Shown here: piece after piece, positions 1-64,000 of the stretch
How the letters are laid out: each line of letters opens with the position of its first letter
Numbering within the stretch: position 1 is the first letter of the stretch
Virus record (IMG/VR): IMGVR_UViG_3300034072_000926
Coordinates: 372,001 to 436,000 of that record
DNA length: 64,000 nucleotides
Direction: 5' to 3' (one strand)
The notes under the pieces: model-generated
Told to the model about the DNA's origin: nothing
Databases searched by the model: none
Seen by the model: the letters and a program-made list of their open reading frames with translations, nothing else
Position numbers and translations under genes: made by a program

Positions 1-375
1 GTCAGCCTTTGCCTGTGCGCTCTGTTGGCGACGCTCCTGCCAGGTCGGCTTGGGCTTTTGCTTTGCAGGAATAGGAACCAGATCCAACAAGCCGTCATCA
101 TCGCGACTGAACAGCTTGTATTCGCCGACACGACGATCCATCAGCATTTGATGGAGGGCTTCATGACGGAGAGCGATCATCTTCGACTCGTCGCTCATTT
201 CCTCGACCATCTCTCGAATGTTGACCGGGATCGAAATCGCCGACAACGTGATTGACATTGCGGGCTTGTAATAGTCAGTGAGGGCAAGGATCCGACCGAT
301 CCGATCGTTTATTTTCGGATCCTTGAGCATTGCTTCCACTTGGGCGTCCATGGCCTTGTTGAATTCCTCGCTCAT
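1..375 (-). CDS. hypothetical protein (runs off window start)
   Basis: ATG at 375 overlaps the upstream stop (TAATG); open frame MSEEFNKAMDAQ... to window edge. Confidence 0.7.
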   Translation of the reverse strand, partial: MSEEFNKAMDAQVEAMLKDPKINDRIGRILALTDYYKPAMSITLSAISIPVNIREMVEEMSDESKMIALRHEALHQMLMDRRVGEYKLFSRDDDGLLDLVPIPAKQKPKPTWQERRQQSAQAKAD

Positions 376-638
376 TAGCACGACTCCCTCTGTTCGAATT
401 GGATATAGTCCGCAGCATCGTAGAGGCCGAGGCGATTGAGCACCGCACGGGCATCAGCGAGCTGTTCATCCAGTGGGCGCTGCGTCTGTGCATATGCGGG
501 AATGGACTTCAGATCTTCGAAGATCGAGAACGCCTTGTTTTCCGTGCCGAAAAGCGCACGAGCGACCATTCGATCCTTCGCTTGTGCGATGGCTTCGTCC
601 TTGGATCCTGCTTCGTAGCTGCTGGGTGCGGTCTGCAT
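375..638 (-). CDS. hypothetical protein
   Basis: ORF directly after cassette SD GGAGATCGAAA. Confidence 0.8.
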   Translation of the reverse strand: MQTAPSSYEAGSKDEAIAQAKDRMVARALFGTENKAFSIFEDLKSIPAYAQTQRPLDEQLADARAVLNRLGLYDAADYIQFEQRESC

Positions 639-697
639 TTTCGATCTCCGTTTATTGCCTACTCACCTGTTTTAACAGATTACTGGGTAGGGTCAAC
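639..697 (-). promoter_or_regulatory. repeated early promoter/RBS unit
   Basis: GTTGAC...TGTTAAAACAGGTGAG...GGAGATCGAAA-ATG. Confidence 0.8.
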
Positions 698-901
698 CAG
701 AATTTCACATTCTTTTGGCAAAACAAGGAATGTCTCTCCCTGATATTCGCCCTCGGTGATCCTTATGTAGAAATACCGCGTATCGTATTCTTCGCCATCC
801 CAGAAGTAGCCATCGAATACTGCATTGGCTTCGACTGCACCGGTCCAAGGAGTAGAAAACGTGGCGCGCAGTTTGTCGCCCTTTTTGAGTTCATTCTGCA
901 T
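680..901 (-). CDS. hypothetical protein
   Basis: GAGGAGG SD before MQNELKKGDK; start re-called from ORF track. Confidence 0.7.
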   Translation of the reverse strand: MQNELKKGDKLRATFSTPWTGAVEANAVFDGYFWDGEEYDTRYFYIRITEGEYQGETFLVLPKECEILVDPTQ

Positions 902-911
902 CACTGCCTCC

Positions 912-1100
912 TCAATATTCGACATGGAGTTCGACACTCTGCAGACTTCCCTTGATGTCATAGATGACATCAGTGACAGTGAAATATCCCTCAGGGGTTC
1001 TGATGCGTTCGCCGACACGAGGAACATGACAGCTCTGATACTGCGCGATTTCCGTCCAGCAGCTATACCGTTCCCGGTAGACAGTGATTGTCAGTTCCAT
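912..1100 (-). CDS. hypothetical protein
   Basis: ATG after AGGAGATCGAAC; MELTITVYRE... Confidence 0.75.
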   Translation of the reverse strand: MELTITVYRERYSCWTEIAQYQSCHVPRVGERIRTPEGYFTVTDVIYDIKGSLQSVELHVEY

Positions 1101-1156
1101 GTTCGATCTCCTGTTTCTGTTGTCCACAGTTTAGCAGGATAGGTGAACAAGTCAAC
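1101..1156 (-). promoter_or_regulatory. repeated early promoter/RBS unit
   Basis: GTTGACTTGTTCACCTATCCTGCTAAACT...AACAGGAGATCGAAC. Confidence 0.85.
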
Positions 1157-1160
1157 CAAT

Positions 1161-1191
1161 AAAAAAGGGAAGTGTTTCCACTTCCCTTTTT
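1161..1191. terminator. intrinsic terminator (possibly bidirectional)
   Basis: AAAAAAGGGAAGTG-TTTC-CACTTCCCTTTTT perfect stem with A/T tails. Confidence 0.85.
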
Positions 1192-1368
1192 GATCTTTCA
1201 TCAGCTTCACGGCATTATCCCGTCTTCAGCACCCTTATCCGAGCCGTGTTAACTTCCTTGAGTATGCAATGATATCATAACAACGGAACACTCAAGGTTT
1301 GCAGCTGATGCTTCCTAGCCCATGATCTGCGGACTACAAAAGGAGCCGGGGGCACCGAATCTGTTTCT
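1161..1368 (-). ncRNA. candidate structured small RNA (~200 nt)
   Basis: own TTGACT-N16-TAAGTT promoter (to 1398) and terminator; no ORF; nested stems CATCAGCT/AGCTGATG, CCTTGAGT/ACTCAAGG, CACGGC/GCCGTG. Confidence 0.6.
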
Positions 1369-1402
1369 AGAACTTAACTCCTAACCATAAAGAGTCAAGC
1401 TA

Positions 1403-1846
1403 TTATTTTGCGGATTTCAACAATTCCTCAAGGGAGATACGCTCCACAAACCGTGCGCTAGGCATGTGGAAGAGAATCTGGGTTTCGCCCTTCTTCGTCT
1501 TCTTGCCGTTGACCTCGTAGATGCTCAGAGCCATCGAATCATTTGCACGATCGGCCAAGACCTTCAAGTCCTCGATGGACTGTCTTGGGAACCATTCAAA
1601 GACCTGGGCCATTGATTCAAAACCGAAATACCATTCCCGGCGATCCCGATGAACCCATTCGTATGTGGCCTTCTTGCCCTTACCCTTGCCTTCCCACCAG
1701 TCCTTGAGCAGCGGATCCAGTTCCGGACCAACGTGAACAGTAGGAGGAACATCTCCGCGCTCGATAGCCGCTTCGCTGATCTTGAACCCAAAGCCCCGGC
1801 TGTAAATGCCTTCGTCCTTGTTGTTCTCGAACCGGAAAATGAGCAT
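1403..1846 (-). CDS. hypothetical phage protein
   Basis: 147-aa ORF after cassette SD. Confidence 0.8.
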   Translation of the reverse strand: MLIFRFENNKDEGIYSRGFGFKISEAAIERGDVPPTVHVGPELDPLLKDWWEGKGKGKKATYEWVHRDRREWYFGFESMAQVFEWFPRQSIEDLKVLADRANDSMALSIYEVNGKKTKKGETQILFHMPSARFVERISLEELLKSAK

Positions 1847-1901
1847 TTCGATCTCCTCTTGCTTACCTGTTCATTTTAGCAGAATAGGTGAGCAAATCAA
1901 C
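1847..1901 (-). promoter_or_regulatory. repeated early promoter/RBS unit
   Basis: TTGATT..CTCACCTATTCTGCTAAAAT...AGGAGATCGAA. Confidence 0.8.
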
Positions 1902-2214
1902 CGATCTTTTTCAGTTTCAGAGCATTGATCTTGTCGGCCTCGATGCAGCCGACCCTGATCGAGAAGACGTCACTGTTCTCATATACCGCCAAGGTGAGCG
2001 AGGCATCACCGTTAACCCAAAGCTCAGTTTCTGAGGGTTGGAATACTTCCTTGAGAGAAAAGCCGAACGTGGCGAGGATATTTGCGCGATCCTCCCACTT
2101 TGCTTGATTTGACGAGTAGCAGATCTTGTCGCCGGTCATAGGAAGCGACCACGCATTCCGGCCTATGTTGCTGAGCCCGTCAAATGCTTTGCGAAGCTTG
2201 GTCATGTTGGACAT
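1897..2214 (-). CDS. hypothetical protein
   Basis: ORF after cassette SD. Confidence 0.75.
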   Translation of the reverse strand: MSNMTKLRKAFDGLSNIGRNAWSLPMTGDKICYSSNQAKWEDRANILATFGFSLKEVFQPSETELWVNGDASLTLAVYENSDVFSIRVGCIEADKINALKLKKIG

Positions 2215-2268
2215 ATCGATCTCCTCTGTTTACCAAATCGGTGTAGCAGATATGGTGATAACGTCAAC
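2215..2268 (-). promoter_or_regulatory. repeated early promoter/RBS unit
   Basis: TTGACG..TCACC..TGCTACAC...AGGAGATCGAT. Confidence 0.75.
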
Positions 2269-2508
2269 CTATTTTGCACCAAATGGTCGAGGGAAACCGA
2301 GAATCTGCTCGATAGCAATGTCGAGGTATTTGCTTGCTTCGCGCAAGCTCATGTTCATCTTTGACAGGTCAGTTTCCGACGGAAGATGAATCTCAGGAAG
2401 ACCTACCTTATACGCGAGAAGCCGCGCAGCATCTTCATCAAGACCTTGAAACGCCCCGGCATCCTTATGCAGCTGGATTATGGCATTGGCCGTCTCTTGA
2501 ATGTTCAT
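2269..2508 (-). CDS. hypothetical protein
   Basis: TAATG coupling with upstream ORF; MNIQETANA... Confidence 0.7.
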   Translation of the reverse strand: MNIQETANAIIQLHKDAGAFQGLDEDAARLLAYKVGLPEIHLPSETDLSKMNMSLREASKYLDIAIEQILGFPRPFGAK

Positions 2509-2669
2509 TACTTGGACACCTTGTTGCAATTGCCGAACGGAGCGCAGTAGGGTTCGCCGTCATCGCCGGTTGCGTAGACAATTCCTTCAACGACCTCATC
2601 GACGAAAGCGGCGACGATCACACCGGGCTGAATCTCCATCAATACTTCGTCACCGACATAGAGCTGCAT
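2508..2669 (-). CDS. small hypothetical protein (53 aa, below ORF-track cutoff)
   Basis: MQLYVGDEVLMEIQPG...KVSK* after cassette SD. Confidence 0.75.
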   Translation of the reverse strand: MQLYVGDEVLMEIQPGVIVAAFVDEVVEGIVYATGDDGEPYCAPFGNCNKVSK

Positions 2670-2728
2670 GTTCGATCTCCTTTTGCTGCCTACTCACCTG
2701 TTTTAGCACAAGTAAGTAGGCAGTCAAC
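2670..2728 (-). promoter_or_regulatory. repeated early promoter/RBS unit
   Basis: TTGACT...TGCTAAAACAGGTGAGTAGGCAGCAAAAGGAGATCGAAC. Confidence 0.85.
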
Positions 2729-2733
2729 CTCTT

Positions 2734-3546
2734 TTAGGCGTCCAGCTTCTTTGCTGCAATGCGCTGGGACAGCTTATTGTCGACCTTGACCATAACGTCC
2801 TTGTAGGGTGCCATGATCCGCACTTCCTTGCCCTCAAATGTGGTCACCGACACGCCACCCGAAGGGAAGTAGCGCGAGACTGTTCCGAACGCAATACCGG
2901 CGCCCGTCATGCACTGGCTGCTGTATTCCTTGTGCGTGAACATCACAGTATCGCCGACCTCGACCGTCTGACCGAGTTGGTCGACGAACTTCTTGACATT
3001 CGCCATCACTGCTTCGCGTTCGGCCGCTGCCTGACCCTTTGCCTTCTTCGTGAACTTCAGTTCGGTTGGACCATCATAGTCGAGCAGGACAGTAAGGGCA
3101 GCATATCCGCCCAGTTTCTTGCTAACATCGGTGCCATCGTCGAGGATGAACCGATATTCCGGATTCTGGTAGCTGCTGGCTTCCAATTGACCGCCAATGC
3201 ACTGGCAGTCAACAACCATTTTCTTGTACGAATCCCACATCTGGTAGTGATGAATTACAGGAGTGTCGCAGTCGACCTTCTTGTATTGATTAACAAAGCC
3301 GCCCTTCTGGTCATCTTCGTTTGTCATTTCGCTGAATTCGAGACGTTTGCGCTTGAATGCAGCGAGATTGAATCGGATGATCGAACCATTTCGCGCCCCT
3401 CCGTCGATCCGAATTGCGAAGGGCTTCTCACCAAGCTGGTAGGGCTCCAGCTTCTTGATCATCTCCATCTGTATTTCTTTCGAAGCAAGCAGATCAACCC
3501 AGCGCCCGTCGAAGAAAGTCCGCAGTTCAATTTCGGTGTAGGTCAT
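2734..3546 (-). CDS. hypothetical protein with C-terminal KOW/SH3-like barrel; paralog of 29756..30556
   Basis: FVDQLGQTVEVGDTV...FGTVSRY resembles FFDRLDQEVNIGDLV...VGVVKGY. Confidence 0.75.
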   Translation of the reverse strand: MTYTEIELRTFFDGRWVDLLASKEIQMEMIKKLEPYQLGEKPFAIRIDGGARNGSIIRFNLAAFKRKRLEFSEMTNEDDQKGGFVNQYKKVDCDTPVIHHYQMWDSYKKMVVDCQCIGGQLEASSYQNPEYRFILDDGTDVSKKLGGYAALTVLLDYDGPTELKFTKKAKGQAAAEREAVMANVKKFVDQLGQTVEVGDTVMFTHKEYSSQCMTGAGIAFGTVSRYFPSGGVSVTTFEGKEVRIMAPYKDVMVKVDNKLSQRIAAKKLDA

Positions 3547-3628
3547 GTTTCGATCTCCGTATTGTTTGCTTCTGTTGTCCTCAACTTAGCAGAAATAGGT
3601 GAAGCGTCAACCGCTTATTCACCTATTT
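3547..3628 (-). promoter_or_regulatory. repeated early promoter/RBS unit with dyad AATAGGTGAA/TTCACCTATT around -35
   Basis: boxes flank GTTGAC in inverted orientation. Confidence 0.85.
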
Positions 3629-4145
3629 TGTGAAAATCCTTGACCTCCCCTGCGCGACGTTCCGCTGCGGTCGTCCGTCGCCAGCCCAGTTCCTTCATCT
3701 TCGCAGTCTGTTCCTTGCCGCGCAAGTAGGCAAACTGGTTCCGCTCCTTGTCGAGTTCCCGCTGACGCTCTACGGCGTTCTTGTGCGCGAGGCTGTCTGC
3801 GTCGTGAGCCATATTCAGCGTGGCCGAGAAGCTGTTCTCATAGGCTACTGCGCCGTAGTGCCAGTTGGTCGAGAAGGTGTGGCCATCGGGGTGCATCAGC
3901 TTGTCGCCGTAGTTGACGTGACTGCCGTCCGGCGTAATGCGGTCATGTTTGTCGACGGGGCGGAAACCCAACGCGATAGCGCGGTCGTGCATACGATGCA
4001 GCATATTGGAACCGCCGTGCCCGCCGCGCTTATAGAATCTCGCAGAAGCCGGATAGACCATCTTGCCCTCATGGAAATGAGCTTCCTGGAAATCGACGTT
4101 CTGGCCGCTTCCGAGGATCTTCTTTGCGAGCTTCTGAAATTCCAT
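3615..4145 (-). CDS. hypothetical protein
   Basis: 176-aa ORF after cassette SD. Confidence 0.8.
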   Translation of the reverse strand: MEFQKLAKKILGSGQNVDFQEAHFHEGKMVYPASARFYKRGGHGGSNMLHRMHDRAIALGFRPVDKHDRITPDGSHVNYGDKLMHPDGHTFSTNWHYGAVAYENSFSATLNMAHDADSLAHKNAVERQRELDKERNQFAYLRGKEQTAKMKELGWRRTTAAERRAGEVKDFHKIGE

Positions 4146-4204
4146 GTTCGATCTCCGTTTGCTGTCTACTCACCTGTTTTAACACAAACAGGTGAGCAAT
4201 CAAC
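4146..4204 (-). promoter_or_regulatory. repeated early promoter/RBS unit
   Basis: TTGATTGCTCACCTGTTT..TGTTAAAACAGGTGAG inverted repeat across -10. Confidence 0.85.
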
Positions 4205-4206
4205 CA

Positions 4207-4533
4207 CTAAATGATCATTCGGGCAATTTCTTCCAGCTTCTGCCGGTCGCGGGTGAAGGAGATCATATCGTAGCCGCGCTTGGGATCGGTCACCGCGTAG
4301 CAGGCCTTGGCTTGCATCTGCGACTTGGGAATCGATCCGATTTCGATCCAAGCAAGCGTTTCCTGATGCTGGACCTGGACGACCGCGAAGGACTGCTCCT
4401 CGTAGGCGTTACGGCGGATGACCATTCGCAGCTTGCGACCCTTGTAGGAGAAGTGCTGCTTCATATACCAGGATTGCGACTGGTTGTAAAAGTTGGCCTG
4501 GTCGAGTGCCTTGAACGAGGAACGTGCTACCAT
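4207..4533 (-). CDS. hypothetical protein
   Basis: MVARSSFK... start after GGAGATCGAAA. Confidence 0.8.
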   Translation of the reverse strand: MVARSSFKALDQANFYNQSQSWYMKQHFSYKGRKLRMVIRRNAYEEQSFAVVQVQHQETLAWIEIGSIPKSQMQAKACYAVTDPKRGYDMISFTRDRQKLEEIARMII

Positions 4534-4593
4534 TTTCGATCTCCATGTTTGCTTTGTTGTCCTCAACTTAGCAGAATAGGTGAAAGTGTCAAC
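4534..4593 (-). promoter_or_regulatory. repeated early promoter/RBS unit
   Basis: TTGACACTTTCACCTATTCTGCTAAGTT. Confidence 0.85.
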
Positions 4594-4597
4594 CAGT

Positions 4598-4690
4598 TTA
4601 TACGATAAAAACAACAAATAGCACGATTGCGAAAACCGCGCTACTCATTACCAGACCAACGAGTCCGTTAGCATTTGTGCCCTTACTCAC
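4598..4690 (-). CDS. small membrane peptide (30 aa)
   Basis: GTG overlapping upstream gene end; hydrophobic AVFAIVLFVVFIV. Confidence 0.45.
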   Translation of the reverse strand: MSKGTNANGLVGLVMSSAVFAIVLFVVFIV

Positions 4691-5273
4691 CCTCTGCCTC
4701 CCGTAGCACCACAACACGGATATATTTACCCGTCGGATGCGCCCCCTGGGTGTAGGTGCCCTCAATGACGCGGAAACCCAGCTGTTCCATGTCGTGTTCG
4801 TCGAGGCGGGAAACATTCTTCCACCCTGCGCGGATCATTTCCGACTTGATATCGGCGAGACGGTTTGCGATGAATACCTTACCATTTCGGTCAGCATATC
4901 GCACCGGCCAATCCTCGAGCGCTTTTTTGACGCCGGCGATGAGCTTGAGGGTGCGCTCATTTTCGTCGACGATTTCGCGAGCTTTCCGACCCATATTTCG
5001 GAAGGCATTCGGATTCTCGCGGAAGAAATCTGCGACCGCCTGATTTTCGGCGATGATTTTCTCGGTTTCGCGCTGCTGGTGCTTGGCGAACAATTCATTT
5101 GCCAATTCTAAGTTAACGGGCGTTAACCCATTTGGGTAGACGGCCTTGAACCGCTGGAGGAGGAATTCAGGGTTAACATTGTAAAAAGGAGCAACTTCGG
5201 CTGCGACCTCCTCCGGAGTGCCTCCCTTGCGGAGTTCCTGGATAAAGTCGTCGAACGCTTCTGCCTTGCTCAT
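4683..5273 (-). CDS. hypothetical protein
   Basis: MSKAEAFDDF... after AGGAGATCGAAG. Confidence 0.8.
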   Translation of the reverse strand: MSKAEAFDDFIQELRKGGTPEEVAAEVAPFYNVNPEFLLQRFKAVYPNGLTPVNLELANELFAKHQQRETEKIIAENQAVADFFRENPNAFRNMGRKAREIVDENERTLKLIAGVKKALEDWPVRYADRNGKVFIANRLADIKSEMIRAGWKNVSRLDEHDMEQLGFRVIEGTYTQGAHPTGKYIRVVVLREAEGE

Positions 5274-5334
5274 CTTCGATCTCCTGCGCTGCATTTCGTG
5301 TCACCACTTTAGCAGAACAGGAGACTGAGTCAAC
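5274..5334 (-). promoter_or_regulatory. repeated early promoter/RBS unit (near-identical to 14263..14323)
   Basis: shared GCTGCATTTCGTGTCACCACTTTAGCAGAACAGGAGA. Confidence 0.85.
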
Positions 5335-5545
5335 CAGTTTTCTGGTAGTCTGTGGATTTTCCATCCAGGATCTTGATCGTATCCCTATCTTGTAGGCCAC
5401 GATTGGCCATGGCGCTGACCTCGTCGGCTAGCCGACGTTCTGATCCGGGACCGTCCGGGACAAAGCGGCAATCAATGTTGCCGCTTCCGTTATTGAGGAT
5501 GACCCAAGTTCCATTGTCCTTGTCCATTAGTAGAACAATTCCCAA
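5330..5545 (-). CDS. hypothetical protein
   Basis: ORF coupled to upstream gene. Confidence 0.6.
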   Translation of the reverse strand: MGIVLLMDKDNGTWVILNNGSGNIDCRFVPDGPGSERRLADEVSAMANRGLQDRDTIKILDGKSTDYQKTG

Positions 5546-5922
5546 TCGCTAGCCAGTTCGGCATAGAAGGCCGCCTCAAAGCGCGCCATGTTGTTGGACA
5601 TGAAGGACGTCGACTGATTGGTGAACCGAGCCTTGTCGATTGCGGTCTTGACGATGAAGTTGTAGAGCCGGGTAACAGCTTCTTCCTCAGTCTCGGGCAG
5701 TTCTTCGCCGGCATGGCTGGCGCGCTTGTCTTCCCATCCCTGGATGCTTGCGAGGTAATAGCCGGCGACCTGCTTCTGTGCGGCCGCCTTCATGGCATCT
5801 TCGCCCCAGATGAAAGCGTGGACGGGATTCTGAGCCAGCTCTTCCTTGAACTTGTCGAGTTCACGATCGGCCTGTGCAACGATGCTCTCGAACTTCTTTT
5901 TGATCTGCTGCATGGTGGGCAT
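5527..5922 (-). CDS. hypothetical protein
   Basis: MPTMQQIKKKF... after cassette SD. Confidence 0.8.
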   Translation of the reverse strand: MPTMQQIKKKFESIVAQADRELDKFKEELAQNPVHAFIWGEDAMKAAAQKQVAGYYLASIQGWEDKRASHAGEELPETEEEAVTRLYNFIVKTAIDKARFTNQSTSFMSNNMARFEAAFYAELASDWELFY

Positions 5923-5982
5923 ATTCGATCTCCTGTTTGCTTCTGTTGTTCTCAACATAGCAGAACAGGAGATCATGTCAAC
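5923..5982 (-). promoter_or_regulatory. repeated early promoter/RBS unit; spacer is exact complement of SD
   Basis: TTGACATGATCTCCTGTTCTGCTATGTT...AACAGGAGATCGAAT. Confidence 0.85.
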
Positions 5983-5989
5983 CAGTTTC

Positions 5990-6496
5990 TTACTTGGTTG
6001 CCTTAGCAGCCCAAGATTGCGACATGCCGTAGATATCACCCAATGCGCGCTGCGACATCTTGCCACCGGAGGCTTTGACGATATCGGCAATCTGCTTCAC
6101 AGCATCGATGGGCTTGATCCGACCACATGCCGGCTTCGACGTCTTCAGTGTTGCAAGCGCGTCAATGTCGGCCTGCGTGATAACATTCGAGCGAAGAAGC
6201 TGCTCGAGAATGTTGGACGAAATGACCTTGACCTTTGCTGAAGTCTTAGCAGGCTTCATAGCCTGCTTCATCTTATGATGATCGCCTTTGGCTCGGATAG
6301 TAACACCGGCCAGAGCAAGATTATCACGTACCTGCTTCGGAGAAACCTTGTAAGTCTCTGCGAGATCTCGCAGAGACTCGCCACTCTGATATCGACGCTG
6401 CGCTTCTCCATCGAAAATGGCCTTACCGAGAAGACCGGGAATGGTGAGGTTCTTGAAAGCTGCGATAGTCATAAAATCACAAGTCCTTTGTTGCAC
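5990..6496 (-). CDS. helix-turn-helix DNA-binding protein
   Basis: YQSGESLRDLAETYKVSPKQVRDNL HTH; second HTH-like MSQRALGDIYGMSQSW. Confidence 0.65.
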   Translation of the reverse strand: MQQRTCDFMTIAAFKNLTIPGLLGKAIFDGEAQRRYQSGESLRDLAETYKVSPKQVRDNLALAGVTIRAKGDHHKMKQAMKPAKTSAKVKVISSNILEQLLRSNVITQADIDALATLKTSKPACGRIKPIDAVKQIADIVKASGGKMSQRALGDIYGMSQSWAAKATK

Positions 6497-6612
6497 TAAA
6501 GCATTTTGCTTTTAGTGTTTGTTTGTTTGTGCATTGCTGCGTTTGTTTAACTGCCCTTTAAGAGCACGTTACCTATTCTATATACGGGAATAGGTAACGC
6601 CGCGTCAACCTA

Positions 6613-7104
6613 TTAAAAAGGTTCGACACAGAAATTTGGCACGAAAAGAACAAGGCTCGGAAGGTCTGCAAATCCGAGTGGTTTGCCCTTGAAGCGAACA
6701 GGAATACAGTTCTCAGGAATTTGCGATTTGCTGTAGCTGTCAAGCCGAGCATAGGTTCCATGTTGGCCGACTTTGAGGGGCTCTTCCCCGACCCTGACAT
6801 TACGCTTGATACGAAGCTTTGTCCCGACCTTGAATGCCTTTGGATGCTGCTCAGAGAGCAGCGCACGGGTGGCCTCCCACGTGTTCAAAGTCTTCAGGGC
6901 GTCCTGCATTGCCGCAAGCTCGTCCTCAAACTCTTTGATCTCCTCAGGGGAGAAAGGACCAGGGTGTTCGCTATTGCAGAGCAATATCAGCTCACATGTC
7001 TTGATCGACGATGTGAACGATTCGCGATAACGCTCATAGTCGCGAAGGGAGGTCGCAATGCCTCCCTCCATGAAATTCTCGATGACCGTTTTGTAGAGTC
7101 TCAT
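6613..7104 (-). CDS. hypothetical protein
   Basis: ATGA overlap with upstream ORF. Confidence 0.75.
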   Translation of the reverse strand: MRLYKTVIENFMEGGIATSLRDYERYRESFTSSIKTCELILLCNSEHPGPFSPEEIKEFEDELAAMQDALKTLNTWEATRALLSEQHPKAFKVGTKLRIKRNVRVGEEPLKVGQHGTYARLDSYSKSQIPENCIPVRFKGKPLGFADLPSLVLFVPNFCVEPF

Positions 7105-7307
7105 CGAAATGCAGCCCGTCCCAGCTTATAGAGAATGAACAGACCGACCAGCGTAGGAAGGATGATCATGCCCGCCGATGTCAGGACATAGAGGGTTGCG
7201 CCGACCACCCAGAGGATGAACAGAAGGATTTTCACAGCCATTGCACCCACTGCTAGGATGCAGCAAATGATGATCAGGAACAGTAGACAACCCAACATTT
7301 CATTCAT
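7101..7307 (-). CDS. small membrane protein
   Basis: highly hydrophobic 68 aa; GGAGG SD. Confidence 0.7.
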   Translation of the reverse strand: MNEMLGCLLFLIIICCILAVGAMAVKILLFILWVVGATLYVLTSAGMIILPTLVGLFILYKLGRAAFR

Positions 7308-7465
7308 TCTTCGATCCTCCAGATCACGACCTTGTCGAACATTGCCGACTTTGCGGAGATCACACTGGCCCGCTTGATGGGGTCAGTGGCCTCTTCCGTA
7401 GTTATCTCGAACGGGTGTTCCTTACGGTGACGCCCGTTCTTGGTCGTGATGATCAGCTTTGCCAT
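7304..7465 (-). CDS. small hypothetical protein (53 aa)
   Basis: MAKLIITTKNGRH...IEE*, coupled to neighbours at both ends. Confidence 0.65.
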   Translation of the reverse strand: MAKLIITTKNGRHRKEHPFEITTEEATDPIKRASVISAKSAMFDKVVIWRIEE

Positions 7466-7794
7466 TAGGCGCTGACCGAGCCGGCGAGCAGCGAAGCGTT
7501 GGTTGCTTCGGTGAAGCGCGCCAGGGTGAACCAGCCATACTTGCCGGGGATCAGCGCAACCTTGGCGCCCGGTTCCGGCAGATGGTCAGCGATTGCGCTG
7601 GGCAGGCCGATCCGACGACCCGAACCCTTGACGCTCAGGTTCTTGAGCAGCTGGTCGTCCGAGAGGTTGGCATCGCTGGTGCGTTCGGTGAACCGGATCA
7701 TGACGCGACCTTCCTTGACGGTCACGCGAGCCTTGGTGTTCTGGCCGATCTTTTCCGACGTCGTAGCTGAATTGAAATTCACAGTCTTATACAT
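7465..7794 (-). CDS. 'KYGWF' paralog family protein 1
   Basis: RVTVKEGRVMIRFTER...GKYGWF shared with 48260 and 51082 ORFs; AAGGAGA SD. Confidence 0.8.
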   Translation of the reverse strand: MYKTVNFNSATTSEKIGQNTKARVTVKEGRVMIRFTERTSDANLSDDQLLKNLSVKGSGRRIGLPSAIADHLPEPGAKVALIPGKYGWFTLARFTEATNASLLAGSVSA

Positions 7795-7939
7795 GAGTAT
7801 CTCCTTGTTCTCTTCGGAGCACCATTGCCCCGCTTCATACTCTGAAACTAGCACCAGGTTTAGAACTGTCAACCAGGTTTTTCATATTAGGAAGTAAATC
7901 TATTAGAAAATGACCAGTATCGAGATAGGTTTGTTACTC

Positions 7940-7984
7940 AAAAGAAAAGATGGTTTGCGGTCATCGCAAACCATCTTTTCTTTG
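7940..7984. terminator. bidirectional intrinsic terminator
   Basis: AAAAGAAAAGATGGTTTGCG-GTCAT-CGCAAACCATCTTTTCTTTT. Confidence 0.85.
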
Positions 7985-7995
7985 AAATGGAATGT

Positions 7996-8331
7996 TTAGG
8001 CAACGAGTCCGTAGGTCTCGCGCTCTTCACGTTCATCTGCGGTCATCATCTTCCCCAGCGCGTGGAGGTAGCCGAAGCGAGCAGCCTGACGCCATGCGCC
8101 GTTCTCGTCGCCCTTCATTGCGAACAGCTTGACCGCATCGCTGTTGGTCAGATCATTGTCTTCGCTGTCGAGACCGTTGCCGTTGAAAACTGCGAAGAAA
8201 TCGCTCTCGATGGGCTGGCATACGGTGACCAGAACTTCGTCGCCGCAATAGATTTGGATGAGATGTTCGCAATCGAAAGTTGCAGTCGTCAGCGCATAGT
8301 TGCGACGTGCGATCTCGTTTTCGATGGACAT
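7996..8331 (-). CDS. hypothetical protein
   Basis: AACAGGAG SD and TTGAC promoter at 8332-8393. Confidence 0.75.
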   Translation of the reverse strand: MSIENEIARRNYALTTATFDCEHLIQIYCGDEVLVTVCQPIESDFFAVFNGNGLDSEDNDLTNSDAVKLFAMKGDENGAWRQAARFGYLHALGKMMTADEREERETYGLVA

Positions 8332-8400
8332 TTGGAAACTCCTGTTTGTGTCTTTGTATCACCTAAATAGAGTAGATCTAGGTGAGGGTCAACATCTTTT

Positions 8401-8634
8401 TCAGAACTTTTTCAGGATTTTATCCATCTCTGCGATCTTTGCCTTGAGGTCATCAAGGAGGGCTTGATTGCGACGGTCCACTTCTTCCCGCTCCTTCCCG
8501 AATACCGGCATCTGCACGATGATAGCGAGCTCGGACTTAGTGACCATTTTGACGAACTCGTTCCGCAACGAGAGCGCCATCTTCTGGTTCAGCTTGTCGC
8601 GGTTATCCCACCACTGTTTGACGGGGACTGTCAT
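8401..8634 (-). CDS. hypothetical protein
   Basis: ATGA overlap. Confidence 0.7.
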   Translation of the reverse strand: MTVPVKQWWDNRDKLNQKMALSLRNEFVKMVTKSELAIIVQMPVFGKEREEVDRRNQALLDDLKAKIAEMDKILKKF

Positions 8635-8999
8635 CCCCTCACCGCCGCTGCATCGGCTTTTGCGGGATTGGCCTTTGCTTCTTCGGCCCAGCCAACATAG
8701 GCTTCGTAGACACGCACCACTAGCGCATCACATGCCTGCGTGAGGGTAAGCTGACGGGACTCGAAGCCGAGAACTTCCTGGACGAACATGCCGACCACTT
8801 CGTCCTTCATTGCCAACCAGGCATCAGAGGTGCGCGTCGTGTTCGGCGAAATCGTCTTTGCCAGTTCGTGTGCCGGCGTCGAGACCTGCTGAACCAGCAG
8901 AATTGCGAGACTGCCGAGACCACGGAATTCAGTTCCGCCGCGAACCAGCTGACGAACCGCATAGTCCTTGGCCCAAAGCCTTGCTTCGTTGATATCCAT
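8631..8999 (-). CDS. hypothetical protein
   Basis: after cassette SD. Confidence 0.8.
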   Translation of the reverse strand: MDINEARLWAKDYAVRQLVRGGTEFRGLGSLAILLVQQVSTPAHELAKTISPNTTRTSDAWLAMKDEVVGMFVQEVLGFESRQLTLTQACDALVVRVYEAYVGWAEEAKANPAKADAAAVRG

Positions 9000-9056
9000 G
9001 TTCGATCTCCTTATTGCCTATGTGCCTATTTTAGCACATAGGTGGATAGAGTCAAC
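9000..9056 (-). promoter_or_regulatory. repeated early promoter/RBS unit
   Basis: TTGACTCTATCCACCTATGTGCTAAAAT...AAGGAGATCGAAC. Confidence 0.85.
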
Positions 9057-10964
9057 CTAATATTTCCGGCCCCGCATACGAGAGTATTCCATCTTCCGCT
9101 GCTCTTGTTCAGCTTGTTCGCGATCCGCCATATATTTGCGGAGAACCGCCTTCGAGTCGGCCTTGACCTTCTCGGCCTTCATAGCTTCTGCACGTGCCTT
9201 TTCATCCGCTATGGCTTTTTTCCGAATCTTGTTGTTTAGATTAAGCAAAAACAGCTGGGCTTCGGTTTGAGTTTCGAACCGGTGCATTTCATCTTCGGTT
9301 CGGACTATGAATTGTCCGAGATTATTTTCTTTGTTGTAGCCGGACTTTGGACCCGCAATCTTCAACTGATTACAGATATCCTGGATAAGATCCTCGAATG
9401 ACTCGTAATCACAGAGGCCATAGACTTTGACCTTCCATTCATTGTTAATGAGCATGATCAACTCAATCTCATCCTGTCCACCAATGACTTGGTAAATGTC
9501 TTCATTGAGACTAAAATCGCTATAAACGATTTCCTGACAGAAGTGATTGACTTGGTCAAAGACATCCTGCCATGTTTCTCCTCTCAGACAAAGGATATTT
9601 GATTGAGCAGTCGGCTCATAGGCATCCTCGAGGTATCGTTCCTTCATCTTATTCATTTTGCGCTCATAGCGATCCTCGGCGAGAAACATATCTCGCAAGG
9701 ATTCTATGTCGTCATTCTCTTGTTCCTTATTCTCAAGAGGAACAATCTCAGCCTTCTTTGTTGGTGGTGCAAGCAAACTCTGTGCCACAACATCATCGGC
9801 CTGTAACTGGCGTAGATGACGCATTGAAGCGGGCATATAGTTCTCAGGCTTCGTCCACCATTCGGGCGCTGGCAATGCCTCGGCCAACGGTCCGTTAGGA
9901 TTGAGGAAGAATGCTTTGCCTTCGCTCATCCAGTAATGGTCGTTCATTTCCCGCTGCTGTTCAACAGTCCAGAAATTGTTCGAGACAGCCGGAGGACCCT
10001 CGGCTTCCAACTGACGAGCAACGCGCTGTTCGCTTGTCTGAATGAGGACCAGGTTCTTCTCGATAGCTTCCTGATTTGCTGCATAGTCGTTCAACTGGGC
10101 TTCGAGGCGCTGTTGCCTGATGGCTTCCCGATTGGCAATGATCCACCAAATTTTGCTCGCCGTGATCATGAGGCCGTCTCGACCCAAGTTGATATCCTGA
10201 TGGTGCTGGAAGACGGCGGGGAGACTTGCTTTCACTTCGTTTGCTGTCGGATAGAAGTTCCTCAGTTCATAGAACAGTTTCAAACCCTTTTCAGTCAACC
10301 ACCAACGTGGCGAACCCTTCTCCCAAGTGTGGCCATTCGATATAAGCCCTTGCTTGGTCAGGTTATCAATTATGGACTTGTGATATCCGCTTATGCCAAT
10401 TGAGTGAATCCTGTTCGGATTCAAGCATAGGTTGGGTTGCTTTGACTCTTGGATTCCTCGAACTGCACCCTCAATTTCATTGAGCTCGGCGACATTTATG
10501 GAATACTTCTCTGCCAGTTTGTCCTTGAAATCATAGACCTGACGATTAAACTCGGAAATGGTCAGACGTGCCGACTTACCAGTGCTTGCTGTGTAGCAGG
10601 TATGAAGATGGGCTTGGAGGTGCTGTCCCTTGTCAGTCAGGAAATAATATCCGAACTGTTCAAAGACGATATTCTTCCTCATGAGGGTTTTGATACCCTC
10701 ATGATGTTGATCTGGCCAAAGTGGATCAGGACGGTGCGCAAGCCTCATACCTGAGAATTGCTTGTGAGATGCGCCGGAACCGTCAGGATCGATAAGTGTG
10801 ATCTCTTCGGCCTGACGGATCATCATGCAGCTATACTGAGTGATACCTCGACCTTCAAGCGTCGCAACTGCCTTCGGGTATTTCATTCCTCGGATAAGAT
10901 CATGAAGTTCCATTGAGCTTTCCCGAAGGTCCCTTTCTAAGGCTTGTGCGGCTCCAAATATCAT
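9057..10964 (-). CDS. large hypothetical protein, possible winged-helix repeats
   Basis: 635 aa; two 'LT.KG' wing motifs (YFLTDKG, WWLTEKG); upstream TAAATA. Confidence 0.7.
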   Translation of the reverse strand: MIFGAAQALERDLRESSMELHDLIRGMKYPKAVATLEGRGITQYSCMMIRQAEEITLIDPDGSGASHKQFSGMRLAHRPDPLWPDQHHEGIKTLMRKNIVFEQFGYYFLTDKGQHLQAHLHTCYTASTGKSARLTISEFNRQVYDFKDKLAEKYSINVAELNEIEGAVRGIQESKQPNLCLNPNRIHSIGISGYHKSIIDNLTKQGLISNGHTWEKGSPRWWLTEKGLKLFYELRNFYPTANEVKASLPAVFQHHQDINLGRDGLMITASKIWWIIANREAIRQQRLEAQLNDYAANQEAIEKNLVLIQTSEQRVARQLEAEGPPAVSNNFWTVEQQREMNDHYWMSEGKAFFLNPNGPLAEALPAPEWWTKPENYMPASMRHLRQLQADDVVAQSLLAPPTKKAEIVPLENKEQENDDIESLRDMFLAEDRYERKMNKMKERYLEDAYEPTAQSNILCLRGETWQDVFDQVNHFCQEIVYSDFSLNEDIYQVIGGQDEIELIMLINNEWKVKVYGLCDYESFEDLIQDICNQLKIAGPKSGYNKENNLGQFIVRTEDEMHRFETQTEAQLFLLNLNNKIRKKAIADEKARAEAMKAEKVKADSKAVLRKYMADREQAEQEQRKMEYSRMRGRKY

Positions 10965-10994
10965 ACCGCAACACTACACCTATTTAGGTGAACG

Positions 10995-11657
10995 TCAAGC
11001 GAAGAACACAAGGTCCAAGCGCGGAACCAAATCTTCCTGTCCAATTCCACGAATGAGCTGTAGAACTTTGTCCTCGACACCCTTGTATTTGGCATGGAGA
11101 ACACTGACGACTTTCTCACCAGTTACAGGTGCCTCGGTGAGACGAACAATAGACGCCTCAGGAAACTCGCAGACGCCCGCTCGACATAGGCTCCATGCTG
11201 CACTAAGCAGGGCGCAAGTGTGTTCCTCATAGTTCTCATAGACGCTCTTAAGCCCTATACGACTACCGTCATCAGCAAGATAGCTGAGCACTCGCTTACC
11301 TTGTTTGCTGAACTTCTGCCAATCGAGTCTATCTTCTGGCAAGCTCGCAATAATCTGCTCAGCAACCGGCCCAAGTCGTCCCTCAAAGACAACATGATCG
11401 GGAGCAAGACCACGACGTAGGATGCAACGGATGAACTCGTTAACGTCCAGGGTATTCTGCTCGACATGCAGATCGTCAATGAGGATCGCGGCAACAACCA
11501 AGCTATCGGCGGTGCTCTCCCGATCCAGATATTCCTTCATGACAGTCAGAGATTCGTCCTGTTCATCAGAGAAGATGGAGTCAGCGTAGATGTGCGCAAA
11601 CTCAACAAACATCTCCGGGCGAGGGAGGTTAGGATTATCGGGAAGATGACTGCCCAC
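10995..11657 (-). CDS. HUP-fold-like protein resembling the SCO2522 family
   Basis: VEFAHIY, ILIDD, TCALLSAAW, SVL..KY..VE motifs (recalled similarity). Confidence 0.5.
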   Translation of the reverse strand: MGSHLPDNPNLPRPEMFVEFAHIYADSIFSDEQDESLTVMKEYLDRESTADSLVVAAILIDDLHVEQNTLDVNEFIRCILRRGLAPDHVVFEGRLGPVAEQIIASLPEDRLDWQKFSKQGKRVLSYLADDGSRIGLKSVYENYEEHTCALLSAAWSLCRAGVCEFPEASIVRLTEAPVTGEKVVSVLHAKYKGVEDKVLQLIRGIGQEDLVPRLDLVFFA

Positions 11658-11705
11658 TTAGATCTCCTGTTTCTTGTCCTCTCGATAACAGGAACGGTGA
11701 ACAAG

Positions 11706-12008
11706 TCAACCAGTTTGTTTGGATTGGCAAAACTCACGAATAAACTGAGACCAACGAAGCTTGAACAGCATTGCATCGTCCTTCGATTTTATCCAATAAG
11801 TTCGCCAAGGCTGATGGTGCCCTATGCCCAACCAAGTCCAGCTATGGTTGAGGTTTTCGGAACCCCAGGCAACGATTTCATCATGAAGACCACGACGATC
11901 ATCCTCATGCGAATATCGATTGGATCGGATGCTATAGGTCTTAATGAATTGGATCTTAAATCCAAACCATTGTTCGGTATCAGCTTGAGGAGGGCAAGGA
12001 CCAACCAT
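11706..12008 (-). CDS. 'DAMLFKL.W' family protein
   Basis: C-terminal WIKSKDDAMLFKLRW. Confidence 0.75.
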   Translation of the reverse strand: MVGPCPPQADTEQWFGFKIQFIKTYSIRSNRYSHEDDRRGLHDEIVAWGSENLNHSWTWLGIGHHQPWRTYWIKSKDDAMLFKLRWSQFIREFCQSKQTG

Positions 12009-12301
12009 CAGAAGCGAAAGTCCAGCTTGACCGTGCTATCAGACCAGGCTAGTTTGAACAACATTGCGTCTTGTTTGTCCTTGATGAACACGGGAATTGA
12101 TACACCGCTTGGGACACTTCTCGCGAGTGCCCATTTGCCCTTAACATTCTCCTTGAGCCAGGTCAAGATAGCAGAGTTGTCTATCTTAACAGACATTAGC
12201 TTATTAGTGTCATAGTAATAACCCCCTGGCATACGAAAGGTGTACCATTCCAAACAGCTCATCGTCCAGACAACAGGATTGCTCACAGGGCTCCTCCCCA
12301 C
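12008..12301 (-). CDS. 'DAMLFKL.W' family protein
   Basis: FIKDKQDAMLFKLAW. Confidence 0.75.
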   Translation of the reverse strand: MGRSPVSNPVVWTMSCLEWYTFRMPGGYYYDTNKLMSVKIDNSAILTWLKENVKGKWALARSVPSGVSIPVFIKDKQDAMLFKLAWSDSTVKLDFRF

Positions 12302-12546
12302 GCGAGCTTGAACAGCATCGCATCTTCGTCTTCTTCAATGTAGAAGAATACCGCTGCGCTTTGGTCAGCCCTAAACGTCCATCTGCCACGAGTCATTTCG
12401 CCACACCAACGTCCGGCGTTCCCGCCATTGGGACTTACTATCCGAAAGGTGTGCCAGTCTCTAAAGCCCAAGGTGCTCTTATTGCTGACTGGTCTGTTTC
12501 GCTCGAGGAGTTGGACGATAGGTCCGATAGGGCTAGGCTGACTCAT
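12283..12546 (-). CDS. 'DAMLFKL.W' family protein
   Basis: YIEEDEDAMLFKLAW. Confidence 0.75.
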   Translation of the reverse strand: MSQPSPIGPIVQLLERNRPVSNKSTLGFRDWHTFRIVSPNGGNAGRWCGEMTRGRWTFRADQSAAVFFYIEEDEDAMLFKLAWGGAL

Positions 12547-12593
12547 TCACCTCGAGTAGCATAACCCTTTCCCCGTTTCAAAAGAAAAGCGAA

Positions 12594-12968
12594 TTACAGA
12601 GCGCCATGCTCCCATGCTTCGATTGCGGGCAGCGGCGAACCCCGACGATTGAATTCGGCCTTGTGAGCTTGCTGCTCGATCCGGGCCGCATTTTCGCGTT
12701 CCCATGCTTCGGCGGCGCGACGGTCCTGTTCGCTGTAATAATGCGACCAGTTGCGGTATTCGATACCGTCGCGCTCACTGTTGCGCTTGAGAAGGGCAGC
12801 TTCGCGCTCCTCTTCCTCCTTGAAGGCGGCTTCATAGTTGTTCATGAAGAACACTTGAGCCTCTGGCGTGCGCGGGCAGGCCGACCGAGTGCCGTAGAGT
12901 CCCTTGGCGAGGTCGGAAATGATGTCCTGGACTTCGTGGATGTTTTCCAGAGTGTAAACGTGCGTCAT
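12594..12968 (-). CDS. hypothetical protein
   Basis: after cassette SD. Confidence 0.8.
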   Translation of the reverse strand: MTHVYTLENIHEVQDIISDLAKGLYGTRSACPRTPEAQVFFMNNYEAAFKEEEEREAALLKRNSERDGIEYRNWSHYYSEQDRRAAEAWERENAARIEQQAHKAEFNRRGSPLPAIEAWEHGAL

Positions 12969-13028
12969 TTCCGATCTCCTCGTTGCTGCCTACTCACCTG
13001 TTTTAGCACTCTGGAAAACAAAGTCAAC
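12969..13028 (-). promoter_or_regulatory. repeated early promoter/RBS unit
   Basis: TGCTAAAACAGGTGAGTAGGCAGCAACGAGGAGATCGG. Confidence 0.85.
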
Positions 13029-13061
13029 CAGGTTTTTGCTGGTTGACGATTTTGTTGTCTG

Positions 13062-13421
13062 TTAGAGCTTTTCCTCCCAGCGTTTGATCTCAGCTTCGAT
13101 GCGAGCTTTCTCGCTGTAGAGTTCCTTGAGACGATGCTGGGCAATGAGGAAGTTCTTCCGCTTGTAGAACGCATCGGCGAATTCGGTGCCGAACATATCC
13201 TCGAGGGTGTTGATACCCTGTGCATCACATTGGGCCTCGCCCAACGTCGTGTATGCGTTGAACTCGAACGCGGTCATTTGCTCGGCACGGTCGAAGACCC
13301 CGAAGAGACTCTGGACCTCACGGACCGGAATGCTTGACAGGGTTTTGCTGTAACGCATCTCCTTGACCGTGTTCTCGTCATCAGTGAGGACGATCATGTC
13401 CATGTTGCGCGGTTCGATCAT
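13062..13421 (-). CDS. hypothetical protein
   Basis: AAGGAGA SD before MIEPRNMD. Confidence 0.75.
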   Translation of the reverse strand: MIEPRNMDMIVLTDDENTVKEMRYSKTLSSIPVREVQSLFGVFDRAEQMTAFEFNAYTTLGEAQCDAQGINTLEDMFGTEFADAFYKRKNFLIAQHRLKELYSEKARIEAEIKRWEEKL

Positions 13422-13434
13422 TTGCTTTTCTCCT

Positions 13435-13878
13435 TCAGCGGCGAGGGGTGCGGATACCGGTGAAATAACCAGTGGAAACCTTGCAATTCTGGTAGGGTTG
13501 CGATGGACGATGGTATCCGAGGTCAGTTGCCTCACGCGCATCATAGTAGGACCGGCGCTCTGACCACCCTTCACGGGCTTCCGCGATTGCATCGACCTTA
13601 CTGGCGAGACGTCTCGATTCTCCATTGGTCAGTCGACCATCCCTCATTGCAAAGCTGACCTCGCGGCGGAGAATTTTGCAGTTCTCCATGATGAACGCAA
13701 CGTCTTCGTAATCGCGCGGCGGCGCTTCCTCGTCGGATGGTCCGCGAGTCATTGCCCATTCTGCAGCTTTGTTTCGTTGTTCCTTCGAACCGAATGAATG
13801 TGCCCGATTGGTGTTTCCTCCTCCACAAGCCACAAGGCCGACCGAGAGGGCCATAGCGAGGATAATGTGATTCTTCAT
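13435..13878 (-). CDS. putative lipoprotein
   Basis: signal peptide with LVAC lipobox; AGGAGATCGA SD. Confidence 0.75.
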   Translation of the reverse strand: MKNHIILAMALSVGLVACGGGNTNRAHSFGSKEQRNKAAEWAMTRGPSDEEAPPRDYEDVAFIMENCKILRREVSFAMRDGRLTNGESRRLASKVDAIAEAREGWSERRSYYDAREATDLGYHRPSQPYQNCKVSTGYFTGIRTPRR

Positions 13879-13890
13879 TGATCGATCTCC

Positions 13891-14262
13891 TTAGGCCGCG
13901 AGGACCATCTTAACATCAAAATCCAAGGGTGCCCGATTGCTGTCAGTCATGCGCTCGTTGACGATGAAACCGGGGCTGCAGGGGCACGACGAGCAACCCG
14001 CATAGGTCGAGAAGCGCAGCTTGCCCTTAAACTCCGGGAAAGCGTCCTCGATCATCTTGCGCGCTGCATTGATCTGCTGGCGGAAAGAGAGTTCGCCGAA
14101 CACGCTCTGGTCGATGTTGATGTAGAGGCGCGATGCCTTGTCCCAGTCGCGCATCGTATAGCGGCGATCATATGCGGTCTTGCTGGTCGACCAGTGTCGA
14201 CGGGCGCGCTGCGAGAGAGTTGCGTTGAACGTTCCGAACTTCGTTTCGCAAACCTGGCACAT
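13891..14262 (-). CDS. hypothetical phage protein with Cys motif
   Basis: MCQVC and AGCSSCPCSPGF. Confidence 0.8.
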   Translation of the reverse strand: MCQVCETKFGTFNATLSQRARRHWSTSKTAYDRRYTMRDWDKASRLYINIDQSVFGELSFRQQINAARKMIEDAFPEFKGKLRFSTYAGCSSCPCSPGFIVNERMTDSNRAPLDFDVKMVLAA

Positions 14263-14323
14263 ACTCGATCTCCTTTGCTGCATTTCGTGTCACCACTTTA
14301 GCAGAACAGGAGATCAAGTCAAC
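14263..14323 (-). promoter_or_regulatory. repeated early promoter/RBS unit
   Basis: TTGACTTGATCTCCTGTTCTGCTAAAGT...AAGGAGATCGAG. Confidence 0.85.
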
Positions 14324-14329
14324 CACTTT

Positions 14330-16039
14330 TTATGCGCTTGCAGTCTCCAGGAGGTAATTCAAATACTTTTGGCAAAAGTCCTCAACTGTATCATCGGGGT
14401 GCCATCCCAAGGAATAAGAAAAGTTTGCGAAGCCGATGTTGCAGTCTCTGATCTTAATACCAGTGTTCTTGAAGAACGTGATATTTGCCTGCCAGATAAT
14501 CCGACTTAGTTCCATCTCAATATTGGCCGGAACTTTTGCACGAGTTTGCAAGTTGACAAAGGGAAGGATGTAGGGAACCCGTCCCCTCGTTTTATCGGGA
14601 AGGATTACTGAAAGCCCGCCATGTTTCGAACCGACAATGAAGTCTCTCAGGTCGACCACATCGTAATATTCAGTGCCCGCATAGTCGGCGAAGTCGCTGA
14701 GGATAACCTGTCCCTTAATCTTCACACTAGGTGGGAGATTGTTGCGGACTGCATTGATCGTTTCGCCCGTCACGGTATCGTCCTCGACCAACAGATATTC
14801 ACCCTCAGGGATCTTATCAAACTGGTCTGCGAGTTCCTCTGCCCCAGGACGCGCTGCACGATAGAGGGGCTTGTATTGGGGGCCGTAGGGCGTGAAATAG
14901 CGGGTCGAATCAATCCGATAAGTGCCTGAGAAGAAGGGATCCAATGAGATTGTCTTCTGATCGCCGATGACCTTTTTGGCCTCGCTAATCTGTTTCGTAA
15001 CGTCCAGGAGGTGGACTTTGTTCTTCATGCCCGAGAGCTTGAATAGTTGGGCAAATCCAAGGCGAATCGCATTTTGGAGAGCGAGGCGACGACGATCAAG
15101 AACCTCTTTGCTCTCGAAATACCGCTCCCAATGACCGACAGTCATGTCCTCTTCGTTACGGATCAAGTAGGGGAGTTCGCCCGTATCGGTCTTTCCGATG
15201 CCCTCGAAGTATTCGCGCACCTTCGGATCTAGGTGATCCAAGTTGCCTTCTCGAACAGCTTTGCTCGAAATATTCGAGCGCTCGACCATGACGGTATGAC
15301 CTGGGAGAGCTGCACTGAAGCCAGCATTGTCGCTGCCATGCACGTAGAATATTTGAACGGGGCCACTGTATTGTTTCAAGAAGCGACGATAAATGTCCGT
15401 GAAGTTGATCTCCGCAGGCATGTAGCGAGCAGCCCAAGGATCGCAAGATAACCAATCACTGTCCTGGACTGCCAGTTCGACCATCGCACACCGATCCGCT
15501 GCACTGATTGCAGCCGTGCCGTTATACTTCTTGCTCACATAACTATCATGTCCGGGGCAGAAATAACCAGCTACGACGGAGAAACCTTTATCTTCCAATT
15601 GTTTGCGAGCGTTTTCCATCATTGCAATGTGGCCGTTATGGATAGGGGCCATCCCGCCAGTTGTGAACAAGACTGCAACATTGCGGGTATTGTGATCAAT
15701 CTCATTGTAATTGGAAACAAGCTTATGATCTGACACACATGAGAAATCAGTGTCAAAGAGGAGATAGTCCTCTACCAGTTTCTCGAGCCCGTCATCGAAG
15801 AAGCCAGCATCGTAGAGCGCTTCGGTTGTCCGGGTTTTATTGTAGAGTGCATTGTAATAGGGATCAGAGAGAGCCTTCCACGCATAGCGGACGTCTGCGG
15901 AGAAATCCTCAGATTTACGACGATGATTGCCGTGCATACCGCAGGTCACAAAATCTGAACCCCGAGGGACTTCTAGGATGTCGTAGAGGTCACCTTCGGG
16001 ACGGTGCATCTCAATGCCACATGCGTAGGTGTCGACCAT
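14330..16039 (-). CDS. NMN/NaMN adenylyltransferase-like (HxGH) domain fused to a type I PRTase-like domain, with J-domain-like N-terminus
   Basis: TGGMAPIHNGH, HDSYVSKK, HGSDNA, ISSKAVR; YLLVEDDTVTGET PRPP loop; DLYDILEV...AWKALSDP. Confidence 0.7.
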   Translation of the reverse strand: MVDTYACGIEMHRPEGDLYDILEVPRGSDFVTCGMHGNHRRKSEDFSADVRYAWKALSDPYYNALYNKTRTTEALYDAGFFDDGLEKLVEDYLLFDTDFSCVSDHKLVSNYNEIDHNTRNVAVLFTTGGMAPIHNGHIAMMENARKQLEDKGFSVVAGYFCPGHDSYVSKKYNGTAAISAADRCAMVELAVQDSDWLSCDPWAARYMPAEINFTDIYRRFLKQYSGPVQIFYVHGSDNAGFSAALPGHTVMVERSNISSKAVREGNLDHLDPKVREYFEGIGKTDTGELPYLIRNEEDMTVGHWERYFESKEVLDRRRLALQNAIRLGFAQLFKLSGMKNKVHLLDVTKQISEAKKVIGDQKTISLDPFFSGTYRIDSTRYFTPYGPQYKPLYRAARPGAEELADQFDKIPEGEYLLVEDDTVTGETINAVRNNLPPSVKIKGQVILSDFADYAGTEYYDVVDLRDFIVGSKHGGLSVILPDKTRGRVPYILPFVNLQTRAKVPANIEMELSRIIWQANITFFKNTGIKIRDCNIGFANFSYSLGWHPDDTVEDFCQKYLNYLLETASA

Positions 16040-16049
16040 TGTGGATCCC

Positions 16050-16220
16050 TTACTTGGCGGCTTTTGCGGCTTCAGCTTTCCAGCCGGCGATCCATTTCAC
16101 GCCGCCTGCAGATTCCCCATAGGGATTCGCATCCACATCCAGACCAGCGCGGAAAGCCTTACGACCTTCTTCGGTCGAGGGACAAAAATTGATGGGCAAT
16201 TCCCAGATGGGCTTCGGCAT
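16050..16220 (-). CDS. Rmf/CrpP-like small protein (56 aa)
   Basis: EEGRKAFRAG...NPY...WIAGW; own promoter/SD at 16221-16274. Confidence 0.65.
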   Translation of the reverse strand: MPKPIWELPINFCPSTEEGRKAFRAGLDVDANPYGESAGGVKWIAGWKAEAAKAAK

Positions 16221-16263
16221 AACTAATCTCCTGTTGTCTTATCACCACTTTACAGGAAATAGG

Positions 16264-16446
16264 TTAGTTGTCAAGCTCTTCGCCGCACTCTTTCTGGCAC
16301 TTGCATTCACACGCCTCGGAGATCGTAGGCGCGAGCAATAATCCAACAAAGAGGAACCAGCCCCAGCCGCCCGACCCGTTATAGGCCAGGACAGTGGCTG
16401 CTAGGATGCAGAATGTGATGGGCAAGAATGCAAGGAAACGTGTCAT
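16264..16446 (-). CDS. small membrane protein
   Basis: GWGWFLFVGLLL TM hairpin; leaderless-type promoter. Confidence 0.7.
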   Translation of the reverse strand: MTRFLAFLPITFCILAATVLAYNGSGGWGWFLFVGLLLAPTISEACECKCQKECGEELDN

Positions 16447-16478
16447 AACCTCTTTGTAGCAGGTTATGACACGCCTTG

Positions 16479-16724
16479 TCAGTAATCTTTCAGCGCCTTC
16501 ATCATCAGCTCATAGACGCGAGCCTGCGGCGAATCGGGATAGGCCAGGTTGACTGCCATCCCGCACCGGCCGGTCGTATGACACAGGGCCGACCACATTG
16601 CGGTGTGAAGCATCTGCTGCCCAACACTCTGATCCTCAGCCGACGGCGAGAATGCTTCTCCGCCGCGATTCAGCCGGGCATAGAGGTTGGTCAGTTCCTC
16701 ACGCTCTTCCTTTGTCAGGCTCAT
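16479..16724 (-). CDS. hypothetical protein
   Basis: ATGA overlap. Confidence 0.7.
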   Translation of the reverse strand: MSLTKEEREELTNLYARLNRGGEAFSPSAEDQSVGQQMLHTAMWSALCHTTGRCGMAVNLAYPDSPQARVYELMMKALKDY

Positions 16725-17035
16725 TTTTCATCCCCTGGAATCTTGAAGCAGAGTTGACTCTGAACCCCGTCCTTTTCCCGCATACGAGGCACGACCGAGA
16801 CATTGTTGCCGTAATACTTGGTCATGAGGTATTGACAGCCGGTCGTAACGTCACGGAAAGTCGTGACGGAGATCACGCCTGGATCGATTTCGTTGAAAGC
16901 AATGACATGCACGGCTTTCGGCCACTTCGAATAGCCTTCAGCCGTCGAAGCCACCGACTGTTGGGTTTCTCGAATCGGAGCACCACAACCGGCCAGCAGC
17001 GCGATTCCCATAAGGGTGACGATTGAACGCTTCAT
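16721..17035 (-). CDS. lipoprotein (DUF6440-like)
   Basis: LLAGC lipobox; DVTTGCQYL motif. Confidence 0.65.
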   Translation of the reverse strand: MKRSIVTLMGIALLAGCGAPIRETQQSVASTAEGYSKWPKAVHVIAFNEIDPGVISVTTFRDVTTGCQYLMTKYYGNNVSVVPRMREKDGVQSQLCFKIPGDEK

Positions 17036-17268
17036 AATTTCCTCCACACTGTCTCACCTTTGCGTGTGAGCTCAAAGTTCATTCCGGGTTTATCGCTCGA
17101 GGTGGACCAATGGATCAGTCCTGCGTCAAATAACCGGTCCACCCTTCGAGCAAACACTGGACCCCAGCGGCGAACATAGAATCCTGTCCGAGGCTTAATG
17201 CGCCGGAAGAATTCCATATCCTTACTGCTGATCATCACAGGATCTTCGTGCCGTCGGCGTAGGTCCAA
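17032..17268 (-). CDS. hypothetical winged-helix-like protein
   Basis: LFDAGLI...FELTRKGE. Confidence 0.55.
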   Translation of the reverse strand: MDLRRRHEDPVMISSKDMEFFRRIKPRTGFYVRRWGPVFARRVDRLFDAGLIHWSTSSDKPGMNFELTRKGETVWRKL

Positions 17269-17510
17269 AGCGAACCCAGCTTTTCCTTCATCTCCATGAT
17301 CCGCAAGGACTGTTCGTTCGAGAAACCCTTGCCCCGCACATCATAGAGGTTCTCGCCGTCGAGCAGGTCGCAGAATGCGTTGATGAGTTCCTGAACCGAA
17401 ATGTCAGTGCCACCGGCAGCGGTCAGGATTTCGGCCCGGTTCGCCATGCTGTCGGCGATCTTGATATCGAGGCCGTAGGTTTCGTTCCGGGCGTCCAAAT
17501 AGTTGCTCAT
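17235..17510 (-). CDS. hypothetical protein
   Basis: after cassette unit 17511-17569. Confidence 0.8.
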   Translation of the reverse strand: MSNYLDARNETYGLDIKIADSMANRAEILTAAGGTDISVQELINAFCDLLDGENLYDVRGKGFSNEQSLRIMEMKEKLGSLWTYADGTKIL

Positions 17511-17576
17511 CTTTCGATCTCCTTTGTTCGCCTATGTCACACTGATAGCATGAATAGGTGAACAATCAAGTCCTTT

Positions 17577-18017
17577 TTAACCTAATTCGACGATCAGTGC
17601 GAATCTTTCCCGTCCCTCAGGAAACTCAGCGAGAACCATAGGCGCCCACCAGTCCTCAGTATCGCTGAAGCTGTATTTCTGCGATGCCGAAGTATCGACG
17701 TCCTTGCTCTCAGGGTTCCGGAGACGCTCTTTGAGAACACGCTCGAGAAGTGTGTCCACATACCCGATCGCAAAGTCGTCGATCTTGTCGAGGTGCTCAA
17801 TGTCGAAGATGGCTGAATAGCTGCGACTGTGGAGAACATGCCCCCATCCATCGTCGTCATTGTCGCGAATCTCGAGACTTTCTGAGACGTCGAGGATTGG
17901 ATAGCAGCCGAACACTTCAAGGAACTTGGCCTTGATCGCTGCACCGATATTCTCCTCAATGTCCTCGAACATTGGCTTCTCGCCGAAGTGATGGCCGCCG
18001 TGTCGATCACGCCACAT
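17577..18017 (-). CDS. hypothetical acidic protein
   Basis: 146-aa ORF in operon. Confidence 0.7.
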   Translation of the reverse strand: MWRDRHGGHHFGEKPMFEDIEENIGAAIKAKFLEVFGCYPILDVSESLEIRDNDDDGWGHVLHSRSYSAIFDIEHLDKIDDFAIGYVDTLLERVLKERLRNPESKDVDTSASQKYSFSDTEDWWAPMVLAEFPEGRERFALIVELG

Positions 18018-18207
18018 CGAGTTTGCCCTTATACCAGGACCAGATTGCAGGGTCGATTTCGTTCATAGTTCCCATGAACTTGCGGACAGCCTGTTTGGCT
18101 TCGACTTCGGGAACCAGTCCGTCATTGCCCATTGCTGCTGCATAGGCACGACTGTAGACATCGGCGATCATCTTCTGCACTTCGATCTTCGTTTCAAAGG
18201 AACCCAT
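18007..18207 (-). CDS. hypothetical protein
   Basis: after cassette unit 18208-18263. Confidence 0.75.
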   Translation of the reverse strand: MGSFETKIEVQKMIADVYSRAYAAAMGNDGLVPEVEAKQAVRKFMGTMNEIDPAIWSWYKGKLDVA

Positions 18208-18284
18208 GTTCGATCTCCTGTTTCTGTTATCTACGGTTTAGCAGATATGGGAATGGAGTCAACCATTTAGGTGACTCCAAATCC

Positions 18285-18449
18285 TTAAACGATGATTTCG
18301 ACGATACCGGTGCAGACTTCGATCTCAACATCCTTGGCATTGCCGGTTTGGTCACTGTCGGTCCAGAGGACGCCCACGGGCTGGTCCAGCTGGTGCTCCG
18401 GGATGGAGTTCATCCTATCCCGGAGTTCACGGTTGGTGAGGTAGCTCAC
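18285..18449 (-). CDS. hypothetical protein
   Basis: GTGA overlap with upstream ORF. Confidence 0.55.
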   Translation of the reverse strand: MSYLTNRELRDRMNSIPEHQLDQPVGVLWTDSDQTGNAKDVEIEVCTGIVEIIV

Positions 18450-18634
18450 CGGTTCGAGATGTCGTCGACTGCGACATAGCTGGGGTTGCTGAGCATCGCC
18501 TGGCACTGGTATGCCTTGTGCCCGTCGGCGCGACATTCCCGATAGAGGGAATAGTTCCAGAGCGCGCTGGCGATCATCAGGAGCGGCACGATAATGAACA
18601 TGCCGCCGACGAAGATGAAAAGAAGCTTCCGCAT
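18446..18634 (-). CDS. small membrane protein
   Basis: N-terminal TM; GGGAGGG SD. Confidence 0.7.
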   Translation of the reverse strand: MRKLLFIFVGGMFIIVPLLMIASALWNYSLYRECRADGHKAYQCQAMLSNPSYVAVDDISNR

Positions 18635-18645
18635 TGTGCCCTCCC

Positions 18646-18975
18646 TTAGTGGCGAGTGTTGAGCTGACCGCGCGACATGGCGGAGTAATACTGAGAGGGC
18701 ATTGCCGACTTCAGCGTCGGAGCAAATGCAGCCTGGTAATTGTTGCCCATCAGCTCGTAACCCTTGATCAGCTTCTCACGGAGCAGATCATGCGGCATGC
18801 CGTTGATTTCGGTCTTGAAGCTGAGCTTGCCGTTCCGACGACCCCAGAAGCGAACCATCGTATTGCCGACCTTCGCAATGCCCCAGACCTTATCATTCTG
18901 GGCTGCGCCGCCGCGGCGACCACGGGCACCTGCTTCATAGTAGTGGGCTGCTGCGAGAATCTCTACCTGTGCCAT
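18646..18975 (-). CDS. WGR-domain-like protein
   Basis: DKVWGI...VRFWGRR...KLIKGY. Confidence 0.65.
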   Translation of the reverse strand: MAQVEILAAAHYYEAGARGRRGGAAQNDKVWGIAKVGNTMVRFWGRRNGKLSFKTEINGMPHDLLREKLIKGYELMGNNYQAAFAPTLKSAMPSQYYSAMSRGQLNTRH

Positions 18976-19053
18976 GTTCGATCTCCTGTATGTTGTTCCG
19001 ATAAAACAATCATAGCAGAAATAGGCGAAGCGTCAACCGCTTTTTCACCTATT
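18976..19053 (-). promoter_or_regulatory. repeated early promoter/RBS unit with dyad around -35
   Basis: near-identical to the 3585-3628 segment. Confidence 0.85.
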
Positions 19054-19425
19054 TTACCTGAAATTTGCCCGGATATTTGCGATCAGCTTGTCTGCTTCAG
19101 TTGTCGCTTTCGGGAGCGGAGTGCTAACAGTCGGCTTCTCGCTTTCTGTCATGTCTACAACGTGATAGGAGCGATCATACGCCTTAGCGGCTTTAATAGC
19201 CGCTTTGAGGGTCGGCCAATAGCCGCGCTGCTGCGAGTGCCACCAGCGATTCACCACAACTTCGCGCGGGCCGGTGAACGACATTCCCTTGTGACAGGAA
19301 ACAACATCAAACTTGCCCTCAGCAAGCATCTGGATCTCCGTCCAGTAAGTCTCAAATCCGGAGATCTTATCAACTACAAGGCGCTTGTAATCGTTGCGCG
19401 AAAGAGGCTTATTGTGGTTGCGCAT
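19054..19425 (-). CDS. hypothetical protein
   Basis: after cassette unit 19426-19485. Confidence 0.8.
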   Translation of the reverse strand: MRNHNKPLSRNDYKRLVVDKISGFETYWTEIQMLAEGKFDVVSCHKGMSFTGPREVVVNRWWHSQQRGYWPTLKAAIKAAKAYDRSYHVVDMTESEKPTVSTPLPKATTEADKLIANIRANFR

Positions 19426-19492
19426 ATTCCGATCTCCGTGTTGTTCCGATAAACAGACACTAGCAGGAAATAGGAACCATGCAACCAGTTTT

Positions 19493-19909
19493 TCACCTGT
19501 TTTCGAGTCTGTTTAGAATTGCATCCCAATCACATTCGGGATCGAATCCGGCCTTGTCGTCGAGGAGGATGCTGAAGTAGAACTTGCTCTCGAAATTACC
19601 TGACGCGGTATTTTCGATTTCTGGATTCTCGTTGAAATAATCGACCTTGATCCCATGATGGGCGAGGAAGTCGATGATGGCCTTGTATTCCTCCGGGTGA
19701 CACGACGACCAGAGGATCAGTCGATAATCCGAGTCCTCAGAGATATAACGAAGCGTAGTGATTGCGCTCGGATGGGTGAACGTATAGCCGCCCTGTTCAT
19801 AGTTGGAGCGGAACACCACCCCATGCAGATCGACCGCCCAATAGATTATTGGTTCATTGCGCTCTTCTGCATTACGGAGTGCTCGCTCGATGCCCTTCAG
19901 AATGCTCAC
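19493..19909 (-). CDS. HAD-superfamily phosphatase-like protein
   Basis: WAVDLHGVV, LILWSS, LLDDKAG. Confidence 0.75.
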   Translation of the reverse strand: MSILKGIERALRNAEERNEPIIYWAVDLHGVVFRSNYEQGGYTFTHPSAITTLRYISEDSDYRLILWSSCHPEEYKAIIDFLAHHGIKVDYFNENPEIENTASGNFESKFYFSILLDDKAGFDPECDWDAILNRLENR

Positions 19910-19917
19910 GTGACCCC

Positions 19918-20238
19918 TCAGAAAGCCTTGATTGCGGATTCGGCAGTGGGATGGGCCTTATAGAAGGCTGCATATTCTGCCGGTTGATTGTCATGTCCCT
20001 TGCGGGAAAAGTCGGTGATGCCGAACCGCTTCATGACCTCTTCGACCTTCCGAAGCTTCTCATCCTCGGCAACTTCGTAGGCCTTGAATTCTTCCTCGGT
20101 CGCGAGGGAGTAGATGCCGTTGCCGATTGGGGCCTTCCAAGCACCGACCCAGACTTCGCCGTTTTCCTCGATGGCAACCTGGACGCGGTAATAGTTTTCG
20201 ACCTTGTTGTCGGTCTTCAAATACACCATGCGTTCCAT
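19918..20238 (-). CDS. hypothetical protein
   Basis: after cassette unit 20239-20295. Confidence 0.8.
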   Translation of the reverse strand: MERMVYLKTDNKVENYYRVQVAIEENGEVWVGAWKAPIGNGIYSLATEEEFKAYEVAEDEKLRKVEEVMKRFGITDFSRKGHDNQPAEYAAFYKAHPTAESAIKAF

Positions 20239-20290
20239 GTTCGATCTCCCTTGTTCCGATAAAACGACCATAGCAGAAACAGGTGAGCAG

Positions 20291-20560
20291 TCAACCTGTT
20301 TGTAGGGCGAGGAATCGTTTTCTGGCTTCCTTCATCAGGCCGGCCATGAATGGCGAACTCTTACCCAACAATTCGTCATAGGCTGCATCATCGAAGGGTT
20401 CCCAACCCTCAGGAATATCGTAGGGCTTCCCGCCGAGCGCCAAATCGAAACGTCGAAGGTCTGCCTGAGTCTTGGTCTTGACCTGCTCGCCATTGTTCTC
20501 ATTGACGATGGTAAGCAGAGACCAAAACTCAAGGTCGGACATTTCGTGGAACTTAGGCAA
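20291..20560 (-). CDS. hypothetical protein
   Basis: coupled ORF. Confidence 0.65.
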   Translation of the reverse strand: MPKFHEMSDLEFWSLLTIVNENNGEQVKTKTQADLRRFDLALGGKPYDIPEGWEPFDDAAYDELLGKSSPFMAGLMKEARKRFLALQTG

Positions 20561-20831
20561 AGGTCAACCCCTTGCTAAATGCCGATCCGTAGAAATCGGT
20601 AGCAATGTAGCGCTCGAGGAAGGTCTGGATCTCAAAGTCCTGATTGACCATCGAGTTATGTGCATCTTCGCACGACTTGGGCGGTTTCAGGCCAACCCAA
20701 CGACCGCCTTTCACTGCCTTGTAGCGGCAACCATTGGTTACCTGATTGGTCCAGATTTTCTTGCGGAAGTTCCAGACCAAGTGACCACCGACGAAATCGG
20801 GGTTCGGCTTTACAATAATATAATTATCCAC
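20553..20831 (-). CDS. hypothetical protein
   Basis: GTG after AGGAGATCGAAC (unit 20832-20886). Confidence 0.75.
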   Translation of the reverse strand: MDNYIIVKPNPDFVGGHLVWNFRKKIWTNQVTNGCRYKAVKGGRWVGLKPPKSCEDAHNSMVNQDFEIQTFLERYIATDFYGSAFSKGLTFA

Positions 20832-20892
20832 GTTCGATCTCCTGTTGTGTTGTGTCCACAATAACAGAATAGGTGAGTTAGTCAACCGCTTT

Positions 20893-21096
20893 TTAGCGGG
20901 AAAACCCTTCCTTGATCGACTTGATCTTGATCCCTTTGCAGAGGCGACGAATTTCGGTCGGGGTGGTGTTACGCGCCTGCACAAAGTTCTGGCGGGCTTC
21001 GAAAACTTCGATACCTGCATCCTTGAGCGCACCCGAGACTGCGGCACGATCACCTGCATCCCAATTGTTGAGAATGATTTCTAGGCTACGCTTCAT
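20893..21096 (-). CDS. hypothetical protein
   Basis: after cassette unit 21097-21152. Confidence 0.75.
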   Translation of the reverse strand: MKRSLEIILNNWDAGDRAAVSGALKDAGIEVFEARQNFVQARNTTPTEIRRLCKGIKIKSIKEGFSR

Positions 21097-21139
21097 TGTC
21101 GATCTCCTCTTGTTCACCTGTCCATAATAACAGGACTGG

Positions 21140-21412
21140 TTGACATGTCAACCAGTTTCTTTACTCAATATTGCTTTCGAGCAAAGTGAGAAAGCCAAGA
21201 TTCGTGAGCAACAAAAGCGAGAAAACGGCTGGAAAATGTCGGAAGATGCTAAAAAACGTTCGCTCGAAACACGTATGGCTAGAATAGCTACAGGCGAGAT
21301 AAAAGCCTATTCCGAAAGTGCTTTAAGGAAGTTAGTCGAAAGTAGAAAAGGTTCCAAACGAGTTTATAGACCCGATGGAACCTTTTATTATTCGAAGGAT
21401 ACTGGAGTCTAA
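21140..21412 (+). pseudogene. homing-endonuclease C-terminal (NUMOD3-like) remnant
   Basis: KMSEDAKKR, YSESALRKL..SRKG repeats; no nuclease domain, no SD, opposite strand, AT-richer. Confidence 0.5.
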
Positions 21413-21753
21413 GAGCACCAGTAGCTTTCCGAGGCCACCGAGCAAGCGAAGGGCGTTCCTTCAGCTTCCTGAGTATAGCCGCCGAACCGAGCATTGCGGA
21501 CCCACTTGTAACCTTCCCGAGCCGGCGGAAGATCTTCGAACTTGGTGCCCTCCGGCATGTTCATCGGGCTGACCTTGCGGTCAATGTCGATGCAGGAAAT
21601 GTTGTAGAACTTGCCCTCAGCATACTTCTCCCAACGCTGGAAGGTCTTCACGTTCGTGAACTCCCGAGTGCGCTCGATCATGCGCGACGGCGTCGAATAG
21701 TGGGCGGTGATCTTTTCGACGGTTTCGGGATTTTCGATCTTCGTCAGTTCCAT
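21409..21753 (-). CDS. hypothetical phage protein
   Basis: C-terminal TPFACSVASESYW; cassette unit 21754-21813. Confidence 0.8.
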   Translation of the reverse strand: MELTKIENPETVEKITAHYSTPSRMIERTREFTNVKTFQRWEKYAEGKFYNISCIDIDRKVSPMNMPEGTKFEDLPPAREGYKWVRNARFGGYTQEAEGTPFACSVASESYWCS

Positions 21754-21834
21754 GTTCGATCTCCTGTTTGCTTCTGTTGTCCTCACAATAGCAGAAAGAG
21801 GTGAAGCGTCAACAGGAGATTTCACCTATTATGA

Positions 21835-22134
21835 CTAAGCGGCCTCTTTTTCGATCCACTCCTCTTTGAGGATCAGAACCGGCTCACCTTGCCGGCCGCC
21901 ATCGAGCATCCGGCAAAAGCCGAAGTTGCCCATCCAGTGCCATCCGCGACCACATTCGGTGCAATGGCTCTGCTCGACCGAATCACAGGACCAGATGTCC
22001 GGTCCGATGCACCCGCAGGGAAGCTGCCAGGTCGTCGGAATGCGCTTCCATTCAGTCTCGGTAGTTGTGGTCAATGTGATGACCATCCGCTCCTGAGTGA
22101 CGTTCGACGGGAATAGTTCGTAACCCTTCTTCAT
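21835..22134 (-). CDS. hypothetical Cys-rich protein
   Basis: CGC, CTECG; ATGA overlap. Confidence 0.65.
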   Translation of the reverse strand: MKKGYELFPSNVTQERMVITLTTTTETEWKRIPTTWQLPCGCIGPDIWSCDSVEQSHCTECGRGWHWMGNFGFCRMLDGGRQGEPVLILKEEWIEKEAA

Positions 22135-22502
22135 GCCTTCTCCTCCTCCTGTCTCACATATTCCTTCCAGGGATCCTCGAACATTGCCGCCGGGCAAATG
22201 TCATCCTCCCCGTATTTGCAACTGAAGCGACTGCCTTCGTGACCTAACGGAGGATCGTCATCGAGCCCGTAACAATGGCGCATGTGGACACCATAATGAT
22301 CATCGCCGCGCTTAAGACGTTTGTCTGCTGTCAGTCGAGCATCGGCTGCACGAACTGCATCCCTGAGCTCCATCTGAATATTGACCATTGCAGTCTTGAT
22401 CCGAATCGCTGCATCACGCTGTTCGCGCAAAGCATCAACACCCTCACCGATCGTAATGGCACCCGTAGCCACCTGCAGATCACGGAGAAGATCGCTGCAC
22501 AT
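22131..22502 (-). CDS. hypothetical protein
   Basis: TAATG coupling; HC...CKYGEDDICP. Confidence 0.7.
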   Translation of the reverse strand: MCSDLLRDLQVATGAITIGEGVDALREQRDAAIRIKTAMVNIQMELRDAVRAADARLTADKRLKRGDDHYGVHMRHCYGLDDDPPLGHEGSRFSCKYGEDDICPAAMFEDPWKEYVRQEEEKA

Positions 22503-23053
22503 TAGCGGGACCCTCCATCCTGATATGCCTTGTAGCGGCGCTCGAATTCGTCCATATCGTCGCGATGGATGCGAATGCTGTGGTAATCGCCTGTATCGAG
22601 ATCGCGGATCTGACCGCTGTATCCACGCCCGTTGTTGAAGCGCAAGCCCTCGCCGAGATTGGGATAACCCTCGAGCCGTCCGTCGATATAGCGAGAGCCG
22701 TATTGGCATTGCTGACGGAGACGTGTCCGACAAAAGTCGCCGAAGCTGCTGAACCCACCGTCATTGTAGAGGGGATGGACGATGTTGCAGAGGATGGCCA
22801 TACCTTCCTCGCTTTCATTGGTGTCGATGGTTTCGCCGGTCGCTTCGACAATCTTCGCCTCAACGAGGATTGGAACGAATTCTGCGAGAATCCAGGACTG
22901 ATTGAAGCCTGGCTTGGGATCACGTGCCGAGACATACGCTTCGATCTCGCCCTCGCCATGTTTGCGGGTCGATTCGAAGACGATGGAGTTGTTGAATTCG
23001 CTGAGGACGACCGAGACTGGATCGCCATTGTAAATGACTTGAACGGTTTTCAT
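22502..23053 (-). CDS. hypothetical protein
   Basis: after cassette unit 23054-23108. Confidence 0.8.
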   Translation of the reverse strand: MKTVQVIYNGDPVSVVLSEFNNSIVFESTRKHGEGEIEAYVSARDPKPGFNQSWILAEFVPILVEAKIVEATGETIDTNESEEGMAILCNIVHPLYNDGGFSSFGDFCRTRLRQQCQYGSRYIDGRLEGYPNLGEGLRFNNGRGYSGQIRDLDTGDYHSIRIHRDDMDEFERRYKAYQDGGSR

Positions 23054-23108
23054 GTTCGATCTCCTGTTGTTATGTGCCTATGATAGCAGAACAGGAGACC
23101 GTGTCAAC

Positions 23109-23471
23109 CTATTTCTCGAACACGATATTGATTGCTTTGTTGTAACTGGTTTGGAAGTCGAAGTTGTCCGGATCAGCCAGCTTGTCTGCTTCGACCAACT
23201 TCATAACCGCCTTCTTTGTTGCTTCTATCGAGAAACGCCAGTCGAGCGTCTTGATCACACGCTTGGGAAAACGATCAGAGAACTCGATGACGCGCATCTG
23301 TTTGCCATCATGCTTGAGGTGGAGTTCATGGTAGCGATCGTTGAAGGGAACGCGGAGACGATATTCCTTCTGATCCTCAATGGTTTCAAGGATCTCGACC
23401 TTCGGAATACCCGACTGGAAGAGACCATTCCAGGTATCGTAGGGAAGCTTGAGGAGTTCAGGGTTGTTCAC
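23109..23471 (-). CDS. hypothetical protein
   Basis: GTGA overlap. Confidence 0.7.
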   Translation of the reverse strand: MNNPELLKLPYDTWNGLFQSGIPKVEILETIEDQKEYRLRVPFNDRYHELHLKHDGKQMRVIEFSDRFPKRVIKTLDWRFSIEATKKAVMKLVEADKLADPDNFDFQTSYNKAINIVFEK

Positions 23472-23752
23472 GAATCTTCTCCAGCTGCATCAAAGCCCTG
23501 ACGGAATGCCCCAAAGCGCCCCTTCCATTCGTCCCGCATTGGAACGCCGTCCATATGAAACTGGACGCCCGCATCATAGCCTTCGCGGTATTCATCCTGC
23601 TCACGTTCCCAGCCCTTGATATCATCCTCCAGGGCATCAATGTCACTCTGGTAGTTGTTGATATCCTCTTCCGAGAGGTCACCGACCATGATCGCGAATT
23701 GCTTCTCTTCGATCTCCTCGCGGGCTTGTGCGATGGATTGATAATGGATCAC
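23468..23752 (-). CDS. hypothetical protein
   Basis: YREGYDAG...FRQGF motif. Confidence 0.7.
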   Translation of the reverse strand: MIHYQSIAQAREEIEEKQFAIMVGDLSEEDINNYQSDIDALEDDIKGWEREQDEYREGYDAGVQFHMDGVPMRDEWKGRFGAFRQGFDAAGEDS

Positions 23753-23985
23753 AGTTCGTCCTTCCGCTCGTAAAGCCAGCCCATAATGAGCTCAATATCG
23801 ATTGCACGAAATGCTTCCATTTCCAAGCAATTCTTGAGGTAGGAGAGGAAGCGAACTTCGTCATCCATGATCTGCGGCATACGCTTCAGCGCCCAGAGGA
23901 TGCTGTTAGCCTTCCATTCCTTCAGGAAACCTATGCCGAAAGAATTGGAATAGTTCTTGAAGTCCTGAACCAACTGGCCGTCCAT
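23749..23985 (-). CDS. hypothetical protein
   Basis: GGAGG SD. Confidence 0.7.
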   Translation of the reverse strand: MDGQLVQDFKNYSNSFGIGFLKEWKANSILWALKRMPQIMDDEVRFLSYLKNCLEMEAFRAIDIELIMGWLYERKDEL

Positions 23986-23986
23986 A

Positions 23987-24193
23987 TTAACCTCCCTGGC
24001 TCATCATTCGGATGTAAGCAGGATCGAACTGCTCGACCGGTTCAGTCCGAACGGGACGGACACTTGCGATGGTCGCCCAGCTGTTCGAGACCCGACGGAC
24101 TTCGGTCACGGGATCCTGATCATCGGCAATGGTGATCCGGCTCAGACCACTTGCGTCTGCGTATCCCTTCGGCCAATATTCAACGATCTGCAT
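23987..24193 (-). CDS. hypothetical protein
   Basis: after cassette unit 24194-24247. Confidence 0.75.
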   Translation of the reverse strand: MQIVEYWPKGYADASGLSRITIADDQDPVTEVRRVSNSWATIASVRPVRTEPVEQFDPAYIRMMSQGG

Positions 24194-24243
24194 GTTCGAT
24201 CTCCTGCTATTGTGTCTCCACTTTAGCAGAATAGGTGAGCTTG

Positions 24244-24645
24244 TCAAGCCTGTTTGTGATATTTCATCCAGGTTTTACGCTGTTGCGCTGACATACTCGT
24301 GATGCGACTTTCTGGGACATTTATGAGCTTCTCACGATCAAGGCTCTTCAGGATCACGTATTTCTCACCATCCCATTTACCAAGCGCCCATTTGCGATTG
24401 TTCTGCACTGGCACATTGGTCAGGCAATGAATTTTGCCGTGACTGGAAAAGTTCCAGTGGTCGCTAATCCTGAGACTACCGAGAGGGGTAGTATCCCAAT
24501 CCTTTTCACCGGCGTTGAGATTGTAATAGGAATGGCTGTAGGGAGACTTGCACTTCTTATCCCACGACATGATCTCCGCAACCAATTCAGCTGGCATATG
24601 CCAGGGAATGTTGTTCTCATGCACGACTTGTTTGGGATTGCTCAA
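24244..24645 (-). CDS. hypothetical phage protein
   Basis: KSPYS.SYY...LRISDHWNF motif; TTG start after CAGGAGA; promoter 24646-24698. Confidence 0.75.
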   Translation of the reverse strand: MSNPKQVVHENNIPWHMPAELVAEIMSWDKKCKSPYSHSYYNLNAGEKDWDTTPLGSLRISDHWNFSSHGKIHCLTNVPVQNNRKWALGKWDGEKYVILKSLDREKLINVPESRITSMSAQQRKTWMKYHKQA

Positions 24646-24837
24646 CTGTAGTCTCCTGTAATTTCACCTATTTTAGCAAGACAGGTGAGCTTGTCAACCA
24701 CATAAAGGCGAAGCCGGAAAGTTTCCCTTCCGGCTCCCATCCAACGTCGGGCAGATATATCGTTTCACCGTCGCCTTATCCCAGTAGCTTCATCTTACAA
24801 GCCATTGGTCTGGAATACCTATCTGTTATGACCAGTC

Positions 24838-25020
24838 TTATTTGCTGTCAAGCAATTTCTTATTTTCTACTCGGATAAAAACATCTCGTTCTTTCTGAGC
24901 CTTTCGACGATTCGCCTGGTATTGTTGTTCATCCTTCGAATATTTTACGGGAAAGCCCTTGATAAGATCAGGACTCTGTGCCCAATATGAACCACGATCA
25001 TAACCGCCACGAACCCACAT
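24838..25020 (-). CDS. hypothetical protein
   Basis: after cassette unit 25021-25075. Confidence 0.7.
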   Translation of the reverse strand: MWVRGGYDRGSYWAQSPDLIKGFPVKYSKDEQQYQANRRKAQKERDVFIRVENKKLLDSK

Positions 25021-25080
25021 AATCGATCTCCTGTTGTTACATCTCTACCATATAGAAAACAGGTGAGATATCAACCCTCA

Positions 25081-26286
25081 TTAAAAGGAAAATGCACAAC
25101 CCAACTGCTCGAGGACTTCTTCGGCTTCATCGAAGTCCATGTCGAACTCGTCGACCAGAAGGAACAACGTGGGTTGCTTGCCCTGCAATTGTGCGCGGAT
25201 CTTGTCCAGCTTGGTCGTCGGAGCAGCTACCTTAGGGGCCGGGGCAACCAAGCTCTTACGGGCTTCTACGATGCGCTGGACAGCTTCATCGCTAACAAAG
25301 GCACCGTGGACGCGCCGCAGGTTGCTGCCCTCCATGAGCAGCATGTCACCCTTGCCTAGGAGGTTCTCTGCACCTTCTTCGCCGATAATCGTCCGGCTGT
25401 CGAAATTGCTTGCAACTCGGAAGCTAATCCGAGTGGGGAGGTTCGCCTTGAGAACACCCGTCACAACGTCCACAGACGGCCGCTGAGTAGCCATAATAAG
25501 ATGGATGCCCGCTGCTCGCGCTTTCTGTGCAATGCGCTGCACAAGCCCTTCAAGGGCTTTGCCGGCCATCGAGATCAGATCAGCAAATTCATCAATGACC
25601 ACAACAATGTAGGGCAGCTTGTTGGCGTGCTTTTCATTGTAGTTCGCAATGTTGCGAACCTTTGCATCGCTGAGCAGTCGGTAACGATCCTCCATGGTCT
25701 GGACAATCTCACCCAGTGCCTCAATGGCTTCCTTGGGATCGGTAATCGTCGGGCGCAGCAAATGCGGGATGCCATCATATATGGACAGTTCCAGCATCTT
25801 CGGATCGATAAAGAGGAACTTGCATTCCTCTGCCGAAAACTTGGAAAGCAGGCTGAGGATCATGCTGTTCACGCCCACGCTCTTGCCCGATCCGGTGGTG
25901 CCCGCGACGAGCAAGTGGGGCATGGTAGCGAGGTCGCTCACGACGGCCTCCCCAGTGATTGCACGACCGAGGATGATGGGCAATGCCGCGTTGCTCTTCT
26001 GGAACTCCGGGGCAACCAAGAGGTCATCGAAGGAGATCATCTGGCGGTTCTCATTGGGAACCTCGACCGACATTGTGTTGCTTCCCTGCGTGGGAAGGAT
26101 ACGAATGCCCTGCACGCCAATGCAGCGCGCAATATCGTTGGTCAGACCGATGACCTTATTGGAACGGACACCGCGCTCCAATTCGATTTCGTAGGTGGAA
26201 ACCAGCGGGCCGCTCTTGACCGAAACGACTTCGACTTTGAAGCCGAAATCTTCGAAAGCTTGTTCCAGTGCAACGGTGCGGTTCAT
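25081..26286 (-). CDS. ftsK: FtsK/SpoIIIE DNA translocase motor domain only
   Basis: PHLLVAGTTGSGKS, IDPKMLEL, VVVIDEFADL, RAAGIHLIMATQRPSVDV, GAENLLGKGDML; no N-terminal TM. Confidence 0.9.
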   Translation of the reverse strand: MNRTVALEQAFEDFGFKVEVVSVKSGPLVSTYEIELERGVRSNKVIGLTNDIARCIGVQGIRILPTQGSNTMSVEVPNENRQMISFDDLLVAPEFQKSNAALPIILGRAITGEAVVSDLATMPHLLVAGTTGSGKSVGVNSMILSLLSKFSAEECKFLFIDPKMLELSIYDGIPHLLRPTITDPKEAIEALGEIVQTMEDRYRLLSDAKVRNIANYNEKHANKLPYIVVVIDEFADLISMAGKALEGLVQRIAQKARAAGIHLIMATQRPSVDVVTGVLKANLPTRISFRVASNFDSRTIIGEEGAENLLGKGDMLLMEGSNLRRVHGAFVSDEAVQRIVEARKSLVAPAPKVAAPTTKLDKIRAQLQGKQPTLFLLVDEFDMDFDEAEEVLEQLGCAFSF

Positions 26287-26340
26287 CTTCGATCTCCTGT
26301 TTGTTGTCCTCGTTTTAGCAGGAAACAGGTGAACGTCAAC
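26287..26340 (-). promoter_or_regulatory. repeated early promoter/RBS unit
   Basis: TTGACGTTCACCTGTTTCCTGCTAAAAC...AACAGGAGATCGAAG. Confidence 0.85.
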
Positions 26341-26343
26341 CGA

Positions 26344-26493
26344 TTATTTGTTGGGATTCTCGATCACGCAGATCTTGTCGCCGTTCATCACGCAACCAAT
26401 CTCTTTGAATTCCTGGGAGACCGCATTGCCGACAAAGGACACGATAGTCATGATTGCCAGCGCGATGCCGACCCACATAAGACCCTTTTCCAT
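26344..26493 (-). CDS. Flp/Fap pilin-like peptide (49 aa, not in ORF track)
   Basis: MEKGLMWVGIALAIMTIVSFVGNAVSQEFKEIG; AAGGAGG SD; TTGACA promoter. Confidence 0.65.
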   Translation of the reverse strand: MEKGLMWVGIALAIMTIVSFVGNAVSQEFKEIGCVMNGDKICVIENPNK

Positions 26494-26549
26494 CGTGTCC
26501 TCCTTTCCTTGACTCTTGCGAGCTTAACACAGGAACGACACTTGTCAAG

Positions 26550-26906
26550 TCAGTCCTCGGATGCATCTCCAAAATACTGATCCTCGATGCTCTGGTTAGC
26601 ATCTTTGCAGTAGAGACGCCGGGCTTTAGCCATCTGTTCCCACGCGGGCCAGGTCAGACTAAGCTCAAGGAAATCGCCTAGTCCGTCTTTATCCGTTGTG
26701 CTTCGAGTCATAATGTGATGCTCGTCACACTCGATGACCTTCATGTCGTGATTAGGACCAGAGAAGCCGGCCTCACGCCATAGCTGACCAACAGCTGGCT
26801 CAACCTCAGGTGCCCGATGCCATTGCCACAAGCGGATCGGTACGCGCCAGAACTTCCATGCCATCCCGGCTCCGGCTACAATTGCACCTGTGGAAATCAG
26901 AGGCAT
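26550..26906 (-). CDS. hypothetical protein
   Basis: coupled ORF. Confidence 0.65.
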   Translation of the reverse strand: MPLISTGAIVAGAGMAWKFWRVPIRLWQWHRAPEVEPAVGQLWREAGFSGPNHDMKVIECDEHHIMTRSTTDKDGLGDFLELSLTWPAWEQMAKARRLYCKDANQSIEDQYFGDASED

Positions 26907-27070
26907 TAGTCGATGATGTCACAGCCGTGGATCAGACCGACAATAATCAGTGCGACCAACGTCGGCATTGCGACCCAGAGCCATGCAAAGTCCGGAATGA
27001 CTGCGAACTTGAGGATCATGAGGACGAACGAAATGAACAGTCCAGCAACAAAGATAAAGAGTTCACCCAT
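26906..27070 (-). CDS. small two-TM membrane protein (54 aa)
   Basis: MILKFAVIPDFAWLWVAMP; TAATG coupling at both ends. Confidence 0.7.
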   Translation of the reverse strand: MGELFIFVAGLFISFVLMILKFAVIPDFAWLWVAMPTLVALIIVGLIHGCDIID

Positions 27071-27855
27071 TAGTTAACCTTTTCGAATACGATATCTGTG
27101 CGGATGATGATCTTCTCGCTGTTCCAAGGCTTTTCAACAGCCTTGACATACGGAGCGCCATCATGGAGTAGTCGATGATCGAACAGCAAGGCTGATCCGG
27201 CCATCGGCTTGTTAGAGAACAGGACTTCATCATCGTTGCCGACGCGGTCCCAATCACTGAAATCCATGTCGGACATTGCGAATCCGGCCTGTGGATCTTT
27301 GAGGAAACGAGTAGCACCACTTTCGTTGCTCGTCAAGTAAATCACAAGACTCATCAGCGTTCGCTGGGTTTCCGTCTTCGCATAGGTGCCATCGTAATGG
27401 GCGACCAAGAGGCTTTCGTCCTCATAGCGAATGAAGCGCATCAACGGGTTAACGCCGATGGGACGCCATAGTTCGTGACCATCATGGTCAGTCGGCGTGA
27501 ACGGATTGCAGACTCGAACCTCCGGCAACAGTGGCTTTATCCGGCGCCACAGAACATCTGCGAGTCCCTCGTTGTAGTTGGACAGCCGATAGTTGCCGAT
27601 TTTGTCGTAGAGCTTGTTTGCGTAGCCGTCCGTGCCAACGGCCTGCCAAGCATTCTGTCGCAGACCTTGGAGCAGGACGCTGATGATGCCGGCTGGAATG
27701 AGATTGTCGATGGTGATTGCCTCGTGACCATCGCCGATGTCATGTGTCTCGTGCCTCCAGATCGGAGCGCAGAGATAGTTGCCGCCGAAATGACTACCCG
27801 AAATGATCTTGTTCGAATAGTCTGAATATTCGAAGGAGTTGACGAAGCCGCTCAT
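27070..27855 (-). CDS. 2OG-Fe(II) oxygenase (prolyl-hydroxylase-like)
   Basis: RFIRY..AHYDG, LVIYL, GATRF, LLFDHRLLHDG, KIIIRTD. Confidence 0.85.
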   Translation of the reverse strand: MSGFVNSFEYSDYSNKIISGSHFGGNYLCAPIWRHETHDIGDGHEAITIDNLIPAGIISVLLQGLRQNAWQAVGTDGYANKLYDKIGNYRLSNYNEGLADVLWRRIKPLLPEVRVCNPFTPTDHDGHELWRPIGVNPLMRFIRYEDESLLVAHYDGTYAKTETQRTLMSLVIYLTSNESGATRFLKDPQAGFAMSDMDFSDWDRVGNDDEVLFSNKPMAGSALLFDHRLLHDGAPYVKAVEKPWNSEKIIIRTDIVFEKVN

Positions 27856-28028
27856 CGGTCGCTCAGTTTCCCGATCGGACTCGTCATACCACAGAGGCGG
27901 AGCCATCCTGCATGATTGCGTCGACGTTCTGCATCCTGGGCTTCCAGCTGCTCGCGCTTTTTCTCTGCCCAGTAGCGATCGTTCTCCGTGAGGTCCAGCC
28001 CACGCCGGCCGTCATTGTGGTAGGTCAT
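27852..28028 (-). CDS. small hypothetical protein
   Basis: ATGA overlaps at both ends. Confidence 0.55.
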   Translation of the reverse strand: MTYHNDGRRGLDLTENDRYWAEKKREQLEAQDAERRRNHAGWLRLCGMTSPIGKLSDR

Positions 28029-29032
28029 TCTGCGGGCCTCCATGCTGGATTGTCCCAACCATCTTTAACACCACTTTGGAGAATGTCAAGATGGACTGCG
28101 GGCGACCGGCCCAGATATTTGTGGGCATTGTAGCGGTGCATCCGCTCCAGATTGTCGCGATATTCGTCATATTGCGCACGATCCTCAGCGGTGCCATAAT
28201 CGGAGACCATGCCGTCCACAAATGCAGCGCACAGGTCGCTCCACTTGGTATGCGTGAAGATCTCCACGAAATCGTAGGGCGCACCGAAGACGACCTCATC
28301 CGTGGTCGCGTCGAACATGTCGCCTGTTGGTGCGCGAGTGAGAACCTCTTCCGGAACCCCGAGGAAACGACCGACCTCGTAGACTTCCGATTTGAACAGG
28401 TCGCTGATCAGCTGGAGATCGACCATGCCGTCAGAAGCTTTGCCGAAATAGCCGAGGTAGCCACCCTCGCTGAGATTGGTCGTGCCGATGACCAGACCGG
28501 GCATTCCCTGTGCTGCGAGAACGCTGGTCACATAATAGTAGACTGGAGTCCGAGCGTAGCTGGTGATCTGACCACGACACCAGTCCGCTTTGTCCTCATT
28601 GGGTGCACCGAGACCGCTGAACAGTTCCACGTCCTGTATGATCTGCTTTGTGATCAGACTCATGTTGATTTCGTAGAACTTAACACCGAACGTCCGGCAG
28701 ACCTGCTCCGCGAGATTAGCTGCGTCGTCCTGTCCCGTTACGCCGTGATTCTCACGATCTGGCAGGGTGATGGCAACAATACGTTCGATCGGACTGTCCT
28801 CTGCCCGGCTGGCCATTTCGACCAGACCCAGGACCACCGCACTGTCGATGCCACCGGAGATCGCAACCACTGCGCTCTTGAGGCCGGCTTGTCGGTAATA
28901 GGCGTTGAGCAGCTTGATCTTTTCCTCGACCACCGTCTCAACATTGAACCCACGTTCCTGTCGGACATGAGCGAGAGCCTGTCGGAGCGGCGCACTGAGG
29001 ACCATGTTGGTCGAGTGGTTGCGGATTTCCAT
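28025..29032 (-). CDS. nadE: NH3-dependent NAD+ synthetase
   Basis: AISGGIDSAV, GTTNLSE, GYFGKASDG, LISDLFKSEV; no glutaminase domain. Confidence 0.88.
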   Translation of the reverse strand: MEIRNHSTNMVLSAPLRQALAHVRQERGFNVETVVEEKIKLLNAYYRQAGLKSAVVAISGGIDSAVVLGLVEMASRAEDSPIERIVAITLPDRENHGVTGQDDAANLAEQVCRTFGVKFYEINMSLITKQIIQDVELFSGLGAPNEDKADWCRGQITSYARTPVYYYVTSVLAAQGMPGLVIGTTNLSEGGYLGYFGKASDGMVDLQLISDLFKSEVYEVGRFLGVPEEVLTRAPTGDMFDATTDEVVFGAPYDFVEIFTHTKWSDLCAAFVDGMVSDYGTAEDRAQYDEYRDNLERMHRYNAHKYLGRSPAVHLDILQSGVKDGWDNPAWRPAE

Positions 29033-29044
29033 GCTGGTTGCCCC

Positions 29045-29218
29045 TTACTTGCTCTCGTAGCGACGGATTGCAGCTTCGGCGCGGGCTTTGCTAACATAGC
29101 CCCAACCGTTGTTGGCCGGGCTGTTGAAGCCGGAAAAACCACACCGGATATACCAGCGACCGTGCTTTTCCTCGACCGCATCTGCTTCATTAGCGCGGGT
29201 AATGTGGTTGTAAAACAT
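29045..29218 (-). CDS. hypothetical protein
   Basis: after cassette unit 29219-29278; GFNSPANN motif. Confidence 0.75.
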   Translation of the reverse strand: MFYNHITRANEADAVEEKHGRWYIRCGFSGFNSPANNGWGYVSKARAEAAIRRYESK

Positions 29219-29282
29219 GCTCGATCTCCTGTTTGCTTCTGTTGTTTTCACACTAGCAGCAAACAGGAGGGAGTCAACCTGT

Positions 29283-29645
29283 TTATTCGGAACACCAGCT
29301 TATTAACATCAAAGTCTTAATTTGCTTCAAATGCTCTTTCGTTACCTTAATTTCTGGCGCATAATGATTCCAGCCGTCACCGCCAACGCCGCCGACACCT
29401 CCGCCAATCCGCACCATCGATCGATCTCCTAGCATCTTTAGCAAATCGATGTCATTAACCACCCCTAAAGTATTGCTTTCGAAATTATTTCCTTTGCTCT
29501 CATATTTTACGGGAATCACGCTGCTAACCAATAAACGTCGGTTATTGCTATATCTGATCGATATACCGTAATGGTCACGCAGCAGCTTGTTAATAACCCG
29601 GAGACCGGCATTATCAATAATTCGGGCTTCAATGCGCTTATCCAT
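29283..29645 (-). CDS. hypothetical protein (AT-rich)
   Basis: after cassette unit 29646-29711. Confidence 0.7.
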   Translation of the reverse strand: MDKRIEARIIDNAGLRVINKLLRDHYGISIRYSNNRRLLVSSVIPVKYESKGNNFESNTLGVVNDIDLLKMLGDRSMVRIGGGVGGVGGDGWNHYAPEIKVTKEHLKQIKTLMLISWCSE

Positions 29646-29755
29646 TTTTCGATCTCCAGTTTGCTTTATTGCCTATAAAAAGACAATAGCACAAACTGGA
29701 TTTCGTGCAACCAAAAAGTCACCAAAACTCAATAAAAACGGAAAGATTTTGATGT

Positions 29756-30556
29756 TTATCGGGAGCCTGAGAGCTTCATCATGAGCGCCGTGTCCTTCAG
29801 GGTCATGGGCATTTTCATGATCTTCTGGGTCGAGTTTTCCTCAAGCGGAATGCGGAGCATTTCGCCATCACCACAAGCTTCAACCAATACCCGGATCTCA
29901 TCCGCGTAACCCTTGACTACACCTACATCGAGACCCTCGCCATAGAGCTTCGCAACGACCACAAGGTCGCCAATGTTGACTTCCTGATCGAGTCGATCAA
30001 AGAACGTCAATGGACGAACGTCCTCATTGAATGCGTAGACTTCACCACCCTGGTAATCGATCAGGATGGAAACAGAATCGTCCACACCACTAGCCATATA
30101 GCCGGGATAGATCGTGCCGTCCATCATGCGAATCGGAGTAGATCCTGAAAAGGAATACCACCGCAAATAGCGAGGCGCACGAGTATAAGCGTATTTCTTA
30201 GACTTGTTATAGGTTTCCCACGAGGAAAGGTGATAGTTGGTATTTTGAATGGTGACTTCGTTGACCAAGAAACGCCAACCAGTATGGTCTTTGTCATTTG
30301 TCGTGGCACGGAATATCGAACCCTTGTTGATCCCCCGATTGAGTTTCAGCCACACAAAGGGCTTCTTAACCTCTGCGATAAGGAGATCGATATTTGCTTC
30401 GCGCTCGGCCAGCTTCTTCAGATCACCCGCAGTAAGGGGATTATTGTTTGATAACGTGGAGGGGATAACGTCGTCATCGAAAGCGAATACGCTAGTGGAT
30501 TTGAGCTTGATTTCTTTCATATAGGTGGGATAATAGGCTACCCCACCTATAGTCAA
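29756..30556 (-). CDS. hypothetical protein, paralog of 2734..3546
   Basis: RGINKGSIFR vs GGARNGSIIR; KOW-like C-terminus. Confidence 0.75.
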   Translation of the reverse strand: MTIGGVAYYPTYMKEIKLKSTSVFAFDDDVIPSTLSNNNPLTAGDLKKLAEREANIDLLIAEVKKPFVWLKLNRGINKGSIFRATTNDKDHTGWRFLVNEVTIQNTNYHLSSWETYNKSKKYAYTRAPRYLRWYSFSGSTPIRMMDGTIYPGYMASGVDDSVSILIDYQGGEVYAFNEDVRPLTFFDRLDQEVNIGDLVVVAKLYGEGLDVGVVKGYADEIRVLVEACGDGEMLRIPLEENSTQKIMKMPMTLKDTALMMKLSGSR

Positions 30557-30564
30557 TATTCACA

Positions 30565-31233
30565 TCATTTGGGTTCGAGACGGAAGTCCGGATCGCCAAA
30601 TTCGTTGTAGAAATGAATGCCCCAGGTATCCAGCTCACTCTCAGGAATGAGCTCAAATGACTTCTTAGAGTCAACATAGCGATGATAGGAAGGACGACCA
30701 TCGGCATTAAAGTCAGTGCGCTTCTTAAACGCTATCCGACTGATTTCTGTATTGGCTCTTGCCTTTCGAGCCTCGAGGATCCGTGCCTTTGCCGGTTCAA
30801 GATCAGTTCCTGGTTCGACATAGAATCCATAATGAAGACCCTCTCGACAACCCTCCGGTTGCCAATAGACCATTTCATATTTAGGAGGCCAAGGCAATCC
30901 CGCTTCTAACCTTTCAGCCTTCATCTTCGCAACTTCAAGGTGTCGCTCGACACGATGCTCAGGAAGCTGGAAGTTATATCGTTTGGCAACCTTGATAGCT
31001 GCGCCATAGTTGGCGTAACTTCCAAAGGAGGTCACGGACATAGCCTCGTTGACTTCCCGGTCCTCTTGGCTGATCCCGTGTGGGTCGACTTTCGCTCGAT
31101 GCGCGTAATATTCTGGCCAGGTCATCGGTGGCAGCTTTTCGGGCTGCGACTTCGCGAGCGATTCGTTCTCGCCCTTTGATGGTTTTGGCTTTGCGGGCTT
31201 TCCGCTTGAGTCGTTCGGGTTCTCTTTCGTCAT
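30565..31233 (-). CDS. hypothetical protein (start uncertain)
   Basis: 222-aa ORF; may start at MTWPEYY. Confidence 0.65.
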   Translation of the reverse strand: MTKENPNDSSGKPAKPKPSKGENESLAKSQPEKLPPMTWPEYYAHRAKVDPHGISQEDREVNEAMSVTSFGSYANYGAAIKVAKRYNFQLPEHRVERHLEVAKMKAERLEAGLPWPPKYEMVYWQPEGCREGLHYGFYVEPGTDLEPAKARILEARKARANTEISRIAFKKRTDFNADGRPSYHRYVDSKKSFELIPESELDTWGIHFYNEFGDPDFRLEPK

Positions 31234-31597
31234 ACCATTTCATAACTTTTGGGTTAATATCTGTCAAGCCGAGATACTTGCGAGCCCGGCCATCCTTCTC
31301 GATCGCTGACTCTAGGAACTCAAGAGGCATGACTGTGAAGAAGAATCTCTTGTCCGAGTTGTAGAACGCGAGAACTTTACCCTTAGACGTATCAAGAAGC
31401 CACCATGTCTTAGTCAGCGATTTACGTCCAATGAATCCCTTCCCACTTGTTATGAGGTCCGGTAGGGCTTTCCATTCTTCATGAGAGATTACAAAATTAT
31501 ATCGCTGGAAGATTCGTTCGTTAAAATGCCGCCATGCTGATTTAGAGGTCCATCCTTTACCGGGCATAACCCCACTCATCATAAGAGTTTGCTTCAA
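30974..31597 (-). CDS. hypothetical protein
   Basis: HFNERIFQRY motif; overlaps next ORF. Confidence 0.6.
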   Translation of the reverse strand: MKQTLMMSGVMPGKGWTSKSAWRHFNERIFQRYNFVISHEEWKALPDLITSGKGFIGRKSLTKTWWLLDTSKGKVLAFYNSDKRFFFTVMPLEFLESAIEKDGRARKYLGLTDINPKVMKWYDEREPERLKRKARKAKTIKGRERIAREVAARKAATDDLARILRASSESRPTRDQPRGPGSQRGYVRDLLWKLRQLWRSYQGCQTI

Positions 31598-31958
31598 CGC
31601 AGGAACGATCCTGATCGAGTTGCCATCCCTTTACGGGGAGAATGAAGCCATAGTGGGGAGAAGCTGTTCGATCGTCAATTCGATAACGAGTAGCATTGGA
31701 AGGAAAGAAGTCCCAGAACTTCAAGGATCGCTCTTCGCCGTGGAACCGACAGATCAAATCGGCCAACATGAGGAAGCTGCGGGCATTTTGCCCCGAGACG
31801 CCCCTGTGACGCTCTCTGAGCTGATACGCATAGTCTGCGTAGGGCGTGGGCGCCCGACCGATCATTGCGTTCTTATAGGCCGTCTCTGCTGCTTCGAAGG
31901 ATGGCGAATCCCATCCACTCCGAGGCATTGCATCTTCTATGTATTTTTGCGAAGTCAT
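31557..31958 (-). CDS. hypothetical protein
   Basis: GAGGA SD. Confidence 0.7.
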   Translation of the reverse strand: MTSQKYIEDAMPRSGWDSPSFEAAETAYKNAMIGRAPTPYADYAYQLRERHRGVSGQNARSFLMLADLICRFHGEERSLKFWDFFPSNATRYRIDDRTASPHYGFILPVKGWQLDQDRSCVEANSYDEWGYAR

Positions 31959-32084
31959 GCAGTCCTCAAGTCTGGTATCACAACTCCATATAGGACAAAT
32001 ACACCAAGGACAAGAGTAAGAATAGACCCAATCATACCGAACTCCTAAAGTGACAAATTACCACCTATCCTGTAAACTGGCAGG

Positions 32085-32648
32085 ATGTCTAAGTGGGAAT
32101 ATGTTCTGTTCGATCTGGAGTGCAACGGGTTCAAGCCAGATAAGATTTGGGTCATCTGTATGATTGACCTAATCACCCGTGAGCGCAAGAGCTTCGTTGG
32201 TATGGAAGCCATAGCAGAAGCTATCATGATCTTGCAAGACGCAAAGTTACTCGTCGGCCACAATATCAAGACCTTCGACGTTAGGGTGATTGAGAAGATC
32301 ATGGAGGGCGCAGTGTCGTTTGACCGCGATCGTGTTCTCGATACACTCTATTTGAGCAAGGCGCTTGTGAAGATGGACAATCATCGCCTCGAGGCATGGG
32401 GCGAGATCCTAGGCGTGCCAAAACTTGATACGCCGTTTGGATGGTTCAAGTTTGATCCACGTATGGTTCCCTATTGCGAACGCGACGTGGATCTAAACCT
32501 TGAGGTGTTCTTGGCTCTTTGGGCCCTAATGGAACAGAGACACGGTCAGAAAATACCACCTAAGTGGAAGATGTTGACCGAGTTTAAGGAATCAGTTGCG
32601 GCTCATCAATCCCAAGCCGCCGGAGATCTTGCCGTCCTTAAGGGTTAA
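32085..32648 (+). CDS. DnaQ-like 3'-5' exonuclease (family A polymerase proofreading-type, standalone)
   Basis: FDLECNG, GHNIKTFD, DTLYLSK, YCERDVDL. Confidence 0.85.
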   Translation: MSKWEYVLFDLECNGFKPDKIWVICMIDLITRERKSFVGMEAIAEAIMILQDAKLLVGHNIKTFDVRVIEKIMEGAVSFDRDRVLDTLYLSKALVKMDNHRLEAWGEILGVPKLDTPFGWFKFDPRMVPYCERDVDLNLEVFLALWALMEQRHGQKIPPKWKMLTEFKESVAAHQSQAAGDLAVLKG

Positions 32649-33002
32649 ATCCTGCAGACGGGCAGGTCGCCACGAATTGTGCTGATATGCTCCGTCGTAG
32701 ACCATCAGGACGAGTTGCCATCCGAACATACTGCGGCGAGGAGCAAAGCAGATAGGAAGTTCTCCAGCCTCTTTGGGTTCAAGCAGAGTGGACAGGCTCA
32801 TCGTGCTCAGATGCTCGAGAGTCACATTGTGCCAGTTCTTCCCAATCTCAACCCATTTACTCGGAGACATGAAGAAGGTTTTGTATTCTTCGACCTTCTT
32901 CTCAGCCTGAAGGATGATGACCGGATCCTTGAACCAGCGAGACTTGAGGGCGAAACGATACCGACCAGTGTGAGTGGAACGATAGTTAGAACCTTCAGAC
33001 AT
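32592..33002 (-). CDS. hypothetical protein
   Basis: ORF in operon. Confidence 0.65.
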   Translation of the reverse strand: MSEGSNYRSTHTGRYRFALKSRWFKDPVIILQAEKKVEEYKTFFMSPSKWVEIGKNWHNVTLEHLSTMSLSTLLEPKEAGELPICFAPRRSMFGWQLVLMVYDGAYQHNSWRPARLQDLTLKDGKISGGLGLMSRN

Positions 33003-33378
33003 TGTCGTCTGCCAGTGTCAACATTGCAGCGCGCTGCTCTTCGGTCAGATTGTGATCCTTGACGAGAGTGTTGAGACGATCCCAGATGTTTCGCTGGATC
33101 TCGTAAACGCTCTGAACGAACCGTCCGCCCTCCTTCAGAACGATAGATTCCCACCACATGAAATCGGTCACGGTGAGTTCCAGACGATATTCCTTCTCGA
33201 CCTTGTTCCCAACTGTGGTCGGGACACTGATGCTCTTGAAGCTCTTGGCCACATCGTCAGGGACGATCTTGACCAGTTCACGGTAAAATTCCATGAACTG
33301 CTGGTGTTCCTCAGTCTCCTTCTGGCGAGCACCGGTGATGATGGCAATGAGGGACTTAAAAGCATTGAAGGGAATCAT
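32995..33378 (-). CDS. hypothetical protein
   Basis: ATGA overlap. Confidence 0.7.
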   Translation of the reverse strand: MIPFNAFKSLIAIITGARQKETEEHQQFMEFYRELVKIVPDDVAKSFKSISVPTTVGNKVEKEYRLELTVTDFMWWESIVLKEGGRFVQSVYEIQRNIWDRLNTLVKDHNLTEEQRAAMLTLADDNV

Positions 33379-33971
33379 TCAACAATCTCCACAATGGCGC
33401 GCTTCTTACGAGGGCCAAGTTCGTGTCTACCAAGTTCGAGGGGCTTATCCCAACCGTTCTTGCGAGCCTGAGCCACAGACGGGAAGAAACCCAAGTCCAC
33501 CATGAGGTGAGCCATTAGGGTCTTGTTCTGCGCCTGCATGTCCGCGATGCTGATACGGTCGGCTTTGCGCTGGGGATCGCCGTTGCTGTCAATATCCCAC
33601 CAGCCTATCTTCTCACCACGTTTGATGCCCTCGCGAGCCTGTAGCTTGACTTGACCGAGCCAATCTTCTTTGGTTCGAGGCTCTCCGGATTGGAACCAAC
33701 CCCAAAAACCCCAGTCATCATCGCGGATAACCTCGAAGGTCTTGTCGCCGAATGTGAACTGACCGCGCAATGGCATAAAGTCGCCATCTTCCACGATAGT
33801 TTCATCCACACCTGGATCGGGAACAATCACACCGTGGGACTCGTGAATCTCATGGACCTTCGTCTCAATGAGATGACCCATCCACCACACTTCTTCCTCT
33901 TCAAGACGAAGGGTCTTGAATTCAACGAAGCCGGGCTGAATAGCCGTGCCGGAAGGGAATAGAACTTTCAT
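33375..33971 (-). CDS. protein with C-terminal S4-like RNA-binding motif
   Basis: LMVDLGFFPSVAQARKNGW resembles the TyrRS C-terminal S4 motif. Confidence 0.6.
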   Translation of the reverse strand: MKVLFPSGTAIQPGFVEFKTLRLEEEEVWWMGHLIETKVHEIHESHGVIVPDPGVDETIVEDGDFMPLRGQFTFGDKTFEVIRDDDWGFWGWFQSGEPRTKEDWLGQVKLQAREGIKRGEKIGWWDIDSNGDPQRKADRISIADMQAQNKTLMAHLMVDLGFFPSVAQARKNGWDKPLELGRHELGPRKKRAIVEIVE

Positions 33972-34010
33972 ATGTCTGCCCTATAGTTAAGCAGGTGAGA
34001 TGTCAACCGA

Positions 34011-34379
34011 TTAAATCCAGGGCTTGAGACCCTTAAGGATGTCTTCACGATCCTTTGGATCAATAGGTCCGATGCCAAGTGCGGTAATCATCGGGCGAGG
34101 GAAGACAGTCTTCCCTGCATCCTTAATAAGAGCCACACCATATTTGTCCTTGTAGAGACGACTCAGCTTGTGGAGGGTTTCTTCATCGGCAACGAGACAA
34201 ACCTTGGCTACTATGCCAGAGTCCCGATAAGCCTTGACAACATCTGGGAAGCGATCCAAAGCGTCAAAGACAGCCTCAGTGTAGGCGTGCCCGATCTGAG
34301 CACCCATCTTGCCACGATTGCCCTTGGACTCCTGAACAGCTTCCTTGCTCACAATACAGTAGAGTTTAAGTTCAGACAT
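34011..34379 (-). CDS. pth2: peptidyl-tRNA hydrolase, Pth2 type
   Basis: GKMGAQIGHA, KVCL, IKDAGKT, TALGIGP. Confidence 0.88.
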   Translation of the reverse strand: MSELKLYCIVSKEAVQESKGNRGKMGAQIGHAYTEAVFDALDRFPDVVKAYRDSGIVAKVCLVADEETLHKLSRLYKDKYGVALIKDAGKTVFPRPMITALGIGPIDPKDREDILKGLKPWI

Positions 34380-34674
34380 TCTCTAATTTCCATACCATTG
34401 CTGCTGCTCGACCGTTATCTCTAGCCAGCACATAAATGGTGGTATAGAAGATAGCTTCGTTGGTTGCCTTCATGATACGGCCGAGTTTCGAGTCTCCTTG
34501 GCGAATAATATCCGCTTCGGGAAAAATCCCAAAAGTTGCTAAGAAATCATCGAGACTTCCTTGAATAGCAAGCTCATGAGTATCCGAAAACGTGAATCCC
34601 TGACTATTATTGGTGAGAGATTTCACATAATCGCGCTTCTTTTCGGCACGATCTTCAAGTTCTGATAGTGTCAT
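34372..34674 (-). CDS. hypothetical protein with C-terminal AMVWKL tag
   Basis: leaderless promoter TTGATT..TATAGT-AAGGC-ATG. Confidence 0.7.
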   Translation of the reverse strand: MTLSELEDRAEKKRDYVKSLTNNSQGFTFSDTHELAIQGSLDDFLATFGIFPEADIIRQGDSKLGRIMKATNEAIFYTTIYVLARDNGRAAAMVWKLENV

Positions 34675-34705
34675 GCCTTACTATAGCGCAAGGTAGAACA
34701 GTTAA

Positions 34706-34861
34706 TCAATTTTTAAGGAAGGCACAAGCTATCTTGCAACAGGAGCCACACTTGACTGCGCAGCCGAGGATCGAATATGCTTCATGAGGGCTTTTGGCGC
34801 CTGCTGCCTTAGCCTTTGCGAGTTTCGTTTCGTTGATATTATTGCAGGAACAAACGATCAT
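34706..34861 (-). CDS. bfd: bacterioferritin-associated ferredoxin-like [2Fe-2S] protein (51 aa)
   Basis: MIVCSCNNIN...LGCAVKCGSC; GAGGTGA SD. Confidence 0.8.
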   Translation of the reverse strand: MIVCSCNNINETKLAKAKAAGAKSPHEAYSILGCAVKCGSCCKIACAFLKN

Positions 34862-34902
34862 ATTCACCTCATCTCATATTTACATGAAATGAAAGGTGGT
34901 TG

Positions 34903-35190
34903 TCAAGCCAAGGTAAGGCGCAAAAGAACAGCTGATTGAACACCGTGCTTCTTCGCGTGATAGAACACCTGCCCGTCACGCTCGAACTGTTCGATGAGTG
35001 CGTGGTATTCACTCTCAAAGCGTTGCCAAGACCTATTGCCCGGATCGCCGAAACCAGTCATGTAGTCATGTGCAAGAGTCCACGTCTCTCGCATATTGCG
35101 ATCGGTTGCACGATGTCCCATTTTGATATGATACATCTTAAGAGCTTCGAATGATGCCTTCATTCGTTCCCGTAGATCGTCAATAGTCAT
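34903..35190 (-). CDS. hypothetical protein, tandem paralog
   Basis: VFYHAKKHGVQSAVLLRL. Confidence 0.75.
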   Translation of the reverse strand: MTIDDLRERMKASFEALKMYHIKMGHRATDRNMRETWTLAHDYMTGFGDPGNRSWQRFESEYHALIEQFERDGQVFYHAKKHGVQSAVLLRLTLA

Positions 35191-35455
35191 TGGAAAGCTT
35201 CAACAGCATAGCTGATTGCAACCCATGCTTCTTTGCATGATAGAAGACGTCTCCGGCACGAACAAGTCGTGTCGCAATGTCTCGATACTGGGCGGTAATA
35301 TTTGGCGACTTTACAACAACCTTCTTGCAAAAGGCATAATGCTCACGCATTGATTTATTGCGTACGCCATTTGGAGGATTCATCGACTCACGATAAGCGG
35401 AATACTCAGCAAAGACCCTCTTGAGGTCCTCACGTAGATCATTCAGGGTCGTCAT
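35180..35455 (-). CDS. hypothetical protein, tandem paralog
   Basis: VFYHAKKHGLQSAMLLKL. Confidence 0.75.
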   Translation of the reverse strand: MTTLNDLREDLKRVFAEYSAYRESMNPPNGVRNKSMREHYAFCKKVVVKSPNITAQYRDIATRLVRAGDVFYHAKKHGLQSAMLLKLSNDY

Positions 35456-35739
35456 AGTTTGCCAGTCATCCTTAGACGCTTGGCACGACGATAGGCCCAG
35501 GAACGAAACTTCTTCAGCTTTGCATCACGAGCAATCCAGTTCTTAGTCAGTCGGACCTTCTCACGATCATACGGGAAGGTTGCCTGCTTCACTCTCTCAT
35601 ATTCTTCCTTAGAAGGGAAGGCGCAGCTATAACGACCGTGGGGACGACGTTCCTCGACAATCTTCCAGAACCGCCGGAGATAGTCCTGTCGATTCCACCG
35701 AATTAAAGTCTGAGCAATCGAAAGCGGTGTAAGCGTCAC
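35452..35739 (-). CDS. hypothetical basic protein
   Basis: ORF in operon. Confidence 0.65.
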   Translation of the reverse strand: MTLTPLSIAQTLIRWNRQDYLRRFWKIVEERRPHGRYSCAFPSKEEYERVKQATFPYDREKVRLTKNWIARDAKLKKFRSWAYRRAKRLRMTGKL

Positions 35740-35743
35740 AGAT

Positions 35744-35953
35744 TTATCCGTCTAATTTATGGGCCAATACATCAGCTTGTTCAGCCAGATTGAGCGCACC
35801 GAACTTTGTCCATAGCGCGGCCTTCTGAAGCGAGTCAACACCTTTTTGACCCATCTTCTCAAGTTCAGACATGGGAAGATTGCGAATGCTCGCAATGATC
35901 ACGCCTTCACTATCAAGGGTCAAATCGATCGTTATGACGGGTTTATCGCTCAC
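35744..35953 (-). CDS. hypothetical protein
   Basis: GTGA overlap. Confidence 0.65.
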   Translation of the reverse strand: MSDKPVITIDLTLDSEGVIIASIRNLPMSELEKMGQKGVDSLQKAALWTKFGALNLAEQADVLAHKLDG

Positions 35954-36219
35954 TTCTTATCCTTCGCTCTAGCCTGCCTGTCAGACTTCACAGCCTGCAC
36001 TATAGCGTGATAGAGGAACTTCTCCAAGCCTGCACGTGGCGCATCCTTGAAGCCGTCTCGGATGGCCCTCTTTACCTCATCTGGAATACCATCCTCACCG
36101 AATTTTGCACCCTTGGATACCCAGGCCGCATACTCGATCTGAGCAATCGCAACATCAAGGAGATCAGCGTCTGGCTTATCTTGGAAGCCTTCGAGCAAAG
36201 GATGGTCGCGATATTCCAT
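35950..36219 (-). CDS. hypothetical protein
   Basis: TAATG coupling. Confidence 0.7.
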   Translation of the reverse strand: MEYRDHPLLEGFQDKPDADLLDVAIAQIEYAAWVSKGAKFGEDGIPDEVKRAIRDGFKDAPRAGLEKFLYHAIVQAVKSDRQARAKDKK

Positions 36220-36431
36220 TACCGAGCCTTATTCTTGAGCATCGTTTCGAGGAACTGGATCTTCAGCTTCGGAGCGCGAGCCGGCGTAGCCATCTTGGGC
36301 TTGCTGGAGACCACCGGACGGATGCGAGCAGTCATCCCGGTCGCGTAAGCGTCTTCCATCAACTGGGCGCGCTCTGCTGCGGTCATCGGGGCCAGGGTTG
36401 CTGCGGCTGCTGCAATCACGATCGAAAACAT
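36219..36431 (-). CDS. hypothetical protein
   Basis: AAGGAGA SD before MFSIVIAAAAA. Confidence 0.65.
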   Translation of the reverse strand: MFSIVIAAAAATLAPMTAAERAQLMEDAYATGMTARIRPVVSSKPKMATPARAPKLKIQFLETMLKNKAR

Positions 36432-36502
36432 CTGTATCTCCTTGTTGTCTTGCAACCTGGTATATAGGTTTTCAACAAGGAGTCAACACCTAATCTCCTG
36501 AA

Positions 36503-36727
36503 TCACGCATAGATGGTTTCGCTGACCGTCCAGTCGTTTTCGTTGCACCACTGTTCTGCCTCAGCAAGATCACCTGCCTTGTAGAGATAGTCGTAATTGT
36601 CGTCCTTGAGACCATAGCGGAGATTCTCAAGTGAATCGTCCTCCTCCATGATGTCCTCAAATACGTTTGAGAACAGGACGAATACCGCGCCGTCACAATC
36701 GACAAGGGTCGCAGGTTTATCCGACAT
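36503..36727 (-). CDS. hypothetical acidic protein
   Basis: GAGGAG SD. Confidence 0.7.
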   Translation of the reverse strand: MSDKPATLVDCDGAVFVLFSNVFEDIMEEDDSLENLRYGLKDDNYDYLYKAGDLAEAEQWCNENDWTVSETIYA

Positions 36728-37226
36728 TCACGTTCTCCTCAAAGAACTGGTTCGCGTCCTCGACATAGCGGAAAGCATAGAGGATGCCATTTGCGGCGCG
36801 CCAGGTGTATCGATGTTCGCTTATCACTTCACTCGGTATCATATCGAAATGCGGAATGAACACACAATACCAAGTTGATGCCGAACCTGAACGAGTCGTG
36901 ACCATACGTTCGGCCCACTTCGGAAGTGAAGCATTTCGCTTCAGATAATCCGACACGCATTCACCATGGTGAACGTCGTCCGTTGACAGATTGTCGAGAA
37001 CTTCCATACGCTCGATTTCAGACTGGACGACGCGCTTGGTAATCTCGAGAGCATTTGGATTAGAATGCTCGAGGAACTTCAGCGCAACGGTGTCGGAATT
37101 GTAGGGATAGAGTTGAATTCGACGCTGACGATGCAAACGAATGAGCTGAATCGGAGCATCAAAGGAAAGATGATATGCGCCTGACCATTTCGATTTGGCT
37201 TTTACGCGCTTGTTCAGAAGAATCAT
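36717..37226 (-). CDS. hypothetical protein
   Basis: ATGA overlap; C-terminal YAFRYVEDANQFF. Confidence 0.65.
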   Translation of the reverse strand: MILLNKRVKAKSKWSGAYHLSFDAPIQLIRLHRQRRIQLYPYNSDTVALKFLEHSNPNALEITKRVVQSEIERMEVLDNLSTDDVHHGECVSDYLKRNASLPKWAERMVTTRSGSASTWYCVFIPHFDMIPSEVISEHRYTWRAANGILYAFRYVEDANQFFEENVNVG

Positions 37227-37858
37227 ACCAACTCCCAATCAGAATCCTTAACATCCAGGCGAGCCGAGAACTTCTCGATCATCACGCTAACATCCTGGAA
37301 CAACTGCTCGTCACCATCCTTCAGACCGGGCAGCACATCAGCCTTTTCCTGCACCCACTTGCGGGCAAAACCGGGGTCATTGGCAACAATGCTGGGCATG
37401 TTGGACTTGATGTCGGCGAGCTTGACAGTCTGCCGCTCCGGCGTTGCCCGCCAGGCATGCTCCTTGTCAATGTCCTTCCGAACCTTGCGATTCCCGTCGG
37501 ACAGCTGACTCACGTCAGTTACCTCGTAGACACCGGTCACAATCTGGCTCGCGACATCATCGCCAAACCTCTTGCCGAACGCCTCACGGATATCACCGAG
37601 TCCCTTGTGGGTATCCTCAACCACGTCATGCAACAGCGCAACAGCAATCGTCACGGAATCGTTGTGCTTGGACAACGACACCATCTTTGCAACTTGGATA
37701 GGATGAACCTCATAGTGGGCACCACTATACTTGCGACGCTGGCCTCCCAGCTCAGGGTCAGGCTTCAGCGCATGATTGCGATGTGCGTCGATCATGAACT
37801 CCATCGCAAAAATCACGATGGAATCCTGCATCACGTCATATGTGGTCTCGTTTGTCAT
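37223..37858 (-). CDS. RelA/SpoT-type HD hydrolase (small alarmone hydrolase/Mesh1-like)
   Basis: AH..Q.RK.SG..Y..HP..VA, ALLHDVVEDT, VKLADIKSN. Confidence 0.85.
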   Translation of the reverse strand: MTNETTYDVMQDSIVIFAMEFMIDAHRNHALKPDPELGGQRRKYSGAHYEVHPIQVAKMVSLSKHNDSVTIAVALLHDVVEDTHKGLGDIREAFGKRFGDDVASQIVTGVYEVTDVSQLSDGNRKVRKDIDKEHAWRATPERQTVKLADIKSNMPSIVANDPGFARKWVQEKADVLPGLKDGDEQLFQDVSVMIEKFSARLDVKDSDWELV

Positions 37859-37899
37859 GCTCTGTGCATAACATAGGTGACCTGTTTGTCAACCAAAAG

Positions 37900-38346
37900 T
37901 TATCCGACGATTTTCAGGAAATGGTCATTCCATGTCAACTTGAACCAAGCTGCGGTGCTCTTGTCAAACAATCGTATAATAATGACATGCTGCGATATCA
38001 CGGGAGCCTTTGCTCCTAAAGCGACAAGATACGAATCCTTGAACTCAACCTCTCGTTTGTCGACTTTAACCTCAAAGAGAATGTTCATCCCATTAAGCCA
38101 AGCAATCGAGGGATGCTTCTTTGCCGCGACTAACCGAGCCCTGTCCCAGCCCTCGGGATTTGTTTCAAGACTTCTGATACGACGCAACTCCTCAGAAGCA
38201 TCGGCTAGCGGCATATTGAGATACTTTGCCTTCTTAAGGAAGTCTCTCTCGAGTTTTTCGATCTTAACTTTGGGCGGTGGTTTGACGACCGACGAATCTA
38301 GGGCGAGAGCAAATTCTATCATTAGCGCCTCCAAGACACGACACAA
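37900..38346 (-). CDS. hypothetical protein with C-terminal AAWFKLTW tag
   Basis: IRLFDKSTAAWFKLTW. Confidence 0.65.
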   Translation of the reverse strand: MCRVLEALMIEFALALDSSVVKPPPKVKIEKLERDFLKKAKYLNMPLADASEELRRIRSLETNPEGWDRARLVAAKKHPSIAWLNGMNILFEVKVDKREVEFKDSYLVALGAKAPVISQHVIIIRLFDKSTAAWFKLTWNDHFLKIVG

Positions 38347-38446
38347 ATCCTTCCAGAGAAGCTTATCTGTGCGCTTTGAGTCAAGGTCATCTTCCTTAAA
38401 TACAGCGTTGCCAGTCTAGAGTCAAGCTGGTAAGATCGGAGGCATA

Positions 38447-39007
38447 GTGAAGAAGCTCGTCCTTGCAGCTTGTTTGTTTCTGACTGGATGCGCTACCGCA
38501 TCACGCGATACCTATCCTATTCGTTCCGCCACTGAAGAGATGCTCATCAGCGAAGCCGCAGAAGATGCAGCTCGTCAGATAATCATCACGATTCCCAAGG
38601 GACGACGCTGCTATCTTGATACCACAAACTTCGAGGGACTCGATGGTCGTTATGCAGTCTCGGCCGTGCGACAGAAGCTCTTAGAGCAAGGAATCGCACT
38701 TATGGAAACAAGGTTAGAAGCTGACACAATCATTGAGATAAGGACTGGCGTTCTCTCCATCGACAGCATCGGCAAGAGCATCATGATCCCCGCCATTCCA
38801 ATTGGACAGATCATCCCTCAGATCACCACACCACTATCCTATAACCAGTGGTCGCGTCGCCGAGACGAGGGTATCGCCAAGATCAGTGCCTTTGCGTATG
38901 ACAAGAAGACTGGAACCCTCTTGAGCGTAGCTGAGTCTGTTATTGGCAGGTCACATCGTCGCCGAATTAACGGACAACAGGTCGTCGTCTCTAAACAAGC
39001 GAACTGA
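38447..39007 (+). CDS. lipoprotein (DUF6655-like)
   Basis: LFLTGC lipobox; RSATEEMLISEA; GGAGG SD. Confidence 0.7.
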   Translation: MKKLVLAACLFLTGCATASRDTYPIRSATEEMLISEAAEDAARQIIITIPKGRRCYLDTTNFEGLDGRYAVSAVRQKLLEQGIALMETRLEADTIIEIRTGVLSIDSIGKSIMIPAIPIGQIIPQITTPLSYNQWSRRRDEGIAKISAFAYDKKTGTLLSVAESVIGRSHRRRINGQQVVVSKQAN

Positions 39008-39659
39008 CGATCTTCTCCGGATCAGAGGTCAAAATCGTCCTCTCCAGATCCAAATTAGCCTTAGCATGTTTCACCAGTCGTTTTGCCTGGTGGGTATAGA
39101 ACATGAGTGCTGGATCAATTGTGGAAAGGAACTTGAGCCTATTCTCCACATAGACGTCCTTGCCGTAGATACTATATTCGCGCCAGATGTTCTTGGCATA
39201 TTCCAAATAATGATGGTCAGGGCACAGAAAGATGTGCATATCCGCATCGCTCATCATCTTGTAGATCAGCGATGCATCAGCATCCGGCTTATGGTTTGCG
39301 GTCATTCGAATGAGACTGGCGACCAGATTGCTCTTTGCAACGATCTTCTGATAAATCCCGCTTGCCTTGCTATATACCTCCCATTGCTGGGCCGACATTT
39401 CCTCATTGTCCTTGCGCATAACATAATAGACAACGTCATGATAGAACAGTGCAAACTTGACCAGAACAGCATCTTCGCCGTTGCCATAATGACGATTCAC
39501 AAAACGGATGCACTCAGCAATGTGCTGGAATGTATGATAGAACCGTCCAGGCTCACTGTAAGCAGTGCGAAGACGGAAGAACTCTTTCAGAGACGGACGA
39601 ACACCCACGGCCAAGTGGATGGACACCCATTCCTTGAATAGAAACAAATCGTTCTTCAT
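38991..39659 (-). CDS. HD-superfamily phosphohydrolase (COG4339-like)
   Basis: YSEPGRFYHT..H, FYHDVVY, DNEEMSA, DADM, IWREY. Confidence 0.8.
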   Translation of the reverse strand: MKNDLFLFKEWVSIHLAVGVRPSLKEFFRLRTAYSEPGRFYHTFQHIAECIRFVNRHYGNGEDAVLVKFALFYHDVVYYVMRKDNEEMSAQQWEVYSKASGIYQKIVAKSNLVASLIRMTANHKPDADASLIYKMMSDADMHIFLCPDHHYLEYAKNIWREYSIYGKDVYVENRLKFLSTIDPALMFYTHQAKRLVKHAKANLDLERTILTSDPEKIVSSLV

Positions 39660-39684
39660 ACGTCCTCTCTACCACTATACAGGA

Positions 39685-40053
39685 TTATTGCTTCAAATCA
39701 ACAGGAGTTATTTCCTTTGGAGCATCCGGACGAGTCTCGCCGATGCTCTTCAGCTTTTCGTCCTGTTCTTTCTGTAGTTCTGCCTCTCGTTGCGCAGCAT
39801 TCATGTCCATCAGGTCATTGCATTCGCCCCTCGTGAACACGCCATCGGCTTTAGATTTCAGAATGAAGATCCTGAAATTGGGATGGGTTTCATAGAAGGA
39901 CTCGAACAGACTGTAGCAGGAATCTGAGGCACGTTCGTTGTCACGATGGTGGTTCATGTAATAGGGAAAGCCTACCCCAAAACCCACTATCACTGCACAA
40001 CATGAAGCGAACAGTAAAGCTGATGATCGATTAGACAATCTCTTCCTCCTCAA
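39685..40053 (-). CDS. membrane-anchored hypothetical protein
   Basis: N-terminal TM. Confidence 0.65.
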   Translation of the reverse strand: MRRKRLSNRSSALLFASCCAVIVGFGVGFPYYMNHHRDNERASDSCYSLFESFYETHPNFRIFILKSKADGVFTRGECNDLMDMNAAQREAELQKEQDEKLKSIGETRPDAPKEITPVDLKQ

Positions 40054-41668
40054 TCAACACGCCTGCTCGAATCCTCAAAATGTTGATGCAGTTCTCAAGA
40101 CCATACGCCTCAATGAATGCACCGAACCGAGGACCATCACTGGATCCCAACAGGCACTCGTATAGCGCCTGGAACCAAGAACGCAAAGGTTCAAATCCAT
40201 GTGCCTTGCCAACCTCATATACCTGATACTGGTAATGATCAGCCGTCATGTTGGGCAGCATTGCCTCAAGGCGAGTAGCAAGGTCGATGAACGCATCAGC
40301 TTCCTGAACCGTTGGTTCCCGACATTCACGATCATACAGACCACGCTCAGTCGCGTAGCGGATGACCTTGTTGGCCTTGATGAGAACCTGCAACCGCTGC
40401 TGGAAGTCAAGTGGTCGAGACTGTTCGAGGTAGCTGACCAGCGTTTCAGCGTCCGAAGCCTGGCTGACCACGCTCAAGTTGAGCAATAGGCTATACGCCA
40501 CATCGACGATCGGTTCGGCGATCCCATTCTCAGTGAAGAACCACGCAGCATCGTTCGGAGTGAGCGGTCGCCCAAGCATCTTCAGATAGTCGTCTTCCAT
40601 CTTGGGAACAAGATCGATATGAATCGGCTTAGATGCAGTCGGCTTCTGGAACAGGAAGAGCATGAGCGATTCCTTAGAGCCATAGGACAACCAGTCCTCA
40701 ATCGAAAAGCCATTGCCCTTCGACTTGCTGATCTTCTTGCCCTCTGCGTCGAGGAAGAGTTCATAGGTCATGCCAACTGGAGGTGTCCCGCCGATTGCAC
40801 GACAGATCTTCCGAGAAGCCGTAACCGAATCAATGAGATCCTTGCCGGACATTTCGTAGTCCACATCAAAGTGAGCCCAGCGCATTGCCCAGTCCACCTT
40901 CCACTGAAGCTTGGAGCGACCATTACCCGTTGGGCTCGTCACCGCCGTGACATCATCCCTTCCGGTTTCCCACGTGAGCTGGCGCCCGGGGATCACCATT
41001 TCGCGCGAGACACCCTCATTGAGGAGTCGTCCCTCAAAAAGCGGCATGAATGGACTGTAGGTTGCGCGGCGCTCCTCACCCAGTGTGGGCAGCATCACGC
41101 CCTGAATGGCATCGTAATTGTCCCAGATGCGATCCAGCATTTCGTTGAACTTGCCCGACCGGTAATAGTCAGAGGAGCTCACGAAGGATACGCGACTCCG
41201 ATCCGGCGAGCTGCCGACCACCGAGCCATCGTAGGTCTTGAGAATGTCGTCAACAAACCGCACCAGACGATCGTTGTTAGCGCCCGCAAAGCTGCCTGCA
41301 TACTGGTCGGCATCGTTGGCCACGCACTCGTCCATTTCCGGATAAGGATTTGGAACCGTGCTCAGCGGCTTGCCCAGATAATCCTGCATCCACGCGGGCA
41401 TCCCATCAGGAACCTTCCGCATCGCGTCGTAGTCGTCGCTGAACATGATAAGTCGAGTCTGATACGCCTTGTCAGTCAGCGTATCAAATGCCTTCATAAC
41501 CCAAAGGGTGCGAACAACTTCTGCGAACGTGCCGATATGCGGCGCACCCGAGGGACCATAGCCGGTCTCGAACGTCACGACATCACCAGGCTTCTTCCCC
41601 TTCTTCTCAATATGCTTGAGAAGTGAACGGGCCTCTTGGAAGGGCCAGCTCTTTGCCTGAGTAGTCAC
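40031..41668 (-). CDS. lysS: lysine--tRNA ligase, class I
   Basis: SWPFQEA, FETGYGPSGAPHIGTFAEV, KLQWKVDW, EMSGKDL, KISKSKGNG, GPRFG; AAGGAGG SD before GTG. Confidence 0.92.
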   Translation of the reverse strand: MTTQAKSWPFQEARSLLKHIEKKGKKPGDVVTFETGYGPSGAPHIGTFAEVVRTLWVMKAFDTLTDKAYQTRLIMFSDDYDAMRKVPDGMPAWMQDYLGKPLSTVPNPYPEMDECVANDADQYAGSFAGANNDRLVRFVDDILKTYDGSVVGSSPDRSRVSFVSSSDYYRSGKFNEMLDRIWDNYDAIQGVMLPTLGEERRATYSPFMPLFEGRLLNEGVSREMVIPGRQLTWETGRDDVTAVTSPTGNGRSKLQWKVDWAMRWAHFDVDYEMSGKDLIDSVTASRKICRAIGGTPPVGMTYELFLDAEGKKISKSKGNGFSIEDWLSYGSKESLMLFLFQKPTASKPIHIDLVPKMEDDYLKMLGRPLTPNDAAWFFTENGIAEPIVDVAYSLLLNLSVVSQASDAETLVSYLEQSRPLDFQQRLQVLIKANKVIRYATERGLYDRECREPTVQEADAFIDLATRLEAMLPNMTADHYQYQVYEVGKAHGFEPLRSWFQALYECLLGSSDGPRFGAFIEAYGLENCINILRIRAGVLIEEEEIV

Positions 41669-41740
41669 GTATGCCTCCTTGAATACTATCAAGCTGCAAC
41701 GTATAGACAATCACACAGGTGTCAACCTATTTAGGAGGAC

Positions 41741-42193
41741 TCAAAGATATCGGCTATTCACACCACGGAATTTGAGACCTCGCATCCTACGAACTTTCAC
41801 AGTCTTCTTGAAAGCCATCATCTCTTTAACCGTATAGTTGATCTCAGGCCATTTGGCCATACGTCCATAGATATACTCACTTCGACGAGCAATGTGATTA
41901 CGGTAATATACCTCGGTGCGACTGAGATTATTAACATTCTTCTTGAAAATAAGAATGTTGTTATGACGGCGCTTCATAAACGCCGTATATTCTGTATCAG
42001 TTGGATTGAGCTGTCGTAGGCGTTGATTGCGATCACGAACAGTCGTTGCATGATAACGCTTCATCGACAGATAGCCTGCCATTTCTCCATTTAGACTGGA
42101 GATCTTAGCCCGTGCATGTTCCATCCCAGCTTCCTCATAGAGCTTGATGAAGAACTCAGGGTTGCTGTAGAGATGTTCAATCGTAGGTTTCAT
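41741..42193 (-). CDS. hypothetical basic protein
   Basis: TAATG coupling. Confidence 0.65.
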   Translation of the reverse strand: MKPTIEHLYSNPEFFIKLYEEAGMEHARAKISSLNGEMAGYLSMKRYHATTVRDRNQRLRQLNPTDTEYTAFMKRRHNNILIFKKNVNNLSRTEVYYRNHIARRSEYIYGRMAKWPEINYTVKEMMAFKKTVKVRRMRGLKFRGVNSRYL

Positions 42194-42489
42194 TACGCGA
42201 CCTTGGTGAGAATGCCGTAGATGTTCTTTATTGTCGTCCAGCCATTCACATGACCATGGTTATTTGAGATCTGAAACTGATCCCCGCGCACCGCAGAGAC
42301 AAGATGAAGGTATTGATTACCCCTGACCTTGCATAGCACAATGTCACCCTTTTGCGGGGGAGACGAGACAGGTGCAACGGTGCAAAGCTGTCCCGAGGAG
42401 ATCCTTCCAGTCATGGAGTTACCACGGGGACGAAACTCAATAGTCTCGCCAGCTTCTAGCTTCTTGATATATTGGGTAGCCCAGCTCAT
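42193..42489 (-). CDS. S24/S26 peptidase-like protein
   Basis: FRPRGNSMTGRI.SG, KGDIVL, YLHLV. Confidence 0.75.
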   Translation of the reverse strand: MSWATQYIKKLEAGETIEFRPRGNSMTGRISSGQLCTVAPVSSPPQKGDIVLCKVRGNQYLHLVSAVRGDQFQISNNHGHVNGWTTIKNIYGILTKVA

Positions 42490-42636
42490 AAGCCACGTTA
42501 CAGAGTGGCATTACCTGTAGTCAAGATGTTCCTGAAGGGCATTACGAATGCCACGCCGTATGACATCCTTTTTATTGCAGTTATCGAATCTATTACTGTA
42601 TAAAAAGGGTTAATAAAAACAGAACTGGAGAATGGT

Positions 42637-44100
42637 ATGCTGGCGCCAAAACAGCTAGACACGACCAAAGACCTTACAATGAAAGGCGGCAGAATCTATC
42701 TAGTCGATGGCGACGCGTCATCTGTAAGCCTAGGGTTCCGTGACCATCCCAATACTGGCTTTTACCGATCGAGTGATGGCTCCATGGGCTTTGCACAGAA
42801 CGGCGTTAGTCGTCTGCATATCAATCCCTTGGGTGTTATCTCAGGTGCGTTTTCCGGCTCTATAACAGGGTCTGCTGATACAGCAGTCAAGCTATCAAGT
42901 TCAAGGACTTTCTCACTCACAGGGGATGCAACAGCATCTGTGACTAGCGATTTGGCAACTGGTGTGAGTCTAGCCGTTACCTTGAAAGATATCGTTGGTT
43001 TAACACCTGGAACTTATAATTCCTTGACTGTTGATCAGAAAGGTCGCATTACTAGCGGCACTGTCATCAGTTTCACAAAGTCCCTTGTTGGACTTGGTAA
43101 TGCAGATAACACCTCAGATGCCCTAAAACCAATCAGCAATGCAACTCAGGCTGCACTGAACCTCAAGCTCAACAGTAGCGCATTCGTGCCTGTTGGCAAT
43201 ACGAGCGAAGTCATCTATAACAATGCCGGTGCTTGGGGATCGGCATCTAATTTGATGGTAGAGGGTGGCTATCTCAAACTCGCTGCCAGTCTTCCTACAA
43301 TTGCAACCAACGGTGTCATACTAGGTGCTAAGGATCATGCGGGTCGAACAATGCCTGCATGGGTCGACAGCAACGGTCTTGATATAACACCCCAGCCGCA
43401 TATTGGTAGGAATTGTGTAAGTCAATGGACTCCACAATTCGGCGCTACAACACTCAGCATATGGGGCATGTCAACCGCAACTGCAACTGGCACGGCAACT
43501 GCAAGAAGTCCAGCAAACACAAGTCTCCTTGCAAGCTTGCGTCGCACTGGCTTTGTGAGTGCAGGAACAAGCGGTAGCCTTTGTGGCTATCGTCAACCCA
43601 CTGCCCAATGGTGGAGGGGTAATGTCGCGGGCGCTGGTGGCTTCCATTATATCCACACCTTCGGCATCTCAGATGCTTCCACGTTGAGCACGGCTAAGAT
43701 GTTTGTGGGATTATCAGCTTCGACCGCGGCGCCCACCAACGTAGAGCCCAATACTCTAGTCAATAGTGTTGGACTTGGAAAGATGTCAACGTCCGCGAAC
43801 CTCTGCATCATCACAAACGATGCAACGACAGGCTTCACTCCAATTGATCTCGGAGTCAACTTCCCAGGGACCGTGGTAGGTGACATCTATACCTTGACCT
43901 TATTTGCTCCACCCAACGGTAGCTTTATCGGATATAAGGTCGAGAGAGTGACAACAGGTATGAGTGTATCGGGCACACTTACCACAGACCTACCGGTTAA
44001 CACCACATTCCTCACCTTACAGTCATGGCGAACAAATAGCACCATTTTGGCCGCCGCTGGACTGGACCTCATTAGTCTCTATATCGAAACTGATAATTGA
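42637..44100 (+). CDS. tail fibre / virion structural protein
   Basis: NTGFYR, PGTYNSLTVDQKGRITSG, VGLGNADNTSDALKPISNATQAAL; Gly/Thr/Ser-rich. Confidence 0.8.
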   Translation: MLAPKQLDTTKDLTMKGGRIYLVDGDASSVSLGFRDHPNTGFYRSSDGSMGFAQNGVSRLHINPLGVISGAFSGSITGSADTAVKLSSSRTFSLTGDATASVTSDLATGVSLAVTLKDIVGLTPGTYNSLTVDQKGRITSGTVISFTKSLVGLGNADNTSDALKPISNATQAALNLKLNSSAFVPVGNTSEVIYNNAGAWGSASNLMVEGGYLKLAASLPTIATNGVILGAKDHAGRTMPAWVDSNGLDITPQPHIGRNCVSQWTPQFGATTLSIWGMSTATATGTATARSPANTSLLASLRRTGFVSAGTSGSLCGYRQPTAQWWRGNVAGAGGFHYIHTFGISDASTLSTAKMFVGLSASTAAPTNVEPNTLVNSVGLGKMSTSANLCIITNDATTGFTPIDLGVNFPGTVVGDIYTLTLFAPPNGSFIGYKVERVTTGMSVSGTLTTDLPVNTTFLTLQSWRTNSTILAAAGLDLISLYIETDN

Positions 44101-44110
44101 CTCACCGGCG

Positions 44111-44187
44111 TAAGCCAAAGCCTTCCCCCGAATACAGGTAAAGGGGACTCTTCCGGTATTGAAGAGTCCCCTAGTTCGGGCGGCTTA
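44111..44187. terminator. long nested hairpin between convergent genes
   Basis: 12-bp AGGGGACTCTTC/GAAGAGTCCCCT stem plus CCCGAA/TTCGGG and TAAGCC/GGCTTA. Confidence 0.55.
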
Positions 44188-44219
44188 TTGGATTGGCTGT
44201 GGGGTTGGATGCGCGGCAG

Positions 44220-44555
44220 TTAGCTGTTCTTTTTCGTCCACTTATCCAGATATTTCGTCAGTTCGGGACTGGCCTTACCCGTTCCGAAAACTCGATTTAT
44301 TGCGAGTGCCTGTTGCAGATCCTGAGCGTTCATCGGCTGCGCGAACGGCTTGTTCTGTGACAGCTTGCGGAAACAGGCGTTCAGTGCGCCCTGTTCGGTC
44401 GTGAAGTCGATGCCGTTGAGCCAGCTCTTGTCCGGCTTCTCGCACAGGAATTCGTAGGTGTCGTCATCGTGATGGATGAGGCAGATCTTCATCTGGGTCA
44501 GGAAATCTGCGAAACGAGGATGGGTCAGGCTTTCAAGCTTCGTGAAGGACTTCAT
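44220..44555 (-). CDS. hypothetical protein
   Basis: AAGGAGA SD. Confidence 0.7.
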   Translation of the reverse strand: MKSFTKLESLTHPRFADFLTQMKICLIHHDDDTYEFLCEKPDKSWLNGIDFTTEQGALNACFRKLSQNKPFAQPMNAQDLQQALAINRVFGTGKASPELTKYLDKWTKKNS

Positions 44556-44564
44556 GGTATCTCC

Positions 44565-45074
44565 TTAAAAGGTATTGCGGTCCTTGTCGAAGGTAACTTC
44601 GCGGACATTCATTTGGACGAGAGTGTGGGCGCTCTGCGGCAATTCCTGCGTGTCGAAGGACACGTTGATGTTATCACGGAAAAGGAATCCGGGGCCGTGG
44701 TGAAGGGTAACGAATACCGGCGTCGTAGCAAGGGCCTGACATTCCGTCATCGTTGCATATTCGTTCGGGCATTCGTAGAGGATGGCATCGACCGTCATCT
44801 TCTCCATGAAGTCCTGGCTATTGTTCCGGACTTGAACGTCCATCGTGAACGCCGGATTGAACTGGCCGTTGTCACGTTGGATGTTGTCGATGGTGATGCT
44901 GTAGGAGGGGTCCAGACCAGTGACCGTATAGTCACTCTGCCAATCCTTGACCCACTGCACGGCGAGCCAGAGCCCCAAAGCGATCATGAACAAGCGGAAG
45001 AGTTTGAACTGAAACATCAGAGCGAAAATGGCACCGAAAATTACAAATCCGCTAATGCCTCCACTCTTCTGCAT
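44565..45074 (-). CDS. membrane-anchored hypothetical protein
   Basis: N-terminal TMs; cassette unit 45075-45130. Confidence 0.8.
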   Translation of the reverse strand: MQKSGGISGFVIFGAIFALMFQFKLFRLFMIALGLWLAVQWVKDWQSDYTVTGLDPSYSITIDNIQRDNGQFNPAFTMDVQVRNNSQDFMEKMTVDAILYECPNEYATMTECQALATTPVFVTLHHGPGFLFRDNINVSFDTQELPQSAHTLVQMNVREVTFDKDRNTF

Positions 45075-45138
45075 GTTCGATCTCCTTGTTGCCTAATCAC
45101 ACGGATAGCAGAAATAGGAGACAAGTCAACCAGAATTT

Positions 45139-46107
45139 TCAGATATATCGAAGACTGGATATAACGCTGAGATTCGTGAGCTGCCCGCCAAATACCGAAT
45201 AGGGAATTGCGAGGATACCCTTGTCTAAGAGTTCCTCCCAGCTATAGGGAACAACCTGCAAGTAGGAAACTTGCTGGTCACTGATGTAGAAATTGATCTG
45301 AAAATCTCGATGCAATTCCCGTTGCATATTCAACCGAGACGTGAGTATCTGGGAACCGTATGTCATGCAAGCAAAGCGTTCCTTCCGAAGAAGAAACTCA
45401 GCTTTGCGGAAATTCTCCTTATCATCTTCCCAAGTCAATGCCCGGAAGGTAGGAGTGTAGAGGGAAATGTCCTCACTGGGAACCATGCAGACTCCCATCA
45501 TCTTCTCAGAAATGAAGCTCTTAGAGAGGCTATGGAGGAAGATAGCCTGGCCGGTATCCCAGAGACTTTGGGTCAGCTCGTCCATGTCGAAATAGTTGTA
45601 GACGCCGTCGATGACGATGCGACGCTTCTTGTCATGTGCAAGCCATTGAAAGAGAGTTGCACGTTCGCCCATTGAGAGTGGTTCATTGCGCGGCTTGCTA
45701 GGATGACAGAAGAGCAGGAAGTCACCCTGGGGTATATTGGCCAGTGGGTAACTCCGATATGTCACTGTGAGCTGGAATGGATTCCGCTTTGCAAGTTGCA
45801 TATAGACCGGATAGACATCTTCCGGAATAACCCATAGCTTGGCGAAATTTGATTTCAGGAGAACTTCGAGAGAATGACGAACACCCTGAGAGATCAAGGT
45901 ATTAGGCTTGAGGTCACGGGATAGTTTCATTGCATCGAGCCAGAACTCAGCAAGGTGACAGCGGTATGAAACCTCAGGTAGATCATCGGGATGGAAGTTG
46001 CGCGGCTTGAGCCTGCTATTGCGTAGGCGAGACTCGGACAGATCGAGAATGTCCGGCTGTTCGGCGAGGATCTTCTCTTTTGCTTCGATGAAATTCTGAA
46101 GGTTCAC
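45139..46107 (-). CDS. PLP-dependent aminotransferase-like protein (class I/II)
   Basis: SQGVRHSL, PEDVYPVY, IVIDGVY, LHSLSKS. Confidence 0.7.
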   Translation of the reverse strand: MNLQNFIEAKEKILAEQPDILDLSESRLRNSRLKPRNFHPDDLPEVSYRCHLAEFWLDAMKLSRDLKPNTLISQGVRHSLEVLLKSNFAKLWVIPEDVYPVYMQLAKRNPFQLTVTYRSYPLANIPQGDFLLFCHPSKPRNEPLSMGERATLFQWLAHDKKRRIVIDGVYNYFDMDELTQSLWDTGQAIFLHSLSKSFISEKMMGVCMVPSEDISLYTPTFRALTWEDDKENFRKAEFLLRKERFACMTYGSQILTSRLNMQRELHRDFQINFYISDQQVSYLQVVPYSWEELLDKGILAIPYSVFGGQLTNLSVISSLRYI

Positions 46108-47375
46108 TTGATCGTAATCTCGCTCTTAGGGTCCTCGAGACTGGCGAGGACAGTTCCATCTTGCATGATATTCCAGCTTCGTGCAATGCCATTTTTCCTC
46201 TCCCAGAACATGCTGGGTTCGGTGTAGGCCGCAACACGCATTTTCTTGCCCTTGATTTCACCTTCAAAGAAGGGCGCACCCCAGGGAAGCTGACCTTTCT
46301 CCTCAAACGCAATGTTCTCCATTGCCTCAAGGACTACAGAGAGCGACACTTGATTCGCCTCGCTGTAGAGGTTTTCCTCATTGCCTGCGTAGACACTTTC
46401 GAAGGTGGTCGAAACGTAGAGCTCTTTGAAGCAGACTTCCTGAACACCAAGCTCTGCAGCCCATTCCAAATACTTCTCAACCTCAGCGGCCGAGTTGATT
46501 CCGCTCTTTTGTAGGACGCAGATGAGACGCGACGTGATCTTCGTCTTTTTGACTTGTTCGATCACTTCTTCGGTATTCGTGTCAAGACCCATGATGAATT
46601 GGTTGACCACCGGCTCATAGTGGTGACGCGAAATTGCTAGGACATTCAAGCCATTGGCATCATAGTCTATGACCATATCGGGACGCTTTGCAAGCATTAC
46701 ACCATTTGTAATCAGGACGGTCTTGAACATTGAACTGCCGACTAAGATTGCCTTGCAGATTTCAGGATGACTGGCTAGGGTAGGTTCCCCGCCACCTGTT
46801 ATGACGAACCGAGTTGCACCGCGATGATAGGCAGTTATCATCTTGCGGACGATGGAAGGACTGAACATTGCTTTCGAGTCCTGTTCAACCGAGACCGAAG
46901 CCTCACTGAAACAGAACTTGCATTTGGCCTGACATGCTTGACCGACTGGGAGCCAGCTAATCGAGCGAGGTTCGAGAGACTCGTAGGGTTTGAAGCCACC
47001 CTGGATAGCCATCGACATAGCGTAGATTGTCTCCACGTTATATGTCTCGCCATTCATGTAGATTGTCTCAACAGGGAAGCGATTGCCCTCGATGTAGCGA
47101 CCCAGCCCCGTGCCCGTTACATCATTGGTACGAACATCGTAGCCTTTAAGATCTCCCTGCATGATAATGATCTCATCACCAGGAATGTTGAGCTTCTCGA
47201 GGAGCCGTTCGGCCTTGGCAGTTCCGATGCCGAGTTCGTGATGTCGGAGGACAAATGTCGTTCCAGGATAGGAAGACTCGGGGATGGCAGACTTATCATA
47301 GGCGCGAGCATACTTGTCGTAGGCTTTCGCAAAGTTGCTCAGCAGCGTCACATGATAATAAAAGAACATCAGCAT
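46104..47375 (-). CDS. radical SAM protein with N-terminal extension
   Basis: CQAKCKFC, ITGGGEPTL, LITNG. Confidence 0.88.
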   Translation of the reverse strand: MLMFFYYHVTLLSNFAKAYDKYARAYDKSAIPESSYPGTTFVLRHHELGIGTAKAERLLEKLNIPGDEIIIMQGDLKGYDVRTNDVTGTGLGRYIEGNRFPVETIYMNGETYNVETIYAMSMAIQGGFKPYESLEPRSISWLPVGQACQAKCKFCFSEASVSVEQDSKAMFSPSIVRKMITAYHRGATRFVITGGGEPTLASHPEICKAILVGSSMFKTVLITNGVMLAKRPDMVIDYDANGLNVLAISRHHYEPVVNQFIMGLDTNTEEVIEQVKKTKITSRLICVLQKSGINSAAEVEKYLEWAAELGVQEVCFKELYVSTTFESVYAGNEENLYSEANQVSLSVVLEAMENIAFEEKGQLPWGAPFFEGEIKGKKMRVAAYTEPSMFWERKNGIARSWNIMQDGTVLASLEDPKSEITIK

Positions 47376-47427
47376 CCCTTAGGTTTCGCACCTGTTTAGC
47401 TGATGTAGGTGTTCCAGTCAAGCGCAA

Positions 47428-47466
47428 AGAAACCCGCCGGAGAGTGGGGGAACCCGGCGGGTTTCT
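47428..47466 (-). terminator. intrinsic terminator
   Basis: AGAAACCCGCCGG...CCGGCGGGTTTCT stem with T tail on minus. Confidence 0.75.
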
Positions 47467-47500
47467 ATCCTCTAGGGTTGCTGACTACAGACTCGCAGGC

Positions 47501-47668
47501 TTATTCGGCCTGGGACTCTTGCTCGGTCACCTCCTCAGGAGTCCCTAGGGAATCTGAGCTCTTCAGAAGTTGTTGCGCTTGCTGGATTGCCGATTGCTCA
47601 TCGTTGCTCGTGACAGTGAGTGTTGCACTGTTCGAGCCTTCGTTGATGTTGAACTGATACTTCGGCAT
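47501..47668 (-). CDS. small hypothetical protein (55 aa)
   Basis: MPKYQFNINEGSNS...QAE* after CAGGAGATCGAA. Confidence 0.75.
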   Translation of the reverse strand: MPKYQFNINEGSNSATLTVTSNDEQSAIQQAQQLLKSSDSLGTPEEVTEQESQAE

Positions 47669-47784
47669 TTCGATCTCCTGCTAACCTGTTGTGCTTTTGC
47701 ACCACAACAAATTGCGCTTGTGAGCACTTCCAGTCAAATGGAAGACAAAACAGGAGAGCTTAAGGAAACAACGCTCTATCCAGG

Positions 47785-48150
47785 TTAGATGAGAGTGAAG
47801 CTTAGACGCAGAATGGCATCATTGCCGGAGACCTTAACATCATGACCGATTTGAGCAGATGCAATCTTGTTCGAGAAGTCAAGCAATTGTGCAACCGAGA
47901 TGCCGTGACCACCGTCGCTGATTGCCACTTCACCAGTCGAGCCATCGATCATAATGGAATGCGAATCAGCGAGATCCAAGCCAGTCTGGCGACAGATCAT
48001 CTTGATGTGCTTTTCCTTGATCTCGTAGTTTTCCGACTCTTCGTCCTCGTTAGTGCGAGACCTATCGTCGGCTTCTGCCTGTGCTGCAATACGCTCAACT
48101 TCCTCGTCGGGCAAGCCTGCATGTCGCAGTAGAGTGCGGTAATCAGTCAT
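47785..48150 (-). CDS. hypothetical protein (possibly late)
   Basis: GGAGG SD; upstream ATAAGTA. Confidence 0.7.
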   Translation of the reverse strand: MTDYRTLLRHAGLPDEEVERIAAQAEADDRSRTNEDEESENYEIKEKHIKMICRQTGLDLADSHSIMIDGSTGEVAISDGGHGISVAQLLDFSNKIASAQIGHDVKVSGNDAILRLSFTLI

Positions 48151-48259
48151 GTATTCCTCCATTCACTATAATACTTATCAGTCGAACAAAGGATCTATAT
48201 CTTTCAGTCACAAGAATGGGCAGGATTGCTCCTGCCCATTAGCTTGCCGAATGCCTATG

Positions 48260-48628
48260 TTAGGCTTCCGTCTGCTCGGTCTGTGCCGGCGTTTCTTCCT
48301 TCGACGTCACGGACACTTCAGCGCCCTCGACGTTGTTCTCGGCGCCCGCGGCGGTCAGAGCGAACCAGCCATACTTGTCGGGGCGCAGGCCGAAGTTCGA
48401 CGCATCGGCGATCACGCTGTTGGCGCCCATCTTCTCGACCAGCGCGTCGGCGATTTCGACGGACAGGCCCTTGCTCTTGCTGCCCTTCAGTTCCACGAGA
48501 TGCGGCGACGCCTTGCGATCCGTCGGACGAACGAAGAGGACGCCGTCCTTGACCGCGACACGCAGCTTGGCGCCGCTGCGCCCGGAAATTGCCGAAGAAG
48601 CCTGGGTATTGAAATTCAGAACACGCAT
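48260..48628 (-). CDS. 'KYGWF' paralog family protein 2
   Basis: KLRVAVKDGVLFVRPTDR...DKYGWF; GC3-rich codons. Confidence 0.8.
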   Translation of the reverse strand: MRVLNFNTQASSAISGRSGAKLRVAVKDGVLFVRPTDRKASPHLVELKGSKSKGLSVEIADALVEKMGANSVIADASNFGLRPDKYGWFALTAAGAENNVEGAEVSVTSKEETPAQTEQTEA

Positions 48629-48792
48629 TATTCGATCTCCATCTTTACAGCACTACGACCATCCTGCGCTGTTAATTCCAACTTAATGGATTGGATCCAA
48701 ACGTCAATACCGAAAGTGACATTTTTCCACATTTTTAGAAAAATGCGACTAATCGTGGGAATGGCCCGAAGCGTCCTCCGGGCCATTCAAAG

Positions 48793-49140
48793 TTAACGGC
48801 AGCGACGGTCGATTGCGCGTCCTGCCAGAGCACCAGCACCGGCGCCTACGATAGTGCCAGTTGCACGATCGCCTTCGGTATCGATGGAGCGACCCAGCAG
48901 TCCGCCTGCTACTGCGCCGAGAATTGTGCCGGTGGTTCCACCACGGCAACGCTCGCCACGATAGCCATTGCGGTATGGACCACGGCGATCATAACGGTCA
49001 TAACCACGATAAGGACGATAGTCCCTGTAGTGACGGTCATAGCGATAGCCACGATCATGACGACCATGATCCCTTGCCTCAGCGGCAACAGGAGCCAGAA
49101 CCATCAGAGAGGCCATAAGACCAAGAATGAGCTTTTTCAT
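48793..49140 (-). CDS. secreted glycine-zipper 2TM protein
   Basis: signal peptide, R/Y/D-rich linker, GTILGAVAGGLLG...GTIVGAGAGALAGRAIDR. Confidence 0.85.
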   Translation of the reverse strand: MKKLILGLMASLMVLAPVAAEARDHGRHDRGYRYDRHYRDYRPYRGYDRYDRRGPYRNGYRGERCRGGTTGTILGAVAGGLLGRSIDTEGDRATGTIVGAGAGALAGRAIDRRCR

Positions 49141-49197
49141 AGAATTCTCCTTTCCTATATGTATCTAGCACAGATCGGCTTAACCTAACCTGTATAG

Positions 49198-49644
49198 TTA
49201 ATCCTTTTTCTTTTTCTTCTGCTCGTCGAACTGTTTATAGAACAAATAGGAATGCACGCCTGCGTCCATGATGTGCTGCTCAGTCGGCGAAAGGCTAACC
49301 GCGCCGTCCTTGAGTTCTTCGATACAGCTTTTGTCGTAATATGGAAGGGGAAGATCATGGCCACTGTAGATCTTGGGATTGCTTTCAATGTCCTCGAGAT
49401 CGTGGTCGAGGATCACAAAAGCTGTATAGACTTCATCATCGCCTGGATGACATACTGCCATGGCGATCTTGTTATGGCCACTTCGCATTTCGTTCGCGCC
49501 GTCAAGGACTTCGTTGAGAGCGTCCCGAAGAGCTGTTAGGCCCTGTCGTCCGCCAATCACGTAAGCGTTGTGGTGATACTTTTTCTGAGGGAAGATAGCG
49601 AGGATACGATTCTCAGATGCTTCGATGAATTCGTCACGGTCCAT
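49198..49644 (-). CDS. hypothetical protein
   Basis: AAGGTGA SD. Confidence 0.7.
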   Translation of the reverse strand: MDRDEFIEASENRILAIFPQKKYHHNAYVIGGRQGLTALRDALNEVLDGANEMRSGHNKIAMAVCHPGDDEVYTAFVILDHDLEDIESNPKIYSGHDLPLPYYDKSCIEELKDGAVSLSPTEQHIMDAGVHSYLFYKQFDEQKKKKKD

Positions 49645-49695
49645 ATATCACCTTTTAATATTGATTAGCTGTCCTGCTCTATGTATAACAAGGAC

Positions 49696-50012
49696 AGTAG
49701 GAAAGCAAATTGTGAGGACGAAATACCGCACAAAGAATTTTCCCACTAGACTAGCATCCCTGCTCAGTGGGCCCTAAATCGGTATGGGGATACAGACCGA
49801 CGTTGACCTGCCACCGTAAACGCACAGGGGCCTTTCGGGATTGAGCTATATCAATTCTCGGGTGTTGGATATCACCGCCCTATCCAGGTACGCCTACTAT
49901 CCAAGGGGCGAAGTTGGGGAAGAACTTCTAAATAAGTCCTGCGGGGCAATCCGCCGAGGTCAACGTAGCCTCAAGAGCCAGGAAACTTTCTAGTCAACTG
50001 TTTCCTGGCTCG
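49696..50012 (+). ncRNA. candidate large structured ncRNA (~300 nt)
   Basis: TTGATT-N17-TATAAC promoter at 49661-49689; no ORF; 10-bp ACGTTGACCT/AGGTCAACGT closing stem; many hairpins; 12-bp terminal hairpin. Confidence 0.6.
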
Positions 50013-50030
50013 CTTTGCCATAAATACACA

Positions 50031-50124
50031 TGACAGAGACGCCTAATTGGTATGGGCGCTTCCGCACTTCGGGCAGGCGTATCCAGTGGAAGAGTGTAGC
50101 GGGGTTCAAATCCCCGCCCTGTCA
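50031..50124 (+). tRNA. tRNA-like RNA with extended anticodon arm (isotype not assignable)
   Basis: acceptor TGACAGAG/CCCTGTCA, D-arm CGCCT-AATTGGTAT-GGGCG, T-arm CGGGG-TTCAAAT-CCCCG; no encoded CCA. Confidence 0.65.
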
Positions 50125-50125
50125 C

Positions 50126-50317
50126 TTACGAAGCGAAATCAGGATCGATCACGCGAGGATGATCCTTGGCAGACTCGAACCCCATCTGATAGGCCGGCGT
50201 CCCGCTTTTGTAGCGTTCCATCAGCTCAGTGTGACCTTCGCCATAGTAGCGAACTCCATCCTGCTGGCCGGTCTGATACTGGGCCTGATTGGTGTCGAAA
50301 GTCAAGCTCTTATACAT
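50126..50317 (-). CDS. hypothetical protein
   Basis: YQTGQQDG...AYQMGF; AAGGA SD. Confidence 0.65.
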   Translation of the reverse strand: MYKSLTFDTNQAQYQTGQQDGVRYYGEGHTELMERYKSGTPAYQMGFESAKDHPRVIDPDFAS

Positions 50318-50332
50318 GAGACGTCCTTCCCG

Positions 50333-50587
50333 TTATACTAGGCGGCGCACTGGATTACCGTCGCGATCAATACGCTCAATAATGCCATAGCAGAATAATT
50401 GCAACTGATCCCATTCCTCGCTTAGTGCGAGGGCACGGCTATATGCCATTTCAATGAGATCCGGGATCTTAACGAACCGAGGATCCGTCGACGGAAGGCT
50501 GAATTCCTTAACGATCTTGTCCTCGAGAAGAACCGTCACATTATGATCGCGATTGGAATGGCGCGGTACATTCATTCTCTGAAACAT
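50333..50587 (-). CDS. hypothetical protein
   Basis: AAAGGAG SD. Confidence 0.7.
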   Translation of the reverse strand: MFQRMNVPRHSNRDHNVTVLLEDKIVKEFSLPSTDPRFVKIPDLIEMAYSRALALSEEWDQLQLFCYGIIERIDRDGNPVRRLV

Positions 50588-50641
50588 CGTGGCTCCTTTC
50601 TTAACACTTATGACAAATACATAACAGGTGTTAAGAGAGCA

Positions 50642-50953
50642 TTAACGGACAGCGACCTCCTTCACCTCATATTCGATGTCATAGACGTTGTCGTAGCCGA
50701 CCTCTTCGAAATAGCCGCCATCGAGTTTCAGGATCTTCTTTATCCAGTCTATCCAGTTCGTCTGGTTCAGAACCGAGTTCTTCTCGACACTGTCGTAGCG
50801 AGCATCGTAGGCATGTCGTGCTGCCTTGACTTCTTCGTTGGCCGAAAACGCCCAGGACTTTGCGAGCATTTCGTCATCCGTCACAAACGGATACGATAGT
50901 TCTTCACCGCCGCTGTAATCACCATGGTCGAGTTTGCGAATTACGAGGAACAT
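50642..50953 (-). CDS. hypothetical protein
   Basis: after cassette unit 50954-51008. Confidence 0.8.
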   Translation of the reverse strand: MFLVIRKLDHGDYSGGEELSYPFVTDDEMLAKSWAFSANEEVKAARHAYDARYDSVEKNSVLNQTNWIDWIKKILKLDGGYFEEVGYDNVYDIEYEVKEVAVR

Positions 50954-51081
50954 TGTCGATCTCCTGTTTCTGTTAACCTGGTTATAAGCGGTTCAGATTA
51001 GGAGTCAAGAGGAGATTGACTAGATATGATTACGGCACCGACCGAAGCCAGCGCCGTAATAGATTCGGGAAGAATCGCTGT

Positions 51082-51375
51082 TTAAGCGATCTTGACCGAG
51101 GGACCGCGGCCCTGATGACCCGGAATGAGGGCGAACCAGCCATACTTGTCGGCGCGGACGCCGTAGGTGCCGGCGGGCATTTCGACGCCTTCGAGCTCGA
51201 TCTTGGCGCCGTTCAGCGGGACCAGGTGTTCGGCCGACTTGTCCAGGTTCACCGCCGATGCACGATGCGTCGGACGAATGAAGAGGGTTCCATCCTTGAT
51301 ATGAGCGCGGATCTTCTGTGCGCCGACAAAACGATCCTGCCCACGGGCAGCGGTGTTCAGAGTGAGAGTTGCCAT
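51082..51375 (-). CDS. 'KYGWF' paralog family protein 3
   Basis: KIRAHIKDGTLFIRPTHR...DKYGWF; AGGTAGATCGAAC SD. Confidence 0.8.
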   Translation of the reverse strand: MATLTLNTAARGQDRFVGAQKIRAHIKDGTLFIRPTHRASAVNLDKSAEHLVPLNGAKIELEGVEMPAGTYGVRADKYGWFALIPGHQGRGPSVKIA

Positions 51376-51659
51376 GTTCGATCTACCTTTGTTCACTGTT
51401 CGGTTATAGGTTGCGGGATTGCTACCTACTTGTGAACAGCGGAACTTGCCGTTCACAGCCTGAATATATGTGATAGAATTTTATTGTCAACAGCTTTTCG
51501 CACGTTTTCTGCGGTTTTGACTACTCTATAGGGTGTTGTCAAGCGAAAAATCAACGATTACTGCGGTTTTTGCACCTAAAATTTTTCACATTTTTCTTGC
51601 ACCATAGTATAGATGTAGTACGCTATCCAGTGTATTTCAATAGGTTGGAAGCAGGTTAA

Positions 51660-52037
51660 ATGACCAAACCTACCATGTCGGATCTGATGAAGTTGACGAC
51701 AGATGAAGAGATCGACGCACTCATTATCTGTCATGCCAAGCACTTTAATGTGGTGCAAATGAACCCTGGAGGGTTTGTAAGTGGTAGCCGAAACTACCTG
51801 CACCATAAAGCATACACGATAGAAGAAGCCCGCACAATGGCCAAAGATCTACATGAGGGCGATGAGAAACGTCGTCATATCGTGATCTATGCGGTCGCAG
51901 ATATTGGCTATGTGACTAATATGAGTCGCCCCGTCGAAACTTATCCGCTTTCCAAGCCCTTTATCAGCAAAGCCGCAAAGGCTAAAAAGGAACGCGAGGA
52001 ACGTTCCTTAGAGCGTCAGACAAAGCGTAAATCCTGA
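51660..52037 (+). CDS. hypothetical protein
   Basis: 125-aa ORF, divergent. Confidence 0.7.
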   Translation: MTKPTMSDLMKLTTDEEIDALIICHAKHFNVVQMNPGGFVSGSRNYLHHKAYTIEEARTMAKDLHEGDEKRRHIVIYAVADIGYVTNMSRPVETYPLSKPFISKAAKAKKEREERSLERQTKRKS

Positions 52038-52106
52038 GAGTAAGTCGCACTACTCGAGCGCAGTTAATTTGCTTGTAAGGCTGCGATAGAGCCCCTCTGA
52101 TAGCCC

Positions 52107-52469
52107 TTAGGGTAGGGTCAGCTTCTTAGCTGCCATGTAGTCTCTACGGTATTTCAACATCTTTTCTTTGGCTTCCTCAGTGAGTTCGTCACGCTCGCTC
52201 AGTTCCTTGCAGATATCAAGCTCTGCCTTGTATTTCTCATAGAGCGGAGTGAGGAACTCGTCATCAGCAGCCGGGCCGGTGTCCAGGGAAATTCCAGAGC
52301 TACGAATCACATCGTGCCAACGCAGCCCAACATACTCTTCACCCAAGAGGCCATTGTCCATAATGGCCTGGAATGCCTTGCTGAGACCCATGTCCGCGAT
52401 TGGACCCAGTTCCTTCAATGTAAACGCCTTATCTCCAATGAACATAAAGATATTATTGTCGAGGGCCAT
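52107..52469 (-). CDS. hypothetical protein
   Basis: AGGTGA SD. Confidence 0.7.
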   Translation of the reverse strand: MALDNNIFMFIGDKAFTLKELGPIADMGLSKAFQAIMDNGLLGEEYVGLRWHDVIRSSGISLDTGPAADDEFLTPLYEKYKAELDICKELSERDELTEEAKEKMLKYRRDYMAAKKLTLP

Positions 52470-52518
52470 GCTTCACCTAAATTGACTATAAGGTGATTAT
52501 GGACGTATCATACCCTTA

Positions 52519-52845
52519 ATGTCAAATAAGAACACAAGCATCTATGTTATTGGCCCACCAGAGGGGCCCTTCAAGATTGGTTACTCGGCTAGTCCTACTC
52601 ATCGTCTGTCCAGTTTACAGACAGGGACGACTGAATACCTTATGCTTCATTACAGTGAAGAGACAGAAACCGATAAGGCAAAGGTCATCGAGAAGATGAT
52701 CCATCGCACCCTTGCACATAAGAGGATTCGAGGGGAATGGTTCAAAGTCACCCTCGAGGAAGCGATCGCAGAGGTCAAGTTTGCATTCATAAGGTGGGAC
52801 GGTGAGGATGAGCTCACCGTCCGATTTAAGCGAAAGTTGATTTAG
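52519..52845 (+). CDS. GIY-YIG/T5orf172-family protein
   Basis: IYVI..FKIGYS..P..RL..LQTG, EKMIH, RGEWF. Confidence 0.85.
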   Translation: MSNKNTSIYVIGPPEGPFKIGYSASPTHRLSSLQTGTTEYLMLHYSEETETDKAKVIEKMIHRTLAHKRIRGEWFKVTLEEAIAEVKFAFIRWDGEDELTVRFKRKLI

Positions 52846-53078
52846 CTAACTACGAACCAAATCCCTAGAGAAACTATCCCAATCCTCACAGTATCGTAGA
52901 TGAAATCCACAATACGATATGGGATTTTGAAGTCGAAGGGTTCATAGCCGTTCTCTGAACGGTATTTTCGTAGCCGTCTATCTGCGATAATGCTTCCAGT
53001 CATCGCAAAAATGACAGCACCAATATAGAGTGTGATGGCAAAAGCCACTAGGACCTTTGCCATCACAATCCAAGTCAT
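52842..53078 (-). CDS. small membrane protein
   Basis: two hydrophobic segments. Confidence 0.65.
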   Translation of the reverse strand: MTWIVMAKVLVAFAITLYIGAVIFAMTGSIIADRRLRKYRSENGYEPFDFKIPYRIVDFIYDTVRIGIVSLGIWFVVS

Positions 53079-53527
53079 GCAGCGAGAACCTGGCGGACGA
53101 CCGCGCTGGCCTTGGCCTTGTCGAGCGAGGTGCCGAAAGTTGTGGACAGATGTGCCATGATGGCGCCCATCTGCTTCATGGTCTTCTCGGGCAGCGTCGC
53201 AGCAAAGGTCTCAGCTTCGCCACGGATGTCGTCCTCGCTTGCCATCTGCGGCAGCAGCGATTCCAGCATGGCCAGTTCGCGGATGCTCTGCTCATGATCG
53301 GGCTTCAGCGCCAGCGTGTCGTTGACCTGTTTGATCGACTTCTGGATTGCACGGAGCGCGTCCTCATCAGTGACCACAGCCGACGCAGGATCCTGCTTCA
53401 GCTTGACCACAGTTTCCTTCGCGTTCGCAGTGGCCAGTGCCTGAACCGCCTGGAACGAGCCGGCCAGCGGGTCGCGAGTCTTCCGCAGCTCGAGGGTTTT
53501 TGCGTTCAACGCGGCGAGAATACTCAC
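53075..53527 (-). CDS. GatB/YqeY domain protein
   Basis: ELAMLESLLPQMASEDDI, MKQMGAIM, ASAVVRQVL. Confidence 0.85.
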   Translation of the reverse strand: MSILAALNAKTLELRKTRDPLAGSFQAVQALATANAKETVVKLKQDPASAVVTDEDALRAIQKSIKQVNDTLALKPDHEQSIRELAMLESLLPQMASEDDIRGEAETFAATLPEKTMKQMGAIMAHLSTTFGTSLDKAKASAVVRQVLAA

Positions 53528-53958
53528 TTCGTGTCTCCTTCTTCGTATTCGATTGTGACCTTAACGTCCAAATCGCTATACAGGCTTTTGAGCCTATTGC
53601 AAGCATTTAGGACAGATTCTTTCTTCCTGAATTGCTTGGCTTGGTTCTGATCGTCAACGAGCTGCGGCAACCGCCGACCAGTGTATTGCTTCTCAATGAC
53701 GTTCTCGGGACGCGCTAAGGGCTTGCGATAGCTTGCAAGGGTGCCTTTGCGTTCATGTCGAGCATGTTGTCGTCCATAACGCCTTACTGAATTATAGGAA
53801 GATCCTCGACGTGGATCATAAGGCTGACGATCAGGTAATATCGAGACCTCAATCGTCTCAGCCATTTCACCCGAATAGAACCGATGCCCTACCTTGATAT
53901 AGAAGTAGGACCCCCTCGGTAGCTTCTCGTTGGCTTTAAGGCTATTGAGCTTTGACAT
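53524..53958 (-). CDS. hypothetical protein
   Basis: TTGACA promoter with very short leader. Confidence 0.7.
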   Translation of the reverse strand: MSKLNSLKANEKLPRGSYFYIKVGHRFYSGEMAETIEVSILPDRQPYDPRRGSSYNSVRRYGRQHARHERKGTLASYRKPLARPENVIEKQYTGRRLPQLVDDQNQAKQFRKKESVLNACNRLKSLYSDLDVKVTIEYEEGDTK

Positions 53959-53989
53959 ATGTCTCACTTATAGGGAGAAAGGCGTTCTG

Positions 53990-54289
53990 TCAATCGCCCC
54001 AGGTCAGTCGAGCCAACACATAGTCGCGATCACAATCGAGCCACACCCGGCACATCTTGATCAGTTCGGGATGATGGTAGAAGACTGGCTTCATCGAGTC
54101 CTCAAAATTATCATCATTGGCTGCTAGGAACTTGCCATATTGTGTGTTCAACATCCGCTTGTAGACTAACGGATGCCGGGCATAAACGATTGCAACCCTG
54201 AGCAAATCATCGCTCAGGGTCATAAAGTCAGCAAATGTTTTAGGGGTAGGAAGAGGACGTTCGCCGCTGGACCAACCGAAGGGATACAT
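53990..54289 (-). CDS. hypothetical protein with C-terminal VLARLTW tag
   Basis: DRDYVLARLTWGD. Confidence 0.7.
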   Translation of the reverse strand: MYPFGWSSGERPLPTPKTFADFMTLSDDLLRVAIVYARHPLVYKRMLNTQYGKFLAANDDNFEDSMKPVFYHHPELIKMCRVWLDCDRDYVLARLTWGD

Positions 54290-54302
54290 CCTCTCTCCTC
54301 TC

Positions 54303-56402
54303 TTAGTTGCCGAAGCCGATGCCAGACTTACGATAACCCGGCTTGACCTTCAGTTCGTCCTCAATAAGGTTGAGGATTTCGTTAGGGTCTTCCACGCCCA
54401 GGATCGTGACCTTCTTCATGACCGTCGAGAAGTCACCCGGTGCCAGGTTATCGAAACGCTCAATGCGCGTCGGAGCAGGCAGCTTGAAATACTTCTCAAA
54501 GAGCTTCGCGCTTTGTTCAGGACGCATGAAGTCAAACTTCATCTTGAAGGTGAACCTACGCAGCGAGGCAGGGTCCAGGTTGTCCATCAAGTTGGTCGTG
54601 ATAATGAAGGGCTGGTCGTGATTTTCCATCTGCGACAGCATTTCATTGACCTGGCTGATCTCCCAGCTCTGACGTGCCTTGGTGCGATCCTGAAGGAAGG
54701 AGTCGCCTTCGTCGATGATCAGGACCTTCTTGCCCTCACGCGCTTCCTTGAAAGCCTTCGCGATGTTCTTCTCGCACTCGCCGAGCCACATGCTCTGCAG
54801 GTCCGATGCGCGCTTGTAGAGCACTTGCTTGCCTAGGCGCTTTGCAAGGTAGCGACCATATTCGCTCTTACCCGTGCCAGGAGCACCGTAGAGGCAAAGC
54901 GAGAATGCCGGGTTAGCGGTCATCAGACGCTCAGTGAACTTATTGAGGTCCAAGTCAGTGTTTGCGCAAGACACATCGTAGGGAGTGTCCTTCATCTTCA
55001 CTTCATCGAACTTGCGAGTCTCACCGAAGTTCATCAGTCGGTCGAGGCTAACGATAACTTCAGAGATGTCATCGCCCTCAAGGCCGGCCATGCCGCTGAT
55101 CTTCATGGAGTTGTTGATCAGAGCAGGAACAATGTCAAAGGAGTTGCCGAAGCTTTCCACGAGTTCGTCGGACAGGTTGACGTTATACTTTGCTGCCGCA
55201 CGAGCCCACATTCCCTTGCGAGCTTCCTGAGGAGGAATTTCGAAGTGAATGTTATAGACCATTCGACGCAAGCAAGCCGAACCCATCGCGGTCACGCTGT
55301 TGGTGGTCCAGATGATGGGGATGGTAGTCGTCTCAATAATGCGGTTGATGAACGCCTTGGAGAACGACGCATTGTTGTCGACCTTGAACAAGTCTTCCAT
55401 TTCATCGAAAAGGATGACCGCCTTCGGATCTTTCTTGAACAGCTTCAGTGCCAGCTTGAGCGAGGTCAAACGCTGAGCACGACCCTTTTCAGCATCGTCG
55501 TTTTCCGAGATGTCGCCGACGATGTGGAGGTTCCAGTCGTTCTGCTTCGCCAGTGCAAGAGCCAGTTCGGTCTTACCCGTGCCCGGCAGGCCCCAGAACA
55601 TCACGTTCGTGCCCTTGTTCTTGGTTTCCAAGCTCGTGTTCACGATCCGAACAGTGCGGTCGATTTCCTTTGCGAGGTGCGGATAATTCTCCATTCCGAG
55701 CGTGGATTCCACGTTGCTGGGAAAGAGCTTCTCTTCGAGAGATTCGATGGAGAAGCTAGTGGCGCAGAGCGCTTCCTTGAGTTCCGCATTCACGTAGGGA
55801 AGGCGATTACCTTCGCTCTCAATAAGGACACCCGACTTGAAGAGGAAGCCCTTGACAATCTTCTCCATATCCTGCGAAGGGATACCGAGGAGAATGTTGT
55901 AGCGTTGGACCGGATCCTTCATGTCCATGTGGTGCCCAAACTTGTCGAACACATAATTGTATCCGTAGGGCAGGCTCTGACGCAGTCGAATTGCAAGGTC
56001 GAGAATGACCGCTTCGTGCTCGTTCAAATCCAGCAAGTCAGCTAGTGCAACCGAGTTCTCGAGCAGTTCGAAGGGTTCCAGGACCTCAGGGAAGAGTTCG
56101 GCCATACGAGCAGCAGCAGCCTGCATGTCGTCGATGGTCATATACTTCTTGAAGCTTGCGTAGCTCGCGAATTCTGCCTTCTCGGGCGAGAGCGTTGCCA
56201 TCCACTCGTTCCGACGAGTAGTGATGATCGTCCACCACTGATTCTCGTTCTCAGAACCATCCTCGAGGTTGCCGACATACATGAGATGCCGATCCATCGC
56301 CTGCTCGATAGCCGAGTCCTGATGGGTGTGGGCAGTCCACGCTCGAACGAGGTTGTAGATCATCTTGTTGTAAAAGCGATTATGCATCTGAGGTCCCAAC
56401 AT
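54303..56402 (-). CDS. AAA+ ATPase with two AAA modules
   Basis: GLPGTGKT/ILFDEMED and GAPGTGKS/LIIDEGDS, LDPASLRRF, C-terminal IGF. Confidence 0.88.
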   Translation of the reverse strand: MLGPQMHNRFYNKMIYNLVRAWTAHTHQDSAIEQAMDRHLMYVGNLEDGSENENQWWTIITTRRNEWMATLSPEKAEFASYASFKKYMTIDDMQAAAARMAELFPEVLEPFELLENSVALADLLDLNEHEAVILDLAIRLRQSLPYGYNYVFDKFGHHMDMKDPVQRYNILLGIPSQDMEKIVKGFLFKSGVLIESEGNRLPYVNAELKEALCATSFSIESLEEKLFPSNVESTLGMENYPHLAKEIDRTVRIVNTSLETKNKGTNVMFWGLPGTGKTELALALAKQNDWNLHIVGDISENDDAEKGRAQRLTSLKLALKLFKKDPKAVILFDEMEDLFKVDNNASFSKAFINRIIETTTIPIIWTTNSVTAMGSACLRRMVYNIHFEIPPQEARKGMWARAAAKYNVNLSDELVESFGNSFDIVPALINNSMKISGMAGLEGDDISEVIVSLDRLMNFGETRKFDEVKMKDTPYDVSCANTDLDLNKFTERLMTANPAFSLCLYGAPGTGKSEYGRYLAKRLGKQVLYKRASDLQSMWLGECEKNIAKAFKEAREGKKVLIIDEGDSFLQDRTKARQSWEISQVNEMLSQMENHDQPFIITTNLMDNLDPASLRRFTFKMKFDFMRPEQSAKLFEKYFKLPAPTRIERFDNLAPGDFSTVMKKVTILGVEDPNEILNLIEDELKVKPGYRKSGIGFGN

Positions 56403-56482
56403 TAAGTCGATCTATCTTCGGACCTTGTTCGCACCTTTTAGTTTGTGGTAGGTGCTGCGTCAAGCAGGAAAATCACCTGCCC

Positions 56483-56857
56483 TTAATAATCTTCTCGCCA
56501 TGCCAGTTTCGCCAAAACCATGTCGTAATGGTTCTCCATATAGCAGATGACCATTCGACGATTGGTATAAAATTCGATAAAGGATTCCGAGATGTCGATC
56601 AATTCCCAAGTCGATAGGGTTGTGTTCATATCACGACGACATTTGATATAACTGTAGATGTCTCTTTCGCACCAGTCATAGACAATTTCGTTACGACCGG
56701 CTTCGTAGACTAGAGCTTCCCGAACCAATTCAGGAAGTCTCTGGAAAGTGTCGAAGGGCCGGGAGATAGTGCCTGACCAGTCAACCATCTTGGCAACCAC
56801 TACCGGCCCTTCCACTTCAAAGTCTGCAAGCGAGGATCCTGGGGTTCCTTCGCCCAC
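56483..56857 (-). CDS. hypothetical protein with C-terminal VLAKLAW tag
   Basis: YMENHYDMVLAKLAW. Confidence 0.65.
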   Translation of the reverse strand: MGEGTPGSSLADFEVEGPVVVAKMVDWSGTISRPFDTFQRLPELVREALVYEAGRNEIVYDWCERDIYSYIKCRRDMNTTLSTWELIDISESFIEFYTNRRMVICYMENHYDMVLAKLAWREDY

Positions 56858-57600
56858 GTGTCGTTGAACTTGCCAATCGTCAAGTGCAGGTTCCAGTTCG
56901 AGGGAATATCGAATTCGTCCCGAATCTGCTTCAGCATAGGAGCCTGAACCACAATAAACCAGTGCAACGCCTTGCGGTCGCCAGTCGTATCGCCCGTGAA
57001 CCGAATGTCCGGCTCATAAGTGAACTCGATCTGCTGACCCTCATACTTGCCCCAAAGGGCATGACGCTCCTCACGAGGAACATCAATGAGGTCGTTGACG
57101 CCACGGGTAATCGTAATGTGCGGCACGTGGCTCGGAGCGAGAAGCCCCAGACCTTCGACGCCCGTCATGTTCAGCAGCTCTCGATCAACGAACCAGCGAT
57201 AATAGCTTGCAAGGTCCAGATCGACCGTTGCTACCGCCCAGTAGTGATACTGGTTACGGTAACGAGACATCTGCTCCAGCTTGTCGCGGAACTTGCCACC
57301 GCCCTTGCAAGCAAGCAAAGCCCGTGCAAGGAACCTGCAAGCCAGCTGCGCGTCGACTACATCGCCGGCCGCATAAGCGTCAAAGAGCGCGATACGCTGC
57401 TGAGCAACCACATCATCAGCCGTCGGCGTTACGCGGAACTGACTCAGGTCGAGGTCATCCATGACGAACTTGTAGAAGTCATAGGCAACTCGATCTTCGC
57501 GCTTCTTCAGCGTGGGATTGCGATAAGGCTCATAATGGATCACTCCCTGTCCAGTGAGCGAGCCCTTGGGCTTTGCAGTAAGGATGCGTCTCTGTTCCAT
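56800..57600 (-). CDS. 2H phosphoesterase-domain protein
   Basis: PHITI and LHLTIG HxT motifs. Confidence 0.7.
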   Translation of the reverse strand: MEQRRILTAKPKGSLTGQGVIHYEPYRNPTLKKREDRVAYDFYKFVMDDLDLSQFRVTPTADDVVAQQRIALFDAYAAGDVVDAQLACRFLARALLACKGGGKFRDKLEQMSRYRNQYHYWAVATVDLDLASYYRWFVDRELLNMTGVEGLGLLAPSHVPHITITRGVNDLIDVPREERHALWGKYEGQQIEFTYEPDIRFTGDTTGDRKALHWFIVVQAPMLKQIRDEFDIPSNWNLHLTIGKFNDTWAKEPQDPRLQTLKWKGR

Positions 57601-57637
57601 ATCACCTGTTTAGCAGGAAAGAAAGACTTGTCAAGCG

Positions 57638-57670
57638 AAAAGGGTGGAAGTTTCCTTCCACCCTTCCCTT
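57638..57670 (-). terminator. intrinsic terminator
   Basis: AAGGGTGGAAG-GAAA-CTTCCACCCTTTT on minus. Confidence 0.8.
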
Positions 57671-57737
57671 CCGTCAACCGTGAAGGAACTTAGGCTTGGA
57701 TGAAATTTGATTGATATTTGGGAAAGAGACTGGAAAG

Positions 57738-58094
57738 TTAGCTCTCGACAAATACCTTCTTAGTATGATTCCAATTATAGGTTCGACCGTTCATCCTTAG
57801 GCCAACCAAAGCGTCCAAATTTACGTTACGAAATGCACCCTTCTGCATTTCCTCCTGCGTCTTGCCCTTGTTGTGGGCCGCGCTAGGGTCCAGCTTCTGC
57901 ATGTCATATACAGTGAGGAGGTTGTGGTCGCTGGGCTTGTAAGCCTGGCCGACACCCTTGACGCCCTTGCTGACACCACGACGGCAATTCATTGTGCGGA
58001 TGCTGCCATCGCCGCGCTTCACGAAGTCGACGGTGAAGAGCTGACCACTGGCGGTCTTTTCCATAAACTGGTCGAGGGTCATTTCCTGTGCCAA
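57738..58094 (-). CDS. SH3/WYL-like beta-barrel phage protein
   Basis: FTVDFVKRGDGSIRTMNC...VYDM...FRNV. Confidence 0.7.
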   Translation of the reverse strand: MAQEMTLDQFMEKTASGQLFTVDFVKRGDGSIRTMNCRRGVSKGVKGVGQAYKPSDHNLLTVYDMQKLDPSAAHNKGKTQEEMQKGAFRNVNLDALVGLRMNGRTYNWNHTKKVFVES

Positions 58095-58168
58095 AGTGCA
58101 GTCTCCCTTTAGTTGATACATATCAATTAGCGGGAAAACTGCACTCTGTCAAGCCCGATCTAGAACTT

Positions 58169-58507
58169 TTATCGTTTTGCCGAAACTTTCTTCGGCTTGG
58201 TCTTCTTTGTGGGCATAGATATCCCACCATAGCCGATCCGTTTGACGCCTGCTCCTGCGCCACTGACGATCACGAGGTCATGATCGCAAGCTTTGAGCAT
58301 TGCACGGATGGTTGCAAGCTGCGGGAAGCGGGTCTCGCGATACAACCATTTGCTGGTCGTCTGAGGGGTGGGGCCACCACGCTCATGCACTCGCTTGAGG
58401 GACTGGCCACTGTTGAGCATGACTGCGATACAATCGTCTCTCAGGTCTTCCAGTTCAACCAGCGGCTGACGTGCGAGAACAAACGGTTTACCTTTTGCCT
58501 TTGCCAT
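58169..58507 (-). CDS. XRE-type HTH protein
   Basis: SGQSLKRVHERGGPTPQTTSKW...PQLATIRAML. Confidence 0.7.
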   Translation of the reverse strand: MAKAKGKPFVLARQPLVELEDLRDDCIAVMLNSGQSLKRVHERGGPTPQTTSKWLYRETRFPQLATIRAMLKACDHDLVIVSGAGAGVKRIGYGGISMPTKKTKPKKVSAKR

Positions 58508-58516
58508 GATATCTCC

Positions 58517-59821
58517 TTACAGTTTTGGCAATTCCCACTTGATCCGGATGCTGCGGATTGGCTTGCCCTTACGGAACGCCATAAATCCACGCATCAAGAC
58601 TTCGACTTTCTGTTCCCTAACAAGCGAACTCAATTCGAGCAGCTTCTCGCGAGTCACATAAGCGGGACTCTGAGCATCCAAGCCGATACCTGTGATGACC
58701 TGCCCCATGAAGGTATCAGCTGCATCCTTGTCAGCTTGGCTCATCACATAGTAACAGAACCCTATCACACTTGGCGGAGCAAGTCGCTTGCTCTTGTTGC
58801 CATGCTTGTAGGGAAACTGGCTTGCAAGATCGAGCATCTTGTCGGTCTTGGCTCGCTCATAGATCTCAGCGGCTGTCACACGATTCAAGTTGGCAAAGTT
58901 CTGCCCATCATTGCGCTCATATGCAATGAGGAAGCGAGTCAGTGCCGCGAGGGTTGTGGGCTGGGTGAACCCATCGACGCTCAGATGATCGTGGGCGCCA
59001 CGATTAGCCCCGGTATCCACTGTTCGCCGCGATGCGCGTTCCACGCCAAAAACAAAGAGAACCGGGATCGCCTTCTGTGTGTCCAAGACCGCGAGGCTGC
59101 GATGCTGACCATTGTTGACCAACCCTTCCTTGCTGATGATGATGGTTTCACCGTTGAAGTCCCAACGATCAGCATTGATGTCGCTGATGTATTGGTTCAG
59201 CTTTGCTTGCCGGACAGGACGATTCCCGTCATTGTGTTCCAACAAGACCGTTGCAAGTTCGGGAGTCATATCGACTTGGACGGTATGGACCCGTTTCTGG
59301 GAGAGTCTGACCTGTTCCTGATACCACGCTTTCGCATCGTCGATGTCTGTGAGGTCTGCATGAGCAGCCCGTTCAGAGGAGACATCTTCCTGGAAATGTG
59401 TAGCAGGGAAGTTGTGTTCGGGTTCTGCGCTCTCTTTCAAGCCCACAATGTCCACGAACGTTTCGCGAACCAAGTCTGGAAGTTCGCTTGTCACTTCGAT
59501 CTCATGTGTCTCAGGATGATAGACACCCTTGAGATGTTGGGCTGGCATTTCCCTGGACGCCGTCGTGAGACCAGTGAGATGATGTTCGCCCAGTGAGGTC
59601 GCATAAGCAAAATTGCCTCGGTTGCGGTCACTAAGTTTCACACCATCTTCGCCGATCTTGATCCGCAGTCGGCCATCGGACTGTTCGATCCGCGCATTTC
59701 GATCTGCTTCTGGGATTTGAGAAATGAATTCCTTGTGGACTCCCAGGCTCCACACAAGGCGCGGATTGGCCTTGGTTCCCATTCGTAGGCTAGATAGCCT
59801 CAAATCAATTGCTTGGTTCAT
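58517..59821 (-). CDS. ParB/Srx-fold (DGQHR-like) protein
   Basis: TPELA..LL..NDGNRPV, W.FNGETI, NGQHRSLA. Confidence 0.75.
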   Translation of the reverse strand: MNQAIDLRLSSLRMGTKANPRLVWSLGVHKEFISQIPEADRNARIEQSDGRLRIKIGEDGVKLSDRNRGNFAYATSLGEHHLTGLTTASREMPAQHLKGVYHPETHEIEVTSELPDLVRETFVDIVGLKESAEPEHNFPATHFQEDVSSERAAHADLTDIDDAKAWYQEQVRLSQKRVHTVQVDMTPELATVLLEHNDGNRPVRQAKLNQYISDINADRWDFNGETIIISKEGLVNNGQHRSLAVLDTQKAIPVLFVFGVERASRRTVDTGANRGAHDHLSVDGFTQPTTLAALTRFLIAYERNDGQNFANLNRVTAAEIYERAKTDKMLDLASQFPYKHGNKSKRLAPPSVIGFCYYVMSQADKDAADTFMGQVITGIGLDAQSPAYVTREKLLELSSLVREQKVEVLMRGFMAFRKGKPIRSIRIKWELPKL

Positions 59822-59824
59822 AGT

Positions 59825-60058
59825 TTACTCCGATCTAACTGTAGCGATGACTCGATCCATAAAAGCTTTCTCGACGGTCTGTTTGTCATTCGTAAATGCA
59901 CTAAGGGCCTCGATAAGTTTGGGGTTTATATCTGGATCGAAGAACATCTTTATGACAGTGCTGGCAAGGTATTGCTTGCTCATGCCAGTTCTCTTGGCTA
60001 CAAGATCGAGCGCACCACTCGCCTCTTTTGTTATTGAAACGCTTGTGGTTGTCGTCAT
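59825..60058 (-). CDS. ribbon-helix-helix protein
   Basis: TSVSITKEASGALDLVAKRTGMSKQYLAS. Confidence 0.7.
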   Translation of the reverse strand: MTTTTSVSITKEASGALDLVAKRTGMSKQYLASTVIKMFFDPDINPKLIEALSAFTNDKQTVEKAFMDRVIATVRSE

Positions 60059-60190
60059 ACTGACCTCATAAGGCTATAGGAATGCAGAAGAAGCCCGAAC
60101 GCCGAAGCGATCAGGCTACTACTTGCTTTTGTCGAGATGCGCGTATTGCGACCCACTGACATTCCTATCTCTCTACTGTCAGTGAGCTAA

Positions 60191-60231
60191 CTTATAGATT
60201 GCTTATAAGAAGTCAAGAACACACTTATAAG
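60191..60231 (-). promoter_or_regulatory. promoter with CTTATAAG palindromic operators
   Basis: CTTATA at 60191, 60202 and 60224 overlapping TTGACT-N16-TAAGTT. Confidence 0.6.
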
Positions 60232-60241
60232 CCGTTTATGG

Positions 60242-60682
60242 CTATGATATTTCACTCACAATGTCAGCCAGAATCTCATCTGCTAGAGCGAGAAGTTCAG
60301 CTTTTTGTACGAGTTGAAGCGCGATTGGTGCTCGACGATCCTGAGTCATCTTGAGTTCGAAGGAGCAAGTTCGGTAACTGAACAGGTCTTTTGCTTCAAT
60401 ATTTCCTAGATCGATCTGTTGCTGATTGTGGGAGAGTCTTTCCCTGCGGGCTTCAATGAGACTGTGGAACTTCTGTATGAACCACGGCCCCCCGCCATGC
60501 TTTATCATATTGTTGTCAGCGAAGAATCGTCCCTTGGGTTCACGTTTCGCAACCTCAAATGCAAGGAAGGGCGTTATTAGGACGATGTTCTTGGAATTTG
60601 TTTCGAAGCGACCAAACATCTTCGCATTTCGGAAGACCTTAGCGGAGTCAATTACATTAGGAACGAGTTCACTCATGTTCAC
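60242..60682 (-). CDS. hypothetical protein
   Basis: GAGGTGA SD. Confidence 0.7.
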   Translation of the reverse strand: MNMSELVPNVIDSAKVFRNAKMFGRFETNSKNIVLITPFLAFEVAKREPKGRFFADNNMIKHGGGPWFIQKFHSLIEARRERLSHNQQQIDLGNIEAKDLFSYRTCSFELKMTQDRRAPIALQLVQKAELLALADEILADIVSEIS

Positions 60683-60999
60683 CTCTCATAACAACGGGGA
60701 GGGCTTTGCAGCACCTCCCCGTCGGTAGCCCGCTTACTAGACAACTTGGGAACCAGGTCGGGTCGCTACAACCAGATCCTTTAGCCGTCTTTCCACACCG
60801 TCCGCCACGCACACCGTAAAGCCCTGTATGCCCCGCGAAATGTGCCCACCTTCCCTAGAAGGAAAGGCTCTCCCTCAGCAAACTACAGCCTGCAGAGTAG
60901 TGGAATTCGTAGAAAAAGCAAGACGTTTACGCCTATGCAACAAAATTTTTCTAGGTTAGTCAAGTCTTTAACCTAATATCATTATATTCAATGCAGTAG

Positions 61000-61299
61000 T
61001 TACATGAATGTGATGCGAATATAATGAGTAAAGTTTGCACAATGCTTGGATTCGTCGACTACGGGCCCGTAGATGGCCTCCAAGTAGGCAAAATTATAGG
61101 TCTGGTGCGCGTCCTTAACCGTTGACATTGTGAGCTCTCGAAGCTGCTGGCGATCCAGTTCAGGGTCGACTAACATGCGGAAAACTCGCTGTCCGTTATG
61201 GTTGGTGAAATTCGCGACTTTGACATAAACGCCCAGTTCGTTCGAGACGACCTGAGCGTATGTGTAATCAGCGGGGTAATCACGACAATCTAAGTGCAT
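61000..61299 (-). CDS. hypothetical protein
   Basis: GAGG SD; upstream ATAAGTA. Confidence 0.65.
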   Translation of the reverse strand: MHLDCRDYPADYTYAQVVSNELGVYVKVANFTNHNGQRVFRMLVDPELDRQQLRELTMSTVKDAHQTYNFAYLEAIYGPVVDESKHCANFTHYIRITFM

Positions 61300-61350
61300 A
61301 ATGAACCTCTAAGTAGGAAGGCTACTTCCTACTTATCAGTTGTTCAGCCC

Positions 61351-61839
61351 TCAGGATGCAAGGATCATAGCCTGGTAGCGGCCAGAGAAATCGTCCCAGC
61401 TCTTCATGCCGGTCGGGTTGAAGCTGATCCGCTGGAATGCAAGCAAGTGGCGCATCACTGCAACGGGAATCACGACCTCGAGGATCTTCCGCAAACCTTC
61501 CTCGGTCATCGTGTCCATATAATTGCGGTCTGCGAACATCTTGCGACATTCCTCAAAAGCTTCCTTGGACTTGTAGTCGCCGGTGAAGTTCTCCATCGAG
61601 TAGCGCAGAAGGGTATCAATTTTCGGATTCATGACCTCCTGATACTGCGGATTCAGGTGGGTCGGACCATCCGACTTGTCCTTCATGAGCGTGTGGAAAG
61701 CGATCACATCCTGCTGGAGACGGACCATAGTCGCATACTTGTTCAGACCGGCGGCCTTGGCAGCACCTTCAAGTGCGCCCATCGCTGCGCCGGCGATTGC
61801 AGCTTTGAAAATGTTCTTCAGAATTTCACGGCGGTTCAT
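61351..61839 (-). CDS. hypothetical protein with twin-arginine-like N-terminus
   Basis: MNRREILK; cassette unit 61840-61898. Confidence 0.75.
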   Translation of the reverse strand: MNRREILKNIFKAAIAGAAMGALEGAAKAAGLNKYATMVRLQQDVIAFHTLMKDKSDGPTHLNPQYQEVMNPKIDTLLRYSMENFTGDYKSKEAFEECRKMFADRNYMDTMTEEGLRKILEVVIPVAVMRHLLAFQRISFNPTGMKSWDDFSGRYQAMILAS

Positions 61840-61930
61840 GTTCGATCTCCTGTTTGTCTCTATGCCATATTCATAGCATCAAACAGGAGACACGCAACCT
61901 CTTTTTCACCTTTGTTGAAAGAAAGGTGAC

Positions 61931-63472
61931 TTATACGGCGTAACGAACCTCCGCTTCCCAGTTGCCAATACGCACACCGCCCTTCTTCACCTTGCTCATC
62001 TCATACGTTGCGAGAATGTCCTCGATAACCCCGTAGCGGGTGTTCAGAGCTCCGTCGATGAAGATCTCCTTATCGAGTTGCTTATTGACCAACTGCTGGA
62101 AGAGGACGTTCCCAGCAAGTCCATTCTTGATCTTCGGTTCCATCTCCTGGAACTTCTTGTGGTCAATACCCAGGTAGTCCCGAACCATAATGTTGATCGT
62201 GGAAACGACCTGCAAGGTGTGTTCGCGGCTGCAAAGACCACAGATCTTTGTGGTCTTGATGTTGAATACGTGACCACAATCCTCGTCTTCACAACGCTTC
62301 CAAACATTGGTGCGCTTCTCGTAGCTCTTAGCCGACAGTTCGCGTTCCTCACGTTCGAGGAGCAGACCCTTTGCAGCACGGGGCCATTCAATTGCTTCGA
62401 CCGGACCATGCTCCTTGATGTTGCCGGCAAAATCGAAAACATAGCCGAAACGCTCGCCTTCACACTTGCGGAGGACACGACCTACCATCTGCTGGTAAAA
62501 CGCAATGCTGCCGACCTTGCGGGTCAGGAAGCAGAACTTGGCCAGCTTCTCGTCAAAGCCTTCACACAGAGCGTTAACGCTGATCAGCACCTGCGTGATG
62601 CCCTCATGGAAACGCTTGAAGATGTCTTCCCGAACCACCGGGCTCTGACCCTGAACATAATCGACATCGCCAACATTGCCCTTGCCTGCCGTTACGACTT
62701 CGCACTTAATGCCCAGTGCAAGGAACTGCGCTTCCAGTTGCTTGGAGTGGTTCGTATCATCGGTAAACACGATAGTGCGCTTGTTCTCATGCGAGGCAGT
62801 TGCGAGCAGCCATGTCTTGCCAACATGGTCATCAGCGAGGCTGAGCTCTTCATATACGGGCTTCTTCAAGTCGCCTCGTTCGATGAGTTCGCTCATCGTT
62901 GCTGCAACGATCATCCGATCCCCATACCATTCTGCAAGGCTTTCGCCGGGCTTATCAGTGCCATCCCGATACGGAGTAGCGGTGAAGCCGACGACCTTAG
63001 CGTTGGGCCAGCGGTTGCGGATTGCTTGGAACTCCGACGAGGTTGCCTTGTGGGCTTCATCGAAGATGATCATTGTGGGTTCGAAGCTGGGATCGAAGTA
63101 GAGGTCGTTGGACAGACCGAGGGTGTTGGTCAACGTCTTCGGAAGCGTAACGAGCAAGTTACGCTTATAGTCGCATACCAGCTTGTGGGAAGCCTTGCCG
63201 ACCAAGTAGGTCTTGATCGAATCATGCAGGGCGCTCGACATAATCTGGAAGCCATGCTGCATGGTTGCAATCGTCTGTCCCAGGAGAACCTGCAAGTTAA
63301 CGATTGCAAGAACCCGACCGCCCCGCTTGATTTCCTCAGCCGCTACGTCTCCCATCACGACCGTCTTGCCGTATCCCGTAGGAGCAACGACAAGAACAGA
63401 AGGCTGTTGCTGCAAAATGTTAAACACTTGCGTTGTTACGTTGCGCTGTTCTTCACGAGGCTTGATGACCAT
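61931..63472 (-). CDS. SF2 DEAH-box helicase with C-terminal Zn ribbon
   Basis: APTGYGKT, DEAH, GFTATP, EGFD, QMVGRVLR, C....C..CGLC. Confidence 0.9.
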   Translation of the reverse strand: MVIKPREEQRNVTTQVFNILQQQPSVLVVAPTGYGKTVVMGDVAAEEIKRGGRVLAIVNLQVLLGQTIATMQHGFQIMSSALHDSIKTYLVGKASHKLVCDYKRNLLVTLPKTLTNTLGLSNDLYFDPSFEPTMIIFDEAHKATSSEFQAIRNRWPNAKVVGFTATPYRDGTDKPGESLAEWYGDRMIVAATMSELIERGDLKKPVYEELSLADDHVGKTWLLATASHENKRTIVFTDDTNHSKQLEAQFLALGIKCEVVTAGKGNVGDVDYVQGQSPVVREDIFKRFHEGITQVLISVNALCEGFDEKLAKFCFLTRKVGSIAFYQQMVGRVLRKCEGERFGYVFDFAGNIKEHGPVEAIEWPRAAKGLLLEREERELSAKSYEKRTNVWKRCEDEDCGHVFNIKTTKICGLCSREHTLQVVSTINIMVRDYLGIDHKKFQEMEPKIKNGLAGNVLFQQLVNKQLDKEIFIDGALNTRYGVIEDILATYEMSKVKKGGVRIGNWEAEVRYAV

Positions 63473-63766
63473 TTACATTCCCCAGTTAATTTACCGATCT
63501 CTTGTCCATTCTTATACATAGGTGGAACAAGCGAGTCAACCAGGTATTTCACCTTTTCTCGATCTAGTTGCTAGGTCGGTACGCCCTCCTCCTTACCGAC
63601 ACCGAGGTCCACGCTATTCACGCTTCTGCCCTCTGAAATCCAGCTCAGTGCTACTTGTCGGCCGCCGTTCACACCTCTGCTCTAGCATTGGTGAGCGTAT
63701 GGTGAATACAAAGGTGTGTCAACTCTAGATATGGGAATGGGCCGAAATTTCTTCCGGCCCAAAATC

Positions 63767-64000
63767 TTACTTGACTTTGCCGCCGCAACCGATGATACCA
63801 GCTTCGAGGCTCTTGATGTAGGCTTTCTGTTCCGCAATTGTCTGGCGCAACATAGCATTCTGCTGTTCTAGCTTCAGTCCACGTTCTGCCTTATCAATTG
63901 CAATCTCAGCCTTTGCGATTTCGACCGTGCAAAGAACTGGAATAGGCACGTCGTTCTGGACGACCTCTGTGTTCTCTGGCGGTTTAGGGATAGTCTCAAC
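63767..64000 (-). CDS. hypothetical protein (5' truncated by window; o-spanin-like?)
   Basis: open frame to edge; PIPVLC plus coiled coil ending IIGCG. Confidence 0.5.
   Translation of the reverse strand, partial: VETIPKPPENTEVVQNDVPIPVLCTVEIAKAEIAIDKAERGLKLEQQNAMLRQTIAEQKAYIKSLEAGIIGCGGKVK

What the first reader, a model, noticed from the sequence alone, without database searches (positions are those of the whole stretch)
639..63540. Genome-wide 'gene cassette' system: more than 35 copies of one ~60-bp promoter+leader+SD unit
Seen: nearly every minus-strand mini-operon starts with (G)GTTGAC-N2-4-TC(A/T)CCT(A/G)TT-N-TGCTA(A/T)NNT-N~25-(A)GGAGATCGA-N1-3-ATG. The core CGATCTCC occurs on the + strand about 33 times, e.g. 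near 642, 1104, 1849, 2217, 2673, 3551, 4149, 4537, 5277, 5926, 9003, 12972, 14266, 17515, 18211, 18979, 20242, 20835, 21757, 23057, 24197, 25024, 26290, 29222, 45078, 50957, 61843. The unit usually begins within a few bases of the previous gene's stop, so unrelated 1-4-gene modules sit head-to-tail between repeats. The invariant ATCGA after GGAG is more than an SD needs. Inference: a standardised expression and recombination module that lets the phage shuffle or acquire accessory genes (analogous to PeSL repeats of T4-like phages or integron cassettes), possibly read by a dedicated phage factor.
Basis: partly seen in the sequence, partly recalled or inferred. Interest (0 to 1): 0.82.

Follow-up and report, generated by a model that had tools for sequence, protein, structure and literature searches.

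The report
Repeated early promoter cassettes in jumbo phage
A 465-kb T4-type phage of rhizobia puts the same ~60-base promoter, hairpin and ribosome-site unit in front of dozens of small unknown early genes, as the known PeSL elements of T4-like phages do, and close relatives show genes gained or lost by recombination between these units.

Summary
The repeat is real. The window holds 25 strict complete units (0 expected by chance) and 32 promoter cores (0.42 expected), all on the minus strand. It is regional, not genome-wide: about 80 units in the 465-kb genome, most of them within about 50 kb.

Each unit has an A-rich stretch holding the upstream stop codon, then GGTTGAC-N14-TG(C/T)TA. That is a sigma-70 -35 box plus an extended -10 box of the Sinorhizobium type. 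A 20-28 nt leader, GGAGATCGA and ATG follow.

New here: in about 60% of units the promoter spacer is complementary to the leader or to the ribosome site itself. The hairpin encloses the -10 box and the predicted start, so only read-through RNA can form it.

The phage has a T4-type capsid and portal. Its closest cultured relative is Sinorhizobium phage Phosso, and related jumbo phages carry the same units.

Every sequence-level feature that defines PeSL elements is met. Chimeric units at cassette indels, one against this window and two in 90-97% identical relatives, show unit-to-unit homologous recombination. Crossover points vary and no integrase is present, so the system is not integron-like.

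The ATCGA extension varies between lineages and remains unexplained.

Verdict: a new member of a known kind.

The parts
636..698 (-). complete unit (GG-TTGAC at 696, GGAGATCGA 641-649, ATG 638)
1098..1157 (-). complete unit; preceded by an intrinsic terminator at 1191-1162
1844..1902 (-). complete unit (TTGAT variant); fold z -3.0
2212..2269 (-). complete unit; no significant hairpin (z 0.2)
2667..2729 (-). complete unit; 16-bp stem encloses the -10 box, z -7.4
3544..3612 (-). complete unit; a second stem (AGGTGAA/TTCACCT) brackets the -35 box
4143..4205 (-). complete unit; 11-bp stem CTCACCTGTTT/AAACAGGTGAG encloses the -10 box, z -4.0. This unit and gene 4207-4533 are absent from relative G001
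4531..4594 (-). complete unit; 91% identical to the G001 unit that sits directly on the orthologue of gene 3615-4145 (recombination junction in GGAGATCGAA-ATGG)
5271..5335 (-). complete unit; the spacer pairs with the ribosome site, z -4.3; orthologous unit 91% conserved in G001
5920..5983 (-). complete unit; spacer GATCTCCTGTT pairs with AACAGGAGATC (ribosome site), z -6.5
7792..7874 (-). promoter core only (weak, score 15.7), 78 nt from the ATG
8997..9057 (-). complete unit, z -5.2
11655..11711 (-). unit with GGAGATCT and a GTG start
12966..13029 (-). complete unit (GGAGATCGG); no significant hairpin
14260..14324 (-). complete unit; the spacer pairs with the ribosome site, z -6.9; near-copy of unit 5333
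17508..17571 (-). complete unit (TTGAT), z -3.4
18205..18264 (-). complete unit, z -5.1; TTGACTCC pairs with GGAG(A)TCGA
18973..19038 (-). complete unit, TTTATCGGAA leader type
19423..19486 (-). unit with a degenerate -35 box (TTGCAT) and GGAGATCGG
20236..20296 (-). complete unit
20829..20887 (-). complete unit, GTG start
21094..21153 (-). complete unit
21751..21814 (-). complete unit; the 5' half matches the orthologous G001 unit but the leader is of another type (mosaic)
23051..23109 (-). complete unit; the spacer pairs with the ribosome site, z -4.5
24191..24249 (-). complete unit
24568..24699 (-). promoter core with a GGAGAC ribosome site and a more distant start codon
25018..25075 (-). 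degenerate unit (TTGATATC...TATATGG) with GGAGATCGA
26284..26341 (-). complete unit in front of the FtsK-like gene
29216..29279 (-). complete unit; the spacer pairs with leader and ribosome site, z -5.8
29643..29705 (-). degenerate unit (TTGCAC) with GGAGATCGA
45072..45131 (-). complete unit
61837..61899 (-). unit with a degenerate -35 box (TTGCGT) and GGAGATCGA; orthologous unit kept in G001
13876..13890 (-). GGAGATCGA ribosome site of an internal gene, no promoter
29417..29429 (-). GGAGATCGA followed by ATG inside called gene 29283-29645; no promoter and no gene call at this ATG
47666..47678 (-). GGAGATCGA ribosome site without a promoter
48626..48640 (-). GGAGATCGA ribosome site without a promoter
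50951..51015 (-). GGAGATCGA ribosome site behind a variant promoter (CTTGACT-N17-TATAAC)

Best explanation
The units are PeSL-type elements ('promoter-early stem-loop'). Each is a compact block placed in front of a small accessory early gene in the plastic arm of a T4-superfamily jumbo phage of Rhizobiaceae.

Shown from sequence:
- An A-rich stretch holds the upstream gene's stop codon.
- A near-consensus host sigma-70 promoter follows: GGTTGAC, a 16-bp spacer, and an extended -10 box TG(C/T)TAnnn.
- A 20-28 nt A/C-rich leader, the ribosome site GGAGATCGA and the ATG complete the unit.
- In about 60% of units an inverted repeat pairs the promoter spacer with the leader or with the ribosome site.

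Inferred:
1. Host RNA polymerase fires all units immediately after infection.
2. A transcript that starts at a unit's own promoter begins inside the loop. It lacks the 5' arm and carries an open ribosome site.
3. RNA reading through from upstream forms the hairpin. This attenuates it and/or masks the ribosome site, so each cassette is insulated from its neighbours. T4 uses the same trick at genes e, soc, 49 and I-TevI.

Shown by comparison:
4. The conserved ends of the units (the -35 segment and the ribosome-site-to-ATG segment) serve as short homologies. The phage's general recombination system, which includes a UvsX/RecA-like protein, deletes, inserts, duplicates and reorders cassettes through them.

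The near-invariance of ATCGA in this lineage is best read as concerted evolution of a recombining repeat family plus selection for efficient initiation, not as a separate recognition site.
For: Counts far above chance.

Anatomy and fixed distances. The promoter fits the S. meliloti sigma-70 consensus CTTGAC-N17-CTATAT (PMC2873474).

Phage identity: T4-type capsid and portal. The closest cultured relative is Sinorhizobium phage Phosso, with 88.5% identity in the major capsid protein.

The same units occur in related genomes: 40 in G001, 22 in G002, 11 in G004, 10 in Phosso, 0 in Atu_ph07.

Hairpins:
- 12 of 20 window units fold with z <= -2.6.
- A unit's own arms pair better than arms swapped between units (-11.8 against -9.4 kcal/mol; none of 2000 permutations reached the observed value).
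- Arm sequences differ between lineages yet stay complementary.
- Predicted ribosome-site accessibility is 0.25 in read-through RNA against 0.53 in the unit's own transcript (p 8e-7). Controls give 0.31 against 0.45.

Downstream genes: all 10 tested have no Pfam family and only unknown-function PHROGs.

Recombination:
- The G001 unit in front of the orthologue of gene 3615-4145 is 91% identical to window unit 4592. It switches to the gene 3615-4145 sequence inside GGAGATCGAA-ATGG, and gene 4207-4533 plus unit 4203 are missing.
- In 90-97% identical relatives there are two clean unit-to-unit chimeras at 368-nt and 980-nt cassette indels, and a tandem duplication that ends at a unit's ATG.
- 10 of 24 indel boundaries lie in units, against 6.2% of all sequence (p 7e-7).
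- Cassette order is swapped between the window and G001.
- A UvsX/RecA-like gene is present.

The PeSL definition and the crossover zones match PMC2839356 and PMC4122927. The T4 precedent for masking a ribosome site only in read-through RNA is in PMC3014915.
Against: There are no transcription start data. Promoter activity and hairpin function are predictions.

Eight of 20 units have no significant hairpin. Hairpin energy shows no strand bias, so an RNA role cannot be told from a DNA role. No U-tract follows the stems, and intrinsic terminators are not enriched.

Between the window and G001, synteny breaks are not enriched at junctions with units (odds ratio 1.5, p 0.57). Gene turnover is equal in the unit-poor half.

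Against non-coding sequence only, the boundary enrichment in close relatives is marginal (p 0.07).

Relatives at about 93% identity (runs X4 and X6) are collinear over window 600-4980, apart from two diverged same-length segments. The roughly 99% relative (X3) is covered only by short contigs that stop at the units and shows no rearrangement. Another 9-kb pair with 5 units is also collinear.
Confidence: 0.72

Rival explanations
1. The units are only expression signals. Each early gene keeps a near-consensus host promoter and a strong ribosome site under selection. The resemblance between copies is convergence on a consensus, and recombination at them is incidental and has no importance.
For: The best-conserved positions are the ones that matter for sigma-70 binding and initiation. 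Synteny breaks are not enriched at units between the window and G001. Turnover is equal without units. Close relatives are collinear over several kb. An indel between two plain ribosome-site/start repeats also occurs without any promoter unit (event 9).
Against: Non-consensus leader types of about 20 nt are shared by many units and by three genomes. Units are more conserved (83-91%) than the genes around them (67-78%). Orthologous units are rarely each other's best match (2 of 16). Three clean chimeric units lie exactly at cassette indels.
Confidence: 0.18
2. This is an integron-like, site-specific cassette system: a dedicated recombinase recognises the hairpin, as an integron integrase recognises attC, and excises or inserts cassettes.
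For: The stems vary in sequence but are conserved as structures, like attC. Cassettes lie head to tail.
Against: No tyrosine recombinase is present in the genome. Every cassette has its own promoter. Crossovers fall at different places: the -35 segment, the spacer, and the ribosome-site-to-ATG segment. About 40% of units have no stem.
Confidence: 0.03
3. The palindromes over the -10 box are operators for a phage repressor that shuts off early transcription.
For: In several units the inverted repeat is centred on TG(C/T)TA, for example unit 4203. In T4, early promoters are shut off by a mechanism that is not fully understood (PMC3014915).
Against: Arm sequences and register differ between units and lineages, with no common half-site. 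In a third of units the 3' arm is the ribosome site, far from the -10 box.
Confidence: 0.07
4. The extended ribosome site GGAGATCGA is the recognition site of a dedicated phage RNA-binding protein or nuclease that co-ordinately silences early messages. This would be analogous to T4 RegB, which with ribosomal protein S1 needs an 11-nt motif around GGAG.
For: After GGAG, ATCGA follows in 41 of 64 unit genes and in 14 of 230 other GGAG genes, where about 0.2 would be expected. The motif is kept in G001 and Phosso. The T4 precedent is in PMC3014915.
Against: No RegB homologue was found. Only 8 of 34 G003 units keep ATCGA. Concerted evolution of a recombining repeat explains the invariance without a reader.
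Confidence: 0.1

Closest known systems
PeSL (promoter-early stem-loop) elements of T4-like phages RB49/phi1, T4/PST and KVP40/nt-1 (Arbiol 2010, PMC2839356; Comeau 2014, PMC4122927)
   Same: Upstream stop codon in an A/T-rich stretch; sigma-70-type -35 and -10 boxes; a stem-loop between or over the boxes that tolerates G-T pairs; ribosome site and ATG at the 3' end. About 50-80 copies cluster in plastic regions in front of genes of unknown function. Indels between relatives have crossovers inside the element. The host phage is of the T4 type.
   Different: The phage lineage is distant (465-kb rhizobial jumbo phages related to Phosso and Atu_ph07). The promoter follows the alphaproteobacterial consensus. 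The stems are not G-run/C-run and carry no terminator tail. In a third of units the 3' arm is the ribosome site itself. The ribosome site is extended to GGAGATCGA. Promoter activity, terminator activity and mini-circles are untested here.
Transcript-specific masking of the ribosome site at T4 genes e, soc, 49 and I-TevI (review PMC3014915)
   Same: A promoter lies inside the DNA that encodes a hairpin. Long read-through RNA buries the ribosome site, and the promoter's own RNA lacks the 5' arm.
   Different: In T4 these are a few late promoters that delay expression. Here it would apply to dozens of early promoters within one array, and it is only predicted.
Integron gene cassettes with attC sites
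   Same: Head-to-tail cassettes of unrelated small genes separated by structured repeats.
   Different: No integrase, own promoter on every cassette, variable crossover points.
T4 RegB/S1 target sites (GGAG plus a 3' context in early ribosome sites)
   Same: An extended motif shared by the ribosome sites of early genes.
   Different: No RegB homologue. The 3' context is ATCGA rather than A-rich. The motif is lineage-variable.

Membership tests
PeSL elements of T4-type phages | Sigma-70-type -35 and -10 promoter consensus | tested here: met
   GGTTGAC-N14-TG(C/T)TA: 32 in the window against 0.42 expected; matrix; fits the S. meliloti consensus
PeSL elements of T4-type phages | Upstream gene's stop codon in an A/T-rich stretch just 5' of the -35 box | tested here: met
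   A at 60-72% at positions -9 to -5; stop to TTGAC is -16 to +35 nt in 25 of 31 window units
PeSL elements of T4-type phages | Stable stem-loop between or overlapping the promoter boxes | tested here: met
   12 of 20 units have z <= -2.6; own arms pair better than swapped arms (0 of 2000 permutations reached the observed value); absent or weak in about 40% of units
PeSL elements of T4-type phages | Ribosome site and start codon at the 3' end of the element | tested here: met
   GGAGATCG 15-34 nt after the -10 box in 25 units; ATG 1-4 nt after GGAGATCGA
PeSL elements of T4-type phages | Tens of copies clustered in plastic regions of a T4-type genome, in front of genes of unknown function | tested here: met
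   About 80 per genome, more than 50 within 50 kb; Gp23 and Gp20 families present; 10 of 10 downstream genes have no Pfam family; 45 of 127 window genes lack a G001 orthologue
PeSL elements of T4-type phages | Indels or replacements between relatives with crossovers inside the elements | tested here: met
   Chimeric units (events 2 and 11) and a duplication (event 4). The statistics are only suggestive against non-coding DNA (p 0.07) and null at 70% identity
PeSL elements of T4-type phages | Measured promoter and terminator/attenuator activity | not testable with these tools
   Needs reporter assays or 5'/3'-end mapping
PeSL elements of T4-type phages | Excised mini-circles | not testable with these tools
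   The runs are held as contigs only. Joints at units have sides under 31 nt and reflect cross-mapping of other unit copies
Integron cassette arrays | Tyrosine integrase encoded with the array | tested here: not met
   PF00589 has no match in the 465-kb genome
Integron cassette arrays | Promoterless cassettes read from one common promoter; crossover at one fixed site | tested here: not met
   Each unit carries its own promoter; crossovers fall at the -35 segment, the spacer or the ribosome-site-to-ATG segment
T4 RegB target sites | RegB endoribonuclease encoded by the phage | tested here: not met
   PF10715 has no match even at E <= 1
Transcript-specific ribosome-site masking (T4 e, soc, 49, I-TevI) | The promoter lies inside the hairpin-coding DNA, so its own transcript lacks the 5' arm while read-through RNA pairs the ribosome site | tested here: inconclusive
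   The predicted geometry fits in about a third to two thirds of units. Accessibility is 0.25 against 0.53, only modestly beyond controls (p 0.015 and 0.04). No start-site data

The most novel reading that the evidence does not exclude
The promoter spacer doubles as an anti-ribosome-site sequence, and the invariant GGAGATCGA is a shared handle. Each of about 60 early cassettes would then be translated only from its own promoter's transcript. The whole early set could be switched off together by one phage factor, unrelated to RegB, that reads the extended site. This would be a built-in insulation and shut-off code for a shuffling gene array.
Probability: 0.12. Interest if true: 0.6.

Novelty: new member of a known kind. 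Interest (0 to 1): 0.4.

Why it matters
PeSL elements were described in T4-like phages of enterobacteria, Vibrio and Aeromonas. Finding the same design in 420-480-kb rhizobial jumbo phages suggests it is a general way for T4-type phages to hold and exchange accessory early genes. Here the design has a promoter tuned to alphaproteobacterial sigma-70 and direct traces of unit-to-unit recombination.

It gives a ready map of about 80 probable early promoters and early genes for this clade. The genome paper on a cultured member that I searched (AP-J-162, PMC11242549) mentions no promoters, repeats or motifs.

Sinorhizobium phage Phosso, which carries the units, offers a system for testing whether a hairpin that spans a promoter insulates neighbouring cassettes.

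Tried and rejected
- Megablast and blastn of the window against the phage collection found nothing. Relatives were reached through the unit pattern instead.
- A generic E. coli-type promoter and terminator scan picks up only 8 units and shows no enrichment, because the last T of the -10 box is not conserved.
- A fixed-register covariation test of the hairpin gave no clear signal, because the stems sit in different registers. A contiguous-stem test against chimeras was weak except in G003.
- Comparing sense and antisense fold energy does not separate an RNA role from a DNA role.
- Extended pairing of GGAGATCGA with the 16S 3' tail gains only about 0.6 kcal/mol over plain GGAG, in a register that pairs GAUC with GAUC. 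This is not a convincing explanation.
- GATC and TCGA are neither enriched nor avoided genome-wide, so a methylation or restriction reading of ATCGA has no support.
- Joints and loose ends at units in the laid runs are other unit copies cross-mapping onto the 5.4-kb reference. Two checked by eye correspond to units 21812 and 14322. They are not recombinants.
- The record behind L164 could not be searched further.
- Rfam has no match in the window.

Full report
**Observation**

Reading the minus strand shows the composite directly.

The promoter core TTGAY-N14-TGYTA occurs 32 times against 0.42 expected. The full composite, with GGAGATCG 15-34 nt downstream, occurs 25 times against 0 expected. 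All are on the minus strand.

I built a position-weight matrix from 42 seed copies and scanned with its promoter part alone. It finds 80 sites at score 12 or more in the whole genome, against 2 in a shuffled genome, and 74 are on the minus strand.

The distance from TTGAC to ATG is 53-64 nt. The upstream stop codon usually lies within about 35 nt of TTGAC.

The window is bases 372,001-436,000 of a 465,259-bp IMG/VR virus record. The units are concentrated between 352 and 401 kb, with a second, thinner group at 438-465 and 0-30 kb. The repeat is therefore regional, not genome-wide. The window holds 25-27 complete units rather than more than 35.

**Anatomy**

The matrix shows these parts in order:
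- an A-rich stretch at -9 to -5 before TTGAC;
- GG, then TTGAC;
- a pyrimidine-rich 14-nt stretch with consensus TCACCT(A/G)TTC;
- TG(C/T)TA, followed by weakly conserved positions.

This is a sigma-70 promoter with an extended -10 box and a 16-bp spacer. It fits the Sinorhizobium meliloti consensus CTTGAC-N17-CTATAT (PMC2873474). An E. coli-style scan misses most copies because the last T of the -10 box is not kept.

The leader is A/C-rich and ends in (A)CAGGAGATCGA(A)nATG.

After GGAG, the five bases ATCGA follow in 41 of 64 unit genes. They also follow in 14 of 230 other genes with a GGAG site, where about 0.2 would be expected. About half of those 14 sit behind decayed promoters.

The promoter spacer is complementary to the start of the leader or to the ribosome site of the same unit. 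Unit 4203 pairs CTCACCTGTTT with AAACAGGTGAG. Units 5333, 5981, 14322, 23107 and 29277 pair GATCTCCTGTT-like spacers with AACAGGAGATC.

- Twelve of 20 window units fold with z of -2.6 or lower against dinucleotide shuffles.
- A unit's own arms pair better than arms swapped between units: -11.8 against -9.4 kcal/mol, and none of 2000 permutations reached the observed value.
- Arm sequences differ between lineages but stay complementary. G002 and Phosso use TTCCTATGTT with AACATAGGAA. G004 uses CTGGT with ACCAG.
- The register varies between units, and there is no strand bias in fold energy.

The -10 box and the predicted start lie in the loop, so only read-through RNA or single-stranded DNA can form the stem. 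Predicted accessibility of the ribosome site is 0.25 in the read-through context against 0.53 in the unit's own transcript (p 8e-7). Other genes give 0.31 against 0.45.

**What the phage is**

The genome has a T4-type major capsid protein (Gp23 family, E 1e-80), a T4-type portal (E 3e-104), a large terminase and a UvsX/RecA-like gene. It has no 16S gene, no match to sigma-70 region 2, no RegB and no tyrosine integrase.

The closest cultured phages are Sinorhizobium phage Phosso (469 kb, 88.5% identity in the capsid protein) and Agrobacterium phage Atu_ph07 (72%).

The unit pattern occurs 40 times in G001, 22 in G002, 11 in G004, 10 in Phosso and 0 in Atu_ph07.

Ten unit-driven genes have no Pfam family and only unknown-function PHROGs.

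**Comparison with the known kind**

PeSL elements are defined by the following features (PMC2839356 and PMC4122927):
- an upstream stop codon in an A/T-rich stretch;
- sigma-70-like boxes;
- a stem-loop between or over the boxes;
- a ribosome site and an ATG;
- about 50 copies in plastic regions in front of orphan genes;
- crossovers between the -10 box and the ATG.

All sequence-level features are met here. The papers on related rhizobial phages that I searched report no such elements.

**Recombination**

G001 is collinear with the window at 67-80% nucleotide and 62% protein identity. At that distance the test is saturated:
- Breaks are not enriched at junctions with units (odds ratio 1.5, p 0.57).
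- Turnover is the same in the unit-poor half: 23 of 40 chain steps are broken in the unit-rich part against 19 of 36 in the unit-poor part.

Even so, 16 of 22 orthologous genes keep a unit, but only 2 of those 16 units are each other's best match. Leader types are shared across three genomes.

One junction is clean. The G001 unit in front of the orthologue of gene 3615-4145 is 91% identical to window unit 4592. It switches to the gene 3615-4145 sequence inside GGAGATCGAA-ATGG. Gene 4207-4533 and unit 4203 are absent from G001.

Neighbouring cassettes are also swapped in order: genes 8/9, 53/54 and 56/57 in the numbering.

Runs holding relatives at about 93% identity (X4 and X6) are collinear over window 600-4980, apart from two diverged same-length segments. 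The roughly 99% relative (X3) is covered only by short contigs that stop at the units. The joints reported at units are cross-mapping.

Among loci fetched with the unit pattern, pairs at 90-97% identity gave 12 indel events:
- Event 2 is a 368-nt cassette indel. The shorter allele joins the 5' flank and -35 segment of one unit to the rest of the next unit, with a 15-nt overlap.
- Event 11 is a 980-nt indel between two units, found in two contigs of one metagenome.
- Event 4 is a tandem duplication that ends at a unit's ATG.
- Event 9 is a deletion between two plain ribosome-site/start repeats.

Ten of 24 boundaries lie in units. That compares with 6.2% of all sequence (p 7e-7) and 26% of non-coding sequence (p 0.07).

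Crossover points vary. This fits general homologous recombination on short homologies, not a site-specific enzyme.

**The ATCGA puzzle**

- ATCGA is kept in 40 of 62 G000 units and 36 of 60 G001 units, but in only 8 of 34 G003 units.
- GATC and TCGA are at expected frequency genome-wide.
- TTGA of the -35 box can pair with TCGA of the extension and closes some predicted folds. Both are near-invariant, so covariation cannot test this.

I read the invariance as concerted evolution of a recombining repeat family. A dedicated reader is not excluded.

**Verdict**

The integron and dedicated-factor readings are not.

Nothing about transcription or translation has been measured. Those steps are inferred from sequence and from the T4 precedents (PMC3014915).

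Noticed in passing
window 1160-1400, minus strand: A 240-nt gene-free stretch with its own promoter-like site and a strong intrinsic terminator (1191-1162). It folds with z -3.4, has no Rfam match, and the same interval aligns with G001. It is a candidate phage small RNA.
   Followed up: partly
whole genome G000: GTAC is strongly avoided (observed/expected 0.12), while all other 4-base palindromes lie at 0.8-1.04. This suggests pressure from a GTAC-cutting restriction system.
   Followed up: no
window 3612-3640, 19038-19060, 21814-21840: Some units carry a second stem that brackets the -35 box (AGGTGAA, 8 nt, TTGACG, then TTCACCT). This corresponds to the PeSL subclass with the stem over the -35 box.
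   Followed up: partly
window 14330-16039, 25081-26286, 28025-29032, 40031-41710, 46104-47375, 54303-56402: Auxiliary genes in this arm: a cytidylyltransferase-like protein, an FtsK/SpoIIIE-like ATPase, an NAD synthase, a class I lysyl-tRNA synthetase, a radical SAM protein and a two-domain AAA ATPase.
   Followed up: no
L055:11560-12220 against L234:2940-3020: In relatives at about 90-94% identity, a 577-nt indel is bounded by a 15-17-nt direct repeat. The repeat is the ribosome site plus start of two genes on the other strand (GGAAGCATAATGG). Conserved start regions without a promoter therefore also act as recombination points.
   Followed up: partly
runs X4 and X6, laid on window 600-6000: Two DNA runs labelled as single organisms, not metagenomes, hold a relative at about 93% identity at 6-30x word depth. 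This may be a phage-carrying culture and a clue to the host.
   Followed up: no
window 707-907 and 1962-2051: In the roughly 93% relatives, two segments of unchanged length are diverged beyond 85% identity. One covers almost exactly gene 680-901, between unit 696 and the next gene boundary. This looks like allele replacement at the scale of a single gene.
   Followed up: no
genome G000 2.9-18 kb: Promoter-core matches (TTGAC-N14/15-TG(C/T)TA) lie next to tRNA-like sequence, for example near 5.8 and 7.9 kb. The tRNA cluster may be driven by the same early promoter type. No tRNA scan of that region was run.
   Followed up: no

What the first reader, a model, noticed from the sequence alone, without database searches (positions are those of the whole stretch)
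1161..1398. Stand-alone ~200-nt structured sRNA with an exposed anti-SD-like seed
Seen on minus: TTGACT-N16-TAAGTT promoter, ORF-free body, then a strong terminator. Body stems are TAGTCC/GGGCTA (the G-U pair supports this strand) and a three-way junction closed by CATCAGCT/AGCTGATG containing CCTTGAGT/ACTCAAGG and CACGGC/GCCGTG. The 5' part has GGCTCCTTTT, complementary to AAAAGGAG. Inference: a phage ncRNA, possibly base-pairing with SD sequences like alphaproteobacterial anti-SD sRNAs, or a protein decoy. I cannot assign a known family.
Basis: partly seen in the sequence, partly recalled or inferred. Interest (0 to 1): 0.7.

Follow-up and report, generated by a model that had tools for sequence, protein, structure and literature searches.

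The report
New pseudoknotted small RNA in huge phages
This is a real, independently transcribed, roughly 200-nucleotide non-coding RNA gene whose fold is conserved in a small clade of 280-465 kb phages and matches no known RNA family, but the "anti-Shine-Dalgarno seed" proposed for it is not conserved.

Summary
On the minus strand, 1398-1153 holds a promoter (TTGACT-16-TAAGTT), an ORF-free body of about 170 nt and a 13-bp intrinsic terminator.

I found seven distinct homologues. Four are in IMG/VR huge-phage genomes of 277-465 kb, one copy each; three are in Logan contigs. All lie directly 3' of a PF26820 (T4 Y00F-like) gene.

93% of cells are paired, against 31-44% in slid controls. Nineteen pairs change on both sides. 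None of 500 shuffles reaches the observed values. G-U pairs and folding energy fix the minus strand as the RNA strand.

Promoter geometry and the terminator are conserved while their sequences drift.

No Rfam 15 family matches. Pattern scans of JGI metagenome contigs and GTDB genomes added nothing, and a 500-kb relative lacks the RNA.

GGCUCCUUUU is neither conserved nor exposed. The invariant parts are GGUGCCCCC at the 5' end and GGGUGCU in the P3 terminal loop. These two are mutually complementary (-10.5 kcal/mol). A second long-range pairing, P0 loop with 3' tail, covaries.

My reading is a compact, probably doubly pseudoknotted RNA that acts through its shape (protein or ligand binding, possibly catalysis). 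It is an accessory element of the early, host-takeover region. Expression and function remain untested.

The parts
1371..1398 (-). Promoter: -35 TTGACT (1398-1393), 16-nt spacer, -10 TAAGTT (1376-1371)
   Evidence: In all 7 homologues TTGACn, a 16-nt spacer and a TAnnnN hexamer lie 14 nt (15 in L259) before GGUGCCCCC, while the spacer sequence diverges. Transcription from it has not been shown.
1357..1364 (-). Inferred 5' end and short leader (AACAGAUUC); +1 about A1364
   Evidence: The 7th base after the -10 is A in 6 of 7 homologues, and an AACAG-like motif is conserved. This is inference only.
1348..1356 (-). Invariant GGUGCCCCC: either the loop of a weak 5' hairpin (H1) or the 5' strand of pseudoknot PK1
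   Evidence: Invariant in 7 of 7. H1 folds at only -0.4 to -4.7 kcal/mol. The duplex GGUGCCC:GGGUGCU is -10.5 kcal/mol. Three unconstrained folds pair these two segments.
1311..1342 (-). P0 hairpin (TAGTCCG/TGGGCTA, loop CAGATCA 1329-1323) with a possible basal extension CTTTT (1342-1338)/GGAAG (1315-1311)
   Evidence: P0 is 100% paired in 7 sequences. The closing pair covaries (AU, UA, CG, GU). U-G and G-U pairs are invariant. The extension allows 4-5 pairs in every homologue but shows only one-sided changes.
1199..1310 (-). Three-way junction: P1 (1310-1303/1206-1199), P2 (1297-1288/1265-1256), P3 (1248-1240/1222-1208)
   Evidence: P1 has 4 of 8 pairs with double changes and is 100% paired. 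P2 has 8 of 8 pairs with double changes. P3 is 100% paired with 3 covarying pairs.
1223..1238 (-). Invariant terminal loop of P3, AUAAGGGUGCUGAAGA; GGGUGCU (1234-1228) is the proposed 3' strand of PK1
   Evidence: GGGUGCU and AAGAC are invariant in 7 of 7. Complementary to GGUGCCC over 7 pairs, 3 of them G-U. There is no variation, so covariation cannot test it.
1192..1198 (-). 3' tail AAAGAUC; GAUC is the proposed partner of P0 loop GAUC (PK2)
   Evidence: Loop column 37 with tail column 173 reads A-U in 3 sequences and G-C in 4. Column 36 with 174 reads G-C in 3, U-A in 3 and C.A in 1. In the six sequences, 23 of 24 cells pair, against 8-13 of 24 when slid; L259 adds four more paired cells. 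The two states follow two clades, so this is about one evolutionary event.
1153..1191 (-). Intrinsic terminator (13-bp stem, GAAA loop, U-run), overlapped by the -35 of the next gene's promoter (TTGACT 1155-1150)
   Evidence: Terminator scan. A hairpin of -21 to -30 kcal/mol followed by a U-rich run is present in all homologues, with different stem sequences.
1403..1846 (-). Upstream neighbour: 147-aa PF26820 (Phage_T4_Y00F) family protein. It has no terminator of its own, so the RNA may also be its 3' UTR
   Evidence: It is the upstream neighbour in all 7 loci. Seven family members looked up at other loci have no RNA behind them.

Best explanation
Window 1398-1153 (minus strand) is a self-contained gene for a non-coding RNA of about 200 nt. 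It belongs to a previously undescribed family confined to a narrow clade of huge phages.

Transcription. It is probably transcribed by the host sigma-70-type polymerase from its own promoter. It probably also forms the 3' end of the upstream Y00F-like mRNA. It ends at a strong intrinsic terminator.

Fold. There is a 5' segment with invariant GGUGCCCCC, then a hairpin P0, then a three-way junction P1/P2/P3 whose P3 terminal loop carries invariant GGGUGCU. I infer that two long-range pairings lock the 5' and 3' halves into one compact body:
- PK1: GGUGCCC with GGGUGCU.
- PK2: the P0 loop with the 3' tail.

Mechanism. I think it works through this shape and its invariant unpaired or tertiary nucleotides. 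The likeliest action is binding and sequestering or guiding a protein (host or phage). Less likely, it binds a small ligand or catalyses a reaction. It does not work through a linear antisense seed.

Setting. Its own promoter and terminator, its position among small early genes and its patchy presence among relatives mark it as an accessory, host-takeover or counter-defence type element.

What is shown and what is inferred. Shown: the gene anatomy, the conserved secondary structure, the strand, the non-coding nature and the distribution. Inferred: transcription, both pseudoknots and the mode of action.
For: - Seven distinct homologues score 136-175 bits with model R1, against 25 bits or less for every other hit.
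- There is one copy per genome in four phage records of 277-465 kb.
- Covariation on alignment A10: 93.0% of cells are paired against 31-44% in slid controls. Nineteen pairs have changes on both sides, against 2-7 in the controls. None of 500 shuffles reaches any measure.
- The P2 stem sequence differs widely among the sequences while pairing is kept; all 8 of its pairs show changes on both sides.
- Invariant G-U pairs, and folds 9-15 kcal/mol better than the complement, fix the strand.
- Promoter geometry (TTGAC-16-TAnnnN, then 14/15 nt) and terminator hairpins are kept while their sequences diverge.
- There is no conserved reading frame. The GUG frame runs 5 to 35 codons (counting the in-frame UUG start in two homologues), there is no SD, and indels shift the frame.
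- 75 invariant columns cluster in loops and junctions.
- The PK1 duplex is -10.5 kcal/mol, against a weak local hairpin.
- PK2 covaries at two positions.
- RNA identity stays at 72-82% in every pair, while the flanking gene ranges from 63 to 86%.
Against: - No expression evidence. Wastewater metatranscriptome contigs cover the upstream gene and only the first 10-25 nt and the last 70 nt of the RNA, at depth 4-20. They may be DNA carry-over.
- The -10 hexamer is weak: 3 of 6 in the window and TAAACC in L007.
- PK1 cannot be tested, because both strands are invariant.
- PK2 rests on roughly one evolutionary event between two clades. With only AAA as linker it is hard to reconcile sterically with a fully stacked P0 extension plus P0.
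- The CM-derived alignment leans towards the modelled structure.
- With seven sequences, part of them mosaic, the number of independent events is small.
- Nothing identifies a binding partner.
Confidence: 0.6

Rival explanations
1. It is a base-pairing regulatory sRNA. Either it uses the reader's anti-SD seed (GGCUCCUUUU), or a conserved loop (the C-rich UGCCCCC, or the GAUC of the P0 loop) pairs with the shared GGAGAUCGAA leaders of the roughly 60 early genes and shuts them off together.
For: - The clade has a strikingly uniform SD plus spacer. GGAGATC-N3-8-ATG occurs 43-66 times per genome, against 0-3 for the reversed control.
- In clade A the P0 loop GAUC(U)U could pair with (G)AGAUC.
- C-rich loops are classic seeds in Gram-positive sRNAs (my own knowledge).
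Against: - GGCUCCUUUU is not conserved and is partly paired.
- Clade B RNAs have GUC instead of GAUC in the loop. Yet the one clade-B genome I could test, G002, still uses GGAGAUC leaders (47 sites), so the loop does not covary with the target.
- The complement of the invariant 9-mer occurs nowhere else in the genome, and 7-mer complements are not enriched.
- The possible contacts are only 4-6 bp.
Confidence: 0.1
2. It is a ligand-sensing aptamer or a ribozyme. On this reading the double-pseudoknot core binds a metabolite or signalling nucleotide (acting as an RNA sponge or sensor) or catalyses a reaction.
For: - About 75 invariant positions are concentrated in loops and junctions, while helices drift freely.
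- Two candidate pseudoknots interlock the domains.
- That pattern is typical of aptamers and ribozymes (established knowledge of riboswitch and ribozyme families).
Against: - No Rfam riboswitch or ribozyme model matches, even at E up to 10.
- There is no expression platform. I found no conserved anti-terminator, the downstream gene has its own promoter, and in L003 the next gene is convergent.
- No adjacent gene hints at a ligand.
Confidence: 0.2
3. It is a cis-acting 3' UTR of the Y00F-like gene. On this reading a structured end plus terminator stabilises or insulates that mRNA and has no separate function.
For: - There is no terminator between the gene's stop codon (1403) and the RNA.
- The RNA follows this gene in all seven loci.
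- Metatranscriptome contigs run from the gene into the first nucleotides of the RNA.
Against: - A positionally conserved promoter lies between the stop codon and the RNA.
- Seven family members looked up at other loci manage without the element.
- Invariant loops and a 170-nt multi-helix fold are far more than a stabilising hairpin needs.
- L003 combines a window-like gene and promoter with an RNA 3' half like that of L128, so the RNA evolves as its own unit.
Confidence: 0.08
4. It encodes a micro-peptide starting at the invariant GUG (Met-Pro-Pro...).
For: GUG CCC CCN is invariant. In the window the frame is open for 26 codons.
Against: - The frame length varies: 5 codons in L097 and L128, 16-35 in others, counting the in-frame UUG start in L003 and L061.
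- The sequences after Pro-Pro are unrelated, and indels break the frame.
- There is no SD, although this phage uses a very strong one.
- Substitutions are compensatory in helices, not third-position.
Confidence: 0.02

Closest known systems
Stand-alone, moron-like phage and prophage small RNA genes (for example lambda OOP, DicF of prophage Qin, IsrK) - named from my own knowledge, not tested here
   Same: A short, ORF-free transcription unit with its own sigma-70-type promoter and intrinsic terminator, inserted between protein genes of a phage. Accessory distribution.
   Different: Those RNAs act by antisense pairing through defined single-stranded regions. Here no conserved linear seed exists and the conserved nucleotides sit in a multi-helix, probably pseudoknotted fold. 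There is no sequence or model similarity.
Orphan complex-folded ncRNAs found by comparative genomics, some phage-associated (GOLLD, ROOL, HEARO, raiA; all in Rfam)
   Same: Many covarying helices, invariant junctions and loops, no known function, occurrence in phage or mobile DNA.
   Different: This RNA is much smaller (about 170-nt core against 200-800 nt). No Rfam model matches. It is known from only seven sequences in one phage clade.
   Same: A pyrimidine-rich or C-rich stretch near the 5' end (UGCCCCC loop).
   Different: The proposed seed is neither conserved nor unpaired. The invariant C-run is not complementary to the clade's GGAGAUC SD.
Double-pseudoknot ribozymes and aptamers (HDV-like, twister, glmS, and riboswitches such as SAM-II and preQ1-II)
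   Same: Candidate interlocking long-range pairings and invariant core nucleotides with freely drifting helices.
   Different: No model match. The order of helices differs. There is no cleavage-site context and no regulated downstream gene. Both pseudoknots are still only inferred.
Bacterial RNase P RNA
   Same: Short resemblances: AGUCCG...GGGCU recalls CR-I, and AGGGUGC recalls the P7/P8 region. The genome carries 58 tRNA genes.
   Different: AGUCC pairs locally as a hairpin, not as the long-range P4. Most conserved regions are missing. RNase P models give no hit at E up to 10. I treat the resemblance as coincidence.

Membership tests
Any Rfam 15 family | Covariance-model score at or above the family's gathering threshold | tested here: not met
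   No match at gathering threshold in the 64-kb window or in five homologous loci. At E up to 10 on 1050-1500, only terminator-driven hits of 11-21 bits appear, against thresholds of 39-80.
Anti-SD base-pairing sRNA | Conserved, single-stranded motif complementary to the SD of target mRNAs | tested here: not met
   GGCUCCUUUU varies in all homologues and can pair with GGAAG/GGAGG. No conserved complement to GGAGAUCGAA exists.
Stand-alone sRNA gene (own promoter, ORF-free, intrinsic terminator) | Sigma-70-type promoter directly upstream | tested here: met
   TTGACn-16-TAnnnN is conserved in position in 7 of 7 homologues while the spacer drifts. The -10 is weak and promoter activity has not been measured.
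Stand-alone sRNA gene (own promoter, ORF-free, intrinsic terminator) | Intrinsic terminator at the 3' end | tested here: met
   A 13-bp GC-containing stem plus U-run. Hairpins of -21 to -30 kcal/mol with compensatory changes occur in all homologues.
Stand-alone sRNA gene (own promoter, ORF-free, intrinsic terminator) | No conserved coding frame | tested here: met
   Frames of 5-35 codons with unrelated sequences and no SD.
Stand-alone sRNA gene (own promoter, ORF-free, intrinsic terminator) | Discrete transcript of the predicted size | tested here: inconclusive
   Only scattered low-depth Logan contigs in wastewater metatranscriptomes. None spans the RNA body.
Riboswitch (cis-regulatory aptamer plus expression platform) | Sits in the 5' UTR of the regulated gene, with mutually exclusive terminator and anti-terminator pairing | tested here: not met
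   The next gene has its own promoter overlapping the U-run. In L003 the next gene is convergent. By inspection of A10 and the terminator sequences, no conserved segment competes with the terminator stem.
RNase P RNA | Conserved regions CR-I to CR-V with the long-range P4 helix | tested here: not met
   No RNase P model hit at E up to 10. AGUCC pairs locally with GGGCU.
Type III toxin-antitoxin RNA (ToxI-like) | Tandem direct repeats preceding a toxin gene | tested here: not met
   BLAST of the RNA against its own genome shows no internal repeat apart from the terminator's inverted arms. The RNA follows its neighbour gene rather than preceding it.

The most novel reading that the evidence does not exclude
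A phage-encoded, doubly pseudoknotted RNA that acts as a high-affinity trap or decoy. It would bind either a host protein (for instance a defence sensor or an RNA-binding regulator) or a signalling nucleotide. It would be made early in infection by huge phages as an RNA-only counter-defence or take-over factor. Alternatively it is a new small ribozyme class.
Probability: 0.25. Interest if true: 0.85.

Novelty: new variant of a known kind. Interest (0 to 1): 0.6.

Why it matters
Huge phages are known almost only from metagenomes, and their non-coding repertoire beyond tRNAs and CRISPR arrays is hardly charted. This is a compact RNA with unusually clear covariation from only seven sequences. It has invariant loops and two candidate pseudoknots, and it sits as an independent cassette among early genes.

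If it binds a host factor or a small molecule, it would add an RNA-based tool to the phage take-over or anti-defence kit. If it is catalytic, it would be a new ribozyme class.

At about 170 nt, with defined mutations available to test PK1 and PK2, it is directly tractable in vitro even though the phage is uncultured.

Tried and rejected
- Rfam, at gathering threshold and at permissive E-values: nothing.
- tRNA or tmRNA in the window: none.
- Paralogues in the genome: none.
- GenBank phage collection, blastn of window 1-6000: no match.
- Chance matches discarded:
  - L115 and L116, which are GC-rich coding DNA.
  - L099, which lies inside a 1544-aa ORF.
  - All other IMG/VR pattern hits checked with the model.
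  - 120 GC-rich bacterial hits, none with the second motif and at most 24.5 bits in the 100 that were scored with the model.
- JGI metagenome contig scan: only known members.
- A 500-kb relative, G004: no match.
- RNase P resemblance: rejected.
- Trans-pairing of the invariant motifs to phage targets: no enrichment.
- P0-loop pairing to early-gene leaders: the loop changes but the leaders do not.
- Riboswitch-type anti-terminator: none seen by inspection.
- Expression from public RNA runs: uninformative.
- Function of the upstream protein by fold search. Foldseek against PDB gave no hit at E <= 0.001. VIA-align gave Z of 4.4 or less, with ADP-ribosyltransferase-fold toxins over-represented among the weak hits. 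This is a hint only.
- I did not run complex prediction, because I make no claim of a specific protein partner.

Full report
**Setting.** The window is bases 372001-436000 of a 465,259-bp IMG/VR virus record rated 100% complete. GC content is 49%. The genome has 58 tRNA genes, and the window encodes a class I lysyl-tRNA synthetase. Near-identical DNA occurs in subsurface, soil, indoor and wastewater samples. The finding lies in a long minus-strand run of small genes. Most of these have their own copy of a stereotyped promoter and leader, TTGACn...TGCTAAAGT...ACAACAG..AGGAGATCGAAC-ATG.

**Observation.** Read on the minus strand, the stop codon of a 147-aa gene (1403) is followed by these elements:
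- -35 TTGACT (1398-1393), 16 nt, -10 TAAGTT (1376-1371).
- 14 nt, then GGTGCCCCC (1356-1348).
- A 13-bp terminator (1191-1162) with a T-run.
- Directly after it, the next gene's promoter.

The body has no credible ORF. So the description is accurate. On its own this would be only suggestive.

**Homologues.** The upstream protein belongs to Pfam PF26820 (Phage_T4_Y00F). Fetching contigs that encode its relatives, and scanning collections with conserved RNA motifs, gave seven distinct versions of the intergenic element:

| Version | Source |
|---|---|
| window | G000, 465 kb |
| L003 (L004-L006 identical) | Logan contigs |
| L007 = L014 | G001, 462 kb, terminal repeats |
| L061 = L117 = L118 | G002, 417 kb |
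| L097 | G003, 277 kb |
| L128 | Logan contig |
| L259 | Logan contig |

- A covariance model built from five of them scores all seven at 136-175 bits. Everything else scores at most 25 bits.
- Each complete phage record has exactly one copy.
- Nothing turned up in JGI metagenome contigs beyond these phages.
- GTDB representative genomes gave no true match in two pattern scans.
- The GenBank phage collection gave no match to window 1-6000.
- A 500-kb relative whose AAA protein is 49% identical has no match.
- Seven Y00F-family genes looked up at other loci are followed directly by the next gene, with no RNA.

**Structure.** The alignments show textbook compensation:
- P1: CAUCAGCU/AGCUGAUG becomes CCUUAGCU/AGCUAGGG, CGCCAGCU/AGCUGGUG, CUCCAGCU/AGCUGGAG, UCUUAGCU/AGCUAGGA and UAUCAGCU/AGCUGGUA.
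- P2 differs widely among the sequences (for example CCUUGAGUGU, UGGGAUGGU, CUAAGGUGU, GACGAU, AAGUGAG), yet each still pairs with its own partner.
- P3 changes CACGGC/GCCGUG to CGUGGU/ACCACG and CGCGG/CCGCG.
- The closing pair of P0 runs through U-A, C-G, A-U and G-U.

On the seven-sequence alignment:
- 93.0% of cells are standard pairs, against 31-44% when the 3' partners are slid by 1-3 columns.
- 19 pairs show changes on both sides, against 2-7 in the slid controls.
- None of 500 column shuffles reaches any of the five measures.

The caveats are that this alignment was fitted by the model and that the sequences are related. However, the MAFFT alignments made before any model show the same compensation.

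Invariant U-G and G-U pairs, and folds 9-15 kcal/mol more stable than the reverse complement, show that the minus strand is the RNA. This also argues against a DNA-level element.

**Gene anatomy.** In all seven, TTGACn, a 16-nt spacer and a TAnnnN hexamer lie 14 nt (15 in L259) before GGUGCCCCC, while the spacer sequences differ. The 7th base after the hexamer is A in six of seven. All seven end in a strong hairpin with unrelated stem sequence and a U-rich run. This is how a functional promoter and terminator evolve. Transcription itself is not shown. The public wastewater metatranscriptomes hold only low-depth contigs over the neighbouring gene and the edges of the RNA.

**What is conserved.** Seventy-five columns are invariant:
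- GGUGCCCCC at the 5' end.
- AGUCCG and UGGGCU of P0.
- The inner four pairs of P1 (AGCU/AGCU).
- A GU.G motif (CGUYG-like) inside P2.
- UAAC in the P2-P3 junction.
- GGGUGCU.AAGAC in the 17-nt terminal loop of P3.
- GAAGCU....AAAGA at the 3' side.

It varies in every homologue, and its pyrimidines can pair with the purine run after P0.

**Candidate tertiary pairings.**
- PK1. GGUGCCC and GGGUGCU are complementary over 7 pairs and give -10.5 kcal/mol. The local 5' hairpin gives only -0.4 to -4.7. Three unconstrained folds choose this long-range pairing. Both strands are invariant, so covariation is silent on it.
- PK2. The P0 loop and the tail after P1 can pair. Loop GAUC pairs with tail GAUC in the window, L007 and L097. 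Loop GUC pairs with tail GAC in L003, L061, L128 and L259. One column pair switches A-U to G-C and the next switches G-C to U-A, with one C.A exception. In the six sequences, 23 of 24 cells pair, against 8-13 of 24 when slid, and L259 adds four more paired cells.
- Limits on PK2. The two states follow two clades, so this is about one evolutionary event. A three-nucleotide linker is hard to fit with a fully stacked P0 extension. I call it suggestive.

**Evolution.**
- RNA identity is 72-82% in every pair, while the flanking gene ranges from 63 to 86%.
- L003's flanking protein is 93% identical to the window's, and it shares the window's promoter and leader. Its tail and terminator, however, are nearly those of L128. 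The RNA gene is therefore mosaic and behaves as its own unit.

**Mechanism.** These options are excluded or unlikely:
- An anti-SD or other linear seed. Complements of the invariant motifs are absent or not enriched in the genome. The clade's uniform leader GGAGAUCGAA occurs at 43-66 sites per genome, against 0-3 for the control. It stays the same in G002, the one clade-B genome I could test, although clade-B P0 loops have lost GAUC.
- A riboswitch. There is no regulated downstream gene and no competing anti-terminator.
- A peptide.
- Any Rfam family, including RNase P, despite short resemblances.

What remains is an RNA whose helices drift freely while its loops and junctions are frozen, probably tied into a compact body by two long-range pairings. 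That pattern fits an RNA recognised by its shape. My estimates, conditional on the gene being real (which I put at about 0.9):
- Protein-binding decoy or scaffold: about 0.4.
- Ligand-binding RNA or ribozyme: about 0.2.
- Pairing sRNA: about 0.1.
- mRNA 3'-end element: about 0.1.

It has its own promoter and terminator, lies among early genes, and is patchily present among relatives. These features are those of accessory take-over or counter-defence cassettes. That last step is inference.

**The neighbour.** The Y00F-like protein models with pLDDT 96 but has no significant solved relative. The weak hits (Z of 4.4 or less) are dominated by ADP-ribosyltransferase-fold toxins such as MbcT, ParT, RES, DarT and pertussis-like A subunits. 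Invariant residues include R5, E7 and Q123. This is a lead, not a finding. Because most family members lack the RNA, I do not claim a functional pair.

**Verdict.** This is a genuine new family of structured phage RNA. Function is unknown but experimentally approachable.

Noticed in passing
window-wide minus strand, e.g. 1155-1098, 2730-2690, 4210-4146; genome 352-447 kb: Dozens of small genes each carry a near-identical promoter plus leader, TTGACn-(t)CACCTATTCTGCTAAAGTGG..ACAACAG..AGGAGATCGAAC-ATG. GGAGATC-N3-8-ATG occurs 66, 66, 47 and 43 times in the four related phages, against 0-3 for the reversed control. The fixed GATCGAA spacer after the SD suggests recognition by a dedicated factor.
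   Followed up: partly
genome (outside the window) 1-10,300; 222209-222282; 441571-441647: ARAGORN finds 58 tRNA genes, 43 of them packed in the first 10 kb. Two have anticodon CUA (called 'Pyl'), which makes them possible amber suppressors.
   Followed up: no
window 1403-1846 (-): The PF26820 (T4 Y00F-like) protein gives a confident AF2 model (pLDDT 96). It has no significant PDB match, but its weak structural hits are enriched for ADP-ribosyltransferase, RES and DarT-fold toxins. R5, E7 and Q123 are invariant in 36 homologues.
   Followed up: partly
L003:860-1110 compared with window 1150-1400 and L128:530-800: The RNA gene is mosaic. L003 has the window's promoter and leader but L128's tail and terminator, although its flanking gene is 93% identical to the window's. 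This points to recombination inside the RNA gene.
   Followed up: partly
window 40031-41710 (-): A class I lysyl-tRNA synthetase (PF01921, E = 6e-88) is encoded by the phage.
   Followed up: no
window 1162-1191: The terminator hairpin has an A-run before it and a T-run after it. It is called on both strands, so it is potentially bidirectional. The -35 of the next gene's promoter (TTGACT 1155-1150) overlaps its U-tail, and the same arrangement recurs in five homologues.
   Followed up: no
window 1356-1364 compared with 1128-1098: The RNA's 5' leader (AGAAACAGAUUCG-GUG) resembles the standard early leader (AGAAACAGGAGAUCGAAC-AUG) with the SD missing. The cassette may descend from an early protein-gene cassette.
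   Followed up: no

What the first reader, a model, noticed from the sequence alone, without database searches (positions are those of the whole stretch)
3585..3628. AAYAGGWGA box in dyads around -35/-10, and a built-in anti-SD in the promoter spacer
Seen: the spacer carries TCACCT(A/G)TT or TCTCCTGTT, with the inverted copy in one of three places: upstream of -35 (3615-3628, 19040-19053, 21820-21830), just after -10 (AACAGGTGAG at 660-672, 2692-2704, 4168-4196, 12990), or in the SD itself. At 5923-5982 and 14263-14323 the spacer GATCTCCT(GTT) is the reverse complement of the SD (AAC)AGGAGATC. TCACCT/TCTCCT also mimics the 16S anti-SD. Two models: (a) operator dyads for a phage transcription factor; (b) an RNA switch in which read-through transcripts fold spacer onto SD and are silenced, so each cassette is translated only from its own TSS. 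Model (b) parallels the known RBS-sequestering hairpins of T4 genes e and soc.
Basis: partly seen in the sequence, partly recalled or inferred. Interest (0 to 1): 0.72.

Follow-up and report, generated by a model that had tools for sequence, protein, structure and literature searches.

The report
Promoter stem-loop cassettes hiding ribosome sites
The repeated "box" is one arm of a stem-loop built into about ninety near-identical early promoter cassettes of a 465-kb T4-like giant phage. The other arm usually covers the gene's ribosome-binding site, so each small gene is probably expressed only from its own promoter; this is a new twist on the known PeSL cassettes of T4-like phages.

Summary
AAYAGGWGA occurs 41 times in the window against about 2 expected, and 35 of the 41 copies sit at fixed places in sigma70-type promoter-to-start-codon cassettes on the minus strand.

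The box is not a stand-alone operator. It is the commonest version of the 5' arm of a stem-loop that straddles the -10 element and the predicted transcription start.
- The arms covary. Cassettes with unrelated spacer sequences pair with their own 5'UTR or Shine-Dalgarno (SD) region.
- Native cassettes fold better than chimeras, at z = -14 in this genome and z = -8 and -9 in two related 436- and 462-kb phages. The result survives family clustering (z = -12) and ortholog swapping.
- In 51 of 94 cassettes the 3' arm covers the SD. In 25 it lies just after the -10. In 13 the box pairs with an upstream copy around the -35, and the reported locus 3585-3628 is mainly of this kind.
- The stems have no T-rich tails.

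The closest known element is the PeSL cassette of T4-like phages. In the PeSL phage RB49, only 8% of cassettes pair the SD with the promoter.

The best reading is that the hairpin forms only in read-through RNA and silences or attenuates the downstream gene. No transcription-start or translation data exist, and whether the structure acts as RNA or DNA is not settled. It is a new variant of a known kind.

The parts
3544..3632 (-). Focal cassette, running from the end of upstream ORF 3615-4145 to the start codon of ORF 2734-3546.
   Evidence: Sequence. The fold is -22.5 kcal/mol with z = -4.0, and 0 of 200 shuffles fold as well. The layout is given.
3618..3628 (-). Upstream arm (sense AAATAGGTGAA). 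It overlaps the last codons of the upstream ORF, whose stop codon TAA is at 3615-3617.
   Evidence: It pairs with 3593-3603 to form an 11-bp perfect stem that encloses the -35.
3605..3610 (-). -35 hexamer TTGACG, preceded by an A-rich patch and GCGG.
   Evidence: The A-tract at -10..-6 before the -35 is shown.
3593..3603 (-). Spacer box (sense TTCACCTATTT). Here it is the 3' arm of the stem around the -35.
3583..3591 (-). Extended -10 element, TGc-TAAGTT.
   Evidence: The TG at -15/-14 is kept in 86-87% of 16-nt-spacer cassettes.
3544..3558 (-). Conserved translation start region, GGAGATCGAAAC-ATG. The SD GGAG is at 3555-3558 and the ATG at 3544-3546.
   Evidence: GGAGATCGAA occurs 41 times on the minus strand and 4 on the plus strand.
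5920..5981 (-). Class S cassette. The spacer TGATCTCCTGTT pairs with AACAGGAGATCG, which contains the SD.
   Evidence: -27.6 kcal/mol, z = -8.3. 6 of 6 SD-window positions are paired.
14260..14322 (-). Class S cassette. The spacer TGATCTCCT pairs with AGGAGATCG (SD).
   Evidence: -23.2 kcal/mol, z = -5.2.
5271..5333 (-). Class S cassette. GTCTCCTGT pairs with GCAGGAGAT, and there is an inner CTGC/GCAG stem.
23051..23107 (-). Class S cassette. CGGTCTCCTGTT pairs with AACAGGAGATCG, including one G:U pair.
   Evidence: -20.1 kcal/mol, z = -5.3.
29216..29277 (-). Class S cassette. CTCCTGTTTGCT pairs with AGCAAACAGGAG.
2667..2727 (-). Class T cassette without the box. A 14-16-bp stem (GCCTACTTACTTGT with ACAGGTGAGTAGGC, two G:U pairs) has the -10 in its loop, and the SD is free.
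   Evidence: -23.7 kcal/mol, z = -5.6. This is a covariation example.
4143..4203 (-). Class T cassette with the box. GCTCACCTGTTT pairs with AAACAGGTGAGC right after the -10.
   Evidence: -19.1 kcal/mol, z = -3.9.
8997..9055 (-). Cassette with variant arms, CCTATGTGCC with GGCACATAGG, around the -10.
   Evidence: -15.9 kcal/mol, z = -4.2.
6567..6608 (-). Promoter with perfect 12-bp arms, CGTTACCTATTC and GAATAGGTAACG, flanking TATATA. It lies upstream of the weak HTH-like ORF 5990-6496.
18973..19053 (-). Class U cassette. AAATAGGTGAA upstream pairs with TTCGCCTATTT in the spacer (one G:U pair), and a second stem reaches the SD.
21751..21830 (-). Cassette with an upstream AATAGGTGAA copy and a TCTCCTGTT copy abutting the -35. 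The latter pairs with the SD region in the predicted fold.
636..696 (-). Class T cassette without the box in the spacer. AACAGGTGAGTAGG follows the -10 and pairs with CCTAC..CTGTT.

Best explanation
The box is the commonest sequence version of one arm of a stem-loop built into PeSL-like regulatory cassettes of a 465-kb T4-like jumbo phage.

Each cassette fills the gap between two co-directional small genes. In order it holds:
- the stop codon of the upstream gene, at or just before the -35;
- an A-tract;
- (C)TGG-TTGAC;
- a 16-nt spacer;
- TGn-TAnnnT;
- a UTR of about 25-35 nt;
- GGAGATCGAA-N-ATG.

The spacer, sometimes with part of the -10, is complementary to the cassette's own UTR, and in about half of the cassettes to the SD itself.

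Inferred mechanism: few canonical terminators separate the genes, so RNA started at upstream promoters reads through. That RNA contains both arms and folds, and the fold hides the SD (class S) or forms a stable stem at the junction (classes T and U). Expression of the downstream gene from foreign transcripts is therefore blocked or attenuated. RNA started at the cassette's own promoter begins inside the stem-loop, lacks the 5' arm and is freely translated. The box looks like the 16S anti-SD simply because it has to pair with an SD or an SD-like AGGTGA.

Shown: the motif enrichment, the cassette architecture, the arm covariation, its conservation in two relatives, and the contrast with RB49. 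Inferred: the transcription start site, read-through, action at RNA level, and the effect on translation.
For: Enrichment and placement.

Architecture: -35, 16-nt spacer in 79 of 94 cassettes, TG at -15/-14 in 86-96%, and an A-tract. 83 of 94 cassettes are on the minus strand.

Covariation:
- Native spacer-plus-UTR MFE is -13.25 against -9.35 kcal/mol for chimeras, permutation z = -14.
- The non-box subset gives z = -11.
- Relatives G001 and G002 give z = -8.0 and -8.8.
- 75 cluster representatives give z = -11.9.
- In the ortholog swap test native beats swapped 23:4 (p = 0.0012) and 17:4 (p = 0.0005).

Position: in an unbiased scan the 5' arm peaks in the spacer and the 3' arm between the -10 and the SD, and about 60% of strong stems straddle the predicted start.

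SD:
- The SD is paired with the promoter region in 69% of cassettes in G000 and 67% in G002.
- The predicted unpaired probability is 0.30 in read-through RNA and 0.58 in own-start RNA, Wilcoxon p = 5e-11.
- Anti-SD 5-mers occur in 52-73% of spacers in G000 and G002 (48% in G001), against 9% in background and 2-7% on the other strand.

Termination and polymerase: the stems have no T-rich tail and terminator-like sites are not enriched (22 found, 18.5 expected). Upstream stop codons lie a median of 9 nt before the -35. No phage RNA polymerase or sigma70-type domain was found, so host sigma70 RNA polymerase is the likely reader.

Precedents: PeSLs (PMC2839356) and T4 genes e, soc, 49 and I-TevI (PMC3014915).
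Against: There are no transcription-start, 3'-end or translation data. The only RNA runs are short, low-depth metatranscriptome contigs.

Action at RNA level rather than DNA level is not proven.
- The sense strand folds better than the antisense strand only in G000 (p = 0.006), not in G001 or G002.
- Internal G:T mismatches do not significantly outnumber A:C mismatches, 15 against 10.

SD occlusion in native cassettes is only slightly stronger than in chimeras (0.30 against 0.35 unpaired, p = 0.04), because most spacers carry a generic CCT-rich anti-SD.

In 38 of 94 cassettes, and in 70% of G001 cassettes, the SD is not covered, so SD masking cannot be the only role. The reported locus mainly belongs to that group. 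TCACCT pairs with AGGAGA only with an A:A mismatch.
Confidence: 0.57

Rival explanations
1. The stem-loops are purely transcriptional terminators or attenuators, the function proposed for PeSLs. They stop or reduce transcription coming from upstream cassettes, and the overlap with the SD is incidental.
For: In phi1/RB49 one PeSL stem-loop cut lacZ expression as strongly as the rrnB T1 terminator (PMC2839356). Class U stems such as 3593-3628 end in TATTT followed by CTGCTA, which is moderately U-rich. Classes T and U, 38 of 94 cassettes, leave the SD free.
Against: The stems have no T-rich tail, with a mean of 1.6-2.2 T in the 8 nt after the stem. Terminator-like sites are not enriched. The 3' arm prefers the SD and the spacers are strongly enriched for anti-SD words on the sense strand only. 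RB49 PeSLs do not show this: only 8% pair the SD with the promoter.
Confidence: 0.2
2. The box and its inverted copy are operator half-sites for a phage DNA-binding protein, for example the HTH-like product of 5990-6496, which represses or times the early promoters.
For: The box is conserved in sequence in 29 of 94 spacers and overlaps core promoter elements. ORF 5990-6496 has a near-threshold HTH_58 match of 23.3 bits against a cut-off of 23.8. G:T and A:C mismatch counts do not exclude a DNA-level constraint.
Against: Pairing is kept while sequence, distance between arms (3 to about 30 nt) and orientation vary. 65 cassettes without the box show the same own-arm complementarity, z = -11. A dimeric factor could not read such varied dyads. 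The ORF at 58169-58507 has no Pfam match.
Confidence: 0.07
3. The inverted repeats act in DNA. They could be cruciforms or hairpins that make the promoters sensitive to supercoiling, or preferred sites for the recombination that shuffles gene cassettes.
For: Homology blocks between G000 and G002 end at cassettes more often than expected, 25 of 88 ends against 8.3% expected, p = 3e-8. Orthologous genes carry different cassette types. Metatranscriptome contigs join at cassette borders. PeSL recombination was mapped in or beside the stem-loop (PMC2839356). There is no clear sense-strand wobble bias in G001 or G002.
Against: Recombination needs homology, not intra-cassette complementarity. Many stems have bulges, G:T pairs and loops of 20-30 nt, which are poor for cruciform extrusion. 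Nothing at DNA level explains the preference for the SD or the strand-specific anti-SD content.
Confidence: 0.08
4. The hairpin is a translational coupling device. In polycistronic RNA it makes initiation at the downstream gene depend on a ribosome finishing the upstream gene, which melts the stem. In class U the upstream arm, which overlaps the stop codon, competes for the box.
For: Upstream stop codons lie a median of 9 nt before the -35, and about 19 appear to use the TGA inside TTGAC. Terminating ribosomes therefore stop 10-30 nt from the 5' arm. In class U the stop codon lies inside the stem-loop, at 3615-3617.
Against: The 5' arm mostly lies beyond the roughly 12-15 nt that a terminating ribosome covers (general knowledge). 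Every gene has its own strong promoter, which makes coupling unnecessary. There is no direct evidence.
Confidence: 0.08

Closest known systems
PeSL (promoter-early stem-loop) cassettes of T4-like phages (Arbiol et al. 2010, PMC2839356; Comeau et al. 2014, PMC4122927)
   Same: Both are repeated intergenic units of about 70-100 bp made of an upstream stop codon, an A/T-rich patch, a consensus sigma70 -35/-10, a stem-loop placed in the spacer, over the -35 or -10, or just downstream, and an SD plus start codon. Both are concentrated in regions of small genes without known homologs, in phages with a T4 gp23-type capsid. In both, cassette borders coincide with gene gain, loss and replacement. Even the translation start region is alike: GGAGAATCAAA-ATG in RB49 and GGAGATCGAA-N-ATG here.
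   Different: PeSL stems are short, G/C-tract hairpins, mostly inside the spacer or tight around the -10. They were interpreted and tested as terminators. Here the loop is long, the 3' arm lies in the UTR, and it covers the SD in 54-69% of cassettes against 8% in RB49. The stems are not G/C tracts and have no T tail. The host phage is about three times larger, uncultured and from soil or subsurface samples.
T4 genes e, soc, 49 and I-TevI (and Aeh1 mobE): SD-sequestering hairpins with a promoter inside the 5' arm (review PMC3014915)
   Same: Long transcripts from upstream promoters fold the translation start region into a helix. A promoter lying in the DNA that encodes the 5' strand gives transcripts that lack it and are translated. 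The geometry is the same as in class S cassettes.
   Different: In T4 these are a handful of special genes, the inner promoter is a late (gp55) promoter, and the purpose is temporal delay. Here the inner promoter is sigma70-type, the arrangement is repeated in dozens of neighbouring genes, and the likely purpose is insulation between cassettes. No experiment exists for this phage.
IS10/Tn10 'fold-back inhibition' against outside promoters (Davis, Simons and Kleckner 1985; recalled from memory, not retrieved)
   Same: Read-through RNA from outside carries a segment complementary to the transposase start region and is not translated. The element's own promoter starts downstream of that segment.
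   Different: That is a single gene in a mobile element, not a serial array, and there is no sequence relation. The comparison rests on my recollection only.

Membership tests
PeSL cassettes of T4-like phages | A strong sigma70-consensus early promoter (-35 and -10) in the intergenic repeat. | tested here: met
   TTGAC-N16-TGnTAnnnT is found in 94 cassettes. TG at -15/-14 is present in 86-96%. Activity was not assayed.
PeSL cassettes of T4-like phages | [quoted passage not shown] | tested here: met
   A+T is 72-80% at -10..-6 before the -35, against about 50% elsewhere. The stop codon lies a median of 9 nt before the -35. The patch is short, about 5 nt.
PeSL cassettes of T4-like phages | A stable stem-loop at one of several positions relative to the promoter: in the spacer, over the -35 or -10, upstream, or just downstream. 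| tested here: met
   The classes are S 51, T 25, U 13 and none 5. Fold z-scores run from -3.9 to -8.3. Arm covariation is shown.
PeSL cassettes of T4-like phages | An SD and start codon of the downstream gene at the 3' end of the repeat. | tested here: met
   GGAGATCGAA-N-ATG.
PeSL cassettes of T4-like phages | Clustering in hyperplastic regions of small genes without known homologs, in a T4-like phage. | tested here: met
   The conserved start-region motif GGAGATCGA clusters at genome positions 340-440 kb. Small ORFs have no Pfam match. Gp23 (PF07068) matches at E = 1e-80, and tail sheath and DNA polymerase are present.
PeSL cassettes of T4-like phages | The stem-loop works as a transcription terminator or attenuator. 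| not testable with these tools
   By sequence there is no T-rich tail and no enrichment of terminator-like sites, so a canonical intrinsic terminator is unlikely. Function needs an assay.
PeSL cassettes of T4-like phages | Cassettes are the sites of recombination that shuffles genes. | tested here: inconclusive
   Homology-block ends are enriched at cassettes, p = 3e-8. Orthologs carry different cassette types. Contigs join at cassette borders. All of this is consistent, but no recombination product was shown.
T4-type SD-sequestering hairpin with an internal promoter (e, soc, I-TevI) | The SD and/or AUG lies in a helix in upstream-initiated RNA, and the promoter lies in the DNA that encodes the 5' strand. 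| tested here: met
   This is a prediction only. It holds for 51 of 94 cassettes, and SD unpaired probability is 0.30 in read-through RNA against 0.58 in own-start RNA.
T4-type SD-sequestering hairpin with an internal promoter (e, soc, I-TevI) | The inner promoter is a late (gp55, TATAAATA) promoter that gives temporal delay. | tested here: not met
   The inner promoter is sigma70-type with a -35 and an extended -10.
Operator dyad of a sequence-specific repressor | A conserved half-site sequence at fixed spacing and orientation. | tested here: not met
   Arms differ in sequence, spacing and orientation while staying complementary.
Intrinsic (rho-independent) terminator | A G+C-rich stem with a short loop followed by a U tract. 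| tested here: not met
   A true example for contrast lies at 1162-1191.
Rfam RNA families | A match to any curated covariance model. | tested here: not met
   There were 0 matches at gathering score in the whole window.

The most novel reading that the evidence does not exclude
A clade of 436-465-kb T4-like phages may have turned the spacer of its sigma70 early promoters into a built-in anti-SD. Dozens of tandem genes would then each be translated only from their own promoter, a hard-wired, genome-wide insulation of expression cassettes. In some cassettes a third arm overlaps the stop codon of the preceding gene and competes for the box, which would link this switch to upstream translation.
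Probability: 0.35. Interest if true: 0.7.

Novelty: new variant of a known kind. Interest (0 to 1): 0.55.

Why it matters
If the inferred mechanism holds, promoter spacers here carry a second code. These spacers are usually treated as sequence-neutral.

The arrangement would let a phage pack tens of strong promoters head to tail without terminators and still keep each gene's output independent. That addresses a design problem shared with synthetic biology.

The finding also extends PeSL-type mobile regulatory cassettes from T4-sized phages of enterobacteria and vibrios to uncultured giant phages. It suggests that PeSL stem-loops may act on translation as well as on transcription.

The cassettes are close to the E. 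coli consensus, so the idea can be tested directly with reporters even though the phage is uncultured.

Tried and rejected
- RNA evidence: the window is found in four wastewater metatranscriptomes, but only as short, low-depth Logan contigs. These give no direction and no 5' ends, so they say nothing about transcription starts.
- Wobble test for RNA against DNA: G:T outnumbers A:C 15 to 10, which is not significant. The sense-versus-antisense folding bias is significant only in G000. I therefore do not claim RNA-level action as shown.
- Phage databases: neither megablast nor tblastn found a match in the 'phages' collection.
- Phage-encoded players: no sigma70 region 2, RNA polymerase beta, RNase III, RegB or RegA was found. 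The RegB and RegA searches had no positive control. There was only a sub-threshold D12 methylase hit.
- Terminator reading: the scan shows no enrichment.
- Single-linkage clustering at 65% or 60% identity collapses almost all cassettes into one group. That leaves too few representatives, with z = -2.1 at 13 clusters and no significant result at 3.
- The joint 1111 to 3563 is probably a paralogous cassette (the 21812 locus) mapped to the wrong place, not a deletion.
- The literature search for IS10 fold-back inhibition did not retrieve the original paper.
- Alignment-based covariation tools were not used, because arm positions differ between cassettes. Permutation and swap tests were used instead.

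Full report
CONTEXT

The window is bases 372001-436000 of a single 465,259-bp virus record from IMG/VR, which CheckV rates 100% complete. It was assembled from a subsurface or soil metagenome.

The genome encodes a T4 gp23-type major capsid protein (PF07068, E = 1e-80), a tail sheath, a family-B-type DNA polymerase and a ribonucleotide reductase. I found no sigma70 region 2, no RNA polymerase beta subunit and no RNase III. It is therefore a giant, distant T4-like myophage that probably uses the host's sigma70 RNA polymerase for early genes.

In window 1-30000 nearly all genes are small, lie on the minus strand and have no Pfam match.

THE OBSERVATION

AAYAGGWGA occurs 41 times in the window against 1.97 expected. 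Read in gene sense, the hits fall at fixed places in one repeated unit. The unit has these parts in order:
- an A-tract;
- (C)TGG-TTGAC;
- a 16-nt spacer (79 of 94 cases);
- TGn-TAnnnT;
- a UTR of about 25-35 nt;
- GGAGATCGAA-N-ATG.

Of the 41 hits, 15 are TCWCCTRTT in the spacer, 11 are the complement at the SD, 5 lie just after the -10 and 4 lie upstream of the -35.

The conserved start region GGAGATCGAA occurs 41 times on the minus strand and 4 on the plus strand, clustered at genome positions 340-440 kb.

WHAT IT IS

The box is only the most frequent version of a more general rule. I listed 94 promoter-to-start cassettes genome-wide. In these, the spacer is complementary to the cassette's own downstream UTR even when the sequence is quite different.
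- 2667-2727 has a 14-16-bp stem without the box.
- 6567-6599 has perfect 12-bp arms.
- 8997-9055 has CCTATGTGCC pairing with GGCACATAGG.
- Far outside the cluster, TGTCCGATCCTCC pairs with GGAGGATCGGACA and CCTCCTGTG with CACAGGAGG.

I tested this by swapping halves, joining the spacer and -10 of cassette i to the UTR of cassette j.
- Native cassettes fold at a mean of -13.25 kcal/mol and chimeras at -9.35. The permutation z is -14, and no permutation out of 20,000 did as well.
- The 65 cassettes without the box give z = -11, and the 29 with it give z = -7.7.
- Keeping one representative per sequence cluster leaves 75 clusters and gives z = -11.9.

A scan that did not assume where the arms lie places the 5' arm in the spacer and the 3' arm between the -10 and the SD. 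About 60% of strong stems straddle the predicted start site.

RELATIVES

Two complete relatives have the same cassettes. They are IMG/VR records of 435,856 and 462,455 bp, here called G001 and G002, both with terminal repeats. They show the same native advantage, z = -8.0 and -8.8.

For orthologous genes, swapping promoter halves between genomes worsens folding in 23 of 27 informative pairs with G002 (p = 0.0012) and in 17 of 21 pairs with G001 (p = 0.0005).

In G001 the arms are often CACCAGTTCT with AGAACTGGTG around the -10, and once the orientation is reversed. What is conserved is pairing, not a sequence.

CLASSES

From minimum-free-energy folds of the read-through region:
- class S, 51 of 94: the 3' arm covers the SD;
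- class T, 25: the 3' arm lies right after the -10 and the SD is free;
- class U, 13: the box pairs with an upstream copy so that the stem encloses the -35;
- none, 5.

In the fold of 3544-3632 the reported locus 3585-3628 has the class U arrangement. AAATAGGTGAA at 3618-3628 overlaps the last codons of the upstream ORF, whose stop is at 3615-3617. It pairs with TTCACCTATTT at 3593-3603. The fold is -22.5 kcal/mol with z = -4.0, and the SD stays free. With 32 nt of upstream sequence the fold keeps that stem but also pairs the spacer region downstream and pairs the bases next to the SD with a distal upstream segment. The classifier therefore scores this cassette as class T.

MECHANISM

The stems lack T-rich tails, with 1.6-2.2 T in the next 8 nt. 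Terminator-like sites are not enriched, 22 found against 18.5 expected. A textbook terminator at 1162-1191 shows what one looks like here.

Upstream genes end a median of 9 nt before the -35, so there is no room for separate terminators and read-through is expected.

The 3' arm prefers the SD. The SD pairs with the promoter region in 69% of G000 cassettes, 67% of G002 and 30% of G001. Spacers carry 5-mers of the 16S 3' tail in 52% of G000 cassettes, 48% of G001 and 73% of G002. The background is 9%, and the opposite strand gives 2-7%.

The predicted unpaired probability of the SD is 0.30 in read-through RNA and 0.58 in RNA starting 7 nt after the -10.

A hairpin that exists only in read-through RNA silences the downstream gene (class S) or attenuates it (classes T and U). 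The cassette's own transcripts begin inside the hairpin and escape it.

CAVEATS

The transcription start is inferred from promoter geometry. The only RNA data are short metatranscriptome contigs without ends.

SD occlusion is only slightly better in native cassettes than in chimeras (0.30 against 0.35, p = 0.04), because most spacers share a generic anti-SD.

Tests that could separate RNA-level from DNA-level action are weak. G:T against A:C is 15 to 10, which is not significant. A sense-strand folding advantage appears only in G000.

COMPARISON WITH WHAT IS KNOWN

PeSLs of T4-like phages are repeated cassettes in hyperplastic regions. They are made of an upstream stop codon, an AT-rich patch, a consensus sigma70 promoter, a stem-loop at one of five positions relative to the promoter, and an SD with a start codon. 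One stem-loop was shown to reduce downstream reporter expression, and the cassettes mediate gene shuffling (PMC2839356; PMC4122927).

The elements here meet every sequence-level criterion of that family; see the membership test. They also show hints of shuffling:
- homology blocks with G002 end at cassettes (25 of 88 ends, p = 3e-8);
- orthologs carry different cassette types;
- contigs from wastewater relatives join at cassette borders.

I ran the same pipeline on the PeSL phage RB49. Its stems are GGGGATC..GATCCCC inside the spacer or GGGAGT..ACTCCC around the -10, and only 8% of its cassettes pair the SD with the promoter.

The second relevant precedent is the set of T4 genes e, soc, 49 and I-TevI. 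There a late promoter inside the 5' arm frees the SD in late transcripts (PMC3014915). The geometry is the same, but the promoter class, the number of genes and the purpose differ. IS10 fold-back inhibition is a further analogue, which I give from memory only.

VERDICT

The element is a PeSL-type cassette, so it is a known kind. The systematic placement of the 3' arm on the SD and the anti-SD content of the promoter spacers, shared by two of the three giant phages, is a new variant. No Rfam family matches.

Noticed in passing
window 1-30000 and genome 340-440 kb; also L045-L052: The translation start region is almost invariant, GGAGATCGAA-N-ATG, including the 7-nt SD-to-start spacer and a GATC. 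It is shared by the three giant phages and resembles RB49's GGAGAATCAAA-ATG. This is more conserved than ribosome binding needs. No RegA or RegB homolog was found.
   Followed up: partly
genome-wide cassettes (for example window 21807-21812 and others): Upstream ORFs end a median of 9 nt before the -35. In about 19 cassettes the open frame appears to end at the TGA inside the TTGAC hexamer itself, so gene end and next promoter overlap.
   Followed up: partly
window 13023-13047 and 21135-21158: Two -35 boxes face each other as perfect palindromes, GTCAACCAG..CTGGTTGAC and GGTTGACATGTCAACC. These could be divergent promoters or another stem-loop class.
   Followed up: no
window 1162-1191: This is the only textbook intrinsic terminator in window 1-20000. 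It has a 13-bp stem, GGGAAGTG..CACTTCCC, flanked by A and T runs, reads as a terminator on both strands, and lies directly upstream of the 1155 promoter.
   Followed up: no
window 2670/3549, 5341/5526, 5988/5526: Contigs from wastewater metatranscriptomes join these points, which lie at or close to cassette borders. This suggests that related phages lack or rearrange single genes between cassettes. Depth is low and some joints may be paralog mis-mapping.
   Followed up: partly
window 18973-19036, 20236-20294; genome 359091, 438942; G001 and G002 loci: A UTR family with the conserved core TTTATCGGAA(C/G) recurs in all three phages. It pairs with the TGTTTC of the spacer by G:U pairs, and its own role is unknown.
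   Followed up: no
window 25081-26286, 54303-56402, 14330-16039: The larger genes among the small ones encode an FtsK/SpoIIIE-family ATPase (E = 3e-61), an AAA+ ATPase (E = 1.5e-37) and a protein with a cytidylyltransferase-like domain.
   Followed up: no
G000 versus G002/G001 orthologs: Orthologous genes often sit behind different cassette types in different phages. For example, the 4203 cassette is of the AACAGGTGAGTAGACAGC type, but its G002 ortholog has the GAGGGCAACAGAAGC type. Promoter and UTR move together as a unit, independently of the gene.
   Followed up: partly
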